Shown here piece by piece: positions 1-64,000 of a DNA stretch of 64,000 bases. The notes under the pieces were generated by a model, which saw only the letters and a list, made by a program, of their open reading frames with translations, had not been told where the DNA came from and did not search any database. Location: assembly GCF_009914755.1 (NCBI RefSeq), contig NC_060933.1; one strand, written 5' to 3'. Both the position numbers and the translations under genes were made by a program. How positions within the stretch are numbered: position 1 is the first letter of the stretch; every line of letters starts with the position of its first letter. This DNA comes from the human T2T-CHM13v2.0 reference genome, Homo sapiens.

Positions 1-942
1 ATAGAATCAATCCGAATGTAATGGAATGGAATGGAACGGAATGGAATGGAATGGAATGGAATGGAATGGAATGGAATCAACCCGAGTGCAATGGAATGGA
101 GAGGAATGGAATGGAATGGAATGGAAACTACCCGAATGGAATGGAATGTAATGGAGTGTAAGGGAATTGAATAGAATCAATCCGAATGTAATGGAATGGA
201 ATGGAACGGAATGGAATGGAATGGAATGGAATGGAATGGAATCGAATGGAATGGAATGCAATGGAATGGAATCAACCCGAGTGCAATCGAATGGAATCGA
301 ATGGAATGGAATGCAATGGAATGGATTCAACTTGAATGGAATGGAAAGAATGGAATCAACACGAGTGGAATGCCATGGATTGGAATGGAATGGAATGGAA
401 TCAACCCGAGTACAGGGGAATGGAATGGAATGGAATGCAATGGAATGGAATCATCCGTAATGGAATGGAAAGGAATGGAATGGAATGGAATGGAATGCAA
501 TGGAATGGAATGGAATCAACTCGATTGCAATCGAATGGAATGGAATGGAATTAACCCGAATAGAATGGAATGGAATGGAATGGAACGGAACGGAACGGAA
601 CGGAACGGAGTGGAATGGAATGGAATGGAATTGTATGGAATGGAATGGCATGGTACGGAATAGAATGGAATGGAAAGAATTGGAATGGAATGGAATCGAA
701 TGGAATGGAATGGAATGGAATGGAATCAACCCGAGTGCAATGGAATGGAGTGGAATGGAATGGAATGGAATGGAGCAACCCGAATGGAATGGAATGTAAT
801 GGAGAGTAAGGGAGTTGAATAGAATCAATCCGAATGTAATGGAATGAAACGGAATGGAATGGAATGGAATGGAATGGAATGGAATGGAATGGAATGGAAT
901 GCAATGGAATGGAATCAACCCGAGTACAATGGAACGGAATGG
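1..942 (+). repeat. Satellite 3 (HSat3/SatIII) array, G-rich (GGAAT)n strand on +; the array continues beyond the left window edge
   Basis: Continuous GGAAT pentamers with CAACCCGAGT spacers (e.g. AATCAACCCGAGTGCAATCG at 270-289; others near 78, 402, 727, 916). This is the established signature of human satellite 3. Confidence 0.97.
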
Positions 943-950
943 GTTTATTC
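936..950. other. Inversion breakpoint (strand-polarity switch) inside the HSat3 array
   Basis: The sequence reads ...GGAACGGAATGG|GTTTATTCCATTCC...: GGAAT repeats end at 942 and CATTC repeats start at 943, with no inserted spacer. Confidence 0.96.
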
Positions 951-1152
951 CATTCCATTCCATTCCATTCCGGATGATTCCATTCCATTGCATTCCATTC
1001 CATTCCATTCCCCTGCACTCGTGTTGATTCCATTCCCTTCCATTCCATTCCATTCCGTTCCATTCCATTCCATTCCATTCTATTCCGGTTAATTCCATTC
1101 CATTCCATTCCATTCCATTCCATTGCAATCGAGTTGATTGCATTCCATTCCT

Positions 1153-1349
1153 TTCCATTCCATTCCATTGCCTTGCATTCCACTCGGGTTGATTCCATTC
1201 CCTTCTTTCCACTCCATTACATTCCCTTCCATGATTGATTCCATTCCATTCCATTCCATTGCCTTGCATTCCACTCGGGTTGATTCCATTCCCTTCTTTC
1301 CACTCCATTACATTCCCTTCCATGATTGATTCCATTCCATTCCATTCCA
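1153..1349. repeat. 91-bp direct tandem duplication next to the inversion junction
   Basis: GCCTTGCATTCCACTCGGGTTG...CCCTTCTTTCCACTCC...CCCTTCCATGATTGATT starts at 1170 and again at 1261. ATGATTGATT occurs at 1231 and 1322 (offset 91). Confidence 0.9.
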
Positions 1350-2057
1350 GTTCATTCCATTGCAATCCATTCCAATCCATTCCATTCCATTCCATTCCAC
1401 TCGAGTTGACTTCATTCCATTCCTTTCCATTCCATTCCATTCCTTTCCACTCGAGTTGATTCCCTTCCATTCCAATCCATTGCATTCCATTCCATGCCAT
1501 TCCACTCGGGTTGATTCCATTCCTTTGCATTCCATTCCATTCCATTCCATTCCATTCCATTCCATTCCATTCCATTCCGTTGCATTCCATTCCATTACAT
1601 TCGGATTGATTCTATTCAACTCCCTTACTCTCCATTACATTCCATTCCATTCGGATTGTTCCATTCCATTCCATTCCATTCCACTCCATTCCATTGCACT
1701 CGGGTTGATTCCATTCCATTCCATTCCATTCCATTCCGGATGATTCCATTCCATTGCATTCCGTTCCATTACATTCCCCTGCACTCGCGTTGATTCCATT
1801 CCATTCCATTCCTTTCCATTCAATTCCATTCCATTACAATTCGTTCCATTCCATTCTATTCCGTACCATTCCATTCCATTCCATACCATTCCTTTCCATT
1901 CCATTCCATTCCATTCCATTCCGTTCCATTCCGTTCCATTCCATTCAATTCCATTCTATTCGGGTTAATCCCATTCCATTCCATTCCATTCCATTCTATT
2001 CCATTCCATTGCAACCGAGTTGAATCCATTGCATTTCATTCCATTCCATTCCATTCC

Positions 2058-2072
2058 ATTCCGGAAGATTCC
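2058..2072. promoter_or_regulatory. Perfect three-unit heat-shock element motif aTTCc-gGAAg-aTTCc (first of about 45 copies; others e.g. 2911, 3714, 4742, 6485, 10501, 13535, 13640, 14433, 17250, 18088, 29199, 40341, 47282, 63593)
   Basis: ATTCCGGAAGATTCC matches nTTCnnGAAnnTTCn exactly. HSF1 binding to SatIII in nuclear stress bodies is established; occupancy of these particular sites is not shown by the sequence. Confidence 0.6.
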
Positions 2073-3728
2073 ATTCCATTGCATTCCATTCCATGCCATT
2101 CCCCTGCACTCGCGTTGATTCCATTCCATTCCATTCCATTCCATTCCATTCCATTCCATTCCATTCCGTTCCGTTCTGTTCCATTCCATTCCATTCCATT
2201 CCATTCCATTCCGTTCCGTTCCATTCCATTCCATTCCATTCTATTCGGGTTAATTCCACTCCATTCCATTCGATTGCAATCGTGTTGATTCCATTCCATT
2301 CCATTCCATTCCATTCCATTCCATTCCATTCCTTTCCATTCCATTACGGATGATTCCATTCCATTGCATTCCATTCCATTCCATTCCCCTGTAATCGGGT
2401 TGATTCCATTCCTTTGCATTCCAATCCATGCCCTTCCACTCGTGTTGATTCCATTCTTTCCATTCCATTCAAGTTGAATCTTTTCCATTGCATTCCATTC
2501 CATTCGATTCCATTCGATTGCACTCGGGTTGATTCCATTCCATTGCATTCCATTCCATTCCATTCCATTCCATTTCATTCCGTTCCATTCCATTACATTA
2601 CATTCGGATTGATTCTATTCAATTCCCTTACACTCCATTACATTCCATTCCATTCGGGTAGTTTCCATTCCATTCCATTCCATTCCTCTTCATTCCATTG
2701 CACTCGGGTTGATTCCATTCCATTGCATTCCATTCCATTCCATTCCGTTCCATTCCATTCCATTACATTCGGATTGACTCTATTCAACTCCCTTAGTCTC
2801 CATTACATTCCATTCCATTCGGGTTGTTCCATTCCATTCCATTCCGTTCCACTCCATTCCATTGCACTCGGGTTTATTCCATTCCATTCCATTCCATTCC
2901 ATTCCATTCCATTCCGGAAGATTCCATTCCATTGCATTCCATTCCATTCCATTCCCCTGCACTCGCGTTGATTCCATTCCATTCCATTCCATTCCATTCC
3001 ATTCCATTCCATTCCATTCCATTCCTCTCCGTTCCATTCCATAACATTCCATTGCATTCCATTCCATTCAACTCCATTCCAATCCATGCCATTCCACTCG
3101 TGTTGTTTCCATTATTTCCATTCCATTCAAGTTGAATCCATTCCATTGCATTCCATTCCATTCCATTCGCCTGCACTCGCGTTGATTCCATTCCATTCCT
3201 TTCCATTCCATTCTATTCCATTCCGTTCCGTTCCATTCCATTCCATTCCATTCCTTTCCATTCCGTTCCGTTCCATTCCATTCCATTCCATTCCATTCGG
3301 GTTAATTCCATTCCATTCCATTCGATTGCAATCGAGTTGTTTCCATTCCATTCCATTCCATTCCATTCCGTTCCATTCCATTCCATTACATTCGGATTGA
3401 TTCTATTCAATTCCCTTACACTCCATTACATTCCATTCCATTCTTGTAGTTTCCATTCCATTCCATTCCATTCCTCTCCATTCCATTGAACTCGGGTTGA
3501 TTCCATTCCATTGCATTCCATTCCATTCCATTCAATTCCTTTCCGTTCTATTCCATTCCATTACATTCGGATTGATTCTATTCAACTCCCTTACTCTCCA
3601 TTACATTCCATTCCATTCGGGTTGTTCCATTCCATTCCATTCCATTCCACTCCATTCCATTGCACTCGGGTTTATTCCATTCCATTCCATTCCATTCCAT
3701 TCCATTCCATTCCATTCCGGAAGATTCC
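2058..3728. repeat. Two examples of the ~0.8-0.9 kb ordered motif cycle (basic higher-order unit)
   Basis: CCGGAAG anchors at 2058, 2911 and 3714, with a largely shared spacer order between them (the second cycle is partly rearranged). Similar spacings: 17250-18088, 29943-30740-31628, 32447-33290, 42816-43684, 46454-47282. Confidence 0.75.
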
Positions 3729-5786
3729 ATTCCATTGCATTCCATTCCATTCCATTCCCCTGCACTCGCGTTGATTCCATTCCATTCCATTCCATTCCAT
3801 TCCATTCCATTCCATTCCTTTCCGTTCCATTCCATTCCATTCCATTCCATTCCATTCCATTCCGTTCCGTTCCGTTCCGTTCCATTCCATTCCATTCCAT
3901 TCCATTCCATTCCATTCCATTCGGGTTAATTCCAGTCCATTCCATTCGATTGCAATCGAGTTGATTCCATTCCATTCCATTCCATTCCATTCCATTCAAT
4001 TCCATTCCTTTCCATTCCATTACTGATGATTCCATTCCATTGCATTCCATTCCATTCCATTCCCCTGTACTCGGGTTCATTCCATTCCATTCCATTCCAA
4101 TCCATGCCATTCCACTCGTGTTGATTCCATTCTTTCCATTCCATTCAAGTTGAATCCATTCCTTTGCATTCCATTCCATTCCATTCCCCTGCAGTCGGGT
4201 TGATTCCATTCCATTCCATTCCATTCCATTCCATTCCATTCCGTTCCTTTCCATTCCATTCCATTCCTTTCCATTCTATTCAGGTTAATTCCATTCCATT
4301 CCATTCCATTCCAATCCATTCCATTCCAATCGACTTGATTCCATTCCATTCCATTCCATTCCATTCCACTCCATTACAGTCCTTTCCATTCCATTCCACT
4401 CGGGTTGATTCCAATGTATTCTTTCCATTCCGTTCCATTCCATTGCAATCCAGTTGATTCCATTTCTTTGCATTCCATTCCATTCCATTCCATTCCATTC
4501 CATTCGCATTCATTCTATTCAATTCCCTTACCCTCCATTACATTCCATTCCATTCGTGTAGTTTCCATTCCATTCCATTCCTCTCCATTCCATTCCATTC
4601 CATTCCATTCCATTCCATTCCATTCCGGATGATTCCATTCCATTGAATGCCATTGCATTCCATTCCCCTGCACTTGGGTTGATTCCATTCCATTCCATTA
4701 CATTCCTTTCTTTTCCATTCCATTCCATTCCATTCCATTCCATTCCGGAAGATTCCATTCCATTGCATTCCATTCCATTCCATTCCCCTGCACTCGCGTT
4801 GATTCCATTCCATTCCATTCCATTCCATTCCATTCCATTCCATTCCTTTCCGTTCCATTCCATTCCATTCCATTCCATTCCATTCCATTCCGTTCCGTTC
4901 CGTTCCGTTCCATTCCATTCCATTCCATTCCATTCCATTCCATTCCATTCGGGTTAATTCCAGTCCATTCCATTCGATTGCAATCGAGTTGATTCCATTC
5001 CATTCCATTCCATTCCATTCCATTCCATTCCATTCCGGATGATTCCATTCCTTTCCATTCCATTCCATTCCATTCCATTGTACTCGGGTTGATTCCATTC
5101 CATTGCATTCCATTCCATTCCATTCCATTCCATTCCGTTGCATTCCATTCCATTACATTCGGATTGATTCTATTCAACTCCCTTACTCTCCATTACATTC
5201 CATTCCATTCGGGTTGTTCCATTCCATTCCATTCCATTCCACTCCATTCCATTGCACTCGGGTTGATTCCATTCCATTCCATTCCATTCCATTCCATTCC
5301 ATTCCGGATGATTCCATTCCATTGCATTCCGTTCCATTACATTCCCCTGCACTCGCGTTGATTTCATTCCATTCCATTCAATTCCATTCCATTACAATTC
5401 GTTCCATTCCATTCTATTCCGTACCATTCCATTCCATTCCATACCATTCCATTCCATTGCATTCCATTCCTTTCCATTCCGTTCCATTGCATTCTATTCG
5501 GGTTAATTCCATTCCATTCCATTCCATTCCATTCTATTCCATTCCATTGCAATCGAGTTGAATCCATTGCATTTCATTCCATTCCATTCCATTCCATTCC
5601 ATTCCGGAATATTCTATTCCATTGCATTCCATTCCATTCCATTCCCCTGCAGTCGCGTTGATTCCATTCCATTCCATTCCATTCCATTCCATTCCATTCC
5701 GTTCCGTTCCGTTCCGTTCCATTCCATTCCATTCCATTCCATTCCATTCCGTTCCGTTCCATTCCATTCCATTCCATTCTATTCGG

Positions 5787-7859
5787 GTTAATTCCATTCC
5801 ATTCCATTCGATTGCAATCGTGTTGATTCCATTCCATTCCATTCCATTCCATTCCATTCCATTGCATTCCTTTCCATTCCATTACGGATGATTCCATTTC
5901 ATTGCATTCCATTCCATTCCATTCCCCTGTACTCGGGTTGATTCCATTCCATTGCATTCCAATCCATGCCCTTCCAGTCGTGTTGATTCCATTCTTTCCA
6001 TTCCATTCAAGTTGAATCCATTCCATTGCATTCCATTCCATTCGATTCCATTCGATTGCACTCCGGTTGATTCCATTCCATTGCATTCCATTCCTTTCCA
6101 TTCCGTTCCATTCCATTCCATTCCATTCCATTCCGTTCCATTCCATTCCATTACATTCGGATTGATTCTATTCAATTCCCTTACACTCCATTACATTCCA
6201 TTCCATTCGGGTAGTTTCCATTCCATTCCATTCCATTCCTCTCCATTCCATTGCACTCGGGTTGATTCCATTGCATTGCATTCCATTCCATTCCATTCAA
6301 TTCCATTCCGTTCCATTCCATTCCATTACATTCGGATTGATTCTATTCAACTCCCTTACTCTCCATTCCATTCCATTCCATTTCATTCCATTCCATTCCA
6401 TTCCATTCCACTCCATTCCATTGCACTCGGGTTTATTCAATTCCATTCCATTCCATTCCATTCCATTCCATTCCATTCCATTCCATTCCGGAAGATTCCA
6501 TTCCATTGCATTCCATTCCATTCCATTCCATTGCATTCCATTCCATTCCATTCCATTCCCCTGCACTCGCGTTGATTCCATTCCATTCCATTCCATTCCA
6601 TTCCATTCCTTTCCGTTCCATTCTATTCCATTCCATTCGATTGCAATCGAGTTGATTCCATTCCATTCCATTCCATTCCATTCCATTCCTTTCCATTCCA
6701 TTACGGATGATTCCATTCCATTGCATTCCATTCCATTCCATTCCCCTGTACTCGGGTTGATTCCATTCCATTCCATTCCATTCCATTCTATTCCATTCCA
6801 TTCCATTCCATTCCAGAAGTTTCCATTCCATTGCATTCCATTCCATTCCATTCCCCTGCACTCGCGTTGATTCCATTCCATTCCATTCCATTCCATTCCA
6901 TTGCATTCCATTCCGATCCGTTCCATTCCATTCCATTCCATTCCATTCCGTTCCGTTCCATTCCATTCCATTCCATTCCATTCCATTCTATTCGGGTTAA
7001 TTCCATTCCATTCCATTCAATTGCAATCGAGTTGATTCCATTCCATTCCATTCCATTCCATTCCATTCCATTCCATTCCATTCCTTTCCATTACATTACA
7101 GGTGATTCCATTCCATTTCATTCCATTCCATTCCATTCCCCTGTACTCGGGTTGATTCTATTCCATTCCATTCCAATCCATGCCATTCCACTCGTGTTGA
7201 TTCCATTCTTTCCATTCCATTCAAGTTGAATCCATTCCATTGCATTCCATTCCATTCGATTCCATTCGATTGCACTCGGATTGATTCCATGGCATTGCAT
7301 TCCATTCCATTCCATTCCATTCCATTCCTTTCCATTCCATTCCATTCCATTCGGATTCATTCTATTCAATTCCCTTACACTCCATTAGATTCCATTCCAT
7401 TCGTGTAGTTTCCATTCCATTCCATGCCATTCCTCTCCATTCCATTGCACTCGGGTTGATTCCATTCCATTCCATTCCGTTCCATTCCATTCCATTCCAT
7501 TCCGGATGATTCCATTCCATTGAATTCCATTCCATTCCATTCCCCTGCACTTGGGTTGATTCCATTCCATTCCATTCCATTCCTTTCTGTTCCATTCCAC
7601 TCCATTCCATTCCATTCTATTCGTGTTAATTCCGTTCCATTCTATTCCATTCCATTCCATTGAAATCGAGTTGTTTCCATTCCATTCAATTCCATTCCAT
7701 TCCATTCAATTCCATTCGGGATGATTCCATTCCATTTTATTCCATTCCATTCCATTCCACTGCACTCGGGTTGATTCCATTCAATTCCATTCCATTATAT
7801 TCCATTCCATTCCGTTCCATTTCATTCTATTCGGGTTAATTCCATTCCATTCCATTCCA
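5787..7859. repeat. ~2.07 kb block, copy 1 (copy 2 at about 9808-11880, offset ~4021 bp)
   Basis: Shared rare variants: CCTTCCAGTCGTGTTG (5970/9991), CCGATCCG (6913/10929), CCATTAGATTCC (7382/11403), CCATTTTATTCC (7732/11753). ORF-track pairs are offset by 4021. Confidence 0.85.
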
Positions 7860-9807
7860 CTCCATTCCAGTCCTTTCCATTCCATTCCACTCGGGTTGAT
7901 TCCATTCTATTCCTTTCAATTCCATTCCATTCCATTGTAATCGAGTGGATTCCATTCGAGTTCAATCCATTCCATTCCATTCCATTCCATTCCATTCCAT
8001 TCCATTGCACACGGGTTCATTCCATTCCATTACATTCCATTCCATTCCATTCCATTTCATTCCATTCCATTCTATTCCGTACCATTCCATTCCATCCCAT
8101 TCCATTCCGTTCCATTCCATGCCATTACACTCGGGTTGATTCCATTCCTTTCCATTCCATTCTTGTTGAATCCATTCCATTCCATTCCATTCCATTCGAA
8201 TCCATTCCATTGCACTCGGGTTGATTCCATTCCATTCCATTCCATTCCATTTCATTCCATTCCATTCCGTTACATTCGGATTGATTCTATTCAATTCCCT
8301 TACACTCCATTACATTCCATTCCATTCGGGATGTTTCCATTCCATTCCATTCCATTCCACTCCATTCCATTGCATCAGGTTGATTGCATTGCATTCCATT
8401 CCATTCCATTCCGGATGATTCCATTCCATTGCATTCCATTCCATTCCATTCCCCTGCACTCGGGTTGATTCCATTCCATTCCATTCCATTCCATTCCATT
8501 CCTTTCCGTTCCATTCCATTCTATTCCGGTTAATTCCATTCCATTCCATTCGATTCCATTCCATTCCATTCCATTCCATTCCATTGCAGTCGGGTTGATT
8601 CCATTCCATTCCATTCCATTCCATTCCATTCCGTTCCATTCCATTCCATTCCATTCTATTCGGGTTAATTCCATTCCATTCCATTCCATTCCATTCCGTT
8701 CCATTCCATTCCATTCCATTCTATTCGGGTTAATTCCATTCCATTCCATTCCATTCCATTCCATTCCATTCCATTCCATTCCAATAGAGTTGATTTCATT
8801 CCATTCCATTCCATTCCATTCCACTCCATTCCAGTCCTTTCCATTCCATTACACTCGGGTTGATTCCATTCTATTCCTTTCCATTCCATTCCATTCCATT
8901 GCAATCGAGTTGATTCCATTGCTATGCATTCCATTCCATTCCATTCCATTCCGGATGATTCCATTCTATTGCATTCCATTCCATTCCATTCCCCTGCACT
9001 CGGGTTGATTCCATTCCATTCCACTCCATTCCGTTCCATTCCATTGCATTCCATTGTATTCGGGTTAATTCCATTCCATTCCATTCCATTCCATTCCATT
9101 CCATTCCATTCCATTCCATTACAATCGAGTTGATTACATTCCATTCCATTCCATTCCATTCCATTCCAGTCCTTTCCATTCCATTCCACTCGGGTTGATT
9201 CCATTCTATTAGTTTCCATTCCATTCCATTCCCTTCCATTACACTCTGGTTGATTCCATTCCTTTCCATTCCACTCGAATACATTCCCTCCTATTCCACT
9301 CGGAACGATTCCATTCCATTCCATTCCATTCCATTCCATTCCATTCCATTCCATTCCAGTTCGTTCCATTCCATTCTATTCCGTACCATTCCATTCCATT
9401 CCATTCCTTTCCATTCCATTCCTTTCCACTCGTGTTGATTCCATTCCTTTCCATTCCATTCGGTTTGAAGGCATTCCATTCCATTCCATTCCATTCCATT
9501 CCATTCCATTCCATTCCATTCCATTCCATTCCGTTACATTCGGATTGATTCTATTCAATTCCCTTACACTCCATTACATTCCATTCCATTCGGGATGTTT
9601 CCATTCCATTCCATTCCATTCCACTCCATTCCATTGCATCAGGTTGATTGCATTGCATTCCACTCCATTCCATTCCGGATGATTCCATTCCATTGCATTC
9701 CATTCCATTCCATTCCCCTGCACTCGGGTTGATTCCATTCCATTCCATTCCATTCCATTCCATTCCATTCCATTCCGTTCCATTCCATTCCATTCCATTC
9801 TATTCCG

Positions 9808-11880
9808 GTTAATTCCATTCCATTCCATTCGATTGCAATCGTGTTGATTCCATTCCATTCCATTCCATTCCATTCCATTCCATTGCATTCCTTTCCATTC
9901 CATTACGGATGATTCCATTTCATTGCATTCCATTCCATTCCATTCCCCTGTACTGGGGTTGATTCCATTCCATTGCATTCCAATCCATGCCCTTCCAGTC
10001 GTGTTGATTCCATTCTTTCCATTCCATTCAAGTTGAATCCATTCCATTGCATTCCATTCCATTCGATTCCATTCGATTGCACTCGGGTTGATTCCATTCC
10101 ATTGCATTCCATTCCTTTCCATTCCATTCCATTCCATTCCATTCCATTCCATTCCGTTCCATTCCATTCCATTACATTCGGATTGATTCTATTCAATTCC
10201 CTTGCACTCCATTATATTCCATTGCATTCGGGTAGTTTCCATTCCATTCCATTCCATTCCTCTCCATTCCATTGCACTCGGGTTGATTCCATTCCATTGC
10301 ATTCCATTCCATTCCATTCAATTCCATTCCGTTCCATTCCATTCCATTACATTCGGATTGATTCTATTCAACTCCCTTACTCTCCATTACATTCCATTCC
10401 ATTTCATTCCATTCCATTCCATTCCATTCCACTCCATTCCATTGCACTCGGGTTTATTCAATTCCATTCCATTCCATTCCATTCCATTCCATTCCATTCC
10501 ATTCCGGAAGATTCCATTCCATTGCATTCCATTCCATTCCATTCCATTGCTTTCCATTCCATTCCATTCCCCTGCACTCGCGTTGATTCCATTCCATTCC
10601 ATTCCATTCCATTCCATTCCTTTCCGTTCCATTCTATTCCATTCCATTCGATTGCAATCGAGTTGATTCCATTCCATTCCATTCCATTCCATTCCATTCC
10701 TTTCCATTCCATTACGGATGATTCCATTCCATTGCATTACATTCCATTCCATTCCCCTGTACTCGGGTTGATTCCATTCCATTCCATTCCATTCCATTCT
10801 ATTCCATTCCATTCCATTCCATTCCAGAAGTTTACATTCCATTGCATTCCATTCCATTCCATTCCCCTGCACTCGCGTTGATTCCATTCGATTCCATTCC
10901 ATTCCATTCCATTCCATTGCATTCCATTCCGATCCGTTCCATTCCATTCCATTCCATTCCATTCCGTTCCGTTCCATTCCATTCCATTCCATTGTATTCG
11001 GGTTAATTCCATTCCATTCCATTCAATTGCAATCGAGTTGATTCCATTCCATTCCATTCCATTCCATTCCATTCCATTCCATTCCATTCCATTCCATTCC
11101 TTTCCATTACATTACGGGTGATTCCATTCCATTTCATTCCATTCCATTCCATTCCCCTGTACTCGGGTTGATTCTATTCCATTCCATTCCAATCTATGCC
11201 ATTCCACTCGTGTTGATTCCATTCTTTCCATTCCATTCAAGTTGAATCCATTCCATTGCATTCCATTCCATTCGATTCCATTCGATTGCACTCGGATTGA
11301 TTCCATGGCATTGCATTCCATTCCATTCCATTCCATTGCATTCCTTTCCATTCCATTCCATTCCATTCCATTCGGATTCATTCTATTCAATTCCCTTACA
11401 CTCCATTAGATTCCATTCCATTCGTGTAGTTTCCATTCCATTCCATGCCATTCCTCTCCATTCCATTGCACTCGGGTTGATTCCATTCCATTCCATTCCA
11501 TTCCATTCCATTCCATTCCATTCCGGATGATTCCATTCCATTGAATTCCATTCCATTCCATTCCCCTGCACTTGGGTTGATTCCATTCCATTCCATTCCA
11601 TTCCTTTCTGTTCCATTCCACTCCATTCCATTCCATTCTATTCGTGTTAATTCCGTTCCATTCTATTCCATTCCATTCCATTGAAATCGAGTTGATTCCA
11701 TTCCATTCAATTCCATTCCATTCCATTCAATTCCATTCGGGATGATTCCATTCCATTTTATTCCATTCCATTCCATTCCACTGCACTCGGGTTGATTCCA
11801 TTCCATTCCATTCCATTACATTCCATTCCATTCCGTTCCATTTCATTCTATTCGGGTTAATTCCATTCCATTCCATTCCA
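9808..11880. repeat. ~2.07 kb block, copy 2 (paralogue of 5787-7859)
   Basis: Carries the same diagnostic variants as copy 1 at about +4021. Confidence 0.85.
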
Positions 11881-11920
11881 TTGCAATGGAGTAGATTCCA
11901 TTCCATTCCATTGCAATGGA
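11877..11920. repeat. Two copies, 30 bp apart, of the 14-bp palindrome TCCATTGCAATGGA
   Basis: The palindrome is at 11877-11890 and 11907-11920, forming a short tandem duplication. Confidence 0.9.
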
Positions 11921-14900
11921 GTTGATTCCATTCCATTCCATTCCATTCCGGATGATTCCATTCCATTGCATTCCATTCCATTCCATTGCCCTGCACTCGT
12001 GTTCATTCCATTCCGTCCATTCCATTCCATTCCATTCTATTCCGGTTAATTCCATTCCATTCCATTCCATTCCATTCTATTCCATTGCAATCGAGTTGAT
12101 TCCATTCCATTCCTTTCCATTCCATTCCATTGTCTTGCATTCCACTCGGGTTGATTCCATTCCCTTCTTTCCACTCCATTACATTCCCTTCCATTCCACT
12201 CGGAATGATTGATTCCATTCCATTCCGTTCCATTCCATTCCATTCCATTCCATTCTATTCAGGTTAATTCCATTCCATTCCATTCCATTCCATTCCATTC
12301 CAATCGAGTTGATTCCATTCCATTCCATTCCATTCCACTACATTCCAGTCCTTTCCATTCCATTACACTCGGGTTGATTCCATTCTATTCCATTCTATTC
12401 CATTCCATTCCATTGCAATCGAGTTGATTCCATTGCTTTGCATTCCGTTCCATTCCATTCCATTCCGGATGATTCCATTCCATTGCATTCCATTCCATTC
12501 CATTCCCCTGCACTCGGGTTGATTCCATTCCATTCCACTCCATTCCTTTCCATTCCATTCCATTCCATTGTATTCGGGTTAATTCCATTCCATTCCATTC
12601 CATTCCATTCCATTCCAATACATTCCTTTACAATCGAGTTGATTCCATTCCATTCCATTCCATTCCATTCCACTCCAGTCCTTTCCATTCCATTCCACTC
12701 GGGTTGATTCCATTCTATTAGTTTCCATTCCATTCCATTCCCTTCCATTCCACTCTGGTTGATTCCATTCCTTTCCATTCCACTCGAATACATTCCCTCC
12801 TATTCCACTCGGAACGATTCCATTCCATTCCATTCCATTCCATTCCATTCCAGTTCGTTCAATTCCATTCTATTCCGTACCATTCCTTTCCATTCCATTC
12901 CTTTCCTCTCGTGTTGATTCCATTCCTTTCCATTCCATTCGGTTTGAAGGCATTCCATTCCATTCAATTCCATTCCATTCCATTCCATTCCATTCCATTC
13001 CATTCCCCTGTACTCGGGTTGATTCCATTCCATTCCATTCCAATCCATGCCATTCCACTCGTGTTGATTCCATTCTTTCCATTGCATTCAAGTTGAATCC
13101 ATTCCATTGCATTCCATTCCATTCTATTCCATTCGATTGCACTCGGGTTGATTCCATTCCATTGCATTCCATTCCATTCCATTCCATTCCATTCCGTTCC
13201 ATTCCATTCCATTACATTCGGATTGATTCTATTCAATTCCCTTACACTCCATTACATTCCATTCCATTCGGGTAGTTTCCATTCCATTCCATTCCATTCC
13301 TCTCCATTCCATTGAACTCGGGTTGATTCCATTCCATTGCATTCCATTCCATTCCATTCCATTCCATTCCGTTCCATTCCATTCCATTACATTCGGATTG
13401 ATTCTATTCAACTCCCTTACTCTCCATTACATTCCGTTCCATTCGGGTTGTTCCATTCCATTCGATTCCATTCCACTCCATTCCATTGCACTCGGGTTGA
13501 TTCCATTCCATTCCATTCCATTCCATTCCATTCCATTCCGGAAGATTCCATTCCATTGCATTCCATTCCATTCCATTCCCCTGCACTCGCGTTGATTCCA
13601 TTCCATTCCATTTGATTCCATTCCATTCCATTCCATTCCATTCCGGAAGATTCCATTCCATTACATTCAATTCCATTCCATTCCCCTGCACTCGCGTTGA
13701 TTCCATTCCATTCCATTCCATTCCATTCCATTCCGTTCCGTTGCGTTCCATTCCATTCCATTCCATTCTATTTGGGTTAATTCCATTCCATTCCATTGGA
13801 TTGCAATCGAGTTGATTCCATTCCATTCCATTCCATTCCATTCCATTCCATTCCATTCCATTCCTTTCCATTCCATTACGAATGACTCCATTCCATTGCA
13901 TTCCATTCCATTCCATTCCCCTGTACTCGGGTTGATTCCATTCCATTCCATTCCAATCCATGCCATTCCACTCGTGTTGATTCCATTCTTTCCATTCCAT
14001 TCAAGTTGAATCCATTCCATTCCATTGCATTCCATTCGATTCCATTCGATTGCACTCGGGTTCATTCCATTCCATTCCATTCCATTCCATTCCATTCCAT
14101 TCCGTTCCATTCCATTCCATTACATTCGGATTGATTCTATTCAATTCCCTTACACTCCATTACATTCCATTCCATTCGGGTAGTTTCCATTCCATTCCAT
14201 TCCATTCCTCTCCATTCCATTGCACTCGGGTTGATTCCATTCCATTGCATTCCATTCCATTCCATTCAATTCCATTCCGTTCCATTCCATTCCATTACAT
14301 TCGGAATGATTCTATTCAACTCCCTTACTCTCCATTACATTCCATTCCATTCGGGTTGTTCCATTCCATTCCATTCCATTCCACTCCATTCCATTGCACT
14401 CGGGTTGATTCCATTCCATTCCATTCCATTCCATTCCGGAAGATTCCATTCCATTGCATTCCATTACATTCCATTACCCTGCACTCGCGTTGATTCCATT
14501 CCATTCCATTCCACTCCATTCCGTTCCATTCCATTCCTTTCCGTTCCATTCCATTCCATTCCATTCCATTCCCTTCCGTTCCGTTCCGTTCCGTTCCATT
14601 CCATTCCATTCTATTCGGGTTAATTCCATTCCATTCCATTCGATTGCAATCGAATTGATTCCATTCCATTCCATTCCATTCCATTCCATTCCATTCCATT
14701 CCTTTCCATTCCATTACGGATGATTCCATTCCATTGCATTCCATTCCATTCCATTCCCCTGTACTCGGGTTGATTCCATTCTATTCCATTCCAATCCATG
14801 CCATTCCACTCGTGTTGATTCCATTCTTTCCATTCCATTCAAGTTGAATCCATTCCATTGCATTCCATTCCATTCGATTCCATTCGATTGCACTCGGGTT

Positions 14901-16306
14901 GATTCCATGACATTGCATTCCATTCCATTCCATTCCATTCCATTCCATTCCATTCCTTTCCATTCCATTCCATCGGACTCATTCTATTCAATTCCCTTAC
15001 ACTCCATTACATTCCATTCCATTCGTGTAGTTTCCATTCCATTCCATTCCATTCCTCTCCATTCCATTGCACTCGGGTTGATTCCATTCCATTCCATTCC
15101 ATTCCATTCCATTCCATTCCATTCCATTCCATTCCATTCCGGATGATTCCATTCCATTGAATTCCATTCCATTCCACTCCCCTGCACTTAGGTTGATTCC
15201 ATTCCATTCCATTCCATTCCTTTCTGTTCCATTCAATTCCATTCCATTCCATTCTATTCGTGTTAATTCCATTCCATTCTATTCCATTCCATTCCATTGA
15301 AATCGAGTTGATTCCATTCCATTCCATTCCATTCCATTCCATTCCGGATGATTCCATTCCATTGCATTCCATTCCATTCCATTCCCCTGCACTCAGGTTG
15401 ATTCCATTCCATTCCATTCCATTACATTCCATTCCATTCCGTCCCATTTCATTCTATTCGGGTTAATTCCATTCCATTCCATTCCACTCCATTCCAGTCC
15501 TTTCCATTCCATTCCACTCGGGTTGATTCCATTCTATTCCTTTCAATTCCATTCCATTCCATTGCAATCGAGTTGATTCCATTCGAGTTGAATCCATTCC
15601 ATTCCATTCCATTCCATTCCATTCCATTGCACACGGGTTCATTCCATTCCATTCCATTCCATTCCATTCCATTCCATTCCATTCCATTTCATTCCATTCC
15701 ATTCTATTCCGTACCATTCCATTCCATCCCATTCCATTCTTTTCCATTCCATGCCATTACACTCGGGTTGATTCCATTCCTTTCCATTCCATTCTTATTG
15801 AATCCATTCCATTCCAATCCATTCGAATCCATTCCATTGCACTCGGGTTGATTCCATTCCATTCCATTCCATTCCATTCCATTCCATTCCATTACATTCG
15901 GATTGATTCTATTCAATTCCCTTACACTCCATTACATTCCATTCCATTCGGGATGTTTCCATTCCATTCCATTCCATTCCACTCCATTCCATTGCATCAG
16001 GTTGATTGCATTCCATTCCATTCCATTCCATTCCGGATGATTCCATTCCATTGCATTCCATTCCATTCCATTCCCCTGCACTCGGGTTGATTCCATTCCA
16101 TTCCATTCCATTCCATTCCATTCCATTCCGTTCCATTCCATACCATTGCATTCTATTCCGGTTAATTCCATTCCATTCCATTCGATTCCATTCCATTCCA
16201 TTGCATTCCATTCCATTGCCATCGAGTTGATTCCATTCCATTCCATTCCATTCCGTTCCGGATGATTCCATTCCATTCCATTCCATTCCATTCCATTCCC
16301 CTGCAG

Positions 16307-19300
16307 TCGGGTTGATTCCATTCCATTCCATTCCATTCCATTCCATTCCATTCCATTGCATTCCATTCCGTTCCATTCCATTCCATTCCATTCCATTCTA
16401 TTCAGGTTAATTCCATTCCATTCCATTCCATTCCATTCCATTCCATTCCATTCCAATCGAGTTGATTCCATTCCATTCCATTCCATTCCACTACATTCCA
16501 GTCCTTTCCATTCCATTACACTCGGGTTGATTCCATTCTATTCCATTCTATTCCATTCCATTCCATTGCAATCGAGTTGATTCCCTTGCTTTGCATTCCA
16601 TTCCATTCCATTCCATTCCGGATGATTCCATTCCATTGCATTCCATTCCATTCCATTCCCCTGCACTCGGGTTGATTCCATTCCATTCCACTCCATTCCT
16701 TTCCATTCCATTCCATTCCATTGTATTCGGGTTAATTCCATTCCATTCCATTCCATTCCATTCCATTCCATTCCATTCCAATACATTCCTTTACAATCGA
16801 GTTGATTCCATTCCATTCCATTCCATTCCATTCCACTCCAGTCCTTTCCATTCCATTCCACTCGGGTTGATTCCATTCTATTAGTTTCCATTCCATTCCA
16901 TTCCCTTCCATTCCACTCTGGTTGATTCCATTCCTTTCCATTCCACTCGAATACATTCCCTCCTATTCCACTCGGAACGATTCCATTCCATTCCATTCCA
17001 TTCCATTCCATTCCATTCCATTCCATTCCAGTTCGTTCCATTCCATTCTATTCCGTACCATTCCTTTCCATTCCATTCCTTTCCACTCGTGTTGATTCCA
17101 TTCCTTTCCATTCCATTCGGTTTGAAGGCATTCCATTCCATTCAATTCCATTCCATTCCATTCCATTCCATTCCATTCCATTCTATTCCATTCCATTGCA
17201 ATCGAGTTGAATCCATTGCCTTTCATTCCATTCCATTCCATTCCTTTACATTCCGGAAGATTCCATTCCATTGCATTCCATTCCATTCCATTCCCCTGCA
17301 CTCGCGTTGATTCCATTCCATTCCATTCCATTCCATTCCATTCCATTCCATTCCATTCCGTTCCGTTCCGTTCCATTCCATACCATTCCATTCCATTCCA
17401 TTCCATTCCGTTCCGTTCCATTCCATTCCATCCCATTCTTTTCGGGTTAATTCCATTCCATTCCATTCGATTGCAATCGAGTTGATTCCATTCCATTCCA
17501 TTCCATTCCATTCCATTCCATTCCTTTCCATTCCATTACGGATGATTCCATTCCATTGCATTCCATTCCATTCCATTCCCCTGTACTCGGGTTGATTCCA
17601 TTCCATTGCATTCCAATCCATGCCCTTCCACTCGTGTTGATTCCATTCTTTCCATTCCATTCAAGTTGAATCCATTCCATTGCATTCCATTCCATTCGAT
17701 TCCATTCGATTGCACTCGGGTTGATTCCATTCCATTGCATTCCATTCCATTCCATTCCATTCCATTACATTCGGATTGATTCTATTCAATTCCCTTACAC
17801 TCCATTACATTACATTCCATTCGGGTAGTTTCCATTCCATTCCATTCCATTCCTCTCCATTCCATTGCACTCGGGTTGATTCCATTCCATTGCATTCCAT
17901 TCCATTCCATTCAATTCCATTCCGTTCCATTCCATTCCATTACATTCGGATTGATTCTATTCAACTCCCTTACTCTCCATTACATTCCATTCCATTCGGG
18001 CTCTTCCATTCCATTCCATTCCATTCCACTCCATTCCATTGCACTCGGGTTTATTCCATTCCATTCCATTCCATTCCATTCCATTCCATTCCGGAAGATT
18101 CCATTCCATTGCATTCCATTCCATTCCATTCCCCTGCACTCGGGTTGATTCCATTCCATTCCACTCCATTCCGTTCCATTCCATTCCATTCCATTGTATT
18201 CGGGGTAATTCCATTCCATTCCATTCCATTCCATTCCATTCCATTCCATTACAATCGAGTTGATTCCATTCCATTCCATTCCATTCCAGTCCTTTCCATT
18301 CCATTCCACTCGGGTTGATTCCATTCTATTAGTTTCCATTCCATTCCATTCCCTTCCATTCCACTCTGGTTGATTCCATTCCTTTCCATTCCACTCGAAT
18401 AAATTCCCTCCTATTCCACTCGGAACGATTCCATTCCATTCCATTCCATTCCATTCCATTCCATTCCATTCCATTTCGTTCCATTCCATTCTATTCCGTA
18501 TCATTCCATTCCATTCCATTCCATTCCACTCGTGTTGATTCCATTCCTTTCCATTCCATTCGGTTTGAAGGCATTCCATTCCATTCCATTCCATTCCATT
18601 CCATTCCATTCCATTCCATTCCATTCCATTCCATTCCATTCCATTCCATTCCATTCCATTGTACTCTGGTTGATTGCATTCCATTGCATTCCATTCCATT
18701 CCATTCCGTTGCATTCCATTCCATTACATTCGGATTGATTCTATTCAACTCAATTACATTCCATTACATTCCATTCCATTCGGGTTGTTCCATTCCATTC
18801 CATTTCATTCCACTCCATTCCATTGCACTCGGGTTGATTCCAATCCATTCCATTCCATTCCATTCCATTCCATTCCATTCCGGATGATTCCATTCCATTG
18901 CATTCCGTTCCATTACATTCCCCTGCACTCGCGTTGATTCCATTCCATTCCATTCAATTCCATTAAATTACAATTCGTTACATTCCATTCTATTCCGTAC
19001 CATTCCATTCCATTCCATTCCATTCCGTTCCATTCCGTTCCATTGCATTCCATTCCATTCTATTCGGGTTCATTCTATTCCATTCCATTCCGTTCCATTC
19101 TATTCCATTCCATTGCAATCGAGTTGAATTCATTGCGTTTCATTCCATTCCATTCCATTCCATTCCATTCCATTCCGGAAGATTCCATTCCATTGCATTC
19201 CATTCCATTCCATTCCCCTGCACTCGCGTTGATTCCATTCCATTCCATTCCATTCCATTCCATTCCGTTCCGTTCCATTCCATTCCATTCCATTCCATTC

Positions 19301-22300
19301 CGTTCCTTTCCATTCCATTCCATTCCATTCTATTCGGGTTAATTCCATTCCATTCCATTCGATTGCAATCGAGTTGATTCCATTCCATTGCATTCCATTC
19401 CATTCGATTCCATTCGATTGCACTCGGGTTGATTCCATTCCATTGCATTCAATTCCATTCCATTCCATTCCATTCCTTTCTGTTCCATTCCATTCCATTC
19501 CATTTCATTCTATTCGTGTTAATTCCGTTCCATTCTACTCCATTCCATTCCATTGAAATCGAGTTGTTTCCATTCCATTCAATTCCATTCCATTCCATTC
19601 CATTCCATTCCATTCCGGATGATTTCATTCCATTGTATTCCATTCCATTCCATTCCCCTGCACTCGGGTTGATTCCATTACATTCCATTCCATTACATTC
19701 CATTCCATTCCGTTCCATTTCATTCTATTCGGGTTAATTCCATTCCATTCCATTCCACTCCATTCCAGTCCTTTCCTTTCCATTCCACTCGGGTTGATTC
19801 CATTCTATTCCTTTTAATTCCATTCCATTCCATTGCAATCGAGTGGATTCCATTCGAGTTGAATCCATTCCATTCCATTCCATTCCATTCCATTGCACAC
19901 GGGTTCATTCCATTCCATTCCATTCCATTCCATTCCATTCCATTCCATTCTATTCCATTTCATTCCATTCCGTTCTATTCCGTACCATTCCATTCCATCC
20001 CATTCCATTCCGTTCCATTCCATGCCATTACACTCGGGTTGATTCCATTCCTTTCCATTCCATTCTTGTTGAATCCATTCCATTCCATTCCATTCCATTC
20101 CATTCCATTCGAATCCATTCCATTGCACTCGGGTTGATTCCATTACATTCCATTCCATTCCATTTCATTCCATTCCATTCCATTACATTCGGATTGATTC
20201 TATTCAATTCCCTTACACTCCATTACATTCCATTCCATTCGAGATGTTTCCATTCCATTCCATTCCATTCCACTCCATTCCATTGCATCAGGTTGATTGC
20301 ATTCCATTCCATTCCATTCCATTCCGGATGATTCCATTCCATTGCATTCCATTCCATTCCATTCCATTCCGTTCCGGATGATTCCATTCCATTCCATTCC
20401 ATTCCATTCCATTCCCCTGCAGTCGGGTTGATTCCATTCCATTCCATTCCATTCCATTCCATTCCATTCCATTCCGTTCAATTCCATTCCATTCCATTCT
20501 ATTCGGGTTAATTCCATTCCATTCCATTCCATTCCATTCTGTTCGGGTTAATTCCATTCCGTTCCATTCCATTCCATTCCATTCTATTCCATTCCATTGC
20601 AATCGAGTTGAATCCATTGCATTTCATTCCATTCCATTCCATTCCATTCCATTCCATTCCGGAAGATTCCATTCCATTGCATTCCATTCCATTCCATTCC
20701 CCTGCACTCGCGTTGATTCCATTCCATTCCATTCCATTCCGTTCCGTTCCGTTCCGTTCCGTTCCGTACCATTCCATTCCATTCCATTCCATTCCGTTCC
20801 GTTCCATTCCATTCCATTCCTTTCTATTCGGGTTAATTCCATTCCATTCCATTCGATTGCAATCGTGTTGATTCCATTCCATTCCATTCCATTACATTCC
20901 ATTCCATTCCATTCCTTTCCATTCCATTACGGATGATTCCATTCCATTGCATTCCATTCCATTCCATTCCCCTGTACTCGGGTTGATTCCATTCCATTCC
21001 ATTCCATTCCATTCCATTCCATTCCATTGCATTCCATTCCGTTCCATTCCATTCCATTCCATTCCATTCTATTCAGGTTAATTCCATTCCATTCCATTCC
21101 ATTCCATTCCATTCCATTCCATTCCAATCGAGTTGATTCCATTCCATTCCATTCCATTCCACTACATTCCAGTCCTTTCCATTCCATTACACTCGGGTTG
21201 ATTCCATTCTATTCCATTCTATTCCATTCCATTCCATTGCAATCGAGTTGATTCCATTGCTTTGCATTCCATTCCATTCCATTCCATTCCGGATGATTCC
21301 ATTCCATTGCATTCCATTCCATTCCATTCCCCTGCACTCGGGTTGATTCCATTCCATTCCACTCCATTCCTTTCCATTCCATTCCATTCCATTGTATTCG
21401 GGTTAATTCCATTCCATTCCATTCCATTCCATTCCATTCCATTCCATTCCATTCCAATACATTCCTTTACAATCGAGTTGATTCCATTCCATTCCATTCC
21501 ATTCCATTCCACTCCAGTCCTTTCCATTCCATTCCACTCGGGTTGATTCCATTCTATTAGTTTCCATTCCATTCCATTCCCTTCCATTCCACTCTGGTTG
21601 ATTCCATTCCTTTCCATTCCACTCGAATACATTCCCTCCTATTCCACTCGGAACGATTCCATTCCATTCCATTCCATTCCATTCCATTCCATTCCATTCC
21701 ATTCCAGTTCGTTCCATTCCATTCTATTCCGTACCATTCCTTTCCATTCCATTCCTTTCCACTCGTGTTGATTCCATTCCTTTCCATTCCATTCGGTTTG
21801 AAGGCATTCCATTCCATTCAATTCCATTCCATTCCATTCCATTCCATTCCATTCCATTCTATTCCATTCCATTGCAATCGAGTTGAATCCATTGCCTTTC
21901 ATTCCATTCCATTCCATTCCATTACATTCCGGAAGATTCCATTCCATTGCATTCCATTCCATTCCATTCCCCTGCACTCGCGTTGATTCCATTCCATTCC
22001 ATTCCATTCCATTCCATTCCATTCCATTCCGTTCCATTCCGTTCCATTCCATACCATTCCATTCCATTCCATTCCATTCCGTTCCGTTCCATTCCATTCC
22101 ATCCCATTCTTTTCGGGTTAATTCCATTCCATTCCATTCGATTGCAATCGAGTTGATTCCATTCCATTCCATTCCATTCCATTCCATTCCATTCCTTTCC
22201 ATTCCATTACGGATGATTCCATTCCATTGCATTCCATTCCATTCCATTCCCCTGTACTCGGGTTGATTCCATTCCATTGCATTCCAATCCATGCCCTTCC

Positions 22301-25300
22301 ACTCGTGTTGATTCCATTCTTTCCATTCCATTCAAGTTGAATCCATTCCATTGCATTCCATTCCATTCGATTCCATTCGATTGCACTCGGGTTGATTCCA
22401 TTCCATTGCATTCCATTCCATTCCATTCCATTCCATTACATTCGGATTGATTCTATTCAATTCCCTTACACTCCATTACATTCCATTCCATTCGGGTAGT
22501 TTCCATTCCATTCCATTCCATTCCTCTCCATTCCATTGCACTCGGGTTGATTCCATTCCATTGCATTCCATTCCATTCCATTCAATTCCATTCCGTTCCA
22601 TTCCATTCCATTACATTCGGATTGATTCTATTCAACTCCCTTACTTTCCATTACATTCCATTCCATTCGGGCTCTTCCATTCCATTCCATTCCATTCCAC
22701 TCCATTCCATTGCACTCGGGTTTATTCCATTCCATTCCATTCCATTCCATTCCATTCCGGAAGATTCCATTCCCTTGCATTCCATTCCATTCCATTCCCC
22801 TGCACTCGGGTTGATTCCATTCCATTCCACTCCATTCCGTTCCATTCCATTCCATTCCATTGTATTCGGGGTAATTCCATTCCATTCCATTCCATTCCAT
22901 TCCATTCCATTCCATTACAATCGAGTTGATTCCATTCCATTCCATTCCATTCCAGTCCTTTCCATTCCATTCCACTCGGGTTGATTCCATTCTATTAGTT
23001 TCCATTCCATTCCATTCCCTTCCATTCCACTCTGGTTGATTCCATTCCTTTCCATTCCACTCGAATAAATTCCCTCCTATTCCACTCGGAACGATTCCAT
23101 TCCATTCCATTCCATTCCATTCCATTCCATTCCATTCCATTTCGTTCCATTCCATTCTATTCCGTATCATTCCATTCCATTCCATTCCATTCCACTCGTG
23201 TTGATTCCATTCCTTTCCATTCCATTCGGTTTGAAGGCATTCCATTCCATTCCATTCCATTCCATTCCATTCCATTCCATTCCATTCCATTGTACTCTGG
23301 TTGATTGCATTCCATTGCATTCCATTCCATTCCATTCCGTTGCATTCCATTCCATTACATTCGGATTGATTCTATTCAACTCAATTACATTCCATTACAT
23401 TCCATTCCATTCGGGTTGTTCCATTCCATTCCATTTCATTCCACTCCATTCCATTGCACTCGGGTTGATTCCATTCCATTCCATTCCATTCCATTCCATT
23501 CCATTCCATTCCGGATGATTCCATTCCATTGCATTCCGTTCCATTACATTCCCCTGCACTCGCGTTGATTCCATTCCATTCCATTCAATTCCATTAAATT
23601 ACAATTCGTTACATTCCATTCTATTCCGTACCATTCCATTCCATTCCATTCCATTCCGTTCCATTCCGTTCCATTGCATTCCATTCCATTCTATTCGGGT
23701 TCATTCTATTCCATTCCATTCCGTTCCATTCTATTCCATTCCATTGCAATCGAGTTGAATTCATTGCGTTTCATTCCATTCCATTCCATTCCATTCCATT
23801 CCATTCCAGAAGATTCCATTCCATTGCATTCCATTCCATTCCATTCCCCTGCACTCGCGTTGATTCCATTCCATTCCATTCCATTCCATTCCATTCCGTT
23901 CCGTTCCATTCCATTCCATTCCATTCCATTCCATTCCATTCCGTTCCTTTCCATTCCATTCCATTCCATTCTATTCGGGTTAATTCCATTCCATTCCATT
24001 CGATTGCAATCGAGTTGATTCCATTCCATTGCATTCCATTCCATTCGATTCCATTCGATTGCACTCGGGTTGATTCCATTCCATTGCATTCAATTCCATT
24101 CCATTCCATTCCATTCCTTTCTGTTCCATTCCATTCCATTCCATTTCATTCTATTCGTGTTAATTCCGTTCCATTCTACTCCATTCCATTCCATTGAAAT
24201 CGAGTTGTTTCCATTCCATTCAATTCCATTCCATTCCATTCCATTCCATTCCATTCCGGATGATTTCATTCCATTGTATTCCATTCCATTCCATTCCCCT
24301 GCACTCGGGTTGATTCCATTACATTCCATTCCATTACATTCCATTCCATTCCGTTCCATTTCATTCTATTCGGGTTAATTCCATTCCATTCCATTCCACT
24401 CCATTCCAGTCCTTTCCTTTCCATTCCACTCGGGTTGATTCCATTCTATTCCTTTTAATTAAATTCCATTCCATTGCAATCGAGTGGATTCCATTCGAGT
24501 TGAATCCATTCCATTCCATTCCATTCCATTCCATTGCACACGGGTTCATTCCATTCCATTCCATTCCATTCCATTCCATTCCATTCCATTCTATTCCATT
24601 TCATTCCATTCCGTTCTATTCCGTACCATTCCATTCCATCCCATTCCATTCCGTTCCATTCCATGCCATTACACTCGGGTTGATTCCATTCCTTTCCATT
24701 CCATTCTTGTTGAATCCATTCCATTCCATTCCATTCCATTCCATTCGAATCCATTCCATTGCACTCGGGTTGATTCCATTACATTCCATTCCATTCCATT
24801 TCATTCCATTCCATTCCATTACATTCGGATTGATTCTATTCAATTCCCTTACACTCCATTACATTCCATTCCATTCGAGATGTTTCCATTCCATTCCATT
24901 CCATTCCACTCCATTCCATTGCATCAGGTTGATTGCATTCCATTCCATTCCATTCCATTCCGGATGATTCCATTCCATTGCATTCCATTCCATTCCATTC
25001 CATTCCGTTCCGGATGATTCCATTCCATTCCATTCCATTCCATTCCATTCCCCTGCAGTCGGGTTGATTCCATTCCATTCCATTCCATTCCATTCCATTC
25101 CATTCCATTCCGTTCAATTCCATTCCATTCCATTCTATTCGGGTTAATTCCATTCCATTCCATTCCATTCCATTCTGTTCGGGTTAATTCCATTCCATTC
25201 CATTCCATTCCATTCCATTCCATTCTATTCCATTCCATTGCAATCGAGTTGAATCCATTGCATTTCATTCCATTCCATTCCATTCCATTCCATTCCATTC

Positions 25301-25651
25301 CGGAAGATTCCATTCCATTGCATTCCATTCCATTCCATTCCCCTGCACTCGCGTTGATTCCATTCCATTCCATTCCATTCCATTCCGTTCCGTTCCGTTC
25401 CGTTCCGTTCCGTTCCATTCCATTCCATTCCATTCCATTCCGTTCCGTTCCATTCCATTCCATTCCTTTCTATTCGGGTTAATTCCATTCCATTCCATTC
25501 GATTGCAATCGTGTTGATTCCATTCCATTCCATTCCATTCCATTCCATTCCATTCCATTCCTTTCCATTCCATTACGGATGATTCCATTCCATTGCATTC
25601 CATTCCATTCCATTCCCCTGTACTCGGGTTGATTCCATTCCATTCCATTCC
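16307..25651. repeat. ~4.65 kb near-identical tandem duplication (unit 1 about 16307-20977; unit 2 about 20978-25623)
   Basis: Rare variants in both units: GGGCTCTTCC (17998/22669), GAATAAATTCCCTCC (18397/23063), CATTAAATTACAATTCGTTAC (18961/23592), GAATTCATTGCG (19126/23757), TCGAGATGTTTCC (20239/24875). Offsets of 4631-4676 vary in steps of 5. Confidence 0.92.
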
Positions 25652-28600
25652 AATCCATGCCATTCCACTCGTGTTGATTCCATTCTTTCCATTCCGTTCA
25701 AGTTGAATCCATTCCATTGCATTATATTCCATTCGATTCCATTCGATTTCACTCGGGTTGATTCCATTCCATTGCATTCCATTCCATTCCATTCCATTCC
25801 ATTCCGTTCCATTCCATTCCATTACATTCGGATTGATTCTATTCAACTCCCTTACTCTCCATTACATTCCATTCCATTCGGGTTGTTCCATTCCATTCCA
25901 TTCCATTCCACTCCATTCCATTGGACTCGGGTTGATTCCATTCCATTCCATTCCATTCCATTCCATTCCATTCCGAAAGATTCCATTCCATTGCATTCCA
26001 TTCCATTCCATTCCCCTGCACTCGCGTTGATTCCATTCTATTCCATTCTATTCCATTCCATTCCCTTCCTTTCCGTTCCATTCCGTTCCATTCCGTTCAG
26101 TTCCGTTCCACTCCATTCCATTCCATTCTATTCGGGTTAATTCCATTCCATTCCATTCGATTGCAATCGAGTTGATTCCATTCCATTCCATTTCATTCCA
26201 TTCCATTCCATTCCATTCCATTCCATTCCTTTCCATTCCATTACGGATGATTCCATTCCATTGCATTCCATTCCATTCCATTCCCCTGTACTCGGGTTGA
26301 TTCCATTCCATTCCATTCCAATCCATGCCCTTCCACTCGTGTTGATTCCATTCTTTCCATTCCATTCTAGTTGAATCCATTCCATTGCATTCCATTCCAT
26401 TCGATTCCATTCGATTGCACTCGGGTTGATTCCATTCCATTGCATTCCATTCCATTCCATTCCATTCCATTCCATTCCATTCCGTTCCATTGCATTCCAT
26501 TACATTCGGATTGATTCTATTCAACTCCCTTACTCTCCATTACATTCCATTCCATTCGGGTTGTTCCATTCCATTCCATTCCATTCGACTCCATTCCATT
26601 GCACTCGGGTTGATTCCATTACATTCCATTCCATTCCGGAAGATTCCATTCCATTGCATTCCATTACATTCCATTCCCCTGCACTCGCGTTGATTCCATT
26701 CCTTTCCATTCCATTCCATTCCATTCCATTCTATTCCGTTCCGTTCCATTCCATTCCATTCCATTCCATTCCATTCCATTCCGTTCCGTTCCATTCCATT
26801 CCATTCCATTCTATTCGGGTTAATTCCATTCCATTCCATTCCATTGCAATCGTGTTGATTCCATTCCATTCCATTCCATTCCATTCCATTCCATTCAATT
26901 CCATTCCATTCCATTCCATTCCATTACATTCGGATTGATTCTATTCAACTCCCTTACTCTCCATTACATTCCATTCCATTCGGGTTGTTCCATTCCATTC
27001 CATTCCATTCCACTCCATTCCATTGCACTCGGGTTTATTCCATTCCATTCCATTCCATTCCATTCCATTCCATTCCGGAAGATTCCATTCCATTGCATTC
27101 CATTCCATTCCATTCCCCTGCACTCGTGTTGATTCCATTCCCTTCCATTCCATTCCATTCCGTTCCATTCCATTCCATTCCTTTCCGTTCCATTCCATTC
27201 CATTCCATTCCATTCCATTCCGTTCCGTTCCGTTCTATTCTATTCCATTCCATTCTATTCGGGTTAATTCCATTCCATTCCATTCGATTGCAATCGAGTT
27301 GATTCCATTCCATTCCTTTCCATTCCATTCCATTCCATTCCATTCCATTCCTTTCCATTCCATTACGGATGATTCCATTCCATTGCATTCAATTCCATTC
27401 CATTCCCCTGTACTCGGGTTGATTCCATTCCATTCCATTCCATTCCATTCTATTCCATTCCATTCCATTCCATTCCGGAAGATTCCATTCCATTGCATTC
27501 CATTCCATTCCATTCCCCTGCACTCGCGTTGATTCCATTCAATTCCATTCCATTCCATTCCATTCCATTCCGATCCGTTCCGTTCCACTCCATTCCATTC
27601 CATTCCATTCCGTTCCGTTCCATTCCATTCCATTCCATTCCATTCCATTCCATTCCATTCCATTCTATTCGGGTTAATTCCATTCCATTCCATTCAATTG
27701 CAATCAAGTTGATTCCATTCCATTCCATTCCATTCCATTCCATTCCTTTCCATTACATTACGGATGATTCCATTCCATTTAATTCCATTCCATTTCATTC
27801 CATTCCATTCCATTCCCCTTTACTCGGGTTGATTCCATTCCATTCCATTCCAATCCATGCCATTCCACTCGTGTTGATTCCATTCTTTCCATTCCATTCA
27901 AGTTGAATCCATTCCGTTGCATTCCATTCCATTCGATTCCATTTGATTGCACTCGGGTTGATTCCATGGCATTGCATTCCATTCCATTCCATTCCATTCC
28001 TTTCCATTCCATTCCATTCCATTCCATTCGGATTCATTCTATTCAATTCCCTTACACTCCATTACATTCCATTCCATTCGTGTAGTTTCCATTCCATTCC
28101 ATTCCATTCCTCTCCATTCCATTGCACTCGGGTTGATTCCATTCCATTCCATTCCATTCCATTCCATTCCATTCCGGATGATTCCATTCCATTGAATTCC
28201 ATTCCATTCCATTAACCTGCACTTGGGTTGATTCCATTACATTCCATTCCATTCCTTTCTGTTCCATTCCATTCCATTCCATTCCATTCTATTCGTGTTA
28301 ATTCCGTTCCATTCTATTCCATTTCATTCCATTGAAATCGAGTTCATTCCATTCCATTCCATTCCATTCCATTCCATTCCCCTGCAGTCGGGTTGATTCC
28401 ATTCCATTCCATTCCATTCCATTCCATTCCATTCCGTTCCATTCCATTCCTTTCAATTCTATTTGGGTTAATTCCATTCCATTCCATTCCGTTCCGTTCC
28501 ATTCCATTCCATTCCATTCCATTCCGTTCCGTTCCATTCCATTCCATTCCATTCTATTCGGGTTAATTCCATTCCATTCCATTCGATTGCCATCAAGTTG

Positions 28601-28869
28601 ATTCCATTCCATTCCATTCCATTCCATTCCATTCCTTTCCATTCCATTATGGATGATTCCATTCCATTGCATTCCATTCCATTCCATTCTCCTGTACTAG
28701 GTTTGATTCCATTCCATTCCATTCCAATCCATGCCATTCCACTCCTGTTGATTCCATTCTTTCCATTCCATTCAAGTTGAATCCATTCCATTGCATTCCA
28801 TTCCATTCGATTCCATTCGATTGCACTCGGGTTGATTCCATTCCATTGCATTCCATTCCATTCCATTCC

Positions 28870-29880
28870 ATTCCATTACATTCGGATTGATTCTATTCAA
28901 TTCCCTTACACTCCATTACATTCCATTCCATTCGGGTAGTTTCCATTCCATTCCATTCCATTCCTCTCCATTCCATTGCACTCGGGTTGATTCCATTCCA
29001 TTGCATTCCATTCCATTCCATTCAATTCCATTCCGTTCCATTCCATTCCATTACATTCGGATTGATTCTATTCAACTCCCTTACCCTCCATTACATTCCA
29101 TTCCATTCGGGCTCTTCCATTCCATTCCATTCCATTCCACTCCATTCCATTGCACTCGGGTTTATTCCATTCCATTCCATTCCATTCCATTCCATTCCAT
29201 TCCGGAAGATTCCATTCCATTGCATTCCATTCCATTCCATTCCCCTGCACTCGGGTTGATTCCATTCCATTCCACTCCATTCCGTTCCATTCCATTCCAT
29301 TCCATTGTATTCGGGGTAATTCCATTCCATTCCATTCCATTCCATTCCATTCCATTCCATTCCATTACAATCGAGTTGATTCCATTCCATTCCATTCCAT
29401 TCCAGTCCTTTCCATTCCATTCCACTCGGGTTGATTCCATTCTATTAGTTTCCATTCCATTCCATTCCCTTCCATTCCACTCTGGTTGATTCCATTCCTT
29501 TCCATTCCACTCGAATAAATTCCCTCCTATTCCACTCGGAACGATTCCATTCCATTCCATTCCATTCCATTCCATTCCATTCCATTCCATTTCGTTCCAT
29601 TCCATTCTATTCCGTATCATTCCATTCCATTCCATTCCATTCCATTCCATTCCACTCGTGTTGATTCCATTCCTTTCCATTCCATTCGGTTTGAAGGCAT
29701 TCCATTCCATTCCATTCCATTCCATTCCATTCCATTCCATTCCATTGTACTCTGGTTGATTGCATTCCATTGCATTCCATTCCATTCCATTCCGTTGCAT
29801 TCCATTCCATTACATTCGGATTGATTCTATTCAACTCAATTACATTCCATTACATTCCATTCCATTCGGGTTGTTCCATT
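28870..29880. repeat. Third, partial (~1 kb) copy of the 17760-18780 / 22430-23410 segment
   Basis: Shares GGGCTCTTCC (29109), CGGGGTAATT, GAATAAATTCC (29513), GTACTCTGGTTGATTGC and CAACTCAATTACATT. Confidence 0.85.
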
Positions 29881-31272
29881 CCATTCCATTCCATTCCACT
29901 CCATTCCATTGCACTCGGGTTTATTCCATTCCATTCCATTCCATTCCGGAAGATTCCATTCCATTGCATTCCATTCCATTCCATTCCCCTGCACTCGCGT
30001 TGATTGCATTCCATTCCATTCCATTCCATTCCATCCCTTCCGTTCCCTTCCATTCCATTCCATTCCGTTCCGTTCCATTCCATTCCATTCCATTCTATTC
30101 GGGTTAATTCCATTCCATTCCATTCGATTGAAATCGAGTTGATTCCATTCTATTCCATTCCTTTCCATTCCATTACGGATGATTCCATTCCATTGCATTC
30201 CATTCCATTCCATTCCCCTGTACTCGGGATGATTCCATTCCATTCCATTCCAATCCATGCCATTCCACTCGTGTTGATTCCATTCTTTCCATTCCATTCA
30301 AGTTGAATCCATTCCATTGCATTCCATTCCATTCGATTCCATTCGATTGCACTCGGGTTGATTCCATTCCATTGCATTCCATTCCATTCCATTCCATTCC
30401 ATTCCGTTCCATTCCATTCCTTTACATTCGGATTGATTCTATTCAATTCCCTTACACTCCATTACATTCCATTCCATTCGGGTAGTTTCCATTCCATTCC
30501 ATTCCATTCCTCTCCATTCCATTGCACTCGGGTTGATTCGATTCTATTGCATTCCATTCCATTCCGTTCCATTCCATTCCGTTCCATTCCATTCGATTAC
30601 ATTCGGATTGATTCTATTCAACTCCCTTACTCTCCATTACATTCCATTCCATTCGGGTTGTTCCATTCCATTCCATTCCATTCCACTCCATTCCATTGCA
30701 CTCGTGTTGATTCCATTCCATTCCATTCCATTCCATTCCATTCTGGAAGATTCCATTCCATTGCATTCCATTCCATTCCATTCCCCTGCACTCGCGTTGA
30801 TTCCATTCCATTCCATTCTATTCCATTCCATTCCCTTCCTTTCCGTTCCATTCCATTCCATTCCATTCCATTCCGTTCTGTTCCATTCCATTCCATTCCA
30901 TTCTATTCGGGTTAATTCCATTCCATTCCATTCGATTGCAATCGAGTTGATTCCATTCCATTCCATTCCATTCCATTCCATTCCATTCCATTCCTTTCCA
31001 TTCCATTACGGATGATTCCATTCCATTGCATTCCATTCCATTCCATTCTCCTGTACTCGGGTTGATTCCATTCCATTCCATTCCAATCCATGCCATTCCA
31101 CTCGTGTTGATTCCATTCTTTCCATTCCATTCAAGTTGAATCCATTCCATTGCATTCCATTCCATTCGATTCCATTAGACTGCATTCGGGTTGATTCCAT
31201 TCCATTGCATTCCATTCCATTCCATTCCATTCCATTCCATTCCATTCCATTCCGTTCCATTCCATTCCATTA

Positions 31273-31376
31273 CATTTGGATTGATTCTATTCAATTCCCT
31301 TACACTCCATTACATTCCATTCCATTTGGATTGATTCTATTCAATTCCCTTACACTCCATTACATTCCATTCCATT
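31273..31376. repeat. 50-bp tandem duplication
   Basis: CATTTGGATTGATTCTATTCAATTCCCTTACACTCCATTACATTCCATTC at 31273 and 31323. Both copies carry the TCGG-to-TTGG change. Confidence 0.9.
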
Positions 31377-34300
31377 CGGGTAGTTTCCATTCCATTCCAT
31401 TCCATTCCTCTCTATTCCATTGAACTCGGGTTTATTCCATTCCATTGCATTCCATTCCATTCCATTCAATTCCATTCCGTTCCATTCCATTCCATTACAT
31501 TCGGATTTATTCTATTCAATTCCCTTACTCTCCATTTCATTCCATTCCATTCGGGTTTTTCCATTCCATTCCATTCCATTCCACTCCATTCCATTGCACT
31601 CGTGTTGATTCCATTCCATTCCATTCCATTCCGGAAGATTCCATTCCATTGCATTCCATTCCATTCCATTCCCCTGCACTCGCGTTGATTCCATTCCATT
31701 CCATTCCATTCCATTCTATTCCATTCCATTCCATTCCATTCTTTTCCGTTCCATTCCATTCCATTCCAATGCATTCCATTCCGTTCCGTTGCGTTCCATT
31801 CCATTCCATTCCATTCTATTCGGGTTAATTCCATTCCATTCCATTTGATTGCAATCGAGTTGATTCCATTCCATTCCATTCCATTCCATTCCTTTCCATT
31901 CCATTACGGATGATTCCATTCCATTGCATTCCATTCCATTCCATTCCCCTGTACTCGGGTTGATTCCATTCCATTCCATTCCAATCCATGCCATTCCACT
32001 CGTGTTGATTCCATTCTTTCCATTCCATTCAAGTTGAATCCATTCCATTGCATTCCATTCCATTCCATTCCCCTGCAGTCGGGTTGTTTCCATTCCATTC
32101 CATTCCATTCCATTCCATTCCGGATGATTCCATTCCATTGCATTCCGTTCCATTACATTCCCCTGCACTCGCGTTGATTCCATTCCATTCCATTACTTTC
32201 CATTCAATTCCATTCCATTACAATTCGTTCCAATCCATTCTATTCCGTACCATTCCATTCCATTCCATACCATTCCATTCCATTCCATTCCATTCCATTC
32301 CATTCGATTCCGTTCCATTCCGTTCCATTCCATTCAATTCCATTCTATTCGGGTTAATCCCATTCCATTCCATTCCATTCCATTCTATTCCTTTCCATTG
32401 CAACCTAGTTGAATCCATTGCATTTCATTCCATTCCATTCCATTCCATTCCGGAAGATTCCATTCCATTGCATTCCATTCCATGCCATTCCCCTGCACTC
32501 GCGTTGATTCCATTCCATTCCTTTCCATTCCATTCCATTCCGTTCCATTCCATTCCGTTCCGTTCCGTTCCATTCCATTCCATTCCGTTCCATTCCGTTC
32601 CGTTCCGTTCCGTTCCGTTCCATTCCATTCCATTCCATTCCATTCCATTCCGTTCCGTTCCATTCCATTCCATTCCATTCCATTCCATTCCATTCCTTTC
32701 CATTCCATTACGGATGATTCCATTCCATTGCATTCCATTCCATTCCATTCCCCTGTACTCGGGTTGATTCCATTCGATTGCATTCCAATCCATGCCCTTC
32801 CACTGGTGTTGATTCCATTCTTTCCATTCCATTCAAGTTGAATCCATTCCATTGCATTCTATTCCATTCGATTCCATTCGATTGCACTCGGGTTGATTCC
32901 ATTCCATTGCATTCCATTCCATTCCATTCCATTCCATTCCATTCCTTTCCTTTCCATTCTATTACATTCGGATTGATTCTATTCAATTCCCTTACACTCC
33001 ATTAAGTTCCATTCCATTCGGGTAGTTTCCATTCCATTCCATTCCATTCCTCTCCATTCCATTGCACTCGGGTTGATTCCATTCCATTGCATTCCATTCC
33101 ATTCCATTCAATTCCATTCCGTTCCACTCCATTCCATTACATTCGGATTGATTCTATTCAACTCCCTTAGTCCCCATTACATTTCATTCCATTCGGGTTG
33201 TTCCATTCCATTCCATTCCATTCCACTCCATTCCATTGCACTCGGGTTTATTCCATTCCATTCTATTCCATTCCATTCCATTCCATTCCATTCCGGAAGA
33301 TTCCATTCCATTGCATTCCATTCCATTCCATTCCCCTGCACTCGCGTTGATTCCATTCCATTCCATTCGATTCCATTCCATTCCTTTCGTTTCCGTTCCA
33401 TTCCATTCCATTCCATTCCATTCCATTCCATTCCGTTCCGTTCCGTTCCGTTCCATTCCATTCCATTTCATTCTATTCGGGTTAATTCCATTCCATTCCA
33501 TTCGATTGCAATCGAGTCGATTCCATTCCATTCCATTCCATTCCATTCCATTCCATTCCTTTCCATTCCATTACGGATGATTCCATTCCATTGCATTCCA
33601 TTCCATTCCATTCCCCTGTACTCGGGTTGATTCCATTCCATTCCATTCCAATGCATGCCATTCCACTCGTGTTGATTCCATTCTTTCCATTCCATTCAAG
33701 TTGAATCCATTCCATTGCATTCCATTCCATTCCATTCCCCTGCAGTCGGGTTGATTCCATTCCATTCCATTCCATTCCATTCCATTCCGTTCCGTTCCAT
33801 TCCATTCCATTCCTTTCTATTCGGGTTAATTCCATTCCATTCCATTCCATTCCATTCCATTCCATTCCAATCAAGTTGATTCCATTCCATTCCATTCCAT
33901 TCCATTCCATTCCATTCCATTCCACTCCATTCCAGTCCTTTCCATTCCATTCCACTCGGGTTGATTCCAATGTATTCCTTTCCATTCCATTCCATTCCAT
34001 TGCAATCGAGTTGATTCCATTGCTTTGCATTCCATTCCATTCCATTCCATTCCGGATGATTCCATTCCATTGCATTGCATTCCATTCCATTCCCCTGCAC
34101 TCGGGTTGATACCATTCCATTCCACTCCATTCCGTTCCATTCCATTCCATTCCATTGTATTCGGGTTAATTCCATTCCATTCCATTCCATTCCATTCCAT
34201 TCCATTCCATTCCAATCGAGTTTATTCCATTCCATTCCATTCCATTCCATTCCTTTCCATTCCATTCCACTCGGGTTGATTCCATTCTATTAGTTTCCAT

Positions 34301-35726
34301 TCCATTCCATTCCCTTCCATTCCACTCTGGTTGATTCCATTCCTTTCCATTCCACTCGAATACATTCCCTCCTATTCCACTCGGAACGATTCCATTCCAT
34401 TCCATTCCATTCCATTCCAATCCATTCCATTCCATTTCGTTCCATTCCATTCCATTCCGTATCATTCCATTCCATTCCATTCCATTCCATTCCATTCCAT
34501 TCCATTCCATTGTACTCGGGTTGATTCCATTCCATTGCATTCCATTCCATTCCATTCCATTCCATTCCATTCCATTGCATTCCATTCCATTACATTCGGA
34601 TTGATTCTATTCAACTCCCTTACTCTCCATTACATTCCATTCCATTCGGGTTGTTCCATTCCATTCCATTCCATTCCACTCCATTCCATTGCACTCGGGT
34701 TGATTCCATTCCTTTCCATTCCATTCCATTCCATTCCGGATGATTACTTTCCATTGCATTCCGTTCCATTACATTCCCCTGCACTCGCGTTGATTCCATT
34801 CCATTCCATTCCATTCCATTCCATTCCATTCCATTACAATTCGTTCCATTCTATTCTATTCCGTACCATTCCATTCCATTCCATGCCATTCCATTCCATT
34901 CCACTCCATTCCATTCCGTTCCATTCCGTTCCATTCCATTCCATTCCATTCTATTCGGATTAATTCCATTCCATTCCATTCCATTCCATTCCATTCTATT
35001 CCACTCCATTGCAATCGAGTTGAATCCATTGCATTTCATTCCATTCCATTCCATTCCATTCCATTCCATTCCATTCCATTCCGGAAGTTTCCATTCCATT
35101 GCATTCCATTCCATTCCATTCCCCTGCACTCGCGTTGATTCCATTCCATTCCATTCCATTCCATTCCGTTCCCTTCCATTCCATTCCATTCCATTCCGTT
35201 CCGTTCCATTCCATTCCATTCCATTCTATTCGGGTTAATTCCATTCCATTCCATTCGATTGCAATCGAGTTGATTCCATTCCATTCCATTCCAATCCATT
35301 CCATTCCATTCCATTCCATTCCTTTCCATTCCATTACGGATGATTCCATTCCATTGCATTCCATTCCATTCCATTCCCCTGTACTCGGGTTGATTCCATT
35401 CCATTCCATTCCAATCCATGCCATTCCACTCGTGTTGATTCCATTCTTTCCATTCCATTCAAGTTGAATCCATTCCATTACATTCCATTCAATTTGATTC
35501 CATTCGATTGCACTCGGTTTGATTCCATTCCATTGCATTCCATTCCATTCAATTCCATTCCATTCCATTCCATTCCAATCCATTCCATTCCATTCCATTC
35601 CATTACATTACATTCGGATTGATTCTATTCAATTCCCTTACAGTGCATTACATTCCATTCCATTCGGGTAGTTTCCATTCCATTCCATTCCATTCCTCTC
35701 CATTCCATTGCACTCGGGTTGATTCC

Positions 35727-35880
35727 ATTCCATTGCATTCCATTCCATTCCTTTCAATTCCATTCCGTTCCATTCAATTCCATTACATTCGGATTGATTC
35801 TATTCCATTGCATTCCATTCCATTCCTTTCAATTCCATTCCGTTCCATTCAATTCCATTACATTCGGATTGATTCTATTC
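35727..35880. repeat. 75-bp tandem duplication
   Basis: CTTTCAATTCCATTCCGTTCCATTCAATTCCATTACATTCGGATTGATTCTATTC at 35751 and 35826. Confidence 0.88.
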
Positions 35881-38800
35881 AACTCCCTTACTCTCCATTC
35901 CATTCCATTCCATTCAGGTTGTTCCATTCCATTCCATTCCATTCCACTCCATTCCATTGCACTCGGGTTGATTCCATTCCATTCCATTCCATTCCATTCC
36001 ATTGCATTACATTTGAGTTGATTCCATTCCATTCCATTCCATTCCATTCCATTCCAGTCCTTTCCATTCCATTCCACTCGGGTTGATTCCATTCTATTAG
36101 TTTCCATTCCATTCCATTGCCTTCCATTCCACTCTGGTTGATTCCATTCCTTTCCATTCCACTCGAATACATTCCTTCCTATTCCACTCGGAACGATTCC
36201 ATTCTATTCCATTCCATTCCATTCCATTCCATTCCATTTCGTTCCATTCCATTCTATTCCGTATCATTCCATTCCATTCCATTCCATTCCATTCCATTCC
36301 ATTCCATTCCATTCCATTCCATTGTACTCGGGTTGATTCCATTCCATTGCATTCCATTCCATTCCATTCCATTCCATTCCATTCCATTCCATTCCATTCC
36401 GTTCCATTCCATTACATTCGGATTGATTCTTTTCAACTTCCTTACTCTCCATTACATTCCATTCCATTCGGATTGTTCCATTCCATTCCATTCCATTCCA
36501 CTCCATTCCATTGCACTCGGGTTGATTCCATTCCATTCCATTGCATTCCATTCCGGATGATTCCATTCCATTGCATTCCGTTCCATTACATTCCCCTGCA
36601 CTCGGGTTGATTCCATTCCATTCCATTCCATTCCATTCCATTCCATTCCATTCCATTCCCCTGCACTCGCGTTGATTCCATTCCATTCCATTCCATTCCA
36701 TTCCATTCCATTCTATTCCTTTCCATTCCAGTCCTTTCCATTCCATTCCACTCGGGTTGATTCCATTCTATTAGTTTCCATTCCATTCCATTCCCTTCCA
36801 TTCCACTCTGGTTGATTCCATTCCTTTCCATTCCACTGGAATACATTCCCTCCTATTCCACTCGGAACGATTCCATTCCATTCCATTCCATTCCATTCCA
36901 TTCCATTCCATTCCATTCCATTCCATTTCGTTCCATTCCATTCTATTCCGTATCATTCCATTCCATTCCATTCCACTCGTGTTGATTTCATTCCTTTCCA
37001 TTCCATTCGGTTTGAAGGCATTCCATTCCATTCCATTCCATTCCATTCCAGTCCATTCCATTCCATTGTACTCGGGTTGATTCCATTCCATTGCATTCCA
37101 TTCCATTCCATTCCATTCCATTCCGTTGCATTCCATTCCATTTCATTCGGATTGATTCTATTCAACTCCCTTACTCTCCATTACATTCCATTCCATTCGG
37201 GTTGTTCCATTCCATTCCGTTCCATTCCACTCCATTCCATTGCACTCGGATTGATTCCATTCCATTCCATTCCATTCCATTCCATTCCATTCCATTCCAT
37301 TCCGGATGATTCCATTCCATTGCATTCCGTTCCATTACATTCCCCTGCACTCGGGTTGATTCCATTCCATTCCATTCCATTCCATTCGATTCCATTCCAT
37401 TCCAATTCTTTCCATTCCATTCTATTCCGTACCATTCCATTCCATTGCATACAATTCCATTCCATTCCATTCCACTCCGTTCCGTTCCGTTCCGTTCCAT
37501 TCCGTTCCATTCCATTCCATTCCATTCTATTCGGTTTAATTCCATTCCATTCCATTCCATTCCATTCCATTCCATTCCATTCTATTACATTCCATTGCAA
37601 TCGATTTGAATCCATTGCATTCCATTCCATTCCATTCCATTCCATTCCGGAAGATTCCATTCCATTGCATTCCATTCCATTCCATTCCATTCCATTCCAT
37701 TCCATTCCATTGCATTCCATTGTACTCGGGTTGATTCCATTCCATTGCATTCCATTCCATTCCATTCCATTCCATTCCATTCCATTCCATTCCGTTCCAT
37801 TCCATTCCGTTACATTCGGATTGATTCTTTTCAACTCCCTTACTCTCCATTACATTCCATTCCATTCGGGTTGTTCCATTCCATTCCATTCCATTCCACT
37901 CCATTCCATTGCACTCGGGTTGATTCCATTCCATTCCATTCCATTCCATTCCGGATGATTCCATTCCATTGCATTCCGTTCCATTACATTCCCCTGCACT
38001 CGGGTTGATTCCATTCCATTCCATTCCATTCCATTCGATTCGATTCCATTCCCCTGCACTCGCGTTGATTCCATTCCATTCCATTCCATTCCATTCCATT
38101 CCATTCCATTCCTTTCCATTCCAGTCTTTTCCATTCCATTCCACTCGGGTTGATTCCATTCTATTAGTTTCCATTCCATTCCATTCCCTTCCATTCCACT
38201 CTGGTTGATTCCATTCCTTTCCATTCCACTCGAATACATTCCCTCCTAATCCACTCGGAACGATTCCATTCCATTCCATTCCATTCCATTCCATTCCATT
38301 TCGTTCCATTCCATTCTATTCCATATCATTCCATTCCATTCCATTCCATTCCATTCCATTCCATTCCATTCCATTCCACTCGTGTTGATTCCATTCCTTT
38401 CCATTCCATTCGGTTTGAAGGCATTCCATTCCATTCCATTCCATTCCATTCCATTCCATTCCATTGTACTCGGGTTGATTCCATTCCATTGCATTGCCTT
38501 CCATTCCATTCTATTCCATTCCGTTCCATTCCATTCCATTCCGTTCCATTCCATTCCATTACATTCGGATTGATTCTATTCAATTCCCTTACACTCCATT
38601 ACATTCCATTCCATTCGGGTAGTTTCCATTCCATTCCATTAAATTCCTCTCCATTCCATTGCACTCGGGTTGATTCCATTACATTGCATTCCATTCCATT
38701 CCATTCAATTCCATTCCGTTCCATTCCATTCCATTACATTCGGATTGATTCTATTCAACTCCCTTACTCTCCATTACATTCAATTCCTTTCGGGTTTTTC

Positions 38801-41800
38801 CATTCCATTCCATTCCATTCCACTCCATTCCATTGCACTCGGGTTGATTCCATTCCATTCCATTCCATTCCATTCCGGAAGATTCCATTCCATTGCATTC
38901 CATTCCATTCCATTCCCCTGCACTCGCGTTGATCCCATTCCATTCCATTCCATTCCATTCCATTCCATTCCTTTCCTTTCCATTCCATTCCATTCCATTC
39001 CATTCCATTCCAATCCACTGCATTCCGTTCCGTTCCGTTCCATTCAATTCCATTCCATTCTATTCGGGTTAATTCCATTCCATTCCATTCGATTGCAATC
39101 GAGTTGATTCCATTCCATTCTATTCCATTCCATTCCATTCCTTTCCATTCCAGTACGGATGATTCCATTCCATTGCATTCCATTCCATTCCATTCCCCTG
39201 TACTCGGGTTGATTCCATTCCATTCCATTCCAATCCATGCCATTCCACTCGTGTTGATTCCATTCTTTCCATTCCATTCAAGTTGAATCCATTCCATTGC
39301 ATTCCATTCCATTCCATTCCCCTGCAGTCGGGTTGATTCCATTCCATTCCATTCCATTACATTCCATTCCATTGCATTCCGTTCCGTTCCATTCCATTCC
39401 ATTCCATTCTATTCGGGTTAATTCCATTCCATTCCATTCCATTCCAATCGAGTTGATTCCATTCCATTCCATTCCATTCCACTCCATTCCAGTCCTTTCC
39501 ATTCCACTCCACTCGGGTTGATTCCAATGTATTCCTTTCCATTCCATTCCATTCCATTGCAATCGAGTTGATTCCATTGCTTTGCATTCCATTCCATTCC
39601 ATTCCATTTCGGATGATTCCATTCCATTGCATTCCATTCCATTCCATTCCCCTGCACTCGGGTTGATTCCATTCCATTCCACTCCATTCCGTTCCATTCC
39701 ATTCCATTCCATTGTATTCGGGTTAATTCCATTCCATTCCATTCCATTCCATTCCATTCCATTACAATCGAGTTGATTCCATTCCATTCCATTCCATTCC
39801 AGTCCTTTCCATTCCATTCCACTCGGGTTGATTCCATTCTATTAGTTTCCATTCCATTCCATTCCCTTCCATTCCACTCTGGTTGATTCCATTCCTTTCC
39901 ATTCCACTCGAATACATTCCCTCCTATTCCACTCGGAACGATTCCATTCCATTCCATTCCATTCCATTCCATTTCCTTCCATTCCATTCTATTCCGTATC
40001 ATTCCATTCCATTCCATTCCATTCCATTCCATTCCATTCCATTGTACTCGGGTTGATTCAATTCCATTGCATTCCATTCCATTCCATTCCATTCCATTCC
40101 ATTCAATTCCATTTCATTACAATTCGTTCCATTCCATTCTATTCCGTAGCATTCCATTCCATTCCATACCATTCCATTCCATTCCATTCCATTCCATTCC
40201 GTTCCATTCCGTTCCATTCCATTCCATTCCATTCTATTCGGATTAATTCCATTCCATTCCATTCCATTCCATTCTATTCCATTCCATTGCAATCGAGTTG
40301 AATCCATTGCATTTCATTCCATTCCATTCCATTCCATTCCATTCCGGAAGATTCCATTCCATTGCATTCCATTCCATTCCATTCCCCTGGACTCGCGTTG
40401 ATTCCATTCCATTCCATTCCGTTCCGTTCCATTCCATTCCATTCCATTCCATTCCATTCCATTCCGTTCCGTTCCATTCCATTCCATTCCATTCTATTCG
40501 GGTTAATTCCATTCCATTCCATTCGATTGCAATCGAGTTGATTCCATTCCATTCCATTGCTTTCCATTCCATTACGGATGATTCCATTCCATTGCATTCC
40601 ATTCTATTCCATTCCCCTGTACTCGGGTTGATTCCATTCCATTCCATTCCAATCCATGCCATTCCAGTCGTGTTGATTCCATTCTTTCCATTCCATTCAA
40701 GTTGAATCCATTCCATTGCATTCCATTCCATTCGATTCCATTCGATTGCACTCGGGTTGATTCCATTCCATTGCATTCCATTCCATTCCATTCCATTCCA
40801 TTCCGTTCCATTCCATTCCATTACATTCGGATTGATTCTATTCAATTCCCTTTCACTCCATTACATTCCATTCCATTCGGGTAGTTTCCATTCCATTCCA
40901 TTCCATTCCTCTCCATTCCATTGCACTCGGGTTGATTCCATTCCATTGCATTGCATTCCATTCCATTCAATTCCATTCCGTTCCATTCCATTCCATTACA
41001 TTCGGATTGATTCTATTCAACTCCCTTACTCTCCATTACATTCCATTCCATTCGGGTTGTCCTATTCCATTCCATTCCATTCCACTCCATTCCATTGCAC
41101 TCGGGTTGATTCCATTCCATTCCATTAAATTCCATTCCATTCCATTCCATTCCCTTCCATTCCATTCCGGAAGATTACATTCCATTGCATTCCATTCCAT
41201 TCCATGCCCGTGCACTCGCGTTGATTCCATTCCATTCCATTCTATTCCATTCCATTCCCTTCCTTTCCGTTCCATTCCATTACATTCCATTCCATTCCGT
41301 TCCGTTCCATTCCATTCCACTCCATTCTATTCGGGTTAATTCCATTCCATTCCATTCGATTGCAATCTAGTTGATTCCATTCCATTCCATTCCATTCCAT
41401 TCCATTCCATTCCATTCCATTCCTTTCCATTCCATTACGGATGATTCCATTCCATTGCATTCCATTCCATTCCATTCCCCTGTACTCGGGTTGATTCCGT
41501 TCAATTCCATTCCAATCCATGCCATTCCACTCGTGTTGATTCCATTCTTTCCATTCCATTCAAGTTGATTCCATTCCATTGCATTCCATTCCATTCGATT
41601 CCATTCGGTTGCACTCAGGTTGATTCCATTCCATTGCATTCCATTCCATTCCATTCCATTCCATTCCTTTCCATTCCATTCCATTACATTCGGATTGATT
41701 CTATTCAATTCCCTTACACTCCATTACATTCCATTCCATTCGGGTAGTTTCCATTCCATTCCGTTCCATTCCCCTCTATTCCATTGAACTCGGGTTGATT

Positions 41801-44800
41801 CCATTCCATTGCCTTCCATTCCATTCCATTCCATTCCATTCCATTCCATTCCGTTCCATTCCATTCCATTACATTCGGATTTATTCTATTCAACTCCCTT
41901 ACTCTCCATTACATTCCATTCCATTCGGGTTGTTCCATTCCATTCCATTCCATTCCACTCCATTCCATTGCACTCGGGTTTATTCCATTCCATTCCATTC
42001 CATTCCATTCCATTCCATTCCATTCCATTCCGGAAGATTCCATTCCATTGCATTCCATTCCATTCCATTCCCCTGCACTCGCGTTGATTCCATTCCATTC
42101 CATTCCATTCCATTCCATTCCATTCCATTCCTTTCCGTTCCATTCCATTCCATTCCATTCCATTCCATTCCATTCCATTCCATTCCATTTCGTTCCATTC
42201 CATTGTATTCCGTATCATTCCATTCCATTCCATTCCATTCCATTCCATTCCATTCCATTCCATTCCATTCCATTGTACTCGGGTTGATTCAATTCCATTG
42301 CATTCCATTCCATTCCATTCCATTCCATTCCGTTGCATTCCATTCCATTACATTCGGATTGATTCTATTCAACTCCCTTACTCTCCATTACATTCCATTG
42401 CATTCGGGTTGTTCCATTCCATTCCATTCCATTCCACTCCATTCCATTGCACTCGGGTTGATTCCATTCCATTCCATTCCATTCCATTCCATTCCATTCC
42501 ATTCCATTCCGGATGATTCCATTCCATTGCATTCCGTTCCATTACATTCCCCTGCTCTCGCGTTGATTCCATTCCATTCCATTCAATTCCATTCCATTAC
42601 AATTCGTTCCATTCCATTCTATTCCGTACCATTCCATTCCATTCCATACCATTCCATTCCATTCCTTTCCATTCCGTTCCATTCCGTTCCATTCCATTCC
42701 ATTCCATTCTATTCGAATTAATTCCATTCCATTCCATTCCATTCCATTCTATTCCATTCCATTGCAATCGAGTTGAATCCATTGCATTTCATTCCATTCC
42801 ATTCCATTCCATTCCATTCCGGAAGATTCCATTCCATTGCATTCCATTCCATTCCATTCCCCTGCACTCGCGTTGATTCCATTCCATTCCATTCCATTCC
42901 ATTCCATTCCATTCCATTCCATTCCGTTCCGTTCCATTGCATTCCATTCCATTCCATTCCGTTCCGTTCCATTTCATTCCATTCCATTCTATTCGGGTTA
43001 ATTCCATTCCATTCCATTCGATTGCAATCGAGTTGATTCCATTCCATTCCATTCCATTCCATTCCATTCCATTCCATTCCATTCCATTCCATTCCATTCC
43101 TTTCCATTCCATTATGGATGATTCCATTCCATTGCATTCCATTCCATTCCATTCCCCTGTACTCGGGTTGATTCCATTCCATTCCATTCCAATCCATGCC
43201 ATTCCACTCGTGTTGATTCCATTCTTTCCATTCCATTCAAGTTGAATCCATTCCATTGCATTCCATTCCATTCGATTCCATTCGATTGCACTCGGGTTGA
43301 TTCCATTCCATTGCATTCCATTCCATTCCATTCCATTCCGTTCCATTCCATTCCATTACATTCGGATTGATTCTATTCAATTCCTTTACACTCCATTACA
43401 TTCCATTCCATTCGGGTAGTTTCCATTCCATTCCATTCCATTCCTCTCCATTCCATTGCACTCGGGTTGATTCCATTCCATTGCATTCCATTCCATTCCA
43501 TTCAAATCCATTCCGTTCCATTCCATTCCATTACATTCGGATTGATTCTATTCAACTCCCTTACTCTCCATTACATTGCATTCCATTCGATTTGTTCCAT
43601 TCCATTCCATTCCATTCCACTCCATTCCATTGCACTCGGGTTGATTCCATTCCATTCCATTCCATTCCATTCCATTCCATTCCATTCCGGAAGATTCCAT
43701 TCCATTGCATTCCGTTCCATTACATTCCCCTGCAGTCGCGTTGATTCCATTCCATTCCATTCCATTCCATTCCATTACAATTCGTTCCATTCCATTCTAT
43801 TCCGTACCATTCCATTCCATTCCATAGCATTCCATTCCATTCCATTTCATTCCATTGCATTCCATTCCATTCCATTCCTTTCCATTCCAATATGGATGAT
43901 TCCATTCCATTGCATTCCATTCCATTCCATTCCCCTGTACTCAGGTTGATTCCATTCCATTTCATTCCAATCCATGCCATTCCACTCGTGTTGATTCCAA
44001 TCTTTGCATTCCATTCAAGTTGAATCCATTCCATTGCATTCCATTCAATTCGATTCCATTCGATTGCACTCGGGTTGATTCCATTCCATTGCATTCCATT
44101 CCATTCCTTTCCATTCCATTCCATTCCGTTCCATTCCATTACTTTACATTCGGATTGATTCTATTCAATTCCCTTACACTCCATTCCATTCCATTCCATT
44201 CGGGTAGTTTCCATTCCATTCCATTCCATTCCATTCCTCTCCATTCCATTGCACTCGGGTTGATTCCTTTCCATTGCATTCCATTCCATTCCATTCAATT
44301 CCATTCCGTTCCATTCCATTCCATTACATTCGGATTGATTCTATTCAACTCCCTTACTCTCCATTACATTCCATTCCATTCGGGTTGTTCCATTCCATTC
44401 CATTCCATTCCACTCCATTCCATTGCACTCGGGTTGATTCCATTCCATTCCATTCCATTCCATTCCATTCCATTCCGGAAGATTCCATTCCATTCCATTC
44501 CATTCCATTCCATTCCATTCCATTCCTATCCGTTCCATTCCATTCCATTCCATTCCAATCCATTCCATTCCGTTCCGTTCCGTTCCGTTCCATTCCATTC
44601 CATTCCATTCTATTCGGGTTAATTCCATTCCATTCCATTCGATTGCAATCGAGTTGATTCCATTCCATTCTATTCCATTCCATTCCATTCCATTCCATTC
44701 CTTTCCATTCCATTCCATTACGGATGATTCCATTCCATTGCATTCCATTCCATTCCATTCCCCTGTACTCGGGTTGATTCCATTCCATTCCATTCCAATC

Positions 44801-47714
44801 CATGCCATTCCACTCGAGTTGATTCCATTCTGTCCATTCCATTCAAGTTGAATCCATTCCATTGCATTCCATTCCATTCCATTCCCCTGCAGTCGGGTTG
44901 ATTCCATTCCATTCCATTCCATTCCATTCCATTCCATTCCATTCCATTCCATTCCATTCCGGATGATTCCATTCCATTGCATTCCATTCCATTCCATTCC
45001 CCTGCACTCGCGTTGATTCCATTCCATTCCATTCCATTCCATTCCATCCATTCCGTTCCGTTCCATCCCATTCCATTCCATTCCATTCCATTCCATTCCG
45101 TTCCGTTCCATTCCATTCCATTCCATTCCATTCTATTCGGGTTAATTCCATTCCATTCCATTCGATTGCAATCAAGTTGATTCCATTCCATTCCATTCCA
45201 TTCCATACCATTCCATTCCTTTCCATTCCATTACGGATGATTCCATTCCATTGCATTCCATTCCATTCCATTCCCCTGTACTCGGGTTGATTCCATTCCA
45301 TTCCATTCCAATCCATGCCATTCCACTCGTGTTGATTCCATTCTTTCCATTCCATTCAAGTTGAATCCATTCCATTGCATTCCATTCCATTCCATTCCCC
45401 TGCAGTCGGGTTGATTCCATTCCATTCCATTCCATTCCATTCTATTCCATTCCATTCCGTTCCGTTCCGTTCCATTCCATTCCATTCCATTCTATTCGGG
45501 TTAATTCCATTCCATTCCATTCCATTCCATTCCAATCGAGTTGATTCCATTCCATTCCATTCCATTCCATTCCACTCCATTCCAGTCCTTTCCATTCCAT
45601 TCCACTCGGGTTGATTCCAATGTATTCCTTTCCATTCCATTCCATTCCATTGCAATCGAGTTGATTCCATTGCTTTGCATTCCATTCCATTCCATTCCAT
45701 TCCGGTTGATTCCATTCCATTGCATTCCATTCCATTCCATTCCCCTGCACTCGGGTTGTTTCCATTCCATTCCACTCCATTCCGTTCCATTCCATTCCAT
45801 TCCATTGTATTCGGGTTAATTCCATTCCATTCCATTCCATTCCATTCCATTACAATCGAGTTGATTCCTTTCCATTCCATTCCATTCCAGTCCTTTCCAT
45901 TCCATTCCACTCGGGTTGATTCCATTCTATTAGTTTCCATTCCATTCCATTCCCTTCCATTCCACTCTGGTTGATACCATTCCTTTCCATTCCACTCGAA
46001 TACATTCCCTCCTATTCCACTCGGAACGATTCCATTCCATTCCATTGCATTCCATTCCATTATATTCCATTCCATTTCATTCCATTCCATTCTATTCCGT
46101 ACCATTCCATTCCATCCCATTCCATTCCGTTCCATTCCATGCCATTACACTCGGGTTGATTCCATTCCATTCCATTCCATTCCATTCCATTCCGGATATT
46201 TCCATTCCATTGCATTCCGTTCCATTACATTCCCCTGCACTCGCGTTGATTCCATTCCATTCCATTCCATTCCATTCCATTCCATTACAATTCGTTCCAT
46301 TCCATTCTATTCCGTACCATTGCATTCCATTCCATACCATTCCATTCTATTCGGATTAATTCCATTCCATTCCATTCCATTCCATTCTATTCCATTCCAT
46401 TGCAATCGAGTTGAATCCATTGCATTTCATTCCATTCCATTCCATTACATTCCATTCCGGAAGATTCCATTCCATTGCATTCCATTCCATTCCATTCCCC
46501 TGGACTCGCGTTGATTCCATTCCATTCCATTCCGTTCCGTTCCATTCCATTCCATTCCATTCCATTCCATTCCATTCCGTTCCGTTCCATTTCATTCCAT
46601 TCCATTCTATTCGGGTTAATTCCATTCCATTCCATTCGATTGCAATCGAGTTGATTCCATTCCATTCCATTGCTTTCCATTCCATTCCATTCCATTCCAT
46701 TCCATTCCTTTCCATTCCATTATGGATGATTCCATTCCATTGCATTCCATTCCATTCCATTCCCCTGTACTCGGGTTGATTCCATTCCATTCCATTCCAA
46801 TCCATGCCATTCCACTCGTGTTGATTCCATTCTTTCCATTCCATTCAAGTTGAATCCACTCCATTGCATTCCATTCCATTCGATTCCATTCGATTGCACT
46901 CGGGTTGATTCCATTCCATTGCATTCCATTCCATTCCATTCCATTCCGTTCCATTCCATTCCATTACATTCGGATTGATTCTATTCAATTCCTTTACACT
47001 CCATTACATTCCATTCCATTCGGGTAGTTTCCATTCCATTCCATTCCATTCCTCTCCATTCCATTGCACTCGGGTTGATTCCATTCCATTGCATTCCATT
47101 CCATTCCATTCAAATCCATTCCGTTCCATTCCATTCCATTACATTCGGATTGATTCTATTCAACTCCCTTACTCTCCATTACATTCCATTCCATTCGATT
47201 TGTTCCATTCCATTCCATTCCATTCCACTCCATTCCATTGCACTCGGGTTGATTCCATTCCATTCCATTCCATTCCATTCCATTCCGGAAGATTCCATTC
47301 CATTGCATTCCATTCCATTCCATTCCCCTGCACTCGCTTTGATTCCATTCCATTCCATTCTATTCCATTCCATTCCCTTCCTTTCCGTTCCATTCCATTC
47401 CATTCCATTCCGTTCCGTTCCATTCCATTCCATTCCATTCTATTCGGGTTAATTCCATTCCATTCCATTCGATTGCAATCGAGTTGATTCCATTCCATTC
47501 CATTCCATTCCATTCCATTCCATTCCATTCCTTTCCATTCCTTTCCATTCCATTACGGATGATTCCATTCCATTGCATTCCATTCCATTCCATTCCCCTA
47601 TACTCGGGTTGATTCCATTCCATTCCATTCCAATCCATGCCATTCCACTCTTGTTGATTCCATTCTTTCCATTCAATTCAAGTTGAATCCATTCCATTGC
47701 ATTCCATTCCATTC

Positions 47715-50700
47715 GATTCCATTCGATTGCACTCGGGTTGATTCCATTCCATTGCATTCCATTCCATTCCATTCCATTCCATTCCATTCCGTTCCATTCC
47801 ATTTCATTACATTCAGATTGATTCTATTCAATTCCCTTACACTCCATTATATTCCAATCCATTCTGGTTGTCTCCATTCCATTCCATTCCATTTCACTCC
47901 ATTCCATTGCACTCGGGTTGATTCCATTCCATTCCATTCCATTGCATTCCATTCCATTCCATTCCGGATGATTCCATTCCATTGCATTCCATTCCATTCC
48001 ATTCCCCTGCACTCGGGTTGATTCCATTCCATTCCATTCCATTACATTCCGTTCCATTCCATTCCATTCCATTCGGATTGATTCTATTCAATTCCCTTAC
48101 ACTCCATTACATTCCATTCCATTCGGGTAGTTTCCATTCCATTCCATTCCATTCCTCTCCATTCCATTGCACTCGGTTTGATTCCATTCCATTCCATTCC
48201 ATTCCATTCCCTTACATTACATTCCATTCCATTCCGTTCCATTGTACTCGGGTTGATTCCATTCCATTGCATTCCATTCCATTCCATTCCATTCCATTCC
48301 ATTCCATTCCATTCCATTCCGTTCCATTCCATTACATTCGGATTGATTCTATTCAACTCCCTTACTCTCCATTACATTCCATTCCATTCGGGTTGTTCCA
48401 TTCCATTCCATTCCATTCCACTCAATTCCATTGCGCTCGGGTTGATTCCATTCCATTCCATTCCATTCCATTCCATTCCATTCCATTCCATTCCGGATGA
48501 TTCCATTCCATTGCATTCCGTTCCATTACATTCCCCTGCACTCGGGTTGATTCCATTCCATTCCATTCCATTCCATTCGATTCCATTCCATTCCAATTCT
48601 TTCCATTCCATTCTATTCTGTACCATTCCATTCCATTCCATACAATTCCATTCCATTCCATTCCACTCCGTTCCGTTCCGTTCCGTTCTGTTCCGTTCCA
48701 TTCCATTCCATTCCATTCTATTCGGTTTAATTCCATTCCATTCCATTCCATTCCATTCTATTCCATTCCATTGCAATCGAGTTGAATCCATTGCATTCCA
48801 TTCCATTCCATTCCATTCCATTCAATTCCGGAAGATTCCATTCCATTGCATTCCATTCCATTCCATTCCATTCCATTCCATTCCATTCCATTCCATTCCA
48901 TTCCATTGTACTCGGGTTGATTCCATTCCATTGCATTCCATTCCATTCCATTCCATTCCATTCCATTCCGTTCCATTCCATTCCATTACATTCGGATTGA
49001 TTCTTTTCAACTCCCTTACTCTCCATTACATTCCATTCCATTCGGGTTGTTCCATTCCATTCCTTTCCATTCCACTCCATTCCATTGCACTCGGGTTGAT
49101 TCCATTCCATTCCATTCCATTCCTTTCCGGATGATTCCATTCCATTGCATTCCGTTCCATTACGTTCCCCTGCACTCGGGTTGATTCCATTCCATTCCTT
49201 TCCATTCCATTCGATTCCATTCCATTCCCCTGCACTCGCGTTGATTCCATTCCATTCCATTCCTTTCCATTCCATTCCATTCCATTCCTTTCCGTTCCAT
49301 TCCATTCCACTCCATTCCATTCCGTTCCGTTCCATTCCATTCCATTCCATTCTATTCGGGTTAATTCCATTCCATTCCATTCGATTGCAATCGAGTTGAT
49401 TCCATTCCATTCCATTCCATTCCATTCCATTCCATTCCATTCCAGTCCTTTCCATTCCTTTCCATTCCATTACTGATGATTCCATTCCATTGCATTCCAT
49501 TCCATTCCATTCCCCGGTACTCGGGTTGATTCCATTCCATTCCATTCCAATCCATGCCATTCCACTCGTGTTGATTCCATTCTTTCCTTTCCATTCAAGT
49601 TGAATCCATTCCATTGTATTCCATTCCATTTGATTCCATTCGATTGCACTCGGGTTGATTCCATTCCATTGCATTCCATTCCATTCCATTCCATTCCATT
49701 CCATTCCTTTCCATTCCATTTCATTACATTCAGATTGATTCTATTCAATTCCCTTACACTCCATTATATTCCAATCCATTCTGGTTGTCTCCATTCCATT
49801 CCATTCCATTTCACTCCATTCCATTGCACTCGGGTTGATTCCATTCCATTCCATTCCATTGCATTCCATTCCATTCCATTCCGGATGATTCCATTCCATT
49901 GCATTCCATTCCATTCCATTCCCCTGCACTCGGGTTGATTCCATTCCATTCCATTCCATTACATTCCGTTCCATTCCATTCCATTCCATTCGGATTTATT
50001 CTATTCAATTCCCTTACACTCCATTACATTCCATTCCATTCGGGTAGTTTCCATTCCATTCCATTCCATTCCTCTCCATTCCATTGCACTCGGGTTGATT
50101 CCATTCCATTCCATTCCATTCCATTCCATTACATTACATTACATTCCATTCCATTCCGTTCCATTGTACTCGGGTTGATTCCATTCCATTGCATTCCATT
50201 CCATTCCATTCCATTCCATTCCATTCCATTCCATTCCGTTCCATTCCATTACATTCGGATTGATTCTATTCAACTCCCTTACTCTCCATTACATTCCATT
50301 CCATTCGGGTTGTTCCATTCCATTCCATTCCATTCCACTCAATTCCATTGCGCTCGGGTTGATTCCATTCCATTCCATTCCATTCCATTCCATTCCATTC
50401 CATTCCGGATGATTCCATTCCATTGCATTCCGTTCCATTACATTCCCCTGCACTCGGGTTGATTCCATTCCATTCCATTCCATTCCATTCGATTCCATTC
50501 CATTCCAATTCTTTCCATTCCATTCTATTCCGTACCATTCCATTCCATTCCATACAATTCCATTCCATTCCATTCCACTCCGTTCCGTTCCGTTCCGTTC
50601 TGTTCCGTTCCATTCCATTCCATTCCATTCTATTCGGTTTAATTCCATTCCATTCCATTCCATTCCATTCTATTCCATTCCATTGCAATCGAGTTGAATC

Positions 50701-51577
50701 CATTGCATTCCATTCCATTCCATTCCATTCCATTCAATTCCGGAAGATTCCATTCCATTGCATTCCATTCCATTCCATTCCATTCCATTCCATTCCATTC
50801 CATTCCATTCCATTCCATTGTACTCGGGTTGATTCCATTCCATTGCATTCCATTCCATTCCATTCCATTCCATTCCATTCCGTTCCATTCCATTCCATTA
50901 CATTCGGATTGATTCTTTTCAACTCCCTTACTCTCCATTACATTCCATTCCATTCGGGTTGTTCCATTCCATTCCTTTCCATTCCACTCCATTCCATTGC
51001 ACTCGGGTTGATTCCATTCCATTCCATTCCATTCCTTTCCGGATGATTCCATTCCATTGCATTCCGTTCCATTACGTTCCCCTGCACTCGGGTTGATTCC
51101 ATTCCATTCCTTTCCATTCCATTCGATTCCATTCCATTCCCCTGCACTCGCGTTGATTCCATTCCATTCCATTCCTTTCCATTCCATTCCATTCCATTCC
51201 TTTCCGTTCCATTCCATTCCACTCCATTCCATTCCGTTCCGTTCCATTCCATTCCATTCCATTCTATTCGGGTTAATTCCATTCCATTCCATTCGATTGC
51301 AATCGAGTTGATTCCATTCCATTCCATTCCATTCCATTCCATTCCATTCCATTCCAGTCCTTTCCATTCCTTTCCATTCCATTACTGATGATTCCATTCC
51401 ATTGCATTCCATTCCATTCCATTCCCCGGTACTCGGGTTGATTCCATTCCATTCCATTCCAATCCATGCCATTCCACTCGTGTTGATTCCATTCTTTCCT
51501 TTCCATTCAAGTTGAATCCATTCCATTGTATTCCATTCCATTTGATTCCATTCGATTGCACTCGGGTTGATTCCATT
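47715..51577. repeat. ~1.91 kb near-identical tandem duplication (unit 1 about 47715-49631; unit 2 about 49632-51543)
   Basis: Rare variants in both units: ATTCAGATTG (47811/49728), CCATTATATTCCAATCCATTCTGGTTGTCTCC (47844/49761), TTGCGCTCGG (48431/50348), TACGTTCCCC (49161/51073), CCCCGGTACTC (49512/51424). Offsets are 1917 and 1912. Confidence 0.92.
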
Positions 51578-54500
51578 ACAATGCATTCCATTCCATTCCA
51601 TTCCATTCCATTCCATTCCCTTCCATTCCACTCTGGTTGATTCCATTCCTTTCCATTCCACTCGAATACATTCCCTCCTATTCCACTCGGAACGATTCCA
51701 TTCCATTCCATTCCATTCCATTCCATTCCATTCCATTCCTTTCCATTCCATTACGGATGATTCCATTCCATTGCATTCCATTCCATTCCATTCCCCTATA
51801 CTCGGGTTGATTCCATTCCATTCCATTCCAATCCATGCCATTCCACTCTTGTTGATTCCATTCTTTCCATTCAATTCAAGTTGAATCCATTCCATTGCAT
51901 TCCATTCCATTCGATTCCATTCGGTTGCACTCGGGTTGATTCCATTCCATTTCATTCCATTCCATTCCATTCAATTCCATTCCGTTCCATTCCATTCCAT
52001 TACATTTGGATTGATTCTATTCAACTCCCTTACTCTCCATTACATTCCATTCCATTCGGGTTGTTCCATTCCATTCCATTCCATTCCACTCCATTCCATT
52101 GCACTCGGGTTTATTCCATTCCATTCCATTCCATTCCATTCCAATCCATTCCATTCCATTCCATTCTATTTGGGTTAATTCCGTTCCATTCCATTCGATT
52201 GCAATCGAGTTGATTCCATTCCATTCTATTCCATTCCATTCCATTCCATTCCATTCCTTTCCATTCCATTCCATTACGGATGATTCCATTCCATTGCATT
52301 CCATTCAATTCCATTCCCCTGTACTTGGGTTGATTCCATTGCATTCCATTCCAATCCATGCCATTCCACTCGTGTTGATTCCATTCTTTCCATTCCATTC
52401 AAGTTGAATCCATTCCATTGCATTCCATTCCATTCCATTCCCCTGCAGTCGGGTTGATTCCATTCCATTCCATTCCATTCCATTCCATTCCATTCCGTTC
52501 CGTTCCATTACATTCCATTCCATTCTATTCGGGTTAATTCCATTCCATTCCATTCCATTCCATTCCAATCGAGTTGATTCCATTCCATTCAATTCCATTC
52601 CATTCCACTCCATTCCAGTCCTTTCCATTCCATTCCACTCGGGTTGATTCCAATGTATTCCTTTCCATTCCATTCCATTCCATTGCAATCGAGTTGATTC
52701 CATTGCTTTGCATTCCATTCCATTCCATTCCATTCCGGATGATTCCATTCCATTGCATTCCATTCCATTCCATTCCCCTGCACTCGGGTTGATTCCATTC
52801 CATTCCACTCCATTCCGTTCCATTCCATTCCATTCCATTGTATTCGGGTTAATTCCATTCCATTCCATTCCATTCCATTCCATTACAATCGAGTTGATTC
52901 CATTCCATTCCATTCCATTCCAGTCCTTTCCATTCCATTCCACTCGGGTTGATTCCATTCTATTAGTTTCCATTCCATTCCATTCCCTTCCATTCCACTC
53001 TGGTTGATACCATTCCTTTCCATTCCACTCGAATACATTCCCTCCTATTCCACTCGGAACGATTCCATTCCATTCCATTCCATTCCATTCCATTTCGTTC
53101 CATTCCATTCTATTCCGTATCATTCCATTCCATTCCATTCCATTCCATTCCATTCCATTCCATTCCATTCCATTGTACTCAGGTTGATTCAATTCCATTG
53201 CATTCCATTCCATTCCATTCCATTCCATTCCATTCCATTCCATTCCGTTCTATTCCATTCCATTACATTCGGATTGATTCTATTCAACTCCCTTACTCTC
53301 CATTACATTCCATTCCATTCGGGTTGTTCCATTCCATTCCATTCCATTCCACTCCATTCCATTGCACTCGGGTTGATTCCATTCCATTCCATTCTATTCC
53401 ATTCCATTCCATTCCATTCCATTCCGGATGATTCCATTCCATTGCATTCCGTTCCATTACATTCCCCTGCACTCGCGTTGATTCCATTCCATTCCATTCA
53501 ATTCCATTCCATTATAATTCGTTCCATTCCATTCTATTCCGTACCATTCCATTCCATTCCATACCATTCCATTCCATTCCATTCCATTCCATTCCGTTCC
53601 ATTCCGTTCCATTCCATTCCATTCCATTCTATTCGGATTAATTCCATTCCATTCCATTCCATTCCATTCTATTCCATTCCATTGCAATCGAGTTGAATCC
53701 ATTGCATTTCATTCCATTCCATTCCATTCCATTCCATTCCGGAAGATTCCATTCCATTGCATTCCATTCCATTCCATTCCCCTGCACTCGCGTTGATTGC
53801 ATTCCATTCCATTCCATTCCATTCCATTCCATTCCGTTCCGTTCCATTCCATTCCATTCCATTCCATTCCATTCCGTTCCGTTCCATTCCATTCCATTCC
53901 ATTCTATTCGGGTTAATTCCATTCCATTCCATTCGATTGCAATCGAGTTGATTCCATTCATTCTATTCCATTCCATTCCATTCCATTCCATTCCTTTCCA
54001 TTCCATTACGGATGATTCCATTCCATTGCATTCCATTCCATTCCATTCCCCTGTACTCGGGTTGATTCCATTCCAATCCATGCCATTCCACTCGTGTTTA
54101 TTCCATTCTTTCCATTCCATTCAAGTTGAATCCATTCCATTGCATTCCATTCCATTCCATTTCCCTGCATTCGGGTTGATTCCATTCCATTCCATTCCAT
54201 TCCATTCCACTCCATTCCATTCCGTTCCGTTCCGTTCCATTCCATTCCATTCCATTCTATTCGGGTTAATTCCATTCCATTCCATTCCATTCCATTCCAA
54301 TCGAGTTGATTCCATTCCATTCCATTCCATTCCATTCCACTCCATTCCAGTCCTTTCCATTCCATTCCACTCGGGTTGATTCCAATGTATTCCCTTCCAT
54401 TCCATTCCATTACATTGTAATCGAGTTGATTACATTGCTTTGCATTCCATTCCATTCCATTCCATTCCGGATGATTCCATTCCATTGCATTCCATTCCAT

Positions 54501-57500
54501 TCCATTCCCCTGCACTCGGGTTTATTCCATTCCATTCCACTCCATTCCGTTCCGTTCCATTCCATTCCATTGTATTCGGGTTAATTCCATTCCATTCCAT
54601 TCCATTCCATTCCATTCCATTCCATTCCATTCAATTACAATCGAGTTGATTCCATTCCATTCCATTCCATTCCAGTCCTTTCCATTCCATTCCACTCGGG
54701 TTGATTCCATTCTATTAGTTTCCATTCCATTCCATTCCCTTCCATTCCACTCTGGTTGATACCATTCCTTTCCATTCCACTCGAATACATTCCCTCCTAT
54801 TCCACTCGGAACGATTCCATTCCATTCCATTGCATTCCATTCCATTATATTCCATTCCATTTCGTTCCATTCCATTCTATTCCGTATCATTCCATTCCAT
54901 TCCATTCCATTCCATTCCATTCCAATCCATTCCATTCCATTCCTTTCCGTTCCATTCCTTTCCATTCCATTCCATTCCAATACATTCCATTCCGTTCCGT
55001 TCCGTTCCATTCCATTCCATTCCATTCTATTCGGGTTAATTCCATTCCATTCCATTCGATTGCAATCGAGTTGATTCCATTCCATTCCATTCCATTCCAT
55101 TCCATTCCATTCCATTCGTTTCCATTCCATTACGGATGATTAAATTCCATTGCATTCCATTCCATTCCATTCCCCTGTACTCGGGTTGATTCCATTCCAT
55201 TCCATTCCAATCCATGCCATTCCACTCGTGTTGATTCCATTCTTTCCATTCCATTCAAGTTGAATCCATTCCATTGCATTCCATTCCATTCCATTCCCCT
55301 GCAGTCGGGTTGTTTCCATTCCATTCCATTCCATTCCATTCCATTCCGTTCCATTCCGTTCCGTTCCATTCCATTCCATTCCATTCTATTCGGATTAATT
55401 CCATTCAATTCCATTCCATTCCATTCCATTCCATTCCAATCGAGTTGATTCCATTCCATTCCATTCCATTCCATTCCACTCCATTCCAGTCCTTTCCATT
55501 CCATTCCACTCGGGTTGATTCCAATGTATTCCTTTCCATTCCATTCCATTCCATTGCAATCGAGTTGATTCCATTGCTTTGCATTCCATTCCATTCCATT
55601 CCATTCCGGATGATTCCATTCCATTGCATTCCATTCCATTCCATTCCCCTGCACTCGGGTTGATTCCATTCCATTCCACTCCATTCCGTTCCATTCCATT
55701 CCATTGCATTGTATTCGGGTTAATTCCATTCCATTCCATTCCATTCCATTCCATTCCATTCCATTCCATTACAGTCGAGTTGATTCCATTCCATTCCATT
55801 CCATTCCAGTCCTTTCCATTCCATTCCTCTCGGGTTGATTCCATTCTATTAGTTTCCATTCCATTCCATTCCCTTCCATTCCACTCAGGTTTTTTCCATT
55901 CCTTTCCATTCCACTCGAATACATTCCCTCCTATTCCACTCAGAACGATTCCATTCCATTCCATTCCATTCCATTCCATTTCATTCCATTCCATTCTATT
56001 CCGTATCATTCCATTCCATTCCATTCCATTCCATTCCATTCCATTCCATTCCATTCCATTGTACTCTGGTTGATTCAATTCCATTGCATTCCATTCCATT
56101 CCATTCCATTCCGTTGCATTCCATTCCATTACATTCGGATTGATTCTATTCAACTCCCTTACTCTCCATTCCATTCCATTTCATTCGGGTTGTTCCATTC
56201 CATTCCATTCCATTCCACTCCATTCCATTGCACTCGGGTTGATTCCATTCCATTCCATTCCATTCCATTCCATTCCATTCCATTCCGGATGATTCCATTC
56301 CATTGCATTCCGTTCCATTACATTCCCCTGCACTCGCGTTGATCCCATTCCATTCCATTCCATTCCATTCAATTCCATTCCATTACAATTCGTTCCATTC
56401 CATTCTATTCCGTACCATTCCATTCCATTCCATACCATTCCATTCCATTCCATTCCATTCCATTCCGTTCCATTCCGTTCCATTCCATTCCATTCTATTC
56501 GAATTAATTCCATTCAATTCCATTCCATTCCATTCTATTCCATTCCATTGCAATCGAGTTGAATCCATTGCATTTCATTCCATTCCATTCCATTCCATTC
56601 CATTCCGGAAGATTCCATTCCATTGCATTCCATTCCATTCCATTCCCCTGCACTCGCGTTGATTCCATTCCATTCCATTCCATTCCATTCCATTCCGTTC
56701 CGTTCCATTCCATTCCATTCCATTCCATTCCATTCCATTCCATTCCGTTCCGTTCCATTCCATTCCATTCCATTCTATTCGGGTTAATTCCATTCCATTC
56801 TATTCGATTGCAATCGAGTTGATTCCATTCCATTCCATTCCATTCCATTCCATTCCATTCCATTCCATTCCATTCCTTTCCATTCCATTCCGGATGATGC
56901 CATTCCATTGCATTCCATACCATTCCATTCCCCTATACTCGTTTTGATTCCATTCCATTCCATTCCAATCCATGCCATTCCACTCGTGTTGATTCCATTC
57001 TTTCCATTCCATTCAAGTTGAATCCATTCGATTGCATTCCATTCCATTCGATTCCATTCCATTGCACTCGGGTTGATTCCATTCCATTCCATTCCATTGC
57101 ATTCCATTCCATTCCATTCCGGATGATTCCATTCCATTCCATTCCATTCCATTCCATTCCCCTGCAGTCGGGTTGATTCCATTCCATTCCATTCCATTCC
57201 ATTCCATTCCGTTCCATTCCATTCCATTCCATTCTATTCGGGTTAATTCCATTCCATTCCATTCCATTCCATTCCATTCCATTCCATTCCATTCCAATCG
57301 AGTTGATTCCATTCCATTCCATTCCACTCCATTCCAGTCCTTTCCATTCCATTACACTCGGGTTGATTCCATTCTATTCCTTTCCATTCCATTCCATTCC
57401 ATTGCAATCGAGTTGATTCCATTGCTTTGCATTCCATTCCATTCCATTCCATTCCGGATGATTCCATTCCATTGCATTCCATTCCATTCCATTCCCCTGC

Positions 57501-58240
57501 ACTCGGGTTGATTCCATTCCATTCCACTTCATTCTGTTCCATTCCATTCCATTCCATTGTATTCGGGTTAATTCCATTCCATTCCATTCCATTCCATTCC
57601 ATTACTCGAGTTGATTCCATTCCATTCCATTCCATTCCATTCCATTCCATTCCAGTCCTTTCCATTCCATTCCACTCGGGTTGATTCCATTCTATTAGTT
57701 TCCATTCCATTCCATTCCCTTCCATTCCACTCTGGTTGATTCCATTCTTTTCCATTCCACTCGAATACATTCCCTCCTATTCCACTCGGAACGATTCCAT
57801 TCCATTCCATTCCATTCCATTCCATTCCATTCCAGTTCGTTCCATTCCATTCTATTCCGTACCATTCCATTCCATTCCATTCCTTTCCATTCCATTCCTT
57901 TCCACTCGTGTTGTTTCCATTCCTTTCCATTCCATTCGGTTTGAAGGCATTCCATTCCATTCAATTCCATTCCATTCCATTCAATTCCATTCCATTCTAT
58001 TCCATTCCATTGCAATCGAGTTGAATCCATTCCCTTTCATTCCATTCCATTCCATTCCATTCCATTCCGGAAGATTCCATTCCATTACATTCCATTCCAT
58101 TCCATTCCCCTGCACTCGCGTTGATTCCATTCCATTCCATTCCATTCCATTCCGTTCCGTTCCATTCCATTCCATTCCATTCCATTCCATTCCATTCCAT
58201 TCCATTCCATTCCGTTCCGTTCCATTGCATTCCATTCCAT

Positions 58241-58360
58241 TCTATTCGGGTTAATTCCATTCCATTCCATTCGATTGCCATCGAGTTGATTCCATTCAAT
58301 TCCATTCCATTCTATTCGGGTTAATTTCATTCCATTCCATTCGATTGCCATCGAGTTGAT
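58241..58360. repeat. 70-bp tandem duplication
   Basis: TCTATTCGGGTTAATT...TCGATTGCCATCGAGTTGAT at 58241 and 58311. Confidence 0.85.
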
Positions 58361-61300
58361 CCCATTCCATTCCATTCCATTCCATTCCATTCCATTCCTT
58401 TCCATTCCGTTACGGATGACTCCATTCCATTGCTTTCCATTCCTTTCCATTCCCCTGTACTCGGGTTGATTCCATTCCATTCCATTCCACTCCATTCGGT
58501 TCCGTTGCATTCCATTCTATTGCATTCCATTCTATTCGGGTTAATTCCATTCCATTCTATTCCATTCCATTCCATTCCATTCCATTGCAATGGAGTTTAT
58601 TCCATTCCATTCCATTCCATTCCGGATGATTCCCTTCCATTGCATTCCATTCCATTCCATTCCCCTACACTCGTGTTGATTCCATTCCCTTCCATTCCAT
58701 TCCATTCCGTTCCATTCCATTCCATTCCATTCTATTCCGGTTAATTCCATTCCATTCCATTCCATGCCATTCCATTCCATTCCATTGCAATCGAGTTGAT
58801 TCCATTCCATTCCTTTCCATTCCATTCCATTGCCTTGCATTCCACTCGGGTTGATTCCATTCCCTTCTTTCCACTCCATTACATTCCCTTCCATTCCACT
58901 CGGAATGATTGATTCCATTCCATTCCATTCCATTTCATTCCATTGCAATCCATTCCAATCCATTCCATTCCATTCCATTCCACTCGAGTTGACTTCATTC
59001 CATTCCTTTCCATTCCATTCCATTCCTTTCCACTCTAGTTGATTCCACTCCATTCCAATCCATTGCAATCCATTCCATGCCATTCCACTCGGGTTGATTC
59101 CATTCCTTTGCATTCCATTCCATTCCATTCCATTGCATTCCATTCCATTCCATTCCGTTGCATTCCATTCCATTACATTCGGATTGATTCTATTCAACTC
59201 CCTTACTGTCCATTACATTCCATTCCATTCGGGTTGTTCCATTCGATTCCATTCCATTCCATTCCACTCCATTCCATTGCACTCGGGTTGATTCCATTCC
59301 ATTCCATTCAATTCCATTCCATTCCGGATGATTCCATTCCATTGCATTCCGTTCCATTACATTCCCCTGCACTCGGGTTGATACCATTCCATTCCTTTCC
59401 ATTCCATTCCATTCCATTCGATTCCATTCCGGATGATTCCATTCCATTGCATTCCATTGCATTCCATTCCCCTGCACTCGGGTTGATTACATTCCATTTC
59501 CTTCCCTTCCATTCCTTTCCATTCCATTCCATTCCATTCTATTCGGGTGAATTCCATTCCATTCCATTCCATTCCATTCCATTCCATTCCATTCCATTGC
59601 AATCGAGTTGATTCCATTCCATTCCATTCCATTCCGTTCCGGATGATTCCATTCCATTCCATTCCATTCCATTCCATTCCCCTGCAGTCGGGTTGATTCC
59701 ATTCCATTCCATTCTATTCCATTCTATTCCATTCCATTCCGTTCCATTCCATTCCATTCCATTCTATTCGGGTTAATTCCATTCCATTCCATTCCATTCC
59801 ATTCCATTCCATTCCATTCCAATCGAGTTGATTCCATTCCATTCCATTCCATTCCATTCCATTCCACTCCATTCCAGTCGTTTCCATTCCATTACACTCG
59901 GGTTGATTCCATTCTATTCCTTTCCATTCCATTCCATTCCGTTGCAATCGAGTTGATTCCATTGCTTTGCATTCCATTCCATTCCATTCCATTCCGGATG
60001 ATTCCATTCCATTGCATTCCATTCCATTCCATTCCCCTGCACTCGGGTTGATTCCATTCCATTCCACTCCATTCCATTCCATTCCATTCCATTCCATTTT
60101 ATTCGTGTTAATTCCATTCCATTCCATTCCATTCCATTCCATTCCATTCCATTCCATTCCATTACAATCGAGTTGATTCCATTCCATTCCATTCCTTTCC
60201 ATTCCATTCCATTCCAGTCCTTTCCATTCCATTCCACTCGGGTTGATTCCATTCTATTAGTTTCCATTCCATTCCATTCCCTTCCATTCCACTCTGGTTG
60301 ATTCCATTCCTTTCCATTCCACTCGAATACATTCCCTCCTATTCCACTCGGAACGATTCCATTTCATTCCATTCCATTCCATTCCATTCCATTCCAGTTC
60401 GTTCCATTCTTTCTATTCCGTACCATTCCATTCCATTCCATTCCTTTCCATTCCATTCTTTTCCACTCGTGTTGATTCCATTCCTTTCCGTTCCATTCGG
60501 TTTGAAGGCATTCCATTCCATTCAATTCCATTCCATTCCATTCCATTCCGTTCCGTTCCATTCCATTCCATTCCGTTCTATTCGGGTTAATTCCATTCCA
60601 TTCAATTCGATTGCCATCGAGTTGATTCCATTCCATTCCATTCCATTCCATTCCATTCCTTTCCATTCCATTACGGATGACTCCATTCCATTGCATTCCA
60701 TTCCATTCCATTCCCCTGTACTCGGGTTGATTCCATTCCATTCCATTCCACTCCATTCGGTTCCGTTGCATTCCATTCTATTGCATTCCATTCTATTCGG
60801 GTTAATTCCATTCCATTCAATTCCATTCCATTCCATTCCATTCCATTGCAATGGAGTTGATTCCATTCCATTCCATTCCATTCCGGATGATTGCATTCCA
60901 TTGCATTCCATTCCATTCCATTCCCCTGCACTCGTGTTGATTGCATTCCATTCCATTCCATTCCATTCCGTTCCATTCCATTCCATTCCATTCTATTCCG
61001 GTTAATTCCATTCCATTCCATTCCATTCCATTCCATTCCATTGCAATCGAGTTGTTTCCATTCCATTCCTTTCCATTCCATTCCTTTGCCTTGCATTCCA
61101 CTCGGGTTGATTCCATTCCCTTCTTTCCACTCCATTACATTCCCTTCCATTCCACTCGGAATGATTGATTCCATTCCATTCCATTCCATTTCATTCCATT
61201 GCTATCCATTCCAATCCATTCCATTCCATTCCATTCCACTCGAGTTGACTTCATTCCATTCCTTTCCATTCCATTCCATTCCTTTCCACTCGAGTTGATT

Positions 61301-61600
61301 CCATTCCATTCCAATCCATTGCATTCCATTCCATGCGATTCCACTCGGGTTGATTCCTTTCCTTTGCATTCCATTCCATTCCATTCCATTGCATTCCATT
61401 CCATTCCATTCCGTTGCATTCCATTCCATTACATTCGGATTGATTCTATTCAACTCCCTTACTCTCCATTACATTCCATTCCATTCGGGTTGTTCCATTC
61501 CATTCCATTCCATTCCACTCCATTCCATTGCGCTCGGGTTGATTCCATTCCATTCCATTCCATTCCATTCCATTCCGGATGATTCCATTCCATTGCATTC
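58330..61600. repeat. Diverged paralogous blocks, about 58330-59370 and 60590-61600 (offset ~2.26 kb)
   Basis: Shared GATTGCCATCGAG, GGATGACTCC (58414/60675), CCATTCGGTTCCGTTGC (58492/60753), GCAATGGAG, CCTTGCATTCC and GACTTCATTCC. Confidence 0.8.
58581..58594. other. 14-bp perfect palindrome TCCATTGCAATGGA at the uninverted paralogue of the junction's right arm (another copy at 60842-60855)
   Basis: Self-complementary sequence, followed by GTTTATTC(CATTC)4CGGATG, identical to 943 onward. Confidence 0.88.
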
Positions 61601-64000
61601 CGTTCCATTACATTCCCCTGCACTCGCGTTGATTCCATTCCATTGCATTCCATTCCATTCAATTCCATTCCATTACAATTCGTTCCATTCCATTCTATTC
61701 CGTACCATTCCATTCCATTCCATTCCATTCCGTTCCATTCCGTTCCATTCCATTCCATTCTATTCGGGTTAATTTCATTCAATTCCATTCCATCCCATTC
61801 TATTACATTCCATTGCAATCGAGTTGAATCCATTGCATTTCATTCCATTCCATTACATTCCATTCCATTCCGGAAGATTCCATTCCATTGCATTCCATTC
61901 CATTCCATTCCCCTGCACTCGCGTTGATTCCATTCCATTCCATTCCTTTCCATTCCGTTCCATTCCATTCCGTTCCGTTCCATTCCATTCCATTCCATTC
62001 CATTCCATTCCATTCCATTCCGTTCCGTTCCATTCCATTCCATTCCATTCTATTCGGGTTAATTCCATTCCATTCCATTCGATTGCAATCGTGTTGATTC
62101 CATTCCATTCCATTCCATTCCATTCCATTCCATTCCATTCCTTTCCATTCCATTACGGATGATTCCATTCCAATGCATTCCATTCCATTCCATTCCCCTG
62201 TACTCGGGTTGATTCCATTCCATTCCAATCCATGCCATTCCACTCGTGTTGATTCCATTCTTTCCATTCCATTCAAGTTGAATCCATTCCATTGCATTCC
62301 ATTCCATTCGATTCCATTCAATTGCACTCGGGTTGATTCCATTCCATTGCATTCCATTCCGTTCCATTCCATTCCATTCCATTCCTTTCCGTTCCATTCC
62401 ATTCCATTACATTCGGATTGATTCTATTCAATTCCCTTACACTCCATTCCATTCCATTCCATTCGGGTAGTTTCCATTCCATTCCATTCCATTCCTCTCC
62501 ATTCCATTGCACTCGGGTTGATTCCATTCCATTGCATTCCATTCCATTCCATTCAATTCCATTCCGTTCCATTCCATTCCATTACATTCGGACTGATTCT
62601 ATTCAACTCTCTTACTCTCCATTCCATTCCATTCCATTCGGGTTGTTCCATTCCATTCCATTCCATTCCACTCCATTCCATTGCACTCGGGTTGATTCCA
62701 TTCCATTCCATTCCATACCATTCCATTCCATTCCATTCCATTCCATTCCATTCCATTCCATTCCGTTCCATTCCGTTCCATTCCATTCCATTCCATTCTA
62801 TTCGGGTTAATTCCATTCCATTCCATTCCATTCCATTCTATTCCATTCCATTGCAATCGAGTTGAATCCATTGCATTTCATGCCATTCCATTCCATTCCA
62901 TTCCATTCCGGAAGATTCCATTCCATTGCATTCCATTCCATTCCATTCCCCTGCACTCGCGTTGATTCCATTCCATTCCATTCCATTCCATTCCATTCCA
63001 TTCCATTCCGTTCCGTTCCGTTCCATTCCATTCTATTCCATTCCATTCCATTCCATTCCTTTCCGTTCCATTCCATTCCATTCCATTCTATTTGGGTTAA
63101 TTCCATTCCATTCCATTCGATTGCAATCGAGTTGATTCCATTCCATTCCCTTCCATTCCATTCCATTCCTTTCCATTCCTTTCCATTACATTACGGATGA
63201 TTCCATTCCATTGCATTCTATTCCATTCCATTCCCCTGTACTCGGGTTGATTCCATTCCATTACATTCCAATCCATGCCATTCCACTCGTATTGAATCCA
63301 TTCTTTCCATTCCGTGCAAGTTGAATCCATTCCATTGCATTCCATTCCATTCGATTCCATTCGATTTCACTCGGGTTGATTCCATTCCATTGCATTCCAT
63401 TCCATTCCATTCCATTCCATTCCGTTCCATTCCATTCCATTACATTCGGATTGATTCTATTCAACTCCCTTACTCTCCATTACATTCCATTCCATTCGGG
63501 TTGTTCCATTCCATTCCATTCCATTCCACTCCATTCCATTGGACTCGGGTTGATTCCATTCCATTCCATTCCATTCCATTCCATTCCATTCCATTCCGGA
63601 AGATTCCATTCCATTGCATTCCAATCCATTCCATTCTCCTGCACTCGCGTTGATTCCATTCTATTCCATTCTATTCCATTCCATTCCCTTCCTTTCCGTT
63701 CCATTCCATTCCATTCCATTCCATTCCATTCCGTTCCGTTCTGTTCCGATCCGTTCCATTCCATTCCATTCCATTCTATTCGGGTTAATTCCATTCCATT
63801 CCATTCGATTGCAATCGAGTTGATTCCATTCCATTCCATTCCAATCCATTCCATTCCATTCCATTCCTTTCCATTCCATTACGGATGATTCCATTCCATT
63901 GCATTCCATTCCATTCCATTCCCCTGTACTCGGGTTGATTCCATTCCATTCCATTCCAATCCATGCCCTTCCACTCGTGTTGATTCCATTATTTCCATTC

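What the first reader, a model, noticed from the sequence alone, without database searches (positions are those of the whole stretch)
936..950. The inversion breakpoint maps onto a rare palindrome that provides microhomology; both parental sites are present in the window
Seen: 943 onward (GTTTATTC(CATTC)4CGGATG...CTCGTGTTGATTCCATTCCCTTCC...TATTCCGGTTAATT...GCCTTGCATT) matches 58595 onward for about 800 bp, apart from local indels. At 58581-58594 that paralogue is preceded by the perfect palindrome TCCATTGCAATGGA, one of very few places where the C-rich strand contains AATGGA. The left parent (48229/50151 type) read in reverse also gives AATGGA. The junction has AATGG with the following A lost. 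Inference: inverting an ancestral segment running from a 48229/50151-like site to a 58594-like site gives exactly this junction. This suggests a hairpin/microhomology-mediated template switch enabled by one substitution (GCAATCGAG to GCAATGGAG). Frequent polarity switches in chr9 HSat3 are known from the T2T assembly; I do not know whether this palindrome mechanism has been described.
Basis: partly seen in the sequence, partly recalled or inferred. Interest (0 to 1): 0.8.

Follow-up and report, generated by a model that had tools for sequence, protein, structure and literature searches.

The report
One amplified HSat3 strand-switch junction
The strand flip at this spot in the chromosome 9 satellite is real and lies beside a short palindrome, but it is one old junction copied about twenty times along the array, not a local inversion whose parents sit in this window.

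Summary
The sequence observations hold. The window has one polarity switch, G-rich 1-942 to C-rich 943-64000. The right arm matches 58595 onward (about 98% for about 750 bp). 58595 is preceded by the perfect palindrome TCCATTGCAATGGA, and AATGG occurs only 4 times in 63 kb of C-rich strand.

The junction 21-mer occurs 20 times on chr9 (55.9-75.5 Mb, both orientations) with near-identical flanks. It is therefore one old event spread by segmental duplication, including CHM13's known 9qh+ duplication. The sites in the window are paralogues, not parents.

The right parent very probably did carry the palindrome. 14 of 20 sampled palindrome modules are 97-98% identical to the right arm, against 8 of 8 non-palindrome modules at 86-88%. 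A break this close to a microhomology is unlikely by chance (p about 0.003).

- Strict microhomology is 0 nt, and an A is missing in all 20 copies.
- The palindrome forms no stable hairpin.
- The predicted reciprocal junction is absent from the genome.
- The G-rich block is closed upstream by a different amplified junction (80 copies).

A one-sided event, either a deletion across an older switch or a template switch, fits better than a simple inversion.

The parts
1..942 (+). G-rich (GGAAT-strand) left arm. It is the last 942 bp of a 21.7-kb G-rich block that begins at chr9:66505230, outside the window.
931..951 (+). Junction 21-mer GGAACGGAATGG|GTTTATTCC (family A, G-rich to C-rich). The break lies between 942 and 943.
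   Evidence: 20 genome copies. All 20 are identical over 46 bp to the left and over 45 bp to the right, apart from 4 single mismatches.
943..1690 (+). Right arm. This module is 97-99% identical to palindrome-preceded modules at 58595 and 60856, and to 14 of 20 sampled genome sites.
1165..1346 (+). 91-bp tandem duplication inside the right arm. It is present only in this copy and in its 9qh+ twin at chr9:55.92 Mb (2 of 20 copies).
   Evidence: the gap positions
58581..58594 (+). Perfect palindrome TCCATTGCAATGGA directly 5' of GTTTATTCC. It marks the closest uninverted paralogue of the right breakpoint.
58595..59330 (+). Paralogue of the right arm (705 matches, 11 mismatches, 104 gap bases).
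60842..61571 (+). Second palindrome (60842-60855) with a paralogue of the right arm (60856-61571; 696/15/89). It is followed by GTTGATTCC instead of GTTTATTCC.
11877..11920 (+). Two further exact copies of the palindrome (11877-11890 and 11907-11920). The module after 11921 is 90% identical to the right arm.
48229..48298 (+). Uninverted paralogue of the left breakpoint, identical for 70 bp to the reverse complement of the left arm end and preceded by ...ACATTCCATT.
50151..50220 (+). Second uninverted paralogue of the left breakpoint, also identical for 70 bp.

Best explanation
Window 942|943 is one copy of a single old G-rich-to-C-rich junction ('family A') in the chr9 HSat3 array.

Shown:
- The junction arose once.
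- It was carried to at least 20 places, in both orientations, by large segmental duplications. Six of these are twins made by CHM13's multi-megabase 9qh+ tandem duplication.

Strongly inferred:
- The right-hand parent was a module that begins directly after the 14-bp palindrome TCCATTGCAATGGA. The left-hand parent was a ...CCCGAGTACAATGGAACGGAATGG|AATGG... module read on the opposite strand.

Inferred:
- The palindrome mattered because its right half is one of the very few AATGG(A) words on the C-rich strand, not because it forms a hairpin. That word offers homology to the G-rich strand during end joining or a template switch.
- The join was imprecise, and one A was lost.
- The same upstream C-to-G junction family (B, 80 copies) closes G-rich blocks that end either in A or in another family (C, 42 copies), and no reciprocal product exists. 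A was therefore most likely made by a one-sided event in a block that was already inverted. That event was either a deletion spanning an older G-to-C switch or a replicative switch, and not a fresh two-break inversion.
For: Single origin and spread:
- There are 20 hits of the 21-mer, all on chr9, 10 on each strand.
- All 20 are G-to-C switches.
- The 1-kb flanks have only 0-58 mismatches against ours.
- The flanks are identical over 46 bp to the left and 45 bp to the right, with 4 single mismatches.
- Six pairs have identical rows in the tree and are offset by about 10.6 Mb. This matches the 9qh+ tandem duplication described by Nurk et al. (PMC9186530, passages read).

Right parent:
- Among 46 window modules, the two best (0.976 and 0.971) follow the palindrome. 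GCAATCGA modules reach at most about 0.92, and CACTCGG modules reach 0.85-0.90.
- 14 of 20 sampled GCAATGGA-GTTTATTCC sites are 97-98% identical to the right arm. 8 of 8 sampled GCAATCGA-GTTTATTCC sites are 86-88%.
- In the tree, 19 of 20 junction rows and 16 of 23 palindrome rows form one clade (SH-aLRT 95). Other palindrome rows (11921, L066/L067) lie just outside it, so the palindrome is older than the junction.

Non-random position:
- AATGG occurs only 4 times in 63,058 bp of C-rich strand.
- The probability of 5 nt or more of microhomology with a 1-nt slip is 0.0029.

One-sided event:
- The reciprocal junction is absent.
- Family B is present 80 times. It lies in frame 8.2-21.7 kb upstream of A in 10 of 20 copies (coordinates).
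- Coordinates place a family B junction about 12.7 kb upstream of a family C junction at three sites.
- The flanks of B do not continue the paralogues of A's parents.
Against: - Strict microhomology at the junction is 0 nt. The model needs an extra 1-nt loss.
- There are 1,124 palindrome+GTT sites in the genome, yet only this one junction family sits on one. The palindrome is therefore not a hot spot, and a post-hoc p of 0.003 could still be chance.
- No undeleted progenitor was found. The B...C block at 52.34 Mb has no exact left-parent 26-mer among the listed hits. The type C unit at 66.37 Mb has only about 94-97% matches to A's arms.
- Only 20 of the 40 palindrome-form sites and 8 of the 60 other-form sites among the first 100 listed were sampled. 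The remaining 85 of 185 sites were never seen.
- Paralogues stand in for parents that no longer exist. Gene conversion within the array could mislead the tree.
- One copy (L028) has a right arm that groups elsewhere in the tree.
Confidence: 0.6

Rival explanations
1. A local two-break inversion or hairpin-mediated template switch ran between a 48229/50151-like site and a 58594-like site, with both parents still in this window and a reciprocal palindromic junction upstream.
For:
- The microhomology AATGG(A) is present in both.
Against: - There are 20 copies with the same flanks spread over 20 Mb.
- The reciprocal junction is absent.
- The real upstream junction is of another kind.
- The left arm is only about 96% identical to window paralogues over 800 bp.
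- The hairpin is weak, at -2.1 kcal/mol.
- The A is lost in all copies.
Confidence: 0.07
2. A true ancient two-break inversion whose C-to-G partner is family B, or is lost. Some sequence was lost at the breaks, and the whole inverted block was later amplified.
For: - B lies in frame upstream of A in 10 of 20 copies at 8.2-21.7 kb.
- In our copy the block runs from 66505230 to 66526942.
Against: - B is four times as frequent as A, and coordinates place it upstream of family C junctions as well.
- The sequence on the G-rich side of B, read in reverse, ends ...CGGGTTGTTTCCATTCCATTCCATTCCGTG. It does not end ...CCATTGCAATGGA, so the pieces are not contiguous in any paralogue seen.
- The C-rich side of B does not match what precedes L-type sites.
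Confidence: 0.17
3. Blunt non-homologous joining with no role for the palindrome. The adjacency is coincidence.
For: - Strict microhomology is 0 nt.
- There are 1,124 palindrome sites and only one junction family on them.
- The test was chosen after the pattern had been seen.
Against: - The probability is about 0.003 that a random break pair lands within 1 nt of a microhomology of 5 nt or more.
- A second family (C) also joins at a near-palindrome, with 2-5 nt shared (read by eye).
Confidence: 0.14
4. Assembly or chimera artefact, or independent recurrent formation at a hot spot.
For: None found. Reads were not available to check.
Against: - The 20 copies have copy-specific variants and differing distal contexts.
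- The 46 bp immediately to the left are identical across copies, and homologous flanks extend for kilobases. This argues for descent, not recurrence.
Confidence: 0.02

Closest known systems
Strand switches ('inversion breakpoints') of the chr9 HSat3B5 array in T2T-CHM13 and pangenome assemblies
   Same: This junction is one of them. Altemose et al. (bioRxiv 10.1101/2021.07.12.452052, section 7 read) report over 200 breakpoints in chr9 HSat3B5 plus the beta-satellite arrays. 10.64898/2026.09.03.749043 (passages) gives about 129 switches per haplotype. 10.64898/2026.07.22.740206 (passages) finds that the number of switches scales with array length (r = 0.90).
   Different: Those texts, as far as I read them, count switches and do not resolve junction sequences. 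Here three junction sequences account for 142 switch points in CHM13: A 20, B 80 and C 42. This indicates founder junctions carried along by expansion, as opposed to many separate events. The supplements of the bioRxiv papers were not seen and may bear on this.
Microhomology-mediated end joining, and replicative template switching (FoSTeS/MMBIR); names from general knowledge
   Same: A short word (AATGG/AATGGA) is shared by both inferred parents at the break. The position is non-random.
   Different: The shared word is not kept intact. Strict microhomology is 0 nt and one A is missing in 20 of 20 copies.
Fold-back inversion / inverted duplication at short inverted repeats (ODIRA-type models; PMC10766183 and PMC10766186, seen only in the search listing)
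   Same: A strand switch lies next to a short palindrome.
   Different: The two arms are not mirror images. The reverse complement of the left arm is at most 94% identical to the right arm, which is ordinary satellite similarity. The break is at the edge of the palindrome, not at its centre.
CHM13 9qh+ multi-megabase tandem HSat3 duplication (Nurk et al. 2022, PMC9186530, passages read)
   Same: It explains six twin pairs of the junction offset by about 10.6 Mb, including ours with chr9:55922665 (999/1000 and 1000/1000 identical).
   Different: It accounts for only 6 of the 20 copies. The other 14 reflect older duplications in both orientations.

Membership tests
HSat3 array of chr9 (9q12) | Sequence built from diverged CATTC/GGAAT pentamers with strong strand asymmetry, located in the chr9 pericentromeric array | tested here: met
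   About 50 GGAAT or ATTCC per 500 bp on one strand and 0 on the other. The window is chr9:66526001-66590000 (hub note). Subfamily B5 was not tested with its diagnostic k-mers. The name is taken from Altemose et al..
Junction copies identical by descent (amplified junction) | Several copies share the junction and homologous flanks on both sides | tested here: met
   20 of 20 copies share the flanks.
Microhomology-mediated junction | Bases common to both parents are present once at the joint, with no loss | tested here: not met
   The inferred parents predict ...AATGGAGTTT. The junction reads ...AATGGGTTT in 20 of 20 copies. There is a 5-nt match only if a 1-nt slip is allowed.
Reciprocal two-break inversion | A second junction joins the two complementary parental flanks | tested here: not met
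   The predicted 20-mer has 0 hits. The 28-mer has no switch-type hit on chr9 at 2 mismatches or fewer. The actual upstream junction has other flanks.
Fold-back / palindromic inverted duplication | The arms on the two sides of the junction are reverse complements of each other | tested here: not met
   Best identity is 90.7-94.4% over 1 kb, the general level for this satellite. The flanks of junction B give 89%.
Hairpin/cruciform-prone palindrome | A stable intrastrand fold of the palindrome | tested here: not met
   -2.1 kcal/mol for the palindrome alone. -3.1 kcal/mol in 45-nt context, z = -1.5, with 16 of 200 shuffles folding as well.
Deletion across a pre-existing strand switch | An undeleted progenitor: a G-rich block with the left site, then an older switch, then the right site | tested here: inconclusive
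   The general layout exists at the type C unit at 66.37 Mb, but with only 94-97% identity. No exact left-site 26-mer appears in the B...C block at 52.34 Mb among the listed hits.

The most novel reading that the evidence does not exclude
The 130-200 strand switches of the chr9 HSat3 array are not many independent inversions. They descend from a handful of founder junctions: in CHM13, A has 20 copies, B 80 and C 42. These were carried along as the array expanded. The founders of the G-to-C kind formed at the rare places where the C-rich strand carries a G-rich-strand word or a palindrome (TCCATTGCAATGGA for A, a C(C/T)CGAG near-palindrome for C). In a strand-asymmetric satellite, such 'wrong-strand islands' would decide where polarity can flip.
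Probability: 0.35. Interest if true: 0.55.

Novelty: new member of a known kind. Interest (0 to 1): 0.4.

Why it matters
Strand switches in the largest human satellite array are being counted across pangenomes and read as inversion events. If most are copies of a few founder junctions, three things follow:
- Their number measures array expansion, not inversion rate.
- The junction k-mers become lineage markers for tracing how 9q12 heterochromatin (9qh variants) grew.
- The few true founding events can be studied for mechanism.

For this window alone the result is modest. It is an ordinary passenger copy of an old junction.

Tried and rejected
- BLAST of the arms against the window timed out on the repeats. 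It was replaced by chunked Smith-Waterman scans.
- A first regular expression for the right-arm modules matched nothing because of a phase error. It was fixed.
- Alternative left parent (...GGAATGGGTTCAAC type), which would give a 3-nt microhomology with no deletion. No such context precedes the left-arm sequence in 328.6 kb of held DNA.
- Alternative right parent CTCGG|GTTTATTCC (27031 type), with 2-nt microhomology. Those modules are only 85-90% identical to the right arm.
- A-less parental variant CATTGCAATGG-GTTKATTCC. It has 0 hits.
- Recurrence at the sister variant. GGAATGG(N0-3)GTTGATTCCATTCC gave 4 hits, all preceded by C-rich sequence (CATTCCATTGGAATGGAG). They are point variants, not switches.
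- Fold-back origin of junction A or junction B. Rejected.
- The type C unit at 66.37 Mb as undeleted progenitor. It has a similar layout but only 94-97% identity, so the result is not decisive.
- What normally precedes the G-rich side of junction B. No clear answer.
Only 8 non-palindrome sites were compared as a result.
- Literature searches found no base-level description of HSat3 junction families. PMC11305138 and PMC11526998 held nothing relevant in the passages searched.

Full report
**What is in the window**

The window (chr9:66526001-66590000) is HSat3 throughout and holds exactly one polarity switch. GGAAT/ATTCC counts per 500 bp change from 54/0 to 0/52, and the change falls in the 100-bp bin 901-1000. 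The sequence reads ...CCCGAGTACAATGGAACGGAATGG|GTTTATTCCATTCCATTCCATTCCATTCCGGATG..., with the break between 942 and 943.

- *Right arm.* 943-1742 aligns to 58595-59330 with 705 matches, 11 mismatches and 104 gap bases. It aligns about as well to 60856-61571 (696/15/89). The next paralogues are near 90%. Identity to 58595 is 98.8% at first, 97% up to about 1690, and 87-93% in most bins beyond that, so 'about 800 bp' is fair.
- *Palindrome.* 58581-58594 is the perfect palindrome TCCATTGCAATGGA. It occurs 4 times in the window (11877, 11907, 58581, 60842), beside 37 copies of the one-substitution form TCCATTGCAATCGA.
- *Rarity of AATGG.* AATGG occurs only 4 times in the 63,058 bases of C-rich strand.
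- *Left arm.* Its reverse complement is identical for 70 bp to 48229 and 50151, the only window sites with that motif. Over 800 bp, several other paralogues do as well, at about 96%.

**The junction is not local**

The window's whole assembly could be searched. The junction 21-mer GGAACGGAATGGGTTTATTCC occurs 20 times, all on chr9 between 55.92 and 75.53 Mb, 10 on each strand. I fetched 10 kb around each copy.

- All 20 are G-rich-to-C-rich switches. 19 have at least 5 kb of uniform polarity on both sides. One (chr9:70855025) has a right arm of only 1,136 bp before a C-to-G junction.
- The 1-kb flanks on both sides have only 0-58 mismatches against ours. Most of the remaining difference is indels.
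- The 46 bp to the left and 45 bp to the right of the break are identical in all copies, apart from four single mismatches.
- Six pairs are identical over 650 bp and lie about 10.6 Mb apart. Our copy pairs with chr9:55922665 (999/1000 and 1000/1000). [quoted passage not shown] (PMC9186530, passages read).

The junction is therefore one event, older than these duplications. The sites at 58595, 60856, 48229 and 50151 are paralogues of its parents, not the parents themselves. It is not an assembly artefact of this spot. The copies carry their own variants, for example a 91-bp tandem duplication at 1165/1256 found only in ours and its twin. I could not check reads.

**Was the right parent a palindrome module?**

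- In the window, 46 modules of the form GTT[GT]A..CC(...)GGATGA were ranked against the right arm. The two that follow the palindrome score 0.976 and 0.971. Those after GCAATCGA or GAAATCGA reach at most about 0.92. Those after CACTCGG reach 0.85-0.90.
- Genome-wide, GCAAT[C/G]GAGTTTATTCCATTCC has 185 sites. Of the first 100 listed, I counted 40 with G (palindrome) and 60 with C.
14 of the 20 palindrome sites are 97-98% identical to the right arm over 600 bp, and the other six are 85-91%. All 8 non-palindrome sites are 86-88%.
- In a maximum-likelihood tree of 55 rows, 19 of the 20 junction arms and 16 of the 23 palindrome rows form one clade (SH-aLRT 95). 17 junction arms form a subclade (SH-aLRT 90). 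Other palindrome rows (11921, L066/L067) lie just outside.

The palindrome is thus older than the junction, and the right parent very probably began right after it. One junction copy (chr9:75533435) has a right arm that groups elsewhere in the tree. This is presumably a later exchange.

**Microhomology**

- Uninverted copies of the left module are preceded by ...CATT in all 16 cases found in 328.6 kb of held DNA. The left parent read in reverse therefore runs ...GGAACGGAATGG|AATGG. The right parent runs ...GCAATGGA|GTTTATTCC.
- Both carry AATGGA at the break. A join through that word would give AATGGAGTTT, but the junction reads AATGGGTTT.
- By the strict definition the junction has 0 nt of microhomology. 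With one base skipped it has 5 nt.
- No copy with 1-3 extra bases exists. No A-less parental variant exists.
- In 200,000 random pairs of breaks drawn from this array, 5 nt or more arise in 0.15% (strict) or 0.29% (one-base slip allowed). The position next to one of the only AATGG words on the C-rich strand is hard to put down to chance, but the test was made after the pattern was seen.
- The 18-mer for palindrome+GTT has 1,124 sites, and only this one junction family sits on one. The GTTGATTCC sister form yields 4 hits, all point variants with C-rich sequence upstream. The palindrome is a plausible helper, not a hot spot.

**Hairpin**

The palindrome alone folds at -2.1 kcal/mol. In 45 nt of context the best fold is -3.1 kcal/mol (z = -1.5; 16 of 200 shuffles do as well) and does not use the palindrome. 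A sampled non-palindromic copy, which also carries a GATTGC variant, folds better at -6.3 kcal/mol.

**The reciprocal prediction fails**

- The predicted C-to-G junction, as the 20-mer CATTCCATTGCAATGGAATG, has 0 hits in the genome.
- The 28-mer form with up to 3 mismatches gives thousands of ordinary sites. At 2 mismatches or fewer it gives nothing on chr9 that is a switch.
- I located the real start of the G-rich block by sampling polarity upstream and then reading the interval. It is ...CCATTCCATTGCA|CACGGAATGGAATGGAATGGAAACAACCCG... at chr9:66505230, so the block is 21.7 kb long.
- Its G-rich side, read in reverse, ends ...CATTCGGGTTGTTTCCATTCCATTCCATTCCGTG. That is not the reverse complement of 58490-58580.
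- Its C-rich side does not match what precedes the L-type sites.
- The two flanks of this junction are not mirror images (89%), and neither are the arms of A (at most 94%).

**Junction families**

- The C-to-G 23-mer (family B) occurs 80 times on chr9 (47+, 33-).
- The next G-to-C switch upstream, at chr9:66371094, reads GGAATCAACCCGAG|TTGATTCCATT. This is family C, and it occurs 42 times.
- From the coordinates, B lies in frame upstream of A in 10 of 20 copies: 8.2 kb (twice), 14.0-14.1 kb (three times), 17.6, 19.1 and 21.2 kb (once each), and 21.7 kb (twice).
- In three further copies, B lies 8.4 kb away in the opposite frame. These form mirror arrangements A(-)-B-A(+) at 60.20-60.22 and 70.85-70.87 Mb.
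- Coordinates also place B about 12.7 kb upstream of family C at three sites. I did not inspect those blocks.

One C-to-G family closing blocks that end in different G-to-C families means that at most one of the latter can be B's original partner. A fresh inversion would create its own C-to-G junction. A deletion that spans an older G-to-C switch, or a one-way replicative switch, creates only one new junction and needs the same-strand homology that the palindrome supplies. That is my preferred reading of how A arose, at roughly 0.4-0.45 within the overall explanation, and it is not shown. I found no undeleted progenitor:
- The B...C block at 52.34 Mb has no exact left-site 26-mer among the 100 hits listed out of 648.
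- The type C unit at 66.37 Mb has the right layout, with an A-left-like module ending 4.2 kb before the switch and a palindrome module 9.4 kb after it. Identity there is only 94-97%.

**Comparison with the literature**

- Frequent strand switches in this array are known. Altemose et al. report over 200 breakpoints in chr9 HSat3B5 together with the beta-satellite arrays (10.1101/2021.07.12.452052, section 7 read).
- Another finds that switch number scales with array length (r = 0.90) and calls the switches stochastic by-products of expansion (10.64898/2026.07.22.740206, passages).
- In six full-text searches I found no base-level account of the junctions or of junction families.
- Three junction sequences together mark 142 switch points in CHM13. 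This fits the length correlation and suggests passengers of expansion, not separate events. The pattern counts are lower bounds according to the tool's own text.

**Verdict**

The local inversion, the parents in the window, the hairpin, the exact product and the reciprocal junction do not. For this window the feature is an ordinary copy of an old junction. The wider founder-junction picture is the part worth following up.

Noticed in passing
L049:4222-4244 (chr9:66505222-66505244, 20.8 kb upstream of the window): C-to-G junction CCATTGCA|CACGGAATGGAATGG closes the G-rich block of our junction. The same 23-mer occurs 80 times on chr9 between 52.3 and 76.4 Mb (47+, 33-), so one sequence accounts for 80 C-to-G switch points in CHM13.
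   Followed up: partly
L050:9981-10000 + L051:1-110 (chr9:66371080-66371104): A second G-to-C junction family, GGAATCAACCCGAG|TTGATTCCATT, has 42 copies on chr9. It sits on a near-palindrome (AAC C/T CGAG TT) and shares 2-5 nt between the likely parents, depending on whether the parent had CTCGGG or CTCGAG (read by eye).
   Followed up: partly
chr9 coordinates: 60202489(-), 60210881, 60219088(+); 70845492(-), 70853889, 70855025(-), 70863432, 70871644(+): Mirror arrangements A(-) - 8.4 kb - B - 8.2 kb - A(+). The 70.85-Mb version has one extra 9.5-kb unit, which explains the copy whose right arm is only 1,136 bp long (L019).
   Followed up: partly
window 1165-1346: A 91-bp tandem duplication inside the right arm is present only in this copy and its twin at chr9:55.92 Mb (2 of 20). 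It arose after the split from the other copies and before the 9qh+ duplication.
   Followed up: yes
window 58595 vs 60856: Two palindrome-preceded modules lie 2,261 bp apart at the right end of the window, indicating a local longer-period repeat. One has GTTTATTCC and the other GTTGATTCC. With the GCAATCGA forms found elsewhere, all four combinations of the two variants exist, which implies recurrent mutation or exchange.
   Followed up: partly
chr7:58725949-58725976 and 59037545-59037572; also 58747521 and 59006831: Near-perfect palindromic C-to-G switch words (ATTCCATTCCATTGGAATGGAATGGAAT and its mirror) occur in mirrored pairs about 260-310 kb apart on chr7. This suggests a large inverted structure in the chr7 pericentromeric satellite.
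   Followed up: no
chr9:52071124, 56860581, 60780560, 67473216: Four copies of a point variant, CATTCCATTGGAATGGAGTTGATTCC, in which the palindrome's GC is GG. This puts a full GGAATGG word on the C-rich strand without any polarity switch.
   Followed up: yes

What the first reader, a model, noticed from the sequence alone, without database searches (positions are those of the whole stretch)
2058..63607. Periodic perfect heat-shock elements created by one spacer variant, with a one-base on/off sister motif
Seen: ATTCCGGAAGATTCC equals nTTCn-nGAAn-nTTCn, about 45 copies by eye (roughly one per 1.4 kb). It usually occurs once per 0.8-0.9 kb cycle and is followed about 30-45 bp later by CCCCTGCACTCGCG. 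The abundant sister ATTCCGGATGATTCC differs by one base (GAA to GAT). Variants at 5601, 6810, 23803, 30740 and 35078 keep the core; those at 10821, 25970 and 41164 break it. Established: HSF1 trimers bind inverted nGAAn arrays, which plain (GGAAT)n lacks, and HSF1 drives SatIII transcription and nuclear stress bodies. Inference: this spacer may be the actual HSF1 docking code, and its density may set which HSat3 arrays nucleate stress bodies. The site has a central CpG and overlaps an ETS-type CCGGAAG core, allowing methylation or factor competition.
Basis: partly seen in the sequence, partly recalled or inferred. Interest (0 to 1): 0.7.

Follow-up and report, generated by a model that had tools for sequence, protein, structure and literature searches.

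The report
Chromosome 9 satellite's heat-shock docking site
One variant repeat in the giant chromosome 9 satellite spells a perfect heat-shock-factor binding sequence about 13,000 times, while most other sampled arrays of this satellite nearly lack such sequences, which likely explains why chromosome 9 gathers HSF1 into nuclear stress bodies.

Summary
The motif is real: 41 exact ATTCCGGAAGATTCC and 46 perfect three-unit heat-shock elements (HSEs) in the window (0.6 expected from shuffles), plus 45 GAT sisters. Spacing is irregular, not periodic. The genome holds 12,700 exact copies. In a rare-flank subsample 78 of 79 lie in the chr9 HSat3 array. The family is about 31% of all 41,953 TTCYRGAAnnTTC sites in the genome. 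It is one version of a ~58-bp module, likely derived from the GAT sister by one T>A change and then amplified. Y satellite samples carry three unrelated perfect HSEs at similar density (28 in 40 kb); 138 kb of other HSat3 samples hold 3. This matches the published primary stress-body sites, chr9 and Y. The idea is partly in print: perfect HSEs at Yq12, putative HSEs at 9q12 (unpublished remark), and HSF1 ChIP tracking motif density in HSat3. The exact word, its count, chr9 restriction and origin were not found in my searches. Binding at the word was not tested. 'On/off' is probably 'strong/weak', and the ETS idea is weak.

The parts
2058..63607 (+). 41 exact perfect HSE 15-mers (ATTCCGGAAGATTCC) dispersed in (ATTCC)n. 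Starts: 2058, 2911, 3714, 4742, 6485, 10501, 13535, 13640, 14433, 17250, 18088, 19172, 20656, 21926, 22754, 25297, 26633, 27072, 27472, 29199, 29943, 31628, 32447, 33290, 37644, 38872, 40341, 42027, 42816, 43684, 44472, 46454, 47282, 48825, 50737, 53736, 56602, 58064, 61867, 62905, 63593
2058..2114 (+). Example of the ~58-bp module: HSE 15-mer (2058-2072), 28-bp pentamer run, CCCCTGCACTCGCG marker (2101-2114)
967..61586 (+). 45 GAT sister 15-mers (ATTCCGGATGATTCC) in the same module slot; first at 967-981; 8 of 9 HSE core bases
2343..2357 (+). Example of the third module version, ATTACGGATGATTCC (30 copies in the window), with first TTC unit broken
5601..5615 (+). Core-keeping variant ATTCCGGAATATTCT
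6810..6824 (+). Core-keeping variant with CpG decay, ATTCCAGAAGTTTCC
23803..23817 (+). Core-keeping variant with CpG decay, ATTCCAGAAGATTCC
30740..30754 (+). Core-keeping variant with CpG decay, ATTCTGGAAGATTCC
35078..35092 (+). Core-keeping variant ATTCCGGAAGTTTCC
10821..10835 (+). Broken copy (third TTC altered)
25970..25984 (+). Broken copy (G of GAA altered)
41164..41178 (+). Broken copy (third TTC altered)
947..63973 (+). Host HSat3 array, (ATTCC)n, C-rich strand on +
   Evidence: chr9 HSat3B5 per hub annotation position

Best explanation
The 15-mer is a perfect three-unit heat-shock element present about 13,000 times, almost only in the chromosome 9 HSat3 array, and is likely the main high-affinity site through which HSF1 trimers load onto 9q12 and start stress-body formation. 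Steps. (1) Shown: (ATTCC)n supplies TTC at positions 0 and +10, so one GGAAG pentamer between them completes TTC-CG-GAA-GA-TTC, with the preferred pyrimidine-purine spacer and a purine before every GAA. (2) Shown: GAA, GAT and ATTAC-GAT are versions of one ~58-bp module. Inferred: GAA arose from GAT by one T>A change and spread by array duplication. (3) Inferred from HSF structures: each site holds one trimer. Sites are isolated (1 of 45 spacings under 200 bp), so avidity would come from density (~470 per Mb against ~8 per Mb elsewhere) and from weaker GAT and plain-pentamer neighbours. (4) From the literature: bound HSF1 recruits acetyltransferases and Pol II and yields SatIII RNA and stress bodies. 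(5) Inferred: Y reaches the same end with three unrelated HSEs per repeat unit; HSE-poor arrays act only as secondary sites.
For: 41 exact and 46 perfect sites in the window. 12,700 exact copies genome-wide, none listed on C1-C8. 78 of 79 rare-flank copies lie at C9:49.3-76.0 Mb. The family count is 13,038, against 41,953 TTCYRGAAnnTTC sites genome-wide. Of 18,438 HSEs in CCATTC..TTCCATT context, 13,038 are the chr9 family and 4,360 one Y word, leaving 1,040. Samples: Y 28 in 40 kb; chr15 0 in 50 kb; all non-9, non-Y HSat3 samples 3 in 138 kb. Primary stress bodies form on 9 and Y (PMC7889540). HSF1 ChIP is enriched where motif density is high in HSat3 (bioRxiv 2024.10.22.616524). Spacer and purine preferences are from PMC8379338. 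Origin: the array margin has 90 GAT to 1 GAA on + strand over 60 kb; GAA pairs with the CGCG marker 29 of 33 times, GAT with CGGG 28 of 39; GAA flanks diverge 1.3% against 3.7% for GAT.
Against: No binding was measured at this word. HSF1 binds pHuR98, described as non-canonical, though needing >12.5 ng against >3 ng for an HSE. HSF1 DBD has been crystallised on head-to-tail SatIII repeats (cited). Secondary stress bodies form on other SatII/III chromosomes (cited), and heat-shock RNA also maps to other HSat3 loci (short reads may mis-map). HT1080 and H460 cells form bodies on Y and not on 9, so the motif is not sufficient. Chr9 and Y are also the largest arrays, which confounds density with size; only chr15 partly breaks that tie. 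Non-9 sampling is thin (138 kb; acrocentric pieces of 4 kb each). Franklin et al. describe HSF1 motifs as confined to sub-regions, whereas my rare-variant lists span the whole array; I could not profile density finely.
Confidence: 0.7

Rival explanations
1. Bulk avidity: HSF1 binds plain head-to-tail pentamers and imperfect sites weakly everywhere, and array size alone makes chr9 and Y the primary sites; the perfect word adds little.
For: In vitro binding to non-canonical pHuR98. DBD structure on head-to-tail SatIII (cited). TTC repeats at 10-bp steps number 150-670 per 10 kb in every array sampled, and one-mismatch sites outnumber perfect ones in the window 87 to 46. Secondary bodies on other chromosomes.
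Against: HSF1 ChIP follows motif density within HSat3 rather than being uniform like TEAD4. The large chr15 array has 0 perfect HSEs in 50 kb and is not named a primary site in the papers read. In vitro reconstitution lit only chr9 at low HSF1.
Confidence: 0.15
2. Chromatin state or a cofactor selects the array, and the HSE words are permissive or incidental; methylation, nucleosome phase or a partner protein decides occupancy.
For: HT1080 and H460 cells use Y, not 9, and HSF1 overexpression restores chr9 bodies in HT1080. The chr9 word has a central CpG, and 3 of 5 core-keeping variants in the window show CpG decay, implying germline methylation.
Against: Purified HSF1 binds 9qh on protease-treated chromosomes regardless of heat shock, pointing to DNA-encoded information. 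This rival can modulate the best explanation rather than replace it.
Confidence: 0.1
3. The word is a neutral satellite variant that is not bound by HSF1 in cells, or is mainly an ETS-factor site.
For: It can arise by one base change from GAT and spread by duplication without selection. Within the GAA class the key C of unit 3 is broken nearly as often as a neighbouring C (159 vs 198).
Against: A neutral origin does not prevent binding, and the site fits all tested HSE rules. The ETS flank is poor (CCGGAAGT 1, CCGGAAGA 42, ACCGGAAG 0; ETS consensus recalled), and ETS motifs are mostly not enriched in HSat3.
Confidence: 0.05

Closest known systems
Canonical three-unit heat-shock element (nTTCn-nGAAn-nTTCn) bound by HSF1/HSF2 trimers (PMC8379338)
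   Same: Three inverted units, pyrimidine-purine spacer in the tail-to-tail pair, purine before each GAA, adenine before the last TTC.
   Different: Not in a gene promoter; isolated single-trimer sites about 1.4 kb apart in heterochromatic satellite; CG rather than TA in the spacer; ~13,000 copies.
Perfect HSEs in Yq12 SatIII (DYZ1), Penin et al. 2021 (PMC7889540)
   Same: Perfect HSEs interspersed in SatIII at a primary stress-body locus; similar density (7.0 vs 7.2 per 10 kb).
   Different: Y uses three unrelated words in my samples (four reported per 3564-bp clone) in a regular 3.56-kb unit; two lack CpG. Chr9 uses one word in an irregular mosaic.
HSF1 motif-dense sub-regions of HSat3, Franklin et al. 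(bioRxiv 2024.10.22.616524), and 'putative HSEs' at 9q12 (PMC9032817, unpublished observation)
   Same: HSF1 motifs exist within HSat3, including 9q12, and ChIP signal follows their density.
   Different: In the passages read neither gives the word, a count, the GAT sister, its origin, or the contrast with HSE-poor arrays; the review says the number of sites is unknown. Franklin's figures and supplementary data could not be seen.
pHuR98 (D9Z3) non-canonical HSF1 binding, Jolly et al. 2002 (PMC2173303)
   Same: Direct HSF1-DNA binding to chr9 SatIII that needs the DNA-binding and trimerisation domains.
   Different: That paper argued the NGAAN layout was non-canonical and proposed secondary structure; the assembled array holds thousands of canonical sites.

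Membership tests
Canonical three-unit HSE | At least three alternating inverted nGAAn units | tested here: met
   46 TTCnnGAAnnTTC in the window; definition. No four-unit sites.
Canonical three-unit HSE | Pyrimidine-purine spacer in the tail-to-tail pair; purine before GAA | tested here: met
   Spacer is CG in 43, CA in 2 and TG in 1 of 46; rule.
Canonical three-unit HSE | Bound by HSF1 trimer in vitro | not testable with these tools
   No protein-DNA assay available.
Canonical three-unit HSE | Occupied by HSF1 in heat-shocked cells and drives transcription | not testable with these tools
   Only region-level published support: ChIP follows motif density; heat-shock RNA across the chr9 array.
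HSat3 (chr9 HSat3B5 array) | (CATTC)n backbone with divergent pentamers in the 27.6-Mb 9q12 array | tested here: met
   TRF period 5 over 947-63973; position from hub annotation; array size and name. Subfamily k-mer assignment was not rerun.
ETS-class site (CCGGAAGT-type; consensus recalled) | GGAA core with matching flanks (ACCGGAAGT) | tested here: not met
   Core CCGGAAG present, but CCGGAAGT 1, CCGGAAGA 42, ACCGGAAG 0.
Element under purifying selection | Key bases mutated less than neighbouring control bases | tested here: inconclusive
   Key C vs neighbouring C: 159 vs 198 in GAA class, 627 vs 326 in GAT class, odds ratio 0.42. Copies are not independent and the GAA-only ratio is 0.80.

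The most novel reading that the evidence does not exclude
The two primary stress-body addresses in the human genome were written independently by satellite turnover: one T>A change amplified ~13,000-fold on chr9 and three unrelated HSEs amplified on Y, together about 40% of the genome's best-fit HSEs and a heritable, copy-number-variable HSF1 sink. Because only the chr9 word has a CpG as its central spacer, methylation would switch cells between chr9 and Y bodies (as in HT1080 and H460), and the lower breakage of the key base in GAA copies would reflect selection.
Probability: 0.2. Interest if true: 0.8.

Novelty: new member of a known kind. Interest (0 to 1): 0.55.

Why it matters
Since 2002 the sequence basis for HSF1's choice of 9q12 has been left open: non-canonical sites or DNA structure were proposed, and a 2022 review calls the number of sites unknown. 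One named word with a one-base sister in the same flanks, a GAT-only stretch of the same array and HSE-poor arrays gives built-in controls, so existing HSF1 ChIP reads can settle the question by k-mer counting without mapping. If true, about a third of the genome's best-fit three-unit HSEs sit in one array, which bears on HSF1 titration during stress and on variation between people in 9qh size.

Tried and rejected
Strict 0.8-0.9 kb periodicity: rejected (13 of 45 spacings; no dominant lag in rare 16-mer distances). Multi-trimer clusters: no four-unit sites; 1 of 45 spacings under 200 bp. ETS site: flanks do not fit. Selection test: inconclusive; in the window 3 core changes among 49 GAA-class copies is about what the 1.3% flank divergence predicts. 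A first module tally pulled in unrelated pentamers (435 hits) and was replaced by exact-class counts. Five of 20 regions (L007, L014, L018, L019, L020) and 12 of 19 scouting pieces were not HSat3 and were dropped; L014 held one HSE in non-satellite DNA. Full-text search for the word itself: 137 papers hold a 12-letter form; none of the 30 listed titles concerns satellite DNA; the rest were not seen. No paper matched HSF1 with methyl-SELEX. Papers on HSE base substitutions were not held, so the size of the GAT effect rests on inference. No fine density profile along chr9 was obtained.

Full report
Observation. The window is HSat3: (GGAAT)n over 14-915 and (ATTCC)n over 947-63973. ATTCCGGAAGATTCC occurs 41 times; with five variants there are 46 TTCnnGAAnnTTC sites against 0.61 expected from 100 dinucleotide shuffles. 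All eight named variants are as described. The GAT sister occurs 45 times. Periodicity is overstated: 13 of 45 spacings lie in 780-870 bp, mean 1367, CV 0.63. The shuffle null is lenient because the backbone gives both TTC units and the copies share descent.

Anatomy. The word heads a ~58-bp module whose CCCCTG block begins 28 bp after the 15-mer in all three versions: GAA (41), GAT (45) and ATTAC-GAT (30). Among copies with that block in place, GAA goes with the CGCG marker in 29 of 33 and GAT with CGGG in 28 of 39, CGCG in 10. A 6-kb piece at the array margin (L021, C9:49.13 Mb) has 15 GAT-type modules and no perfect HSE. The + strand lists give 90 GAT and 1 GAA over C9:49.118-49.178 Mb. GAA flanks differ from their majority by 1.3% per site and GAT flanks by 3.7%. 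Inference: GAT is older, and GAA arose by one T>A change on a CGCG-marked copy and expanded later. No outgroup genome was available to confirm the direction.

Genome distribution. Exact GAA word 12,700, GAT 20,563. The tool lists only the first 100 places, so I subsampled by rare flank: 78 of 79 copies lie at C9:49.3-76.0 Mb and 1 at C20:0.59 Mb. These copies are not independent, as many recur at ~10.6 and ~8.7 Mb offsets. The first 100 places listed in each are all on C9. HSEs in CCATTC..TTCCATT context total 18,438: 13,038 chr9-family, 4,360 one Y word, 1,040 left, some being chr9 point variants visible. A search for one class of the remainder gave 17 scattered hits over eight contigs. The genome holds 41,953 TTCYRGAAnnTTC sites, so the chr9 family is about 31%; with the array at 27.6 Mb this is ~470 per Mb against roughly 8 per Mb elsewhere, after removing a Y share estimated from strand excess. 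Contig-to-chromosome names other than C9 are inferred from numbering and length.

Other arrays. Of 20 stretches of 10 kb, 15 were HSat3-like and 5 were dropped; 7 of 19 scouting pieces hit HSat3 and were extended to 4 kb. Perfect HSEs: Y 9, 5, 6, 8 per 10 kb from three words unrelated to the chr9 word; chr15 0 in 50 kb; chr20 0 in 20 kb; chr10 0 in 20 kb; chr17 0 in 10 kb; chr5 2 in 10 kb; chr13, 14, 21, 22 together 1 in 28 kb. In total 3 in 138 kb, against about 65 at mean chr9 density. The exact chr9 word was absent from all 20 stretches.

Mechanism. HSEs need three inverted nGAAn units, guanine most conserved, one unit per DNA-binding domain; a pyrimidine-purine spacer and a purine before GAA are preferred. 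The word meets all of these. GAT keeps all three guanines and two perfect units but changes one thymine whose methyl is contacted in the structures, so I infer weaker, not absent, binding. The CpG cytosines pair with the purines preceding GAA, at positions where thymine also fits the consensus, so methylation need not block binding; this is inference, and one search found no data. Sites are isolated, so I infer that stress-body nucleation comes from site density over megabases. Confidence 0.7 that this is the main high-affinity HSF1 site of 9q12.

Evidence against. HSF1 binds pHuR98, which its authors called non-canonical, at about four times the protein needed for an HSE. Secondary bodies form on other satellite chromosomes, and two male lines use Y but not 9. 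Heat-shock RNA maps across chr9 and also to other HSat3 loci. Chr9 and Y are also the largest arrays. The selection test is inconclusive: the key C of unit 3 is altered in 159 GAA and 627 GAT copies, a neighbouring C in 198 and 326 (odds ratio 0.42), but amplified variants are not independent, and within GAA the ratio is 0.80. A neutral origin with a real binding consequence is fully compatible with the data.

Prior work and what I saw. PMC2173303 (Jolly 2002): parts 1-2 of 4 of the text. PMC7889540 (Penin 2021): passages and part 1 of 4; four perfect HSEs in a Yq12 clone, with ChIP. PMC9032817 (2022 review): passages; putative HSEs at 9q12, unpublished, number unknown. bioRxiv 2024.10.22.616524 (Franklin): abstract, passages, sections 5 and 39; HSF1 motif ranked 15th, sub-regional, ChIP follows density; figures and supplementary data were not visible and may already show the chr9 and Y pattern. 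PMC8379338: passages and section 11. bioRxiv 2021.07.12.452052, PMC11622622, PMC10813801, PMC13634412, PMC13705371, PMC13340490: passages only. Eymery 2010 and Neudegger 2016: not seen, cited through. The word, its count, chr9 restriction and GAT origin were not found in searches; subscription journals are mostly outside the library.

Verdict. A real, new member of a known kind: a canonical HSE in SatIII. The concept is anticipated in print; the added value is the named word, the count, the matched one-base control and the array-by-array contrast, which make an old question directly testable. Interest 0.55.

Noticed in passing
window 1-947: Strand switch from (GGAAT)n to (ATTCC)n near 940-946, an inversion junction; the chr9 array is reported to share over 200 such breakpoints with beta satellites.
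   Followed up: partly
G000:C9, about 52-76 Mb (lists): Rare variants recur at offsets of ~10.6 Mb (57.762 and 68.385 Mb) and ~8.7 Mb (52.231 and 60.922 Mb), pointing to megabase-scale duplications inside the array.
   Followed up: no
L006, L008, L009, L010 (C24, DYZ1): Three unrelated perfect HSEs per ~3.56-kb unit; two have no CpG and one has a CpG overlapping a core base. An exact GAT-type near site ATTCCAGATGATTCC occurs 12 times in 40 kb.
   Followed up: partly
L021 (C9:49130001-49136000): Array margin has the highest density of one-mismatch HSEs seen (36.7 per 10 kb) and no perfect one: a natural control region for HSF1 ChIP.
   Followed up: partly
L017 (C5:49.76-49.77 Mb): A small chr5 HSat3 array holds a few perfect HSEs of the form ATTCGGGAAGATTCC beside a GAT sister ATTCGGGATGATTCC, suggesting a separate GAT-to-GAA event.
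   Followed up: no
window 13535-13697: A 105-bp local duplication gives the only close pair of HSEs (13535 and 13640).
   Followed up: no
window, 18 copies: A further divergent word, ACTCGGAACGATTCC, carries a GAA one base out of HSE register.
   Followed up: no
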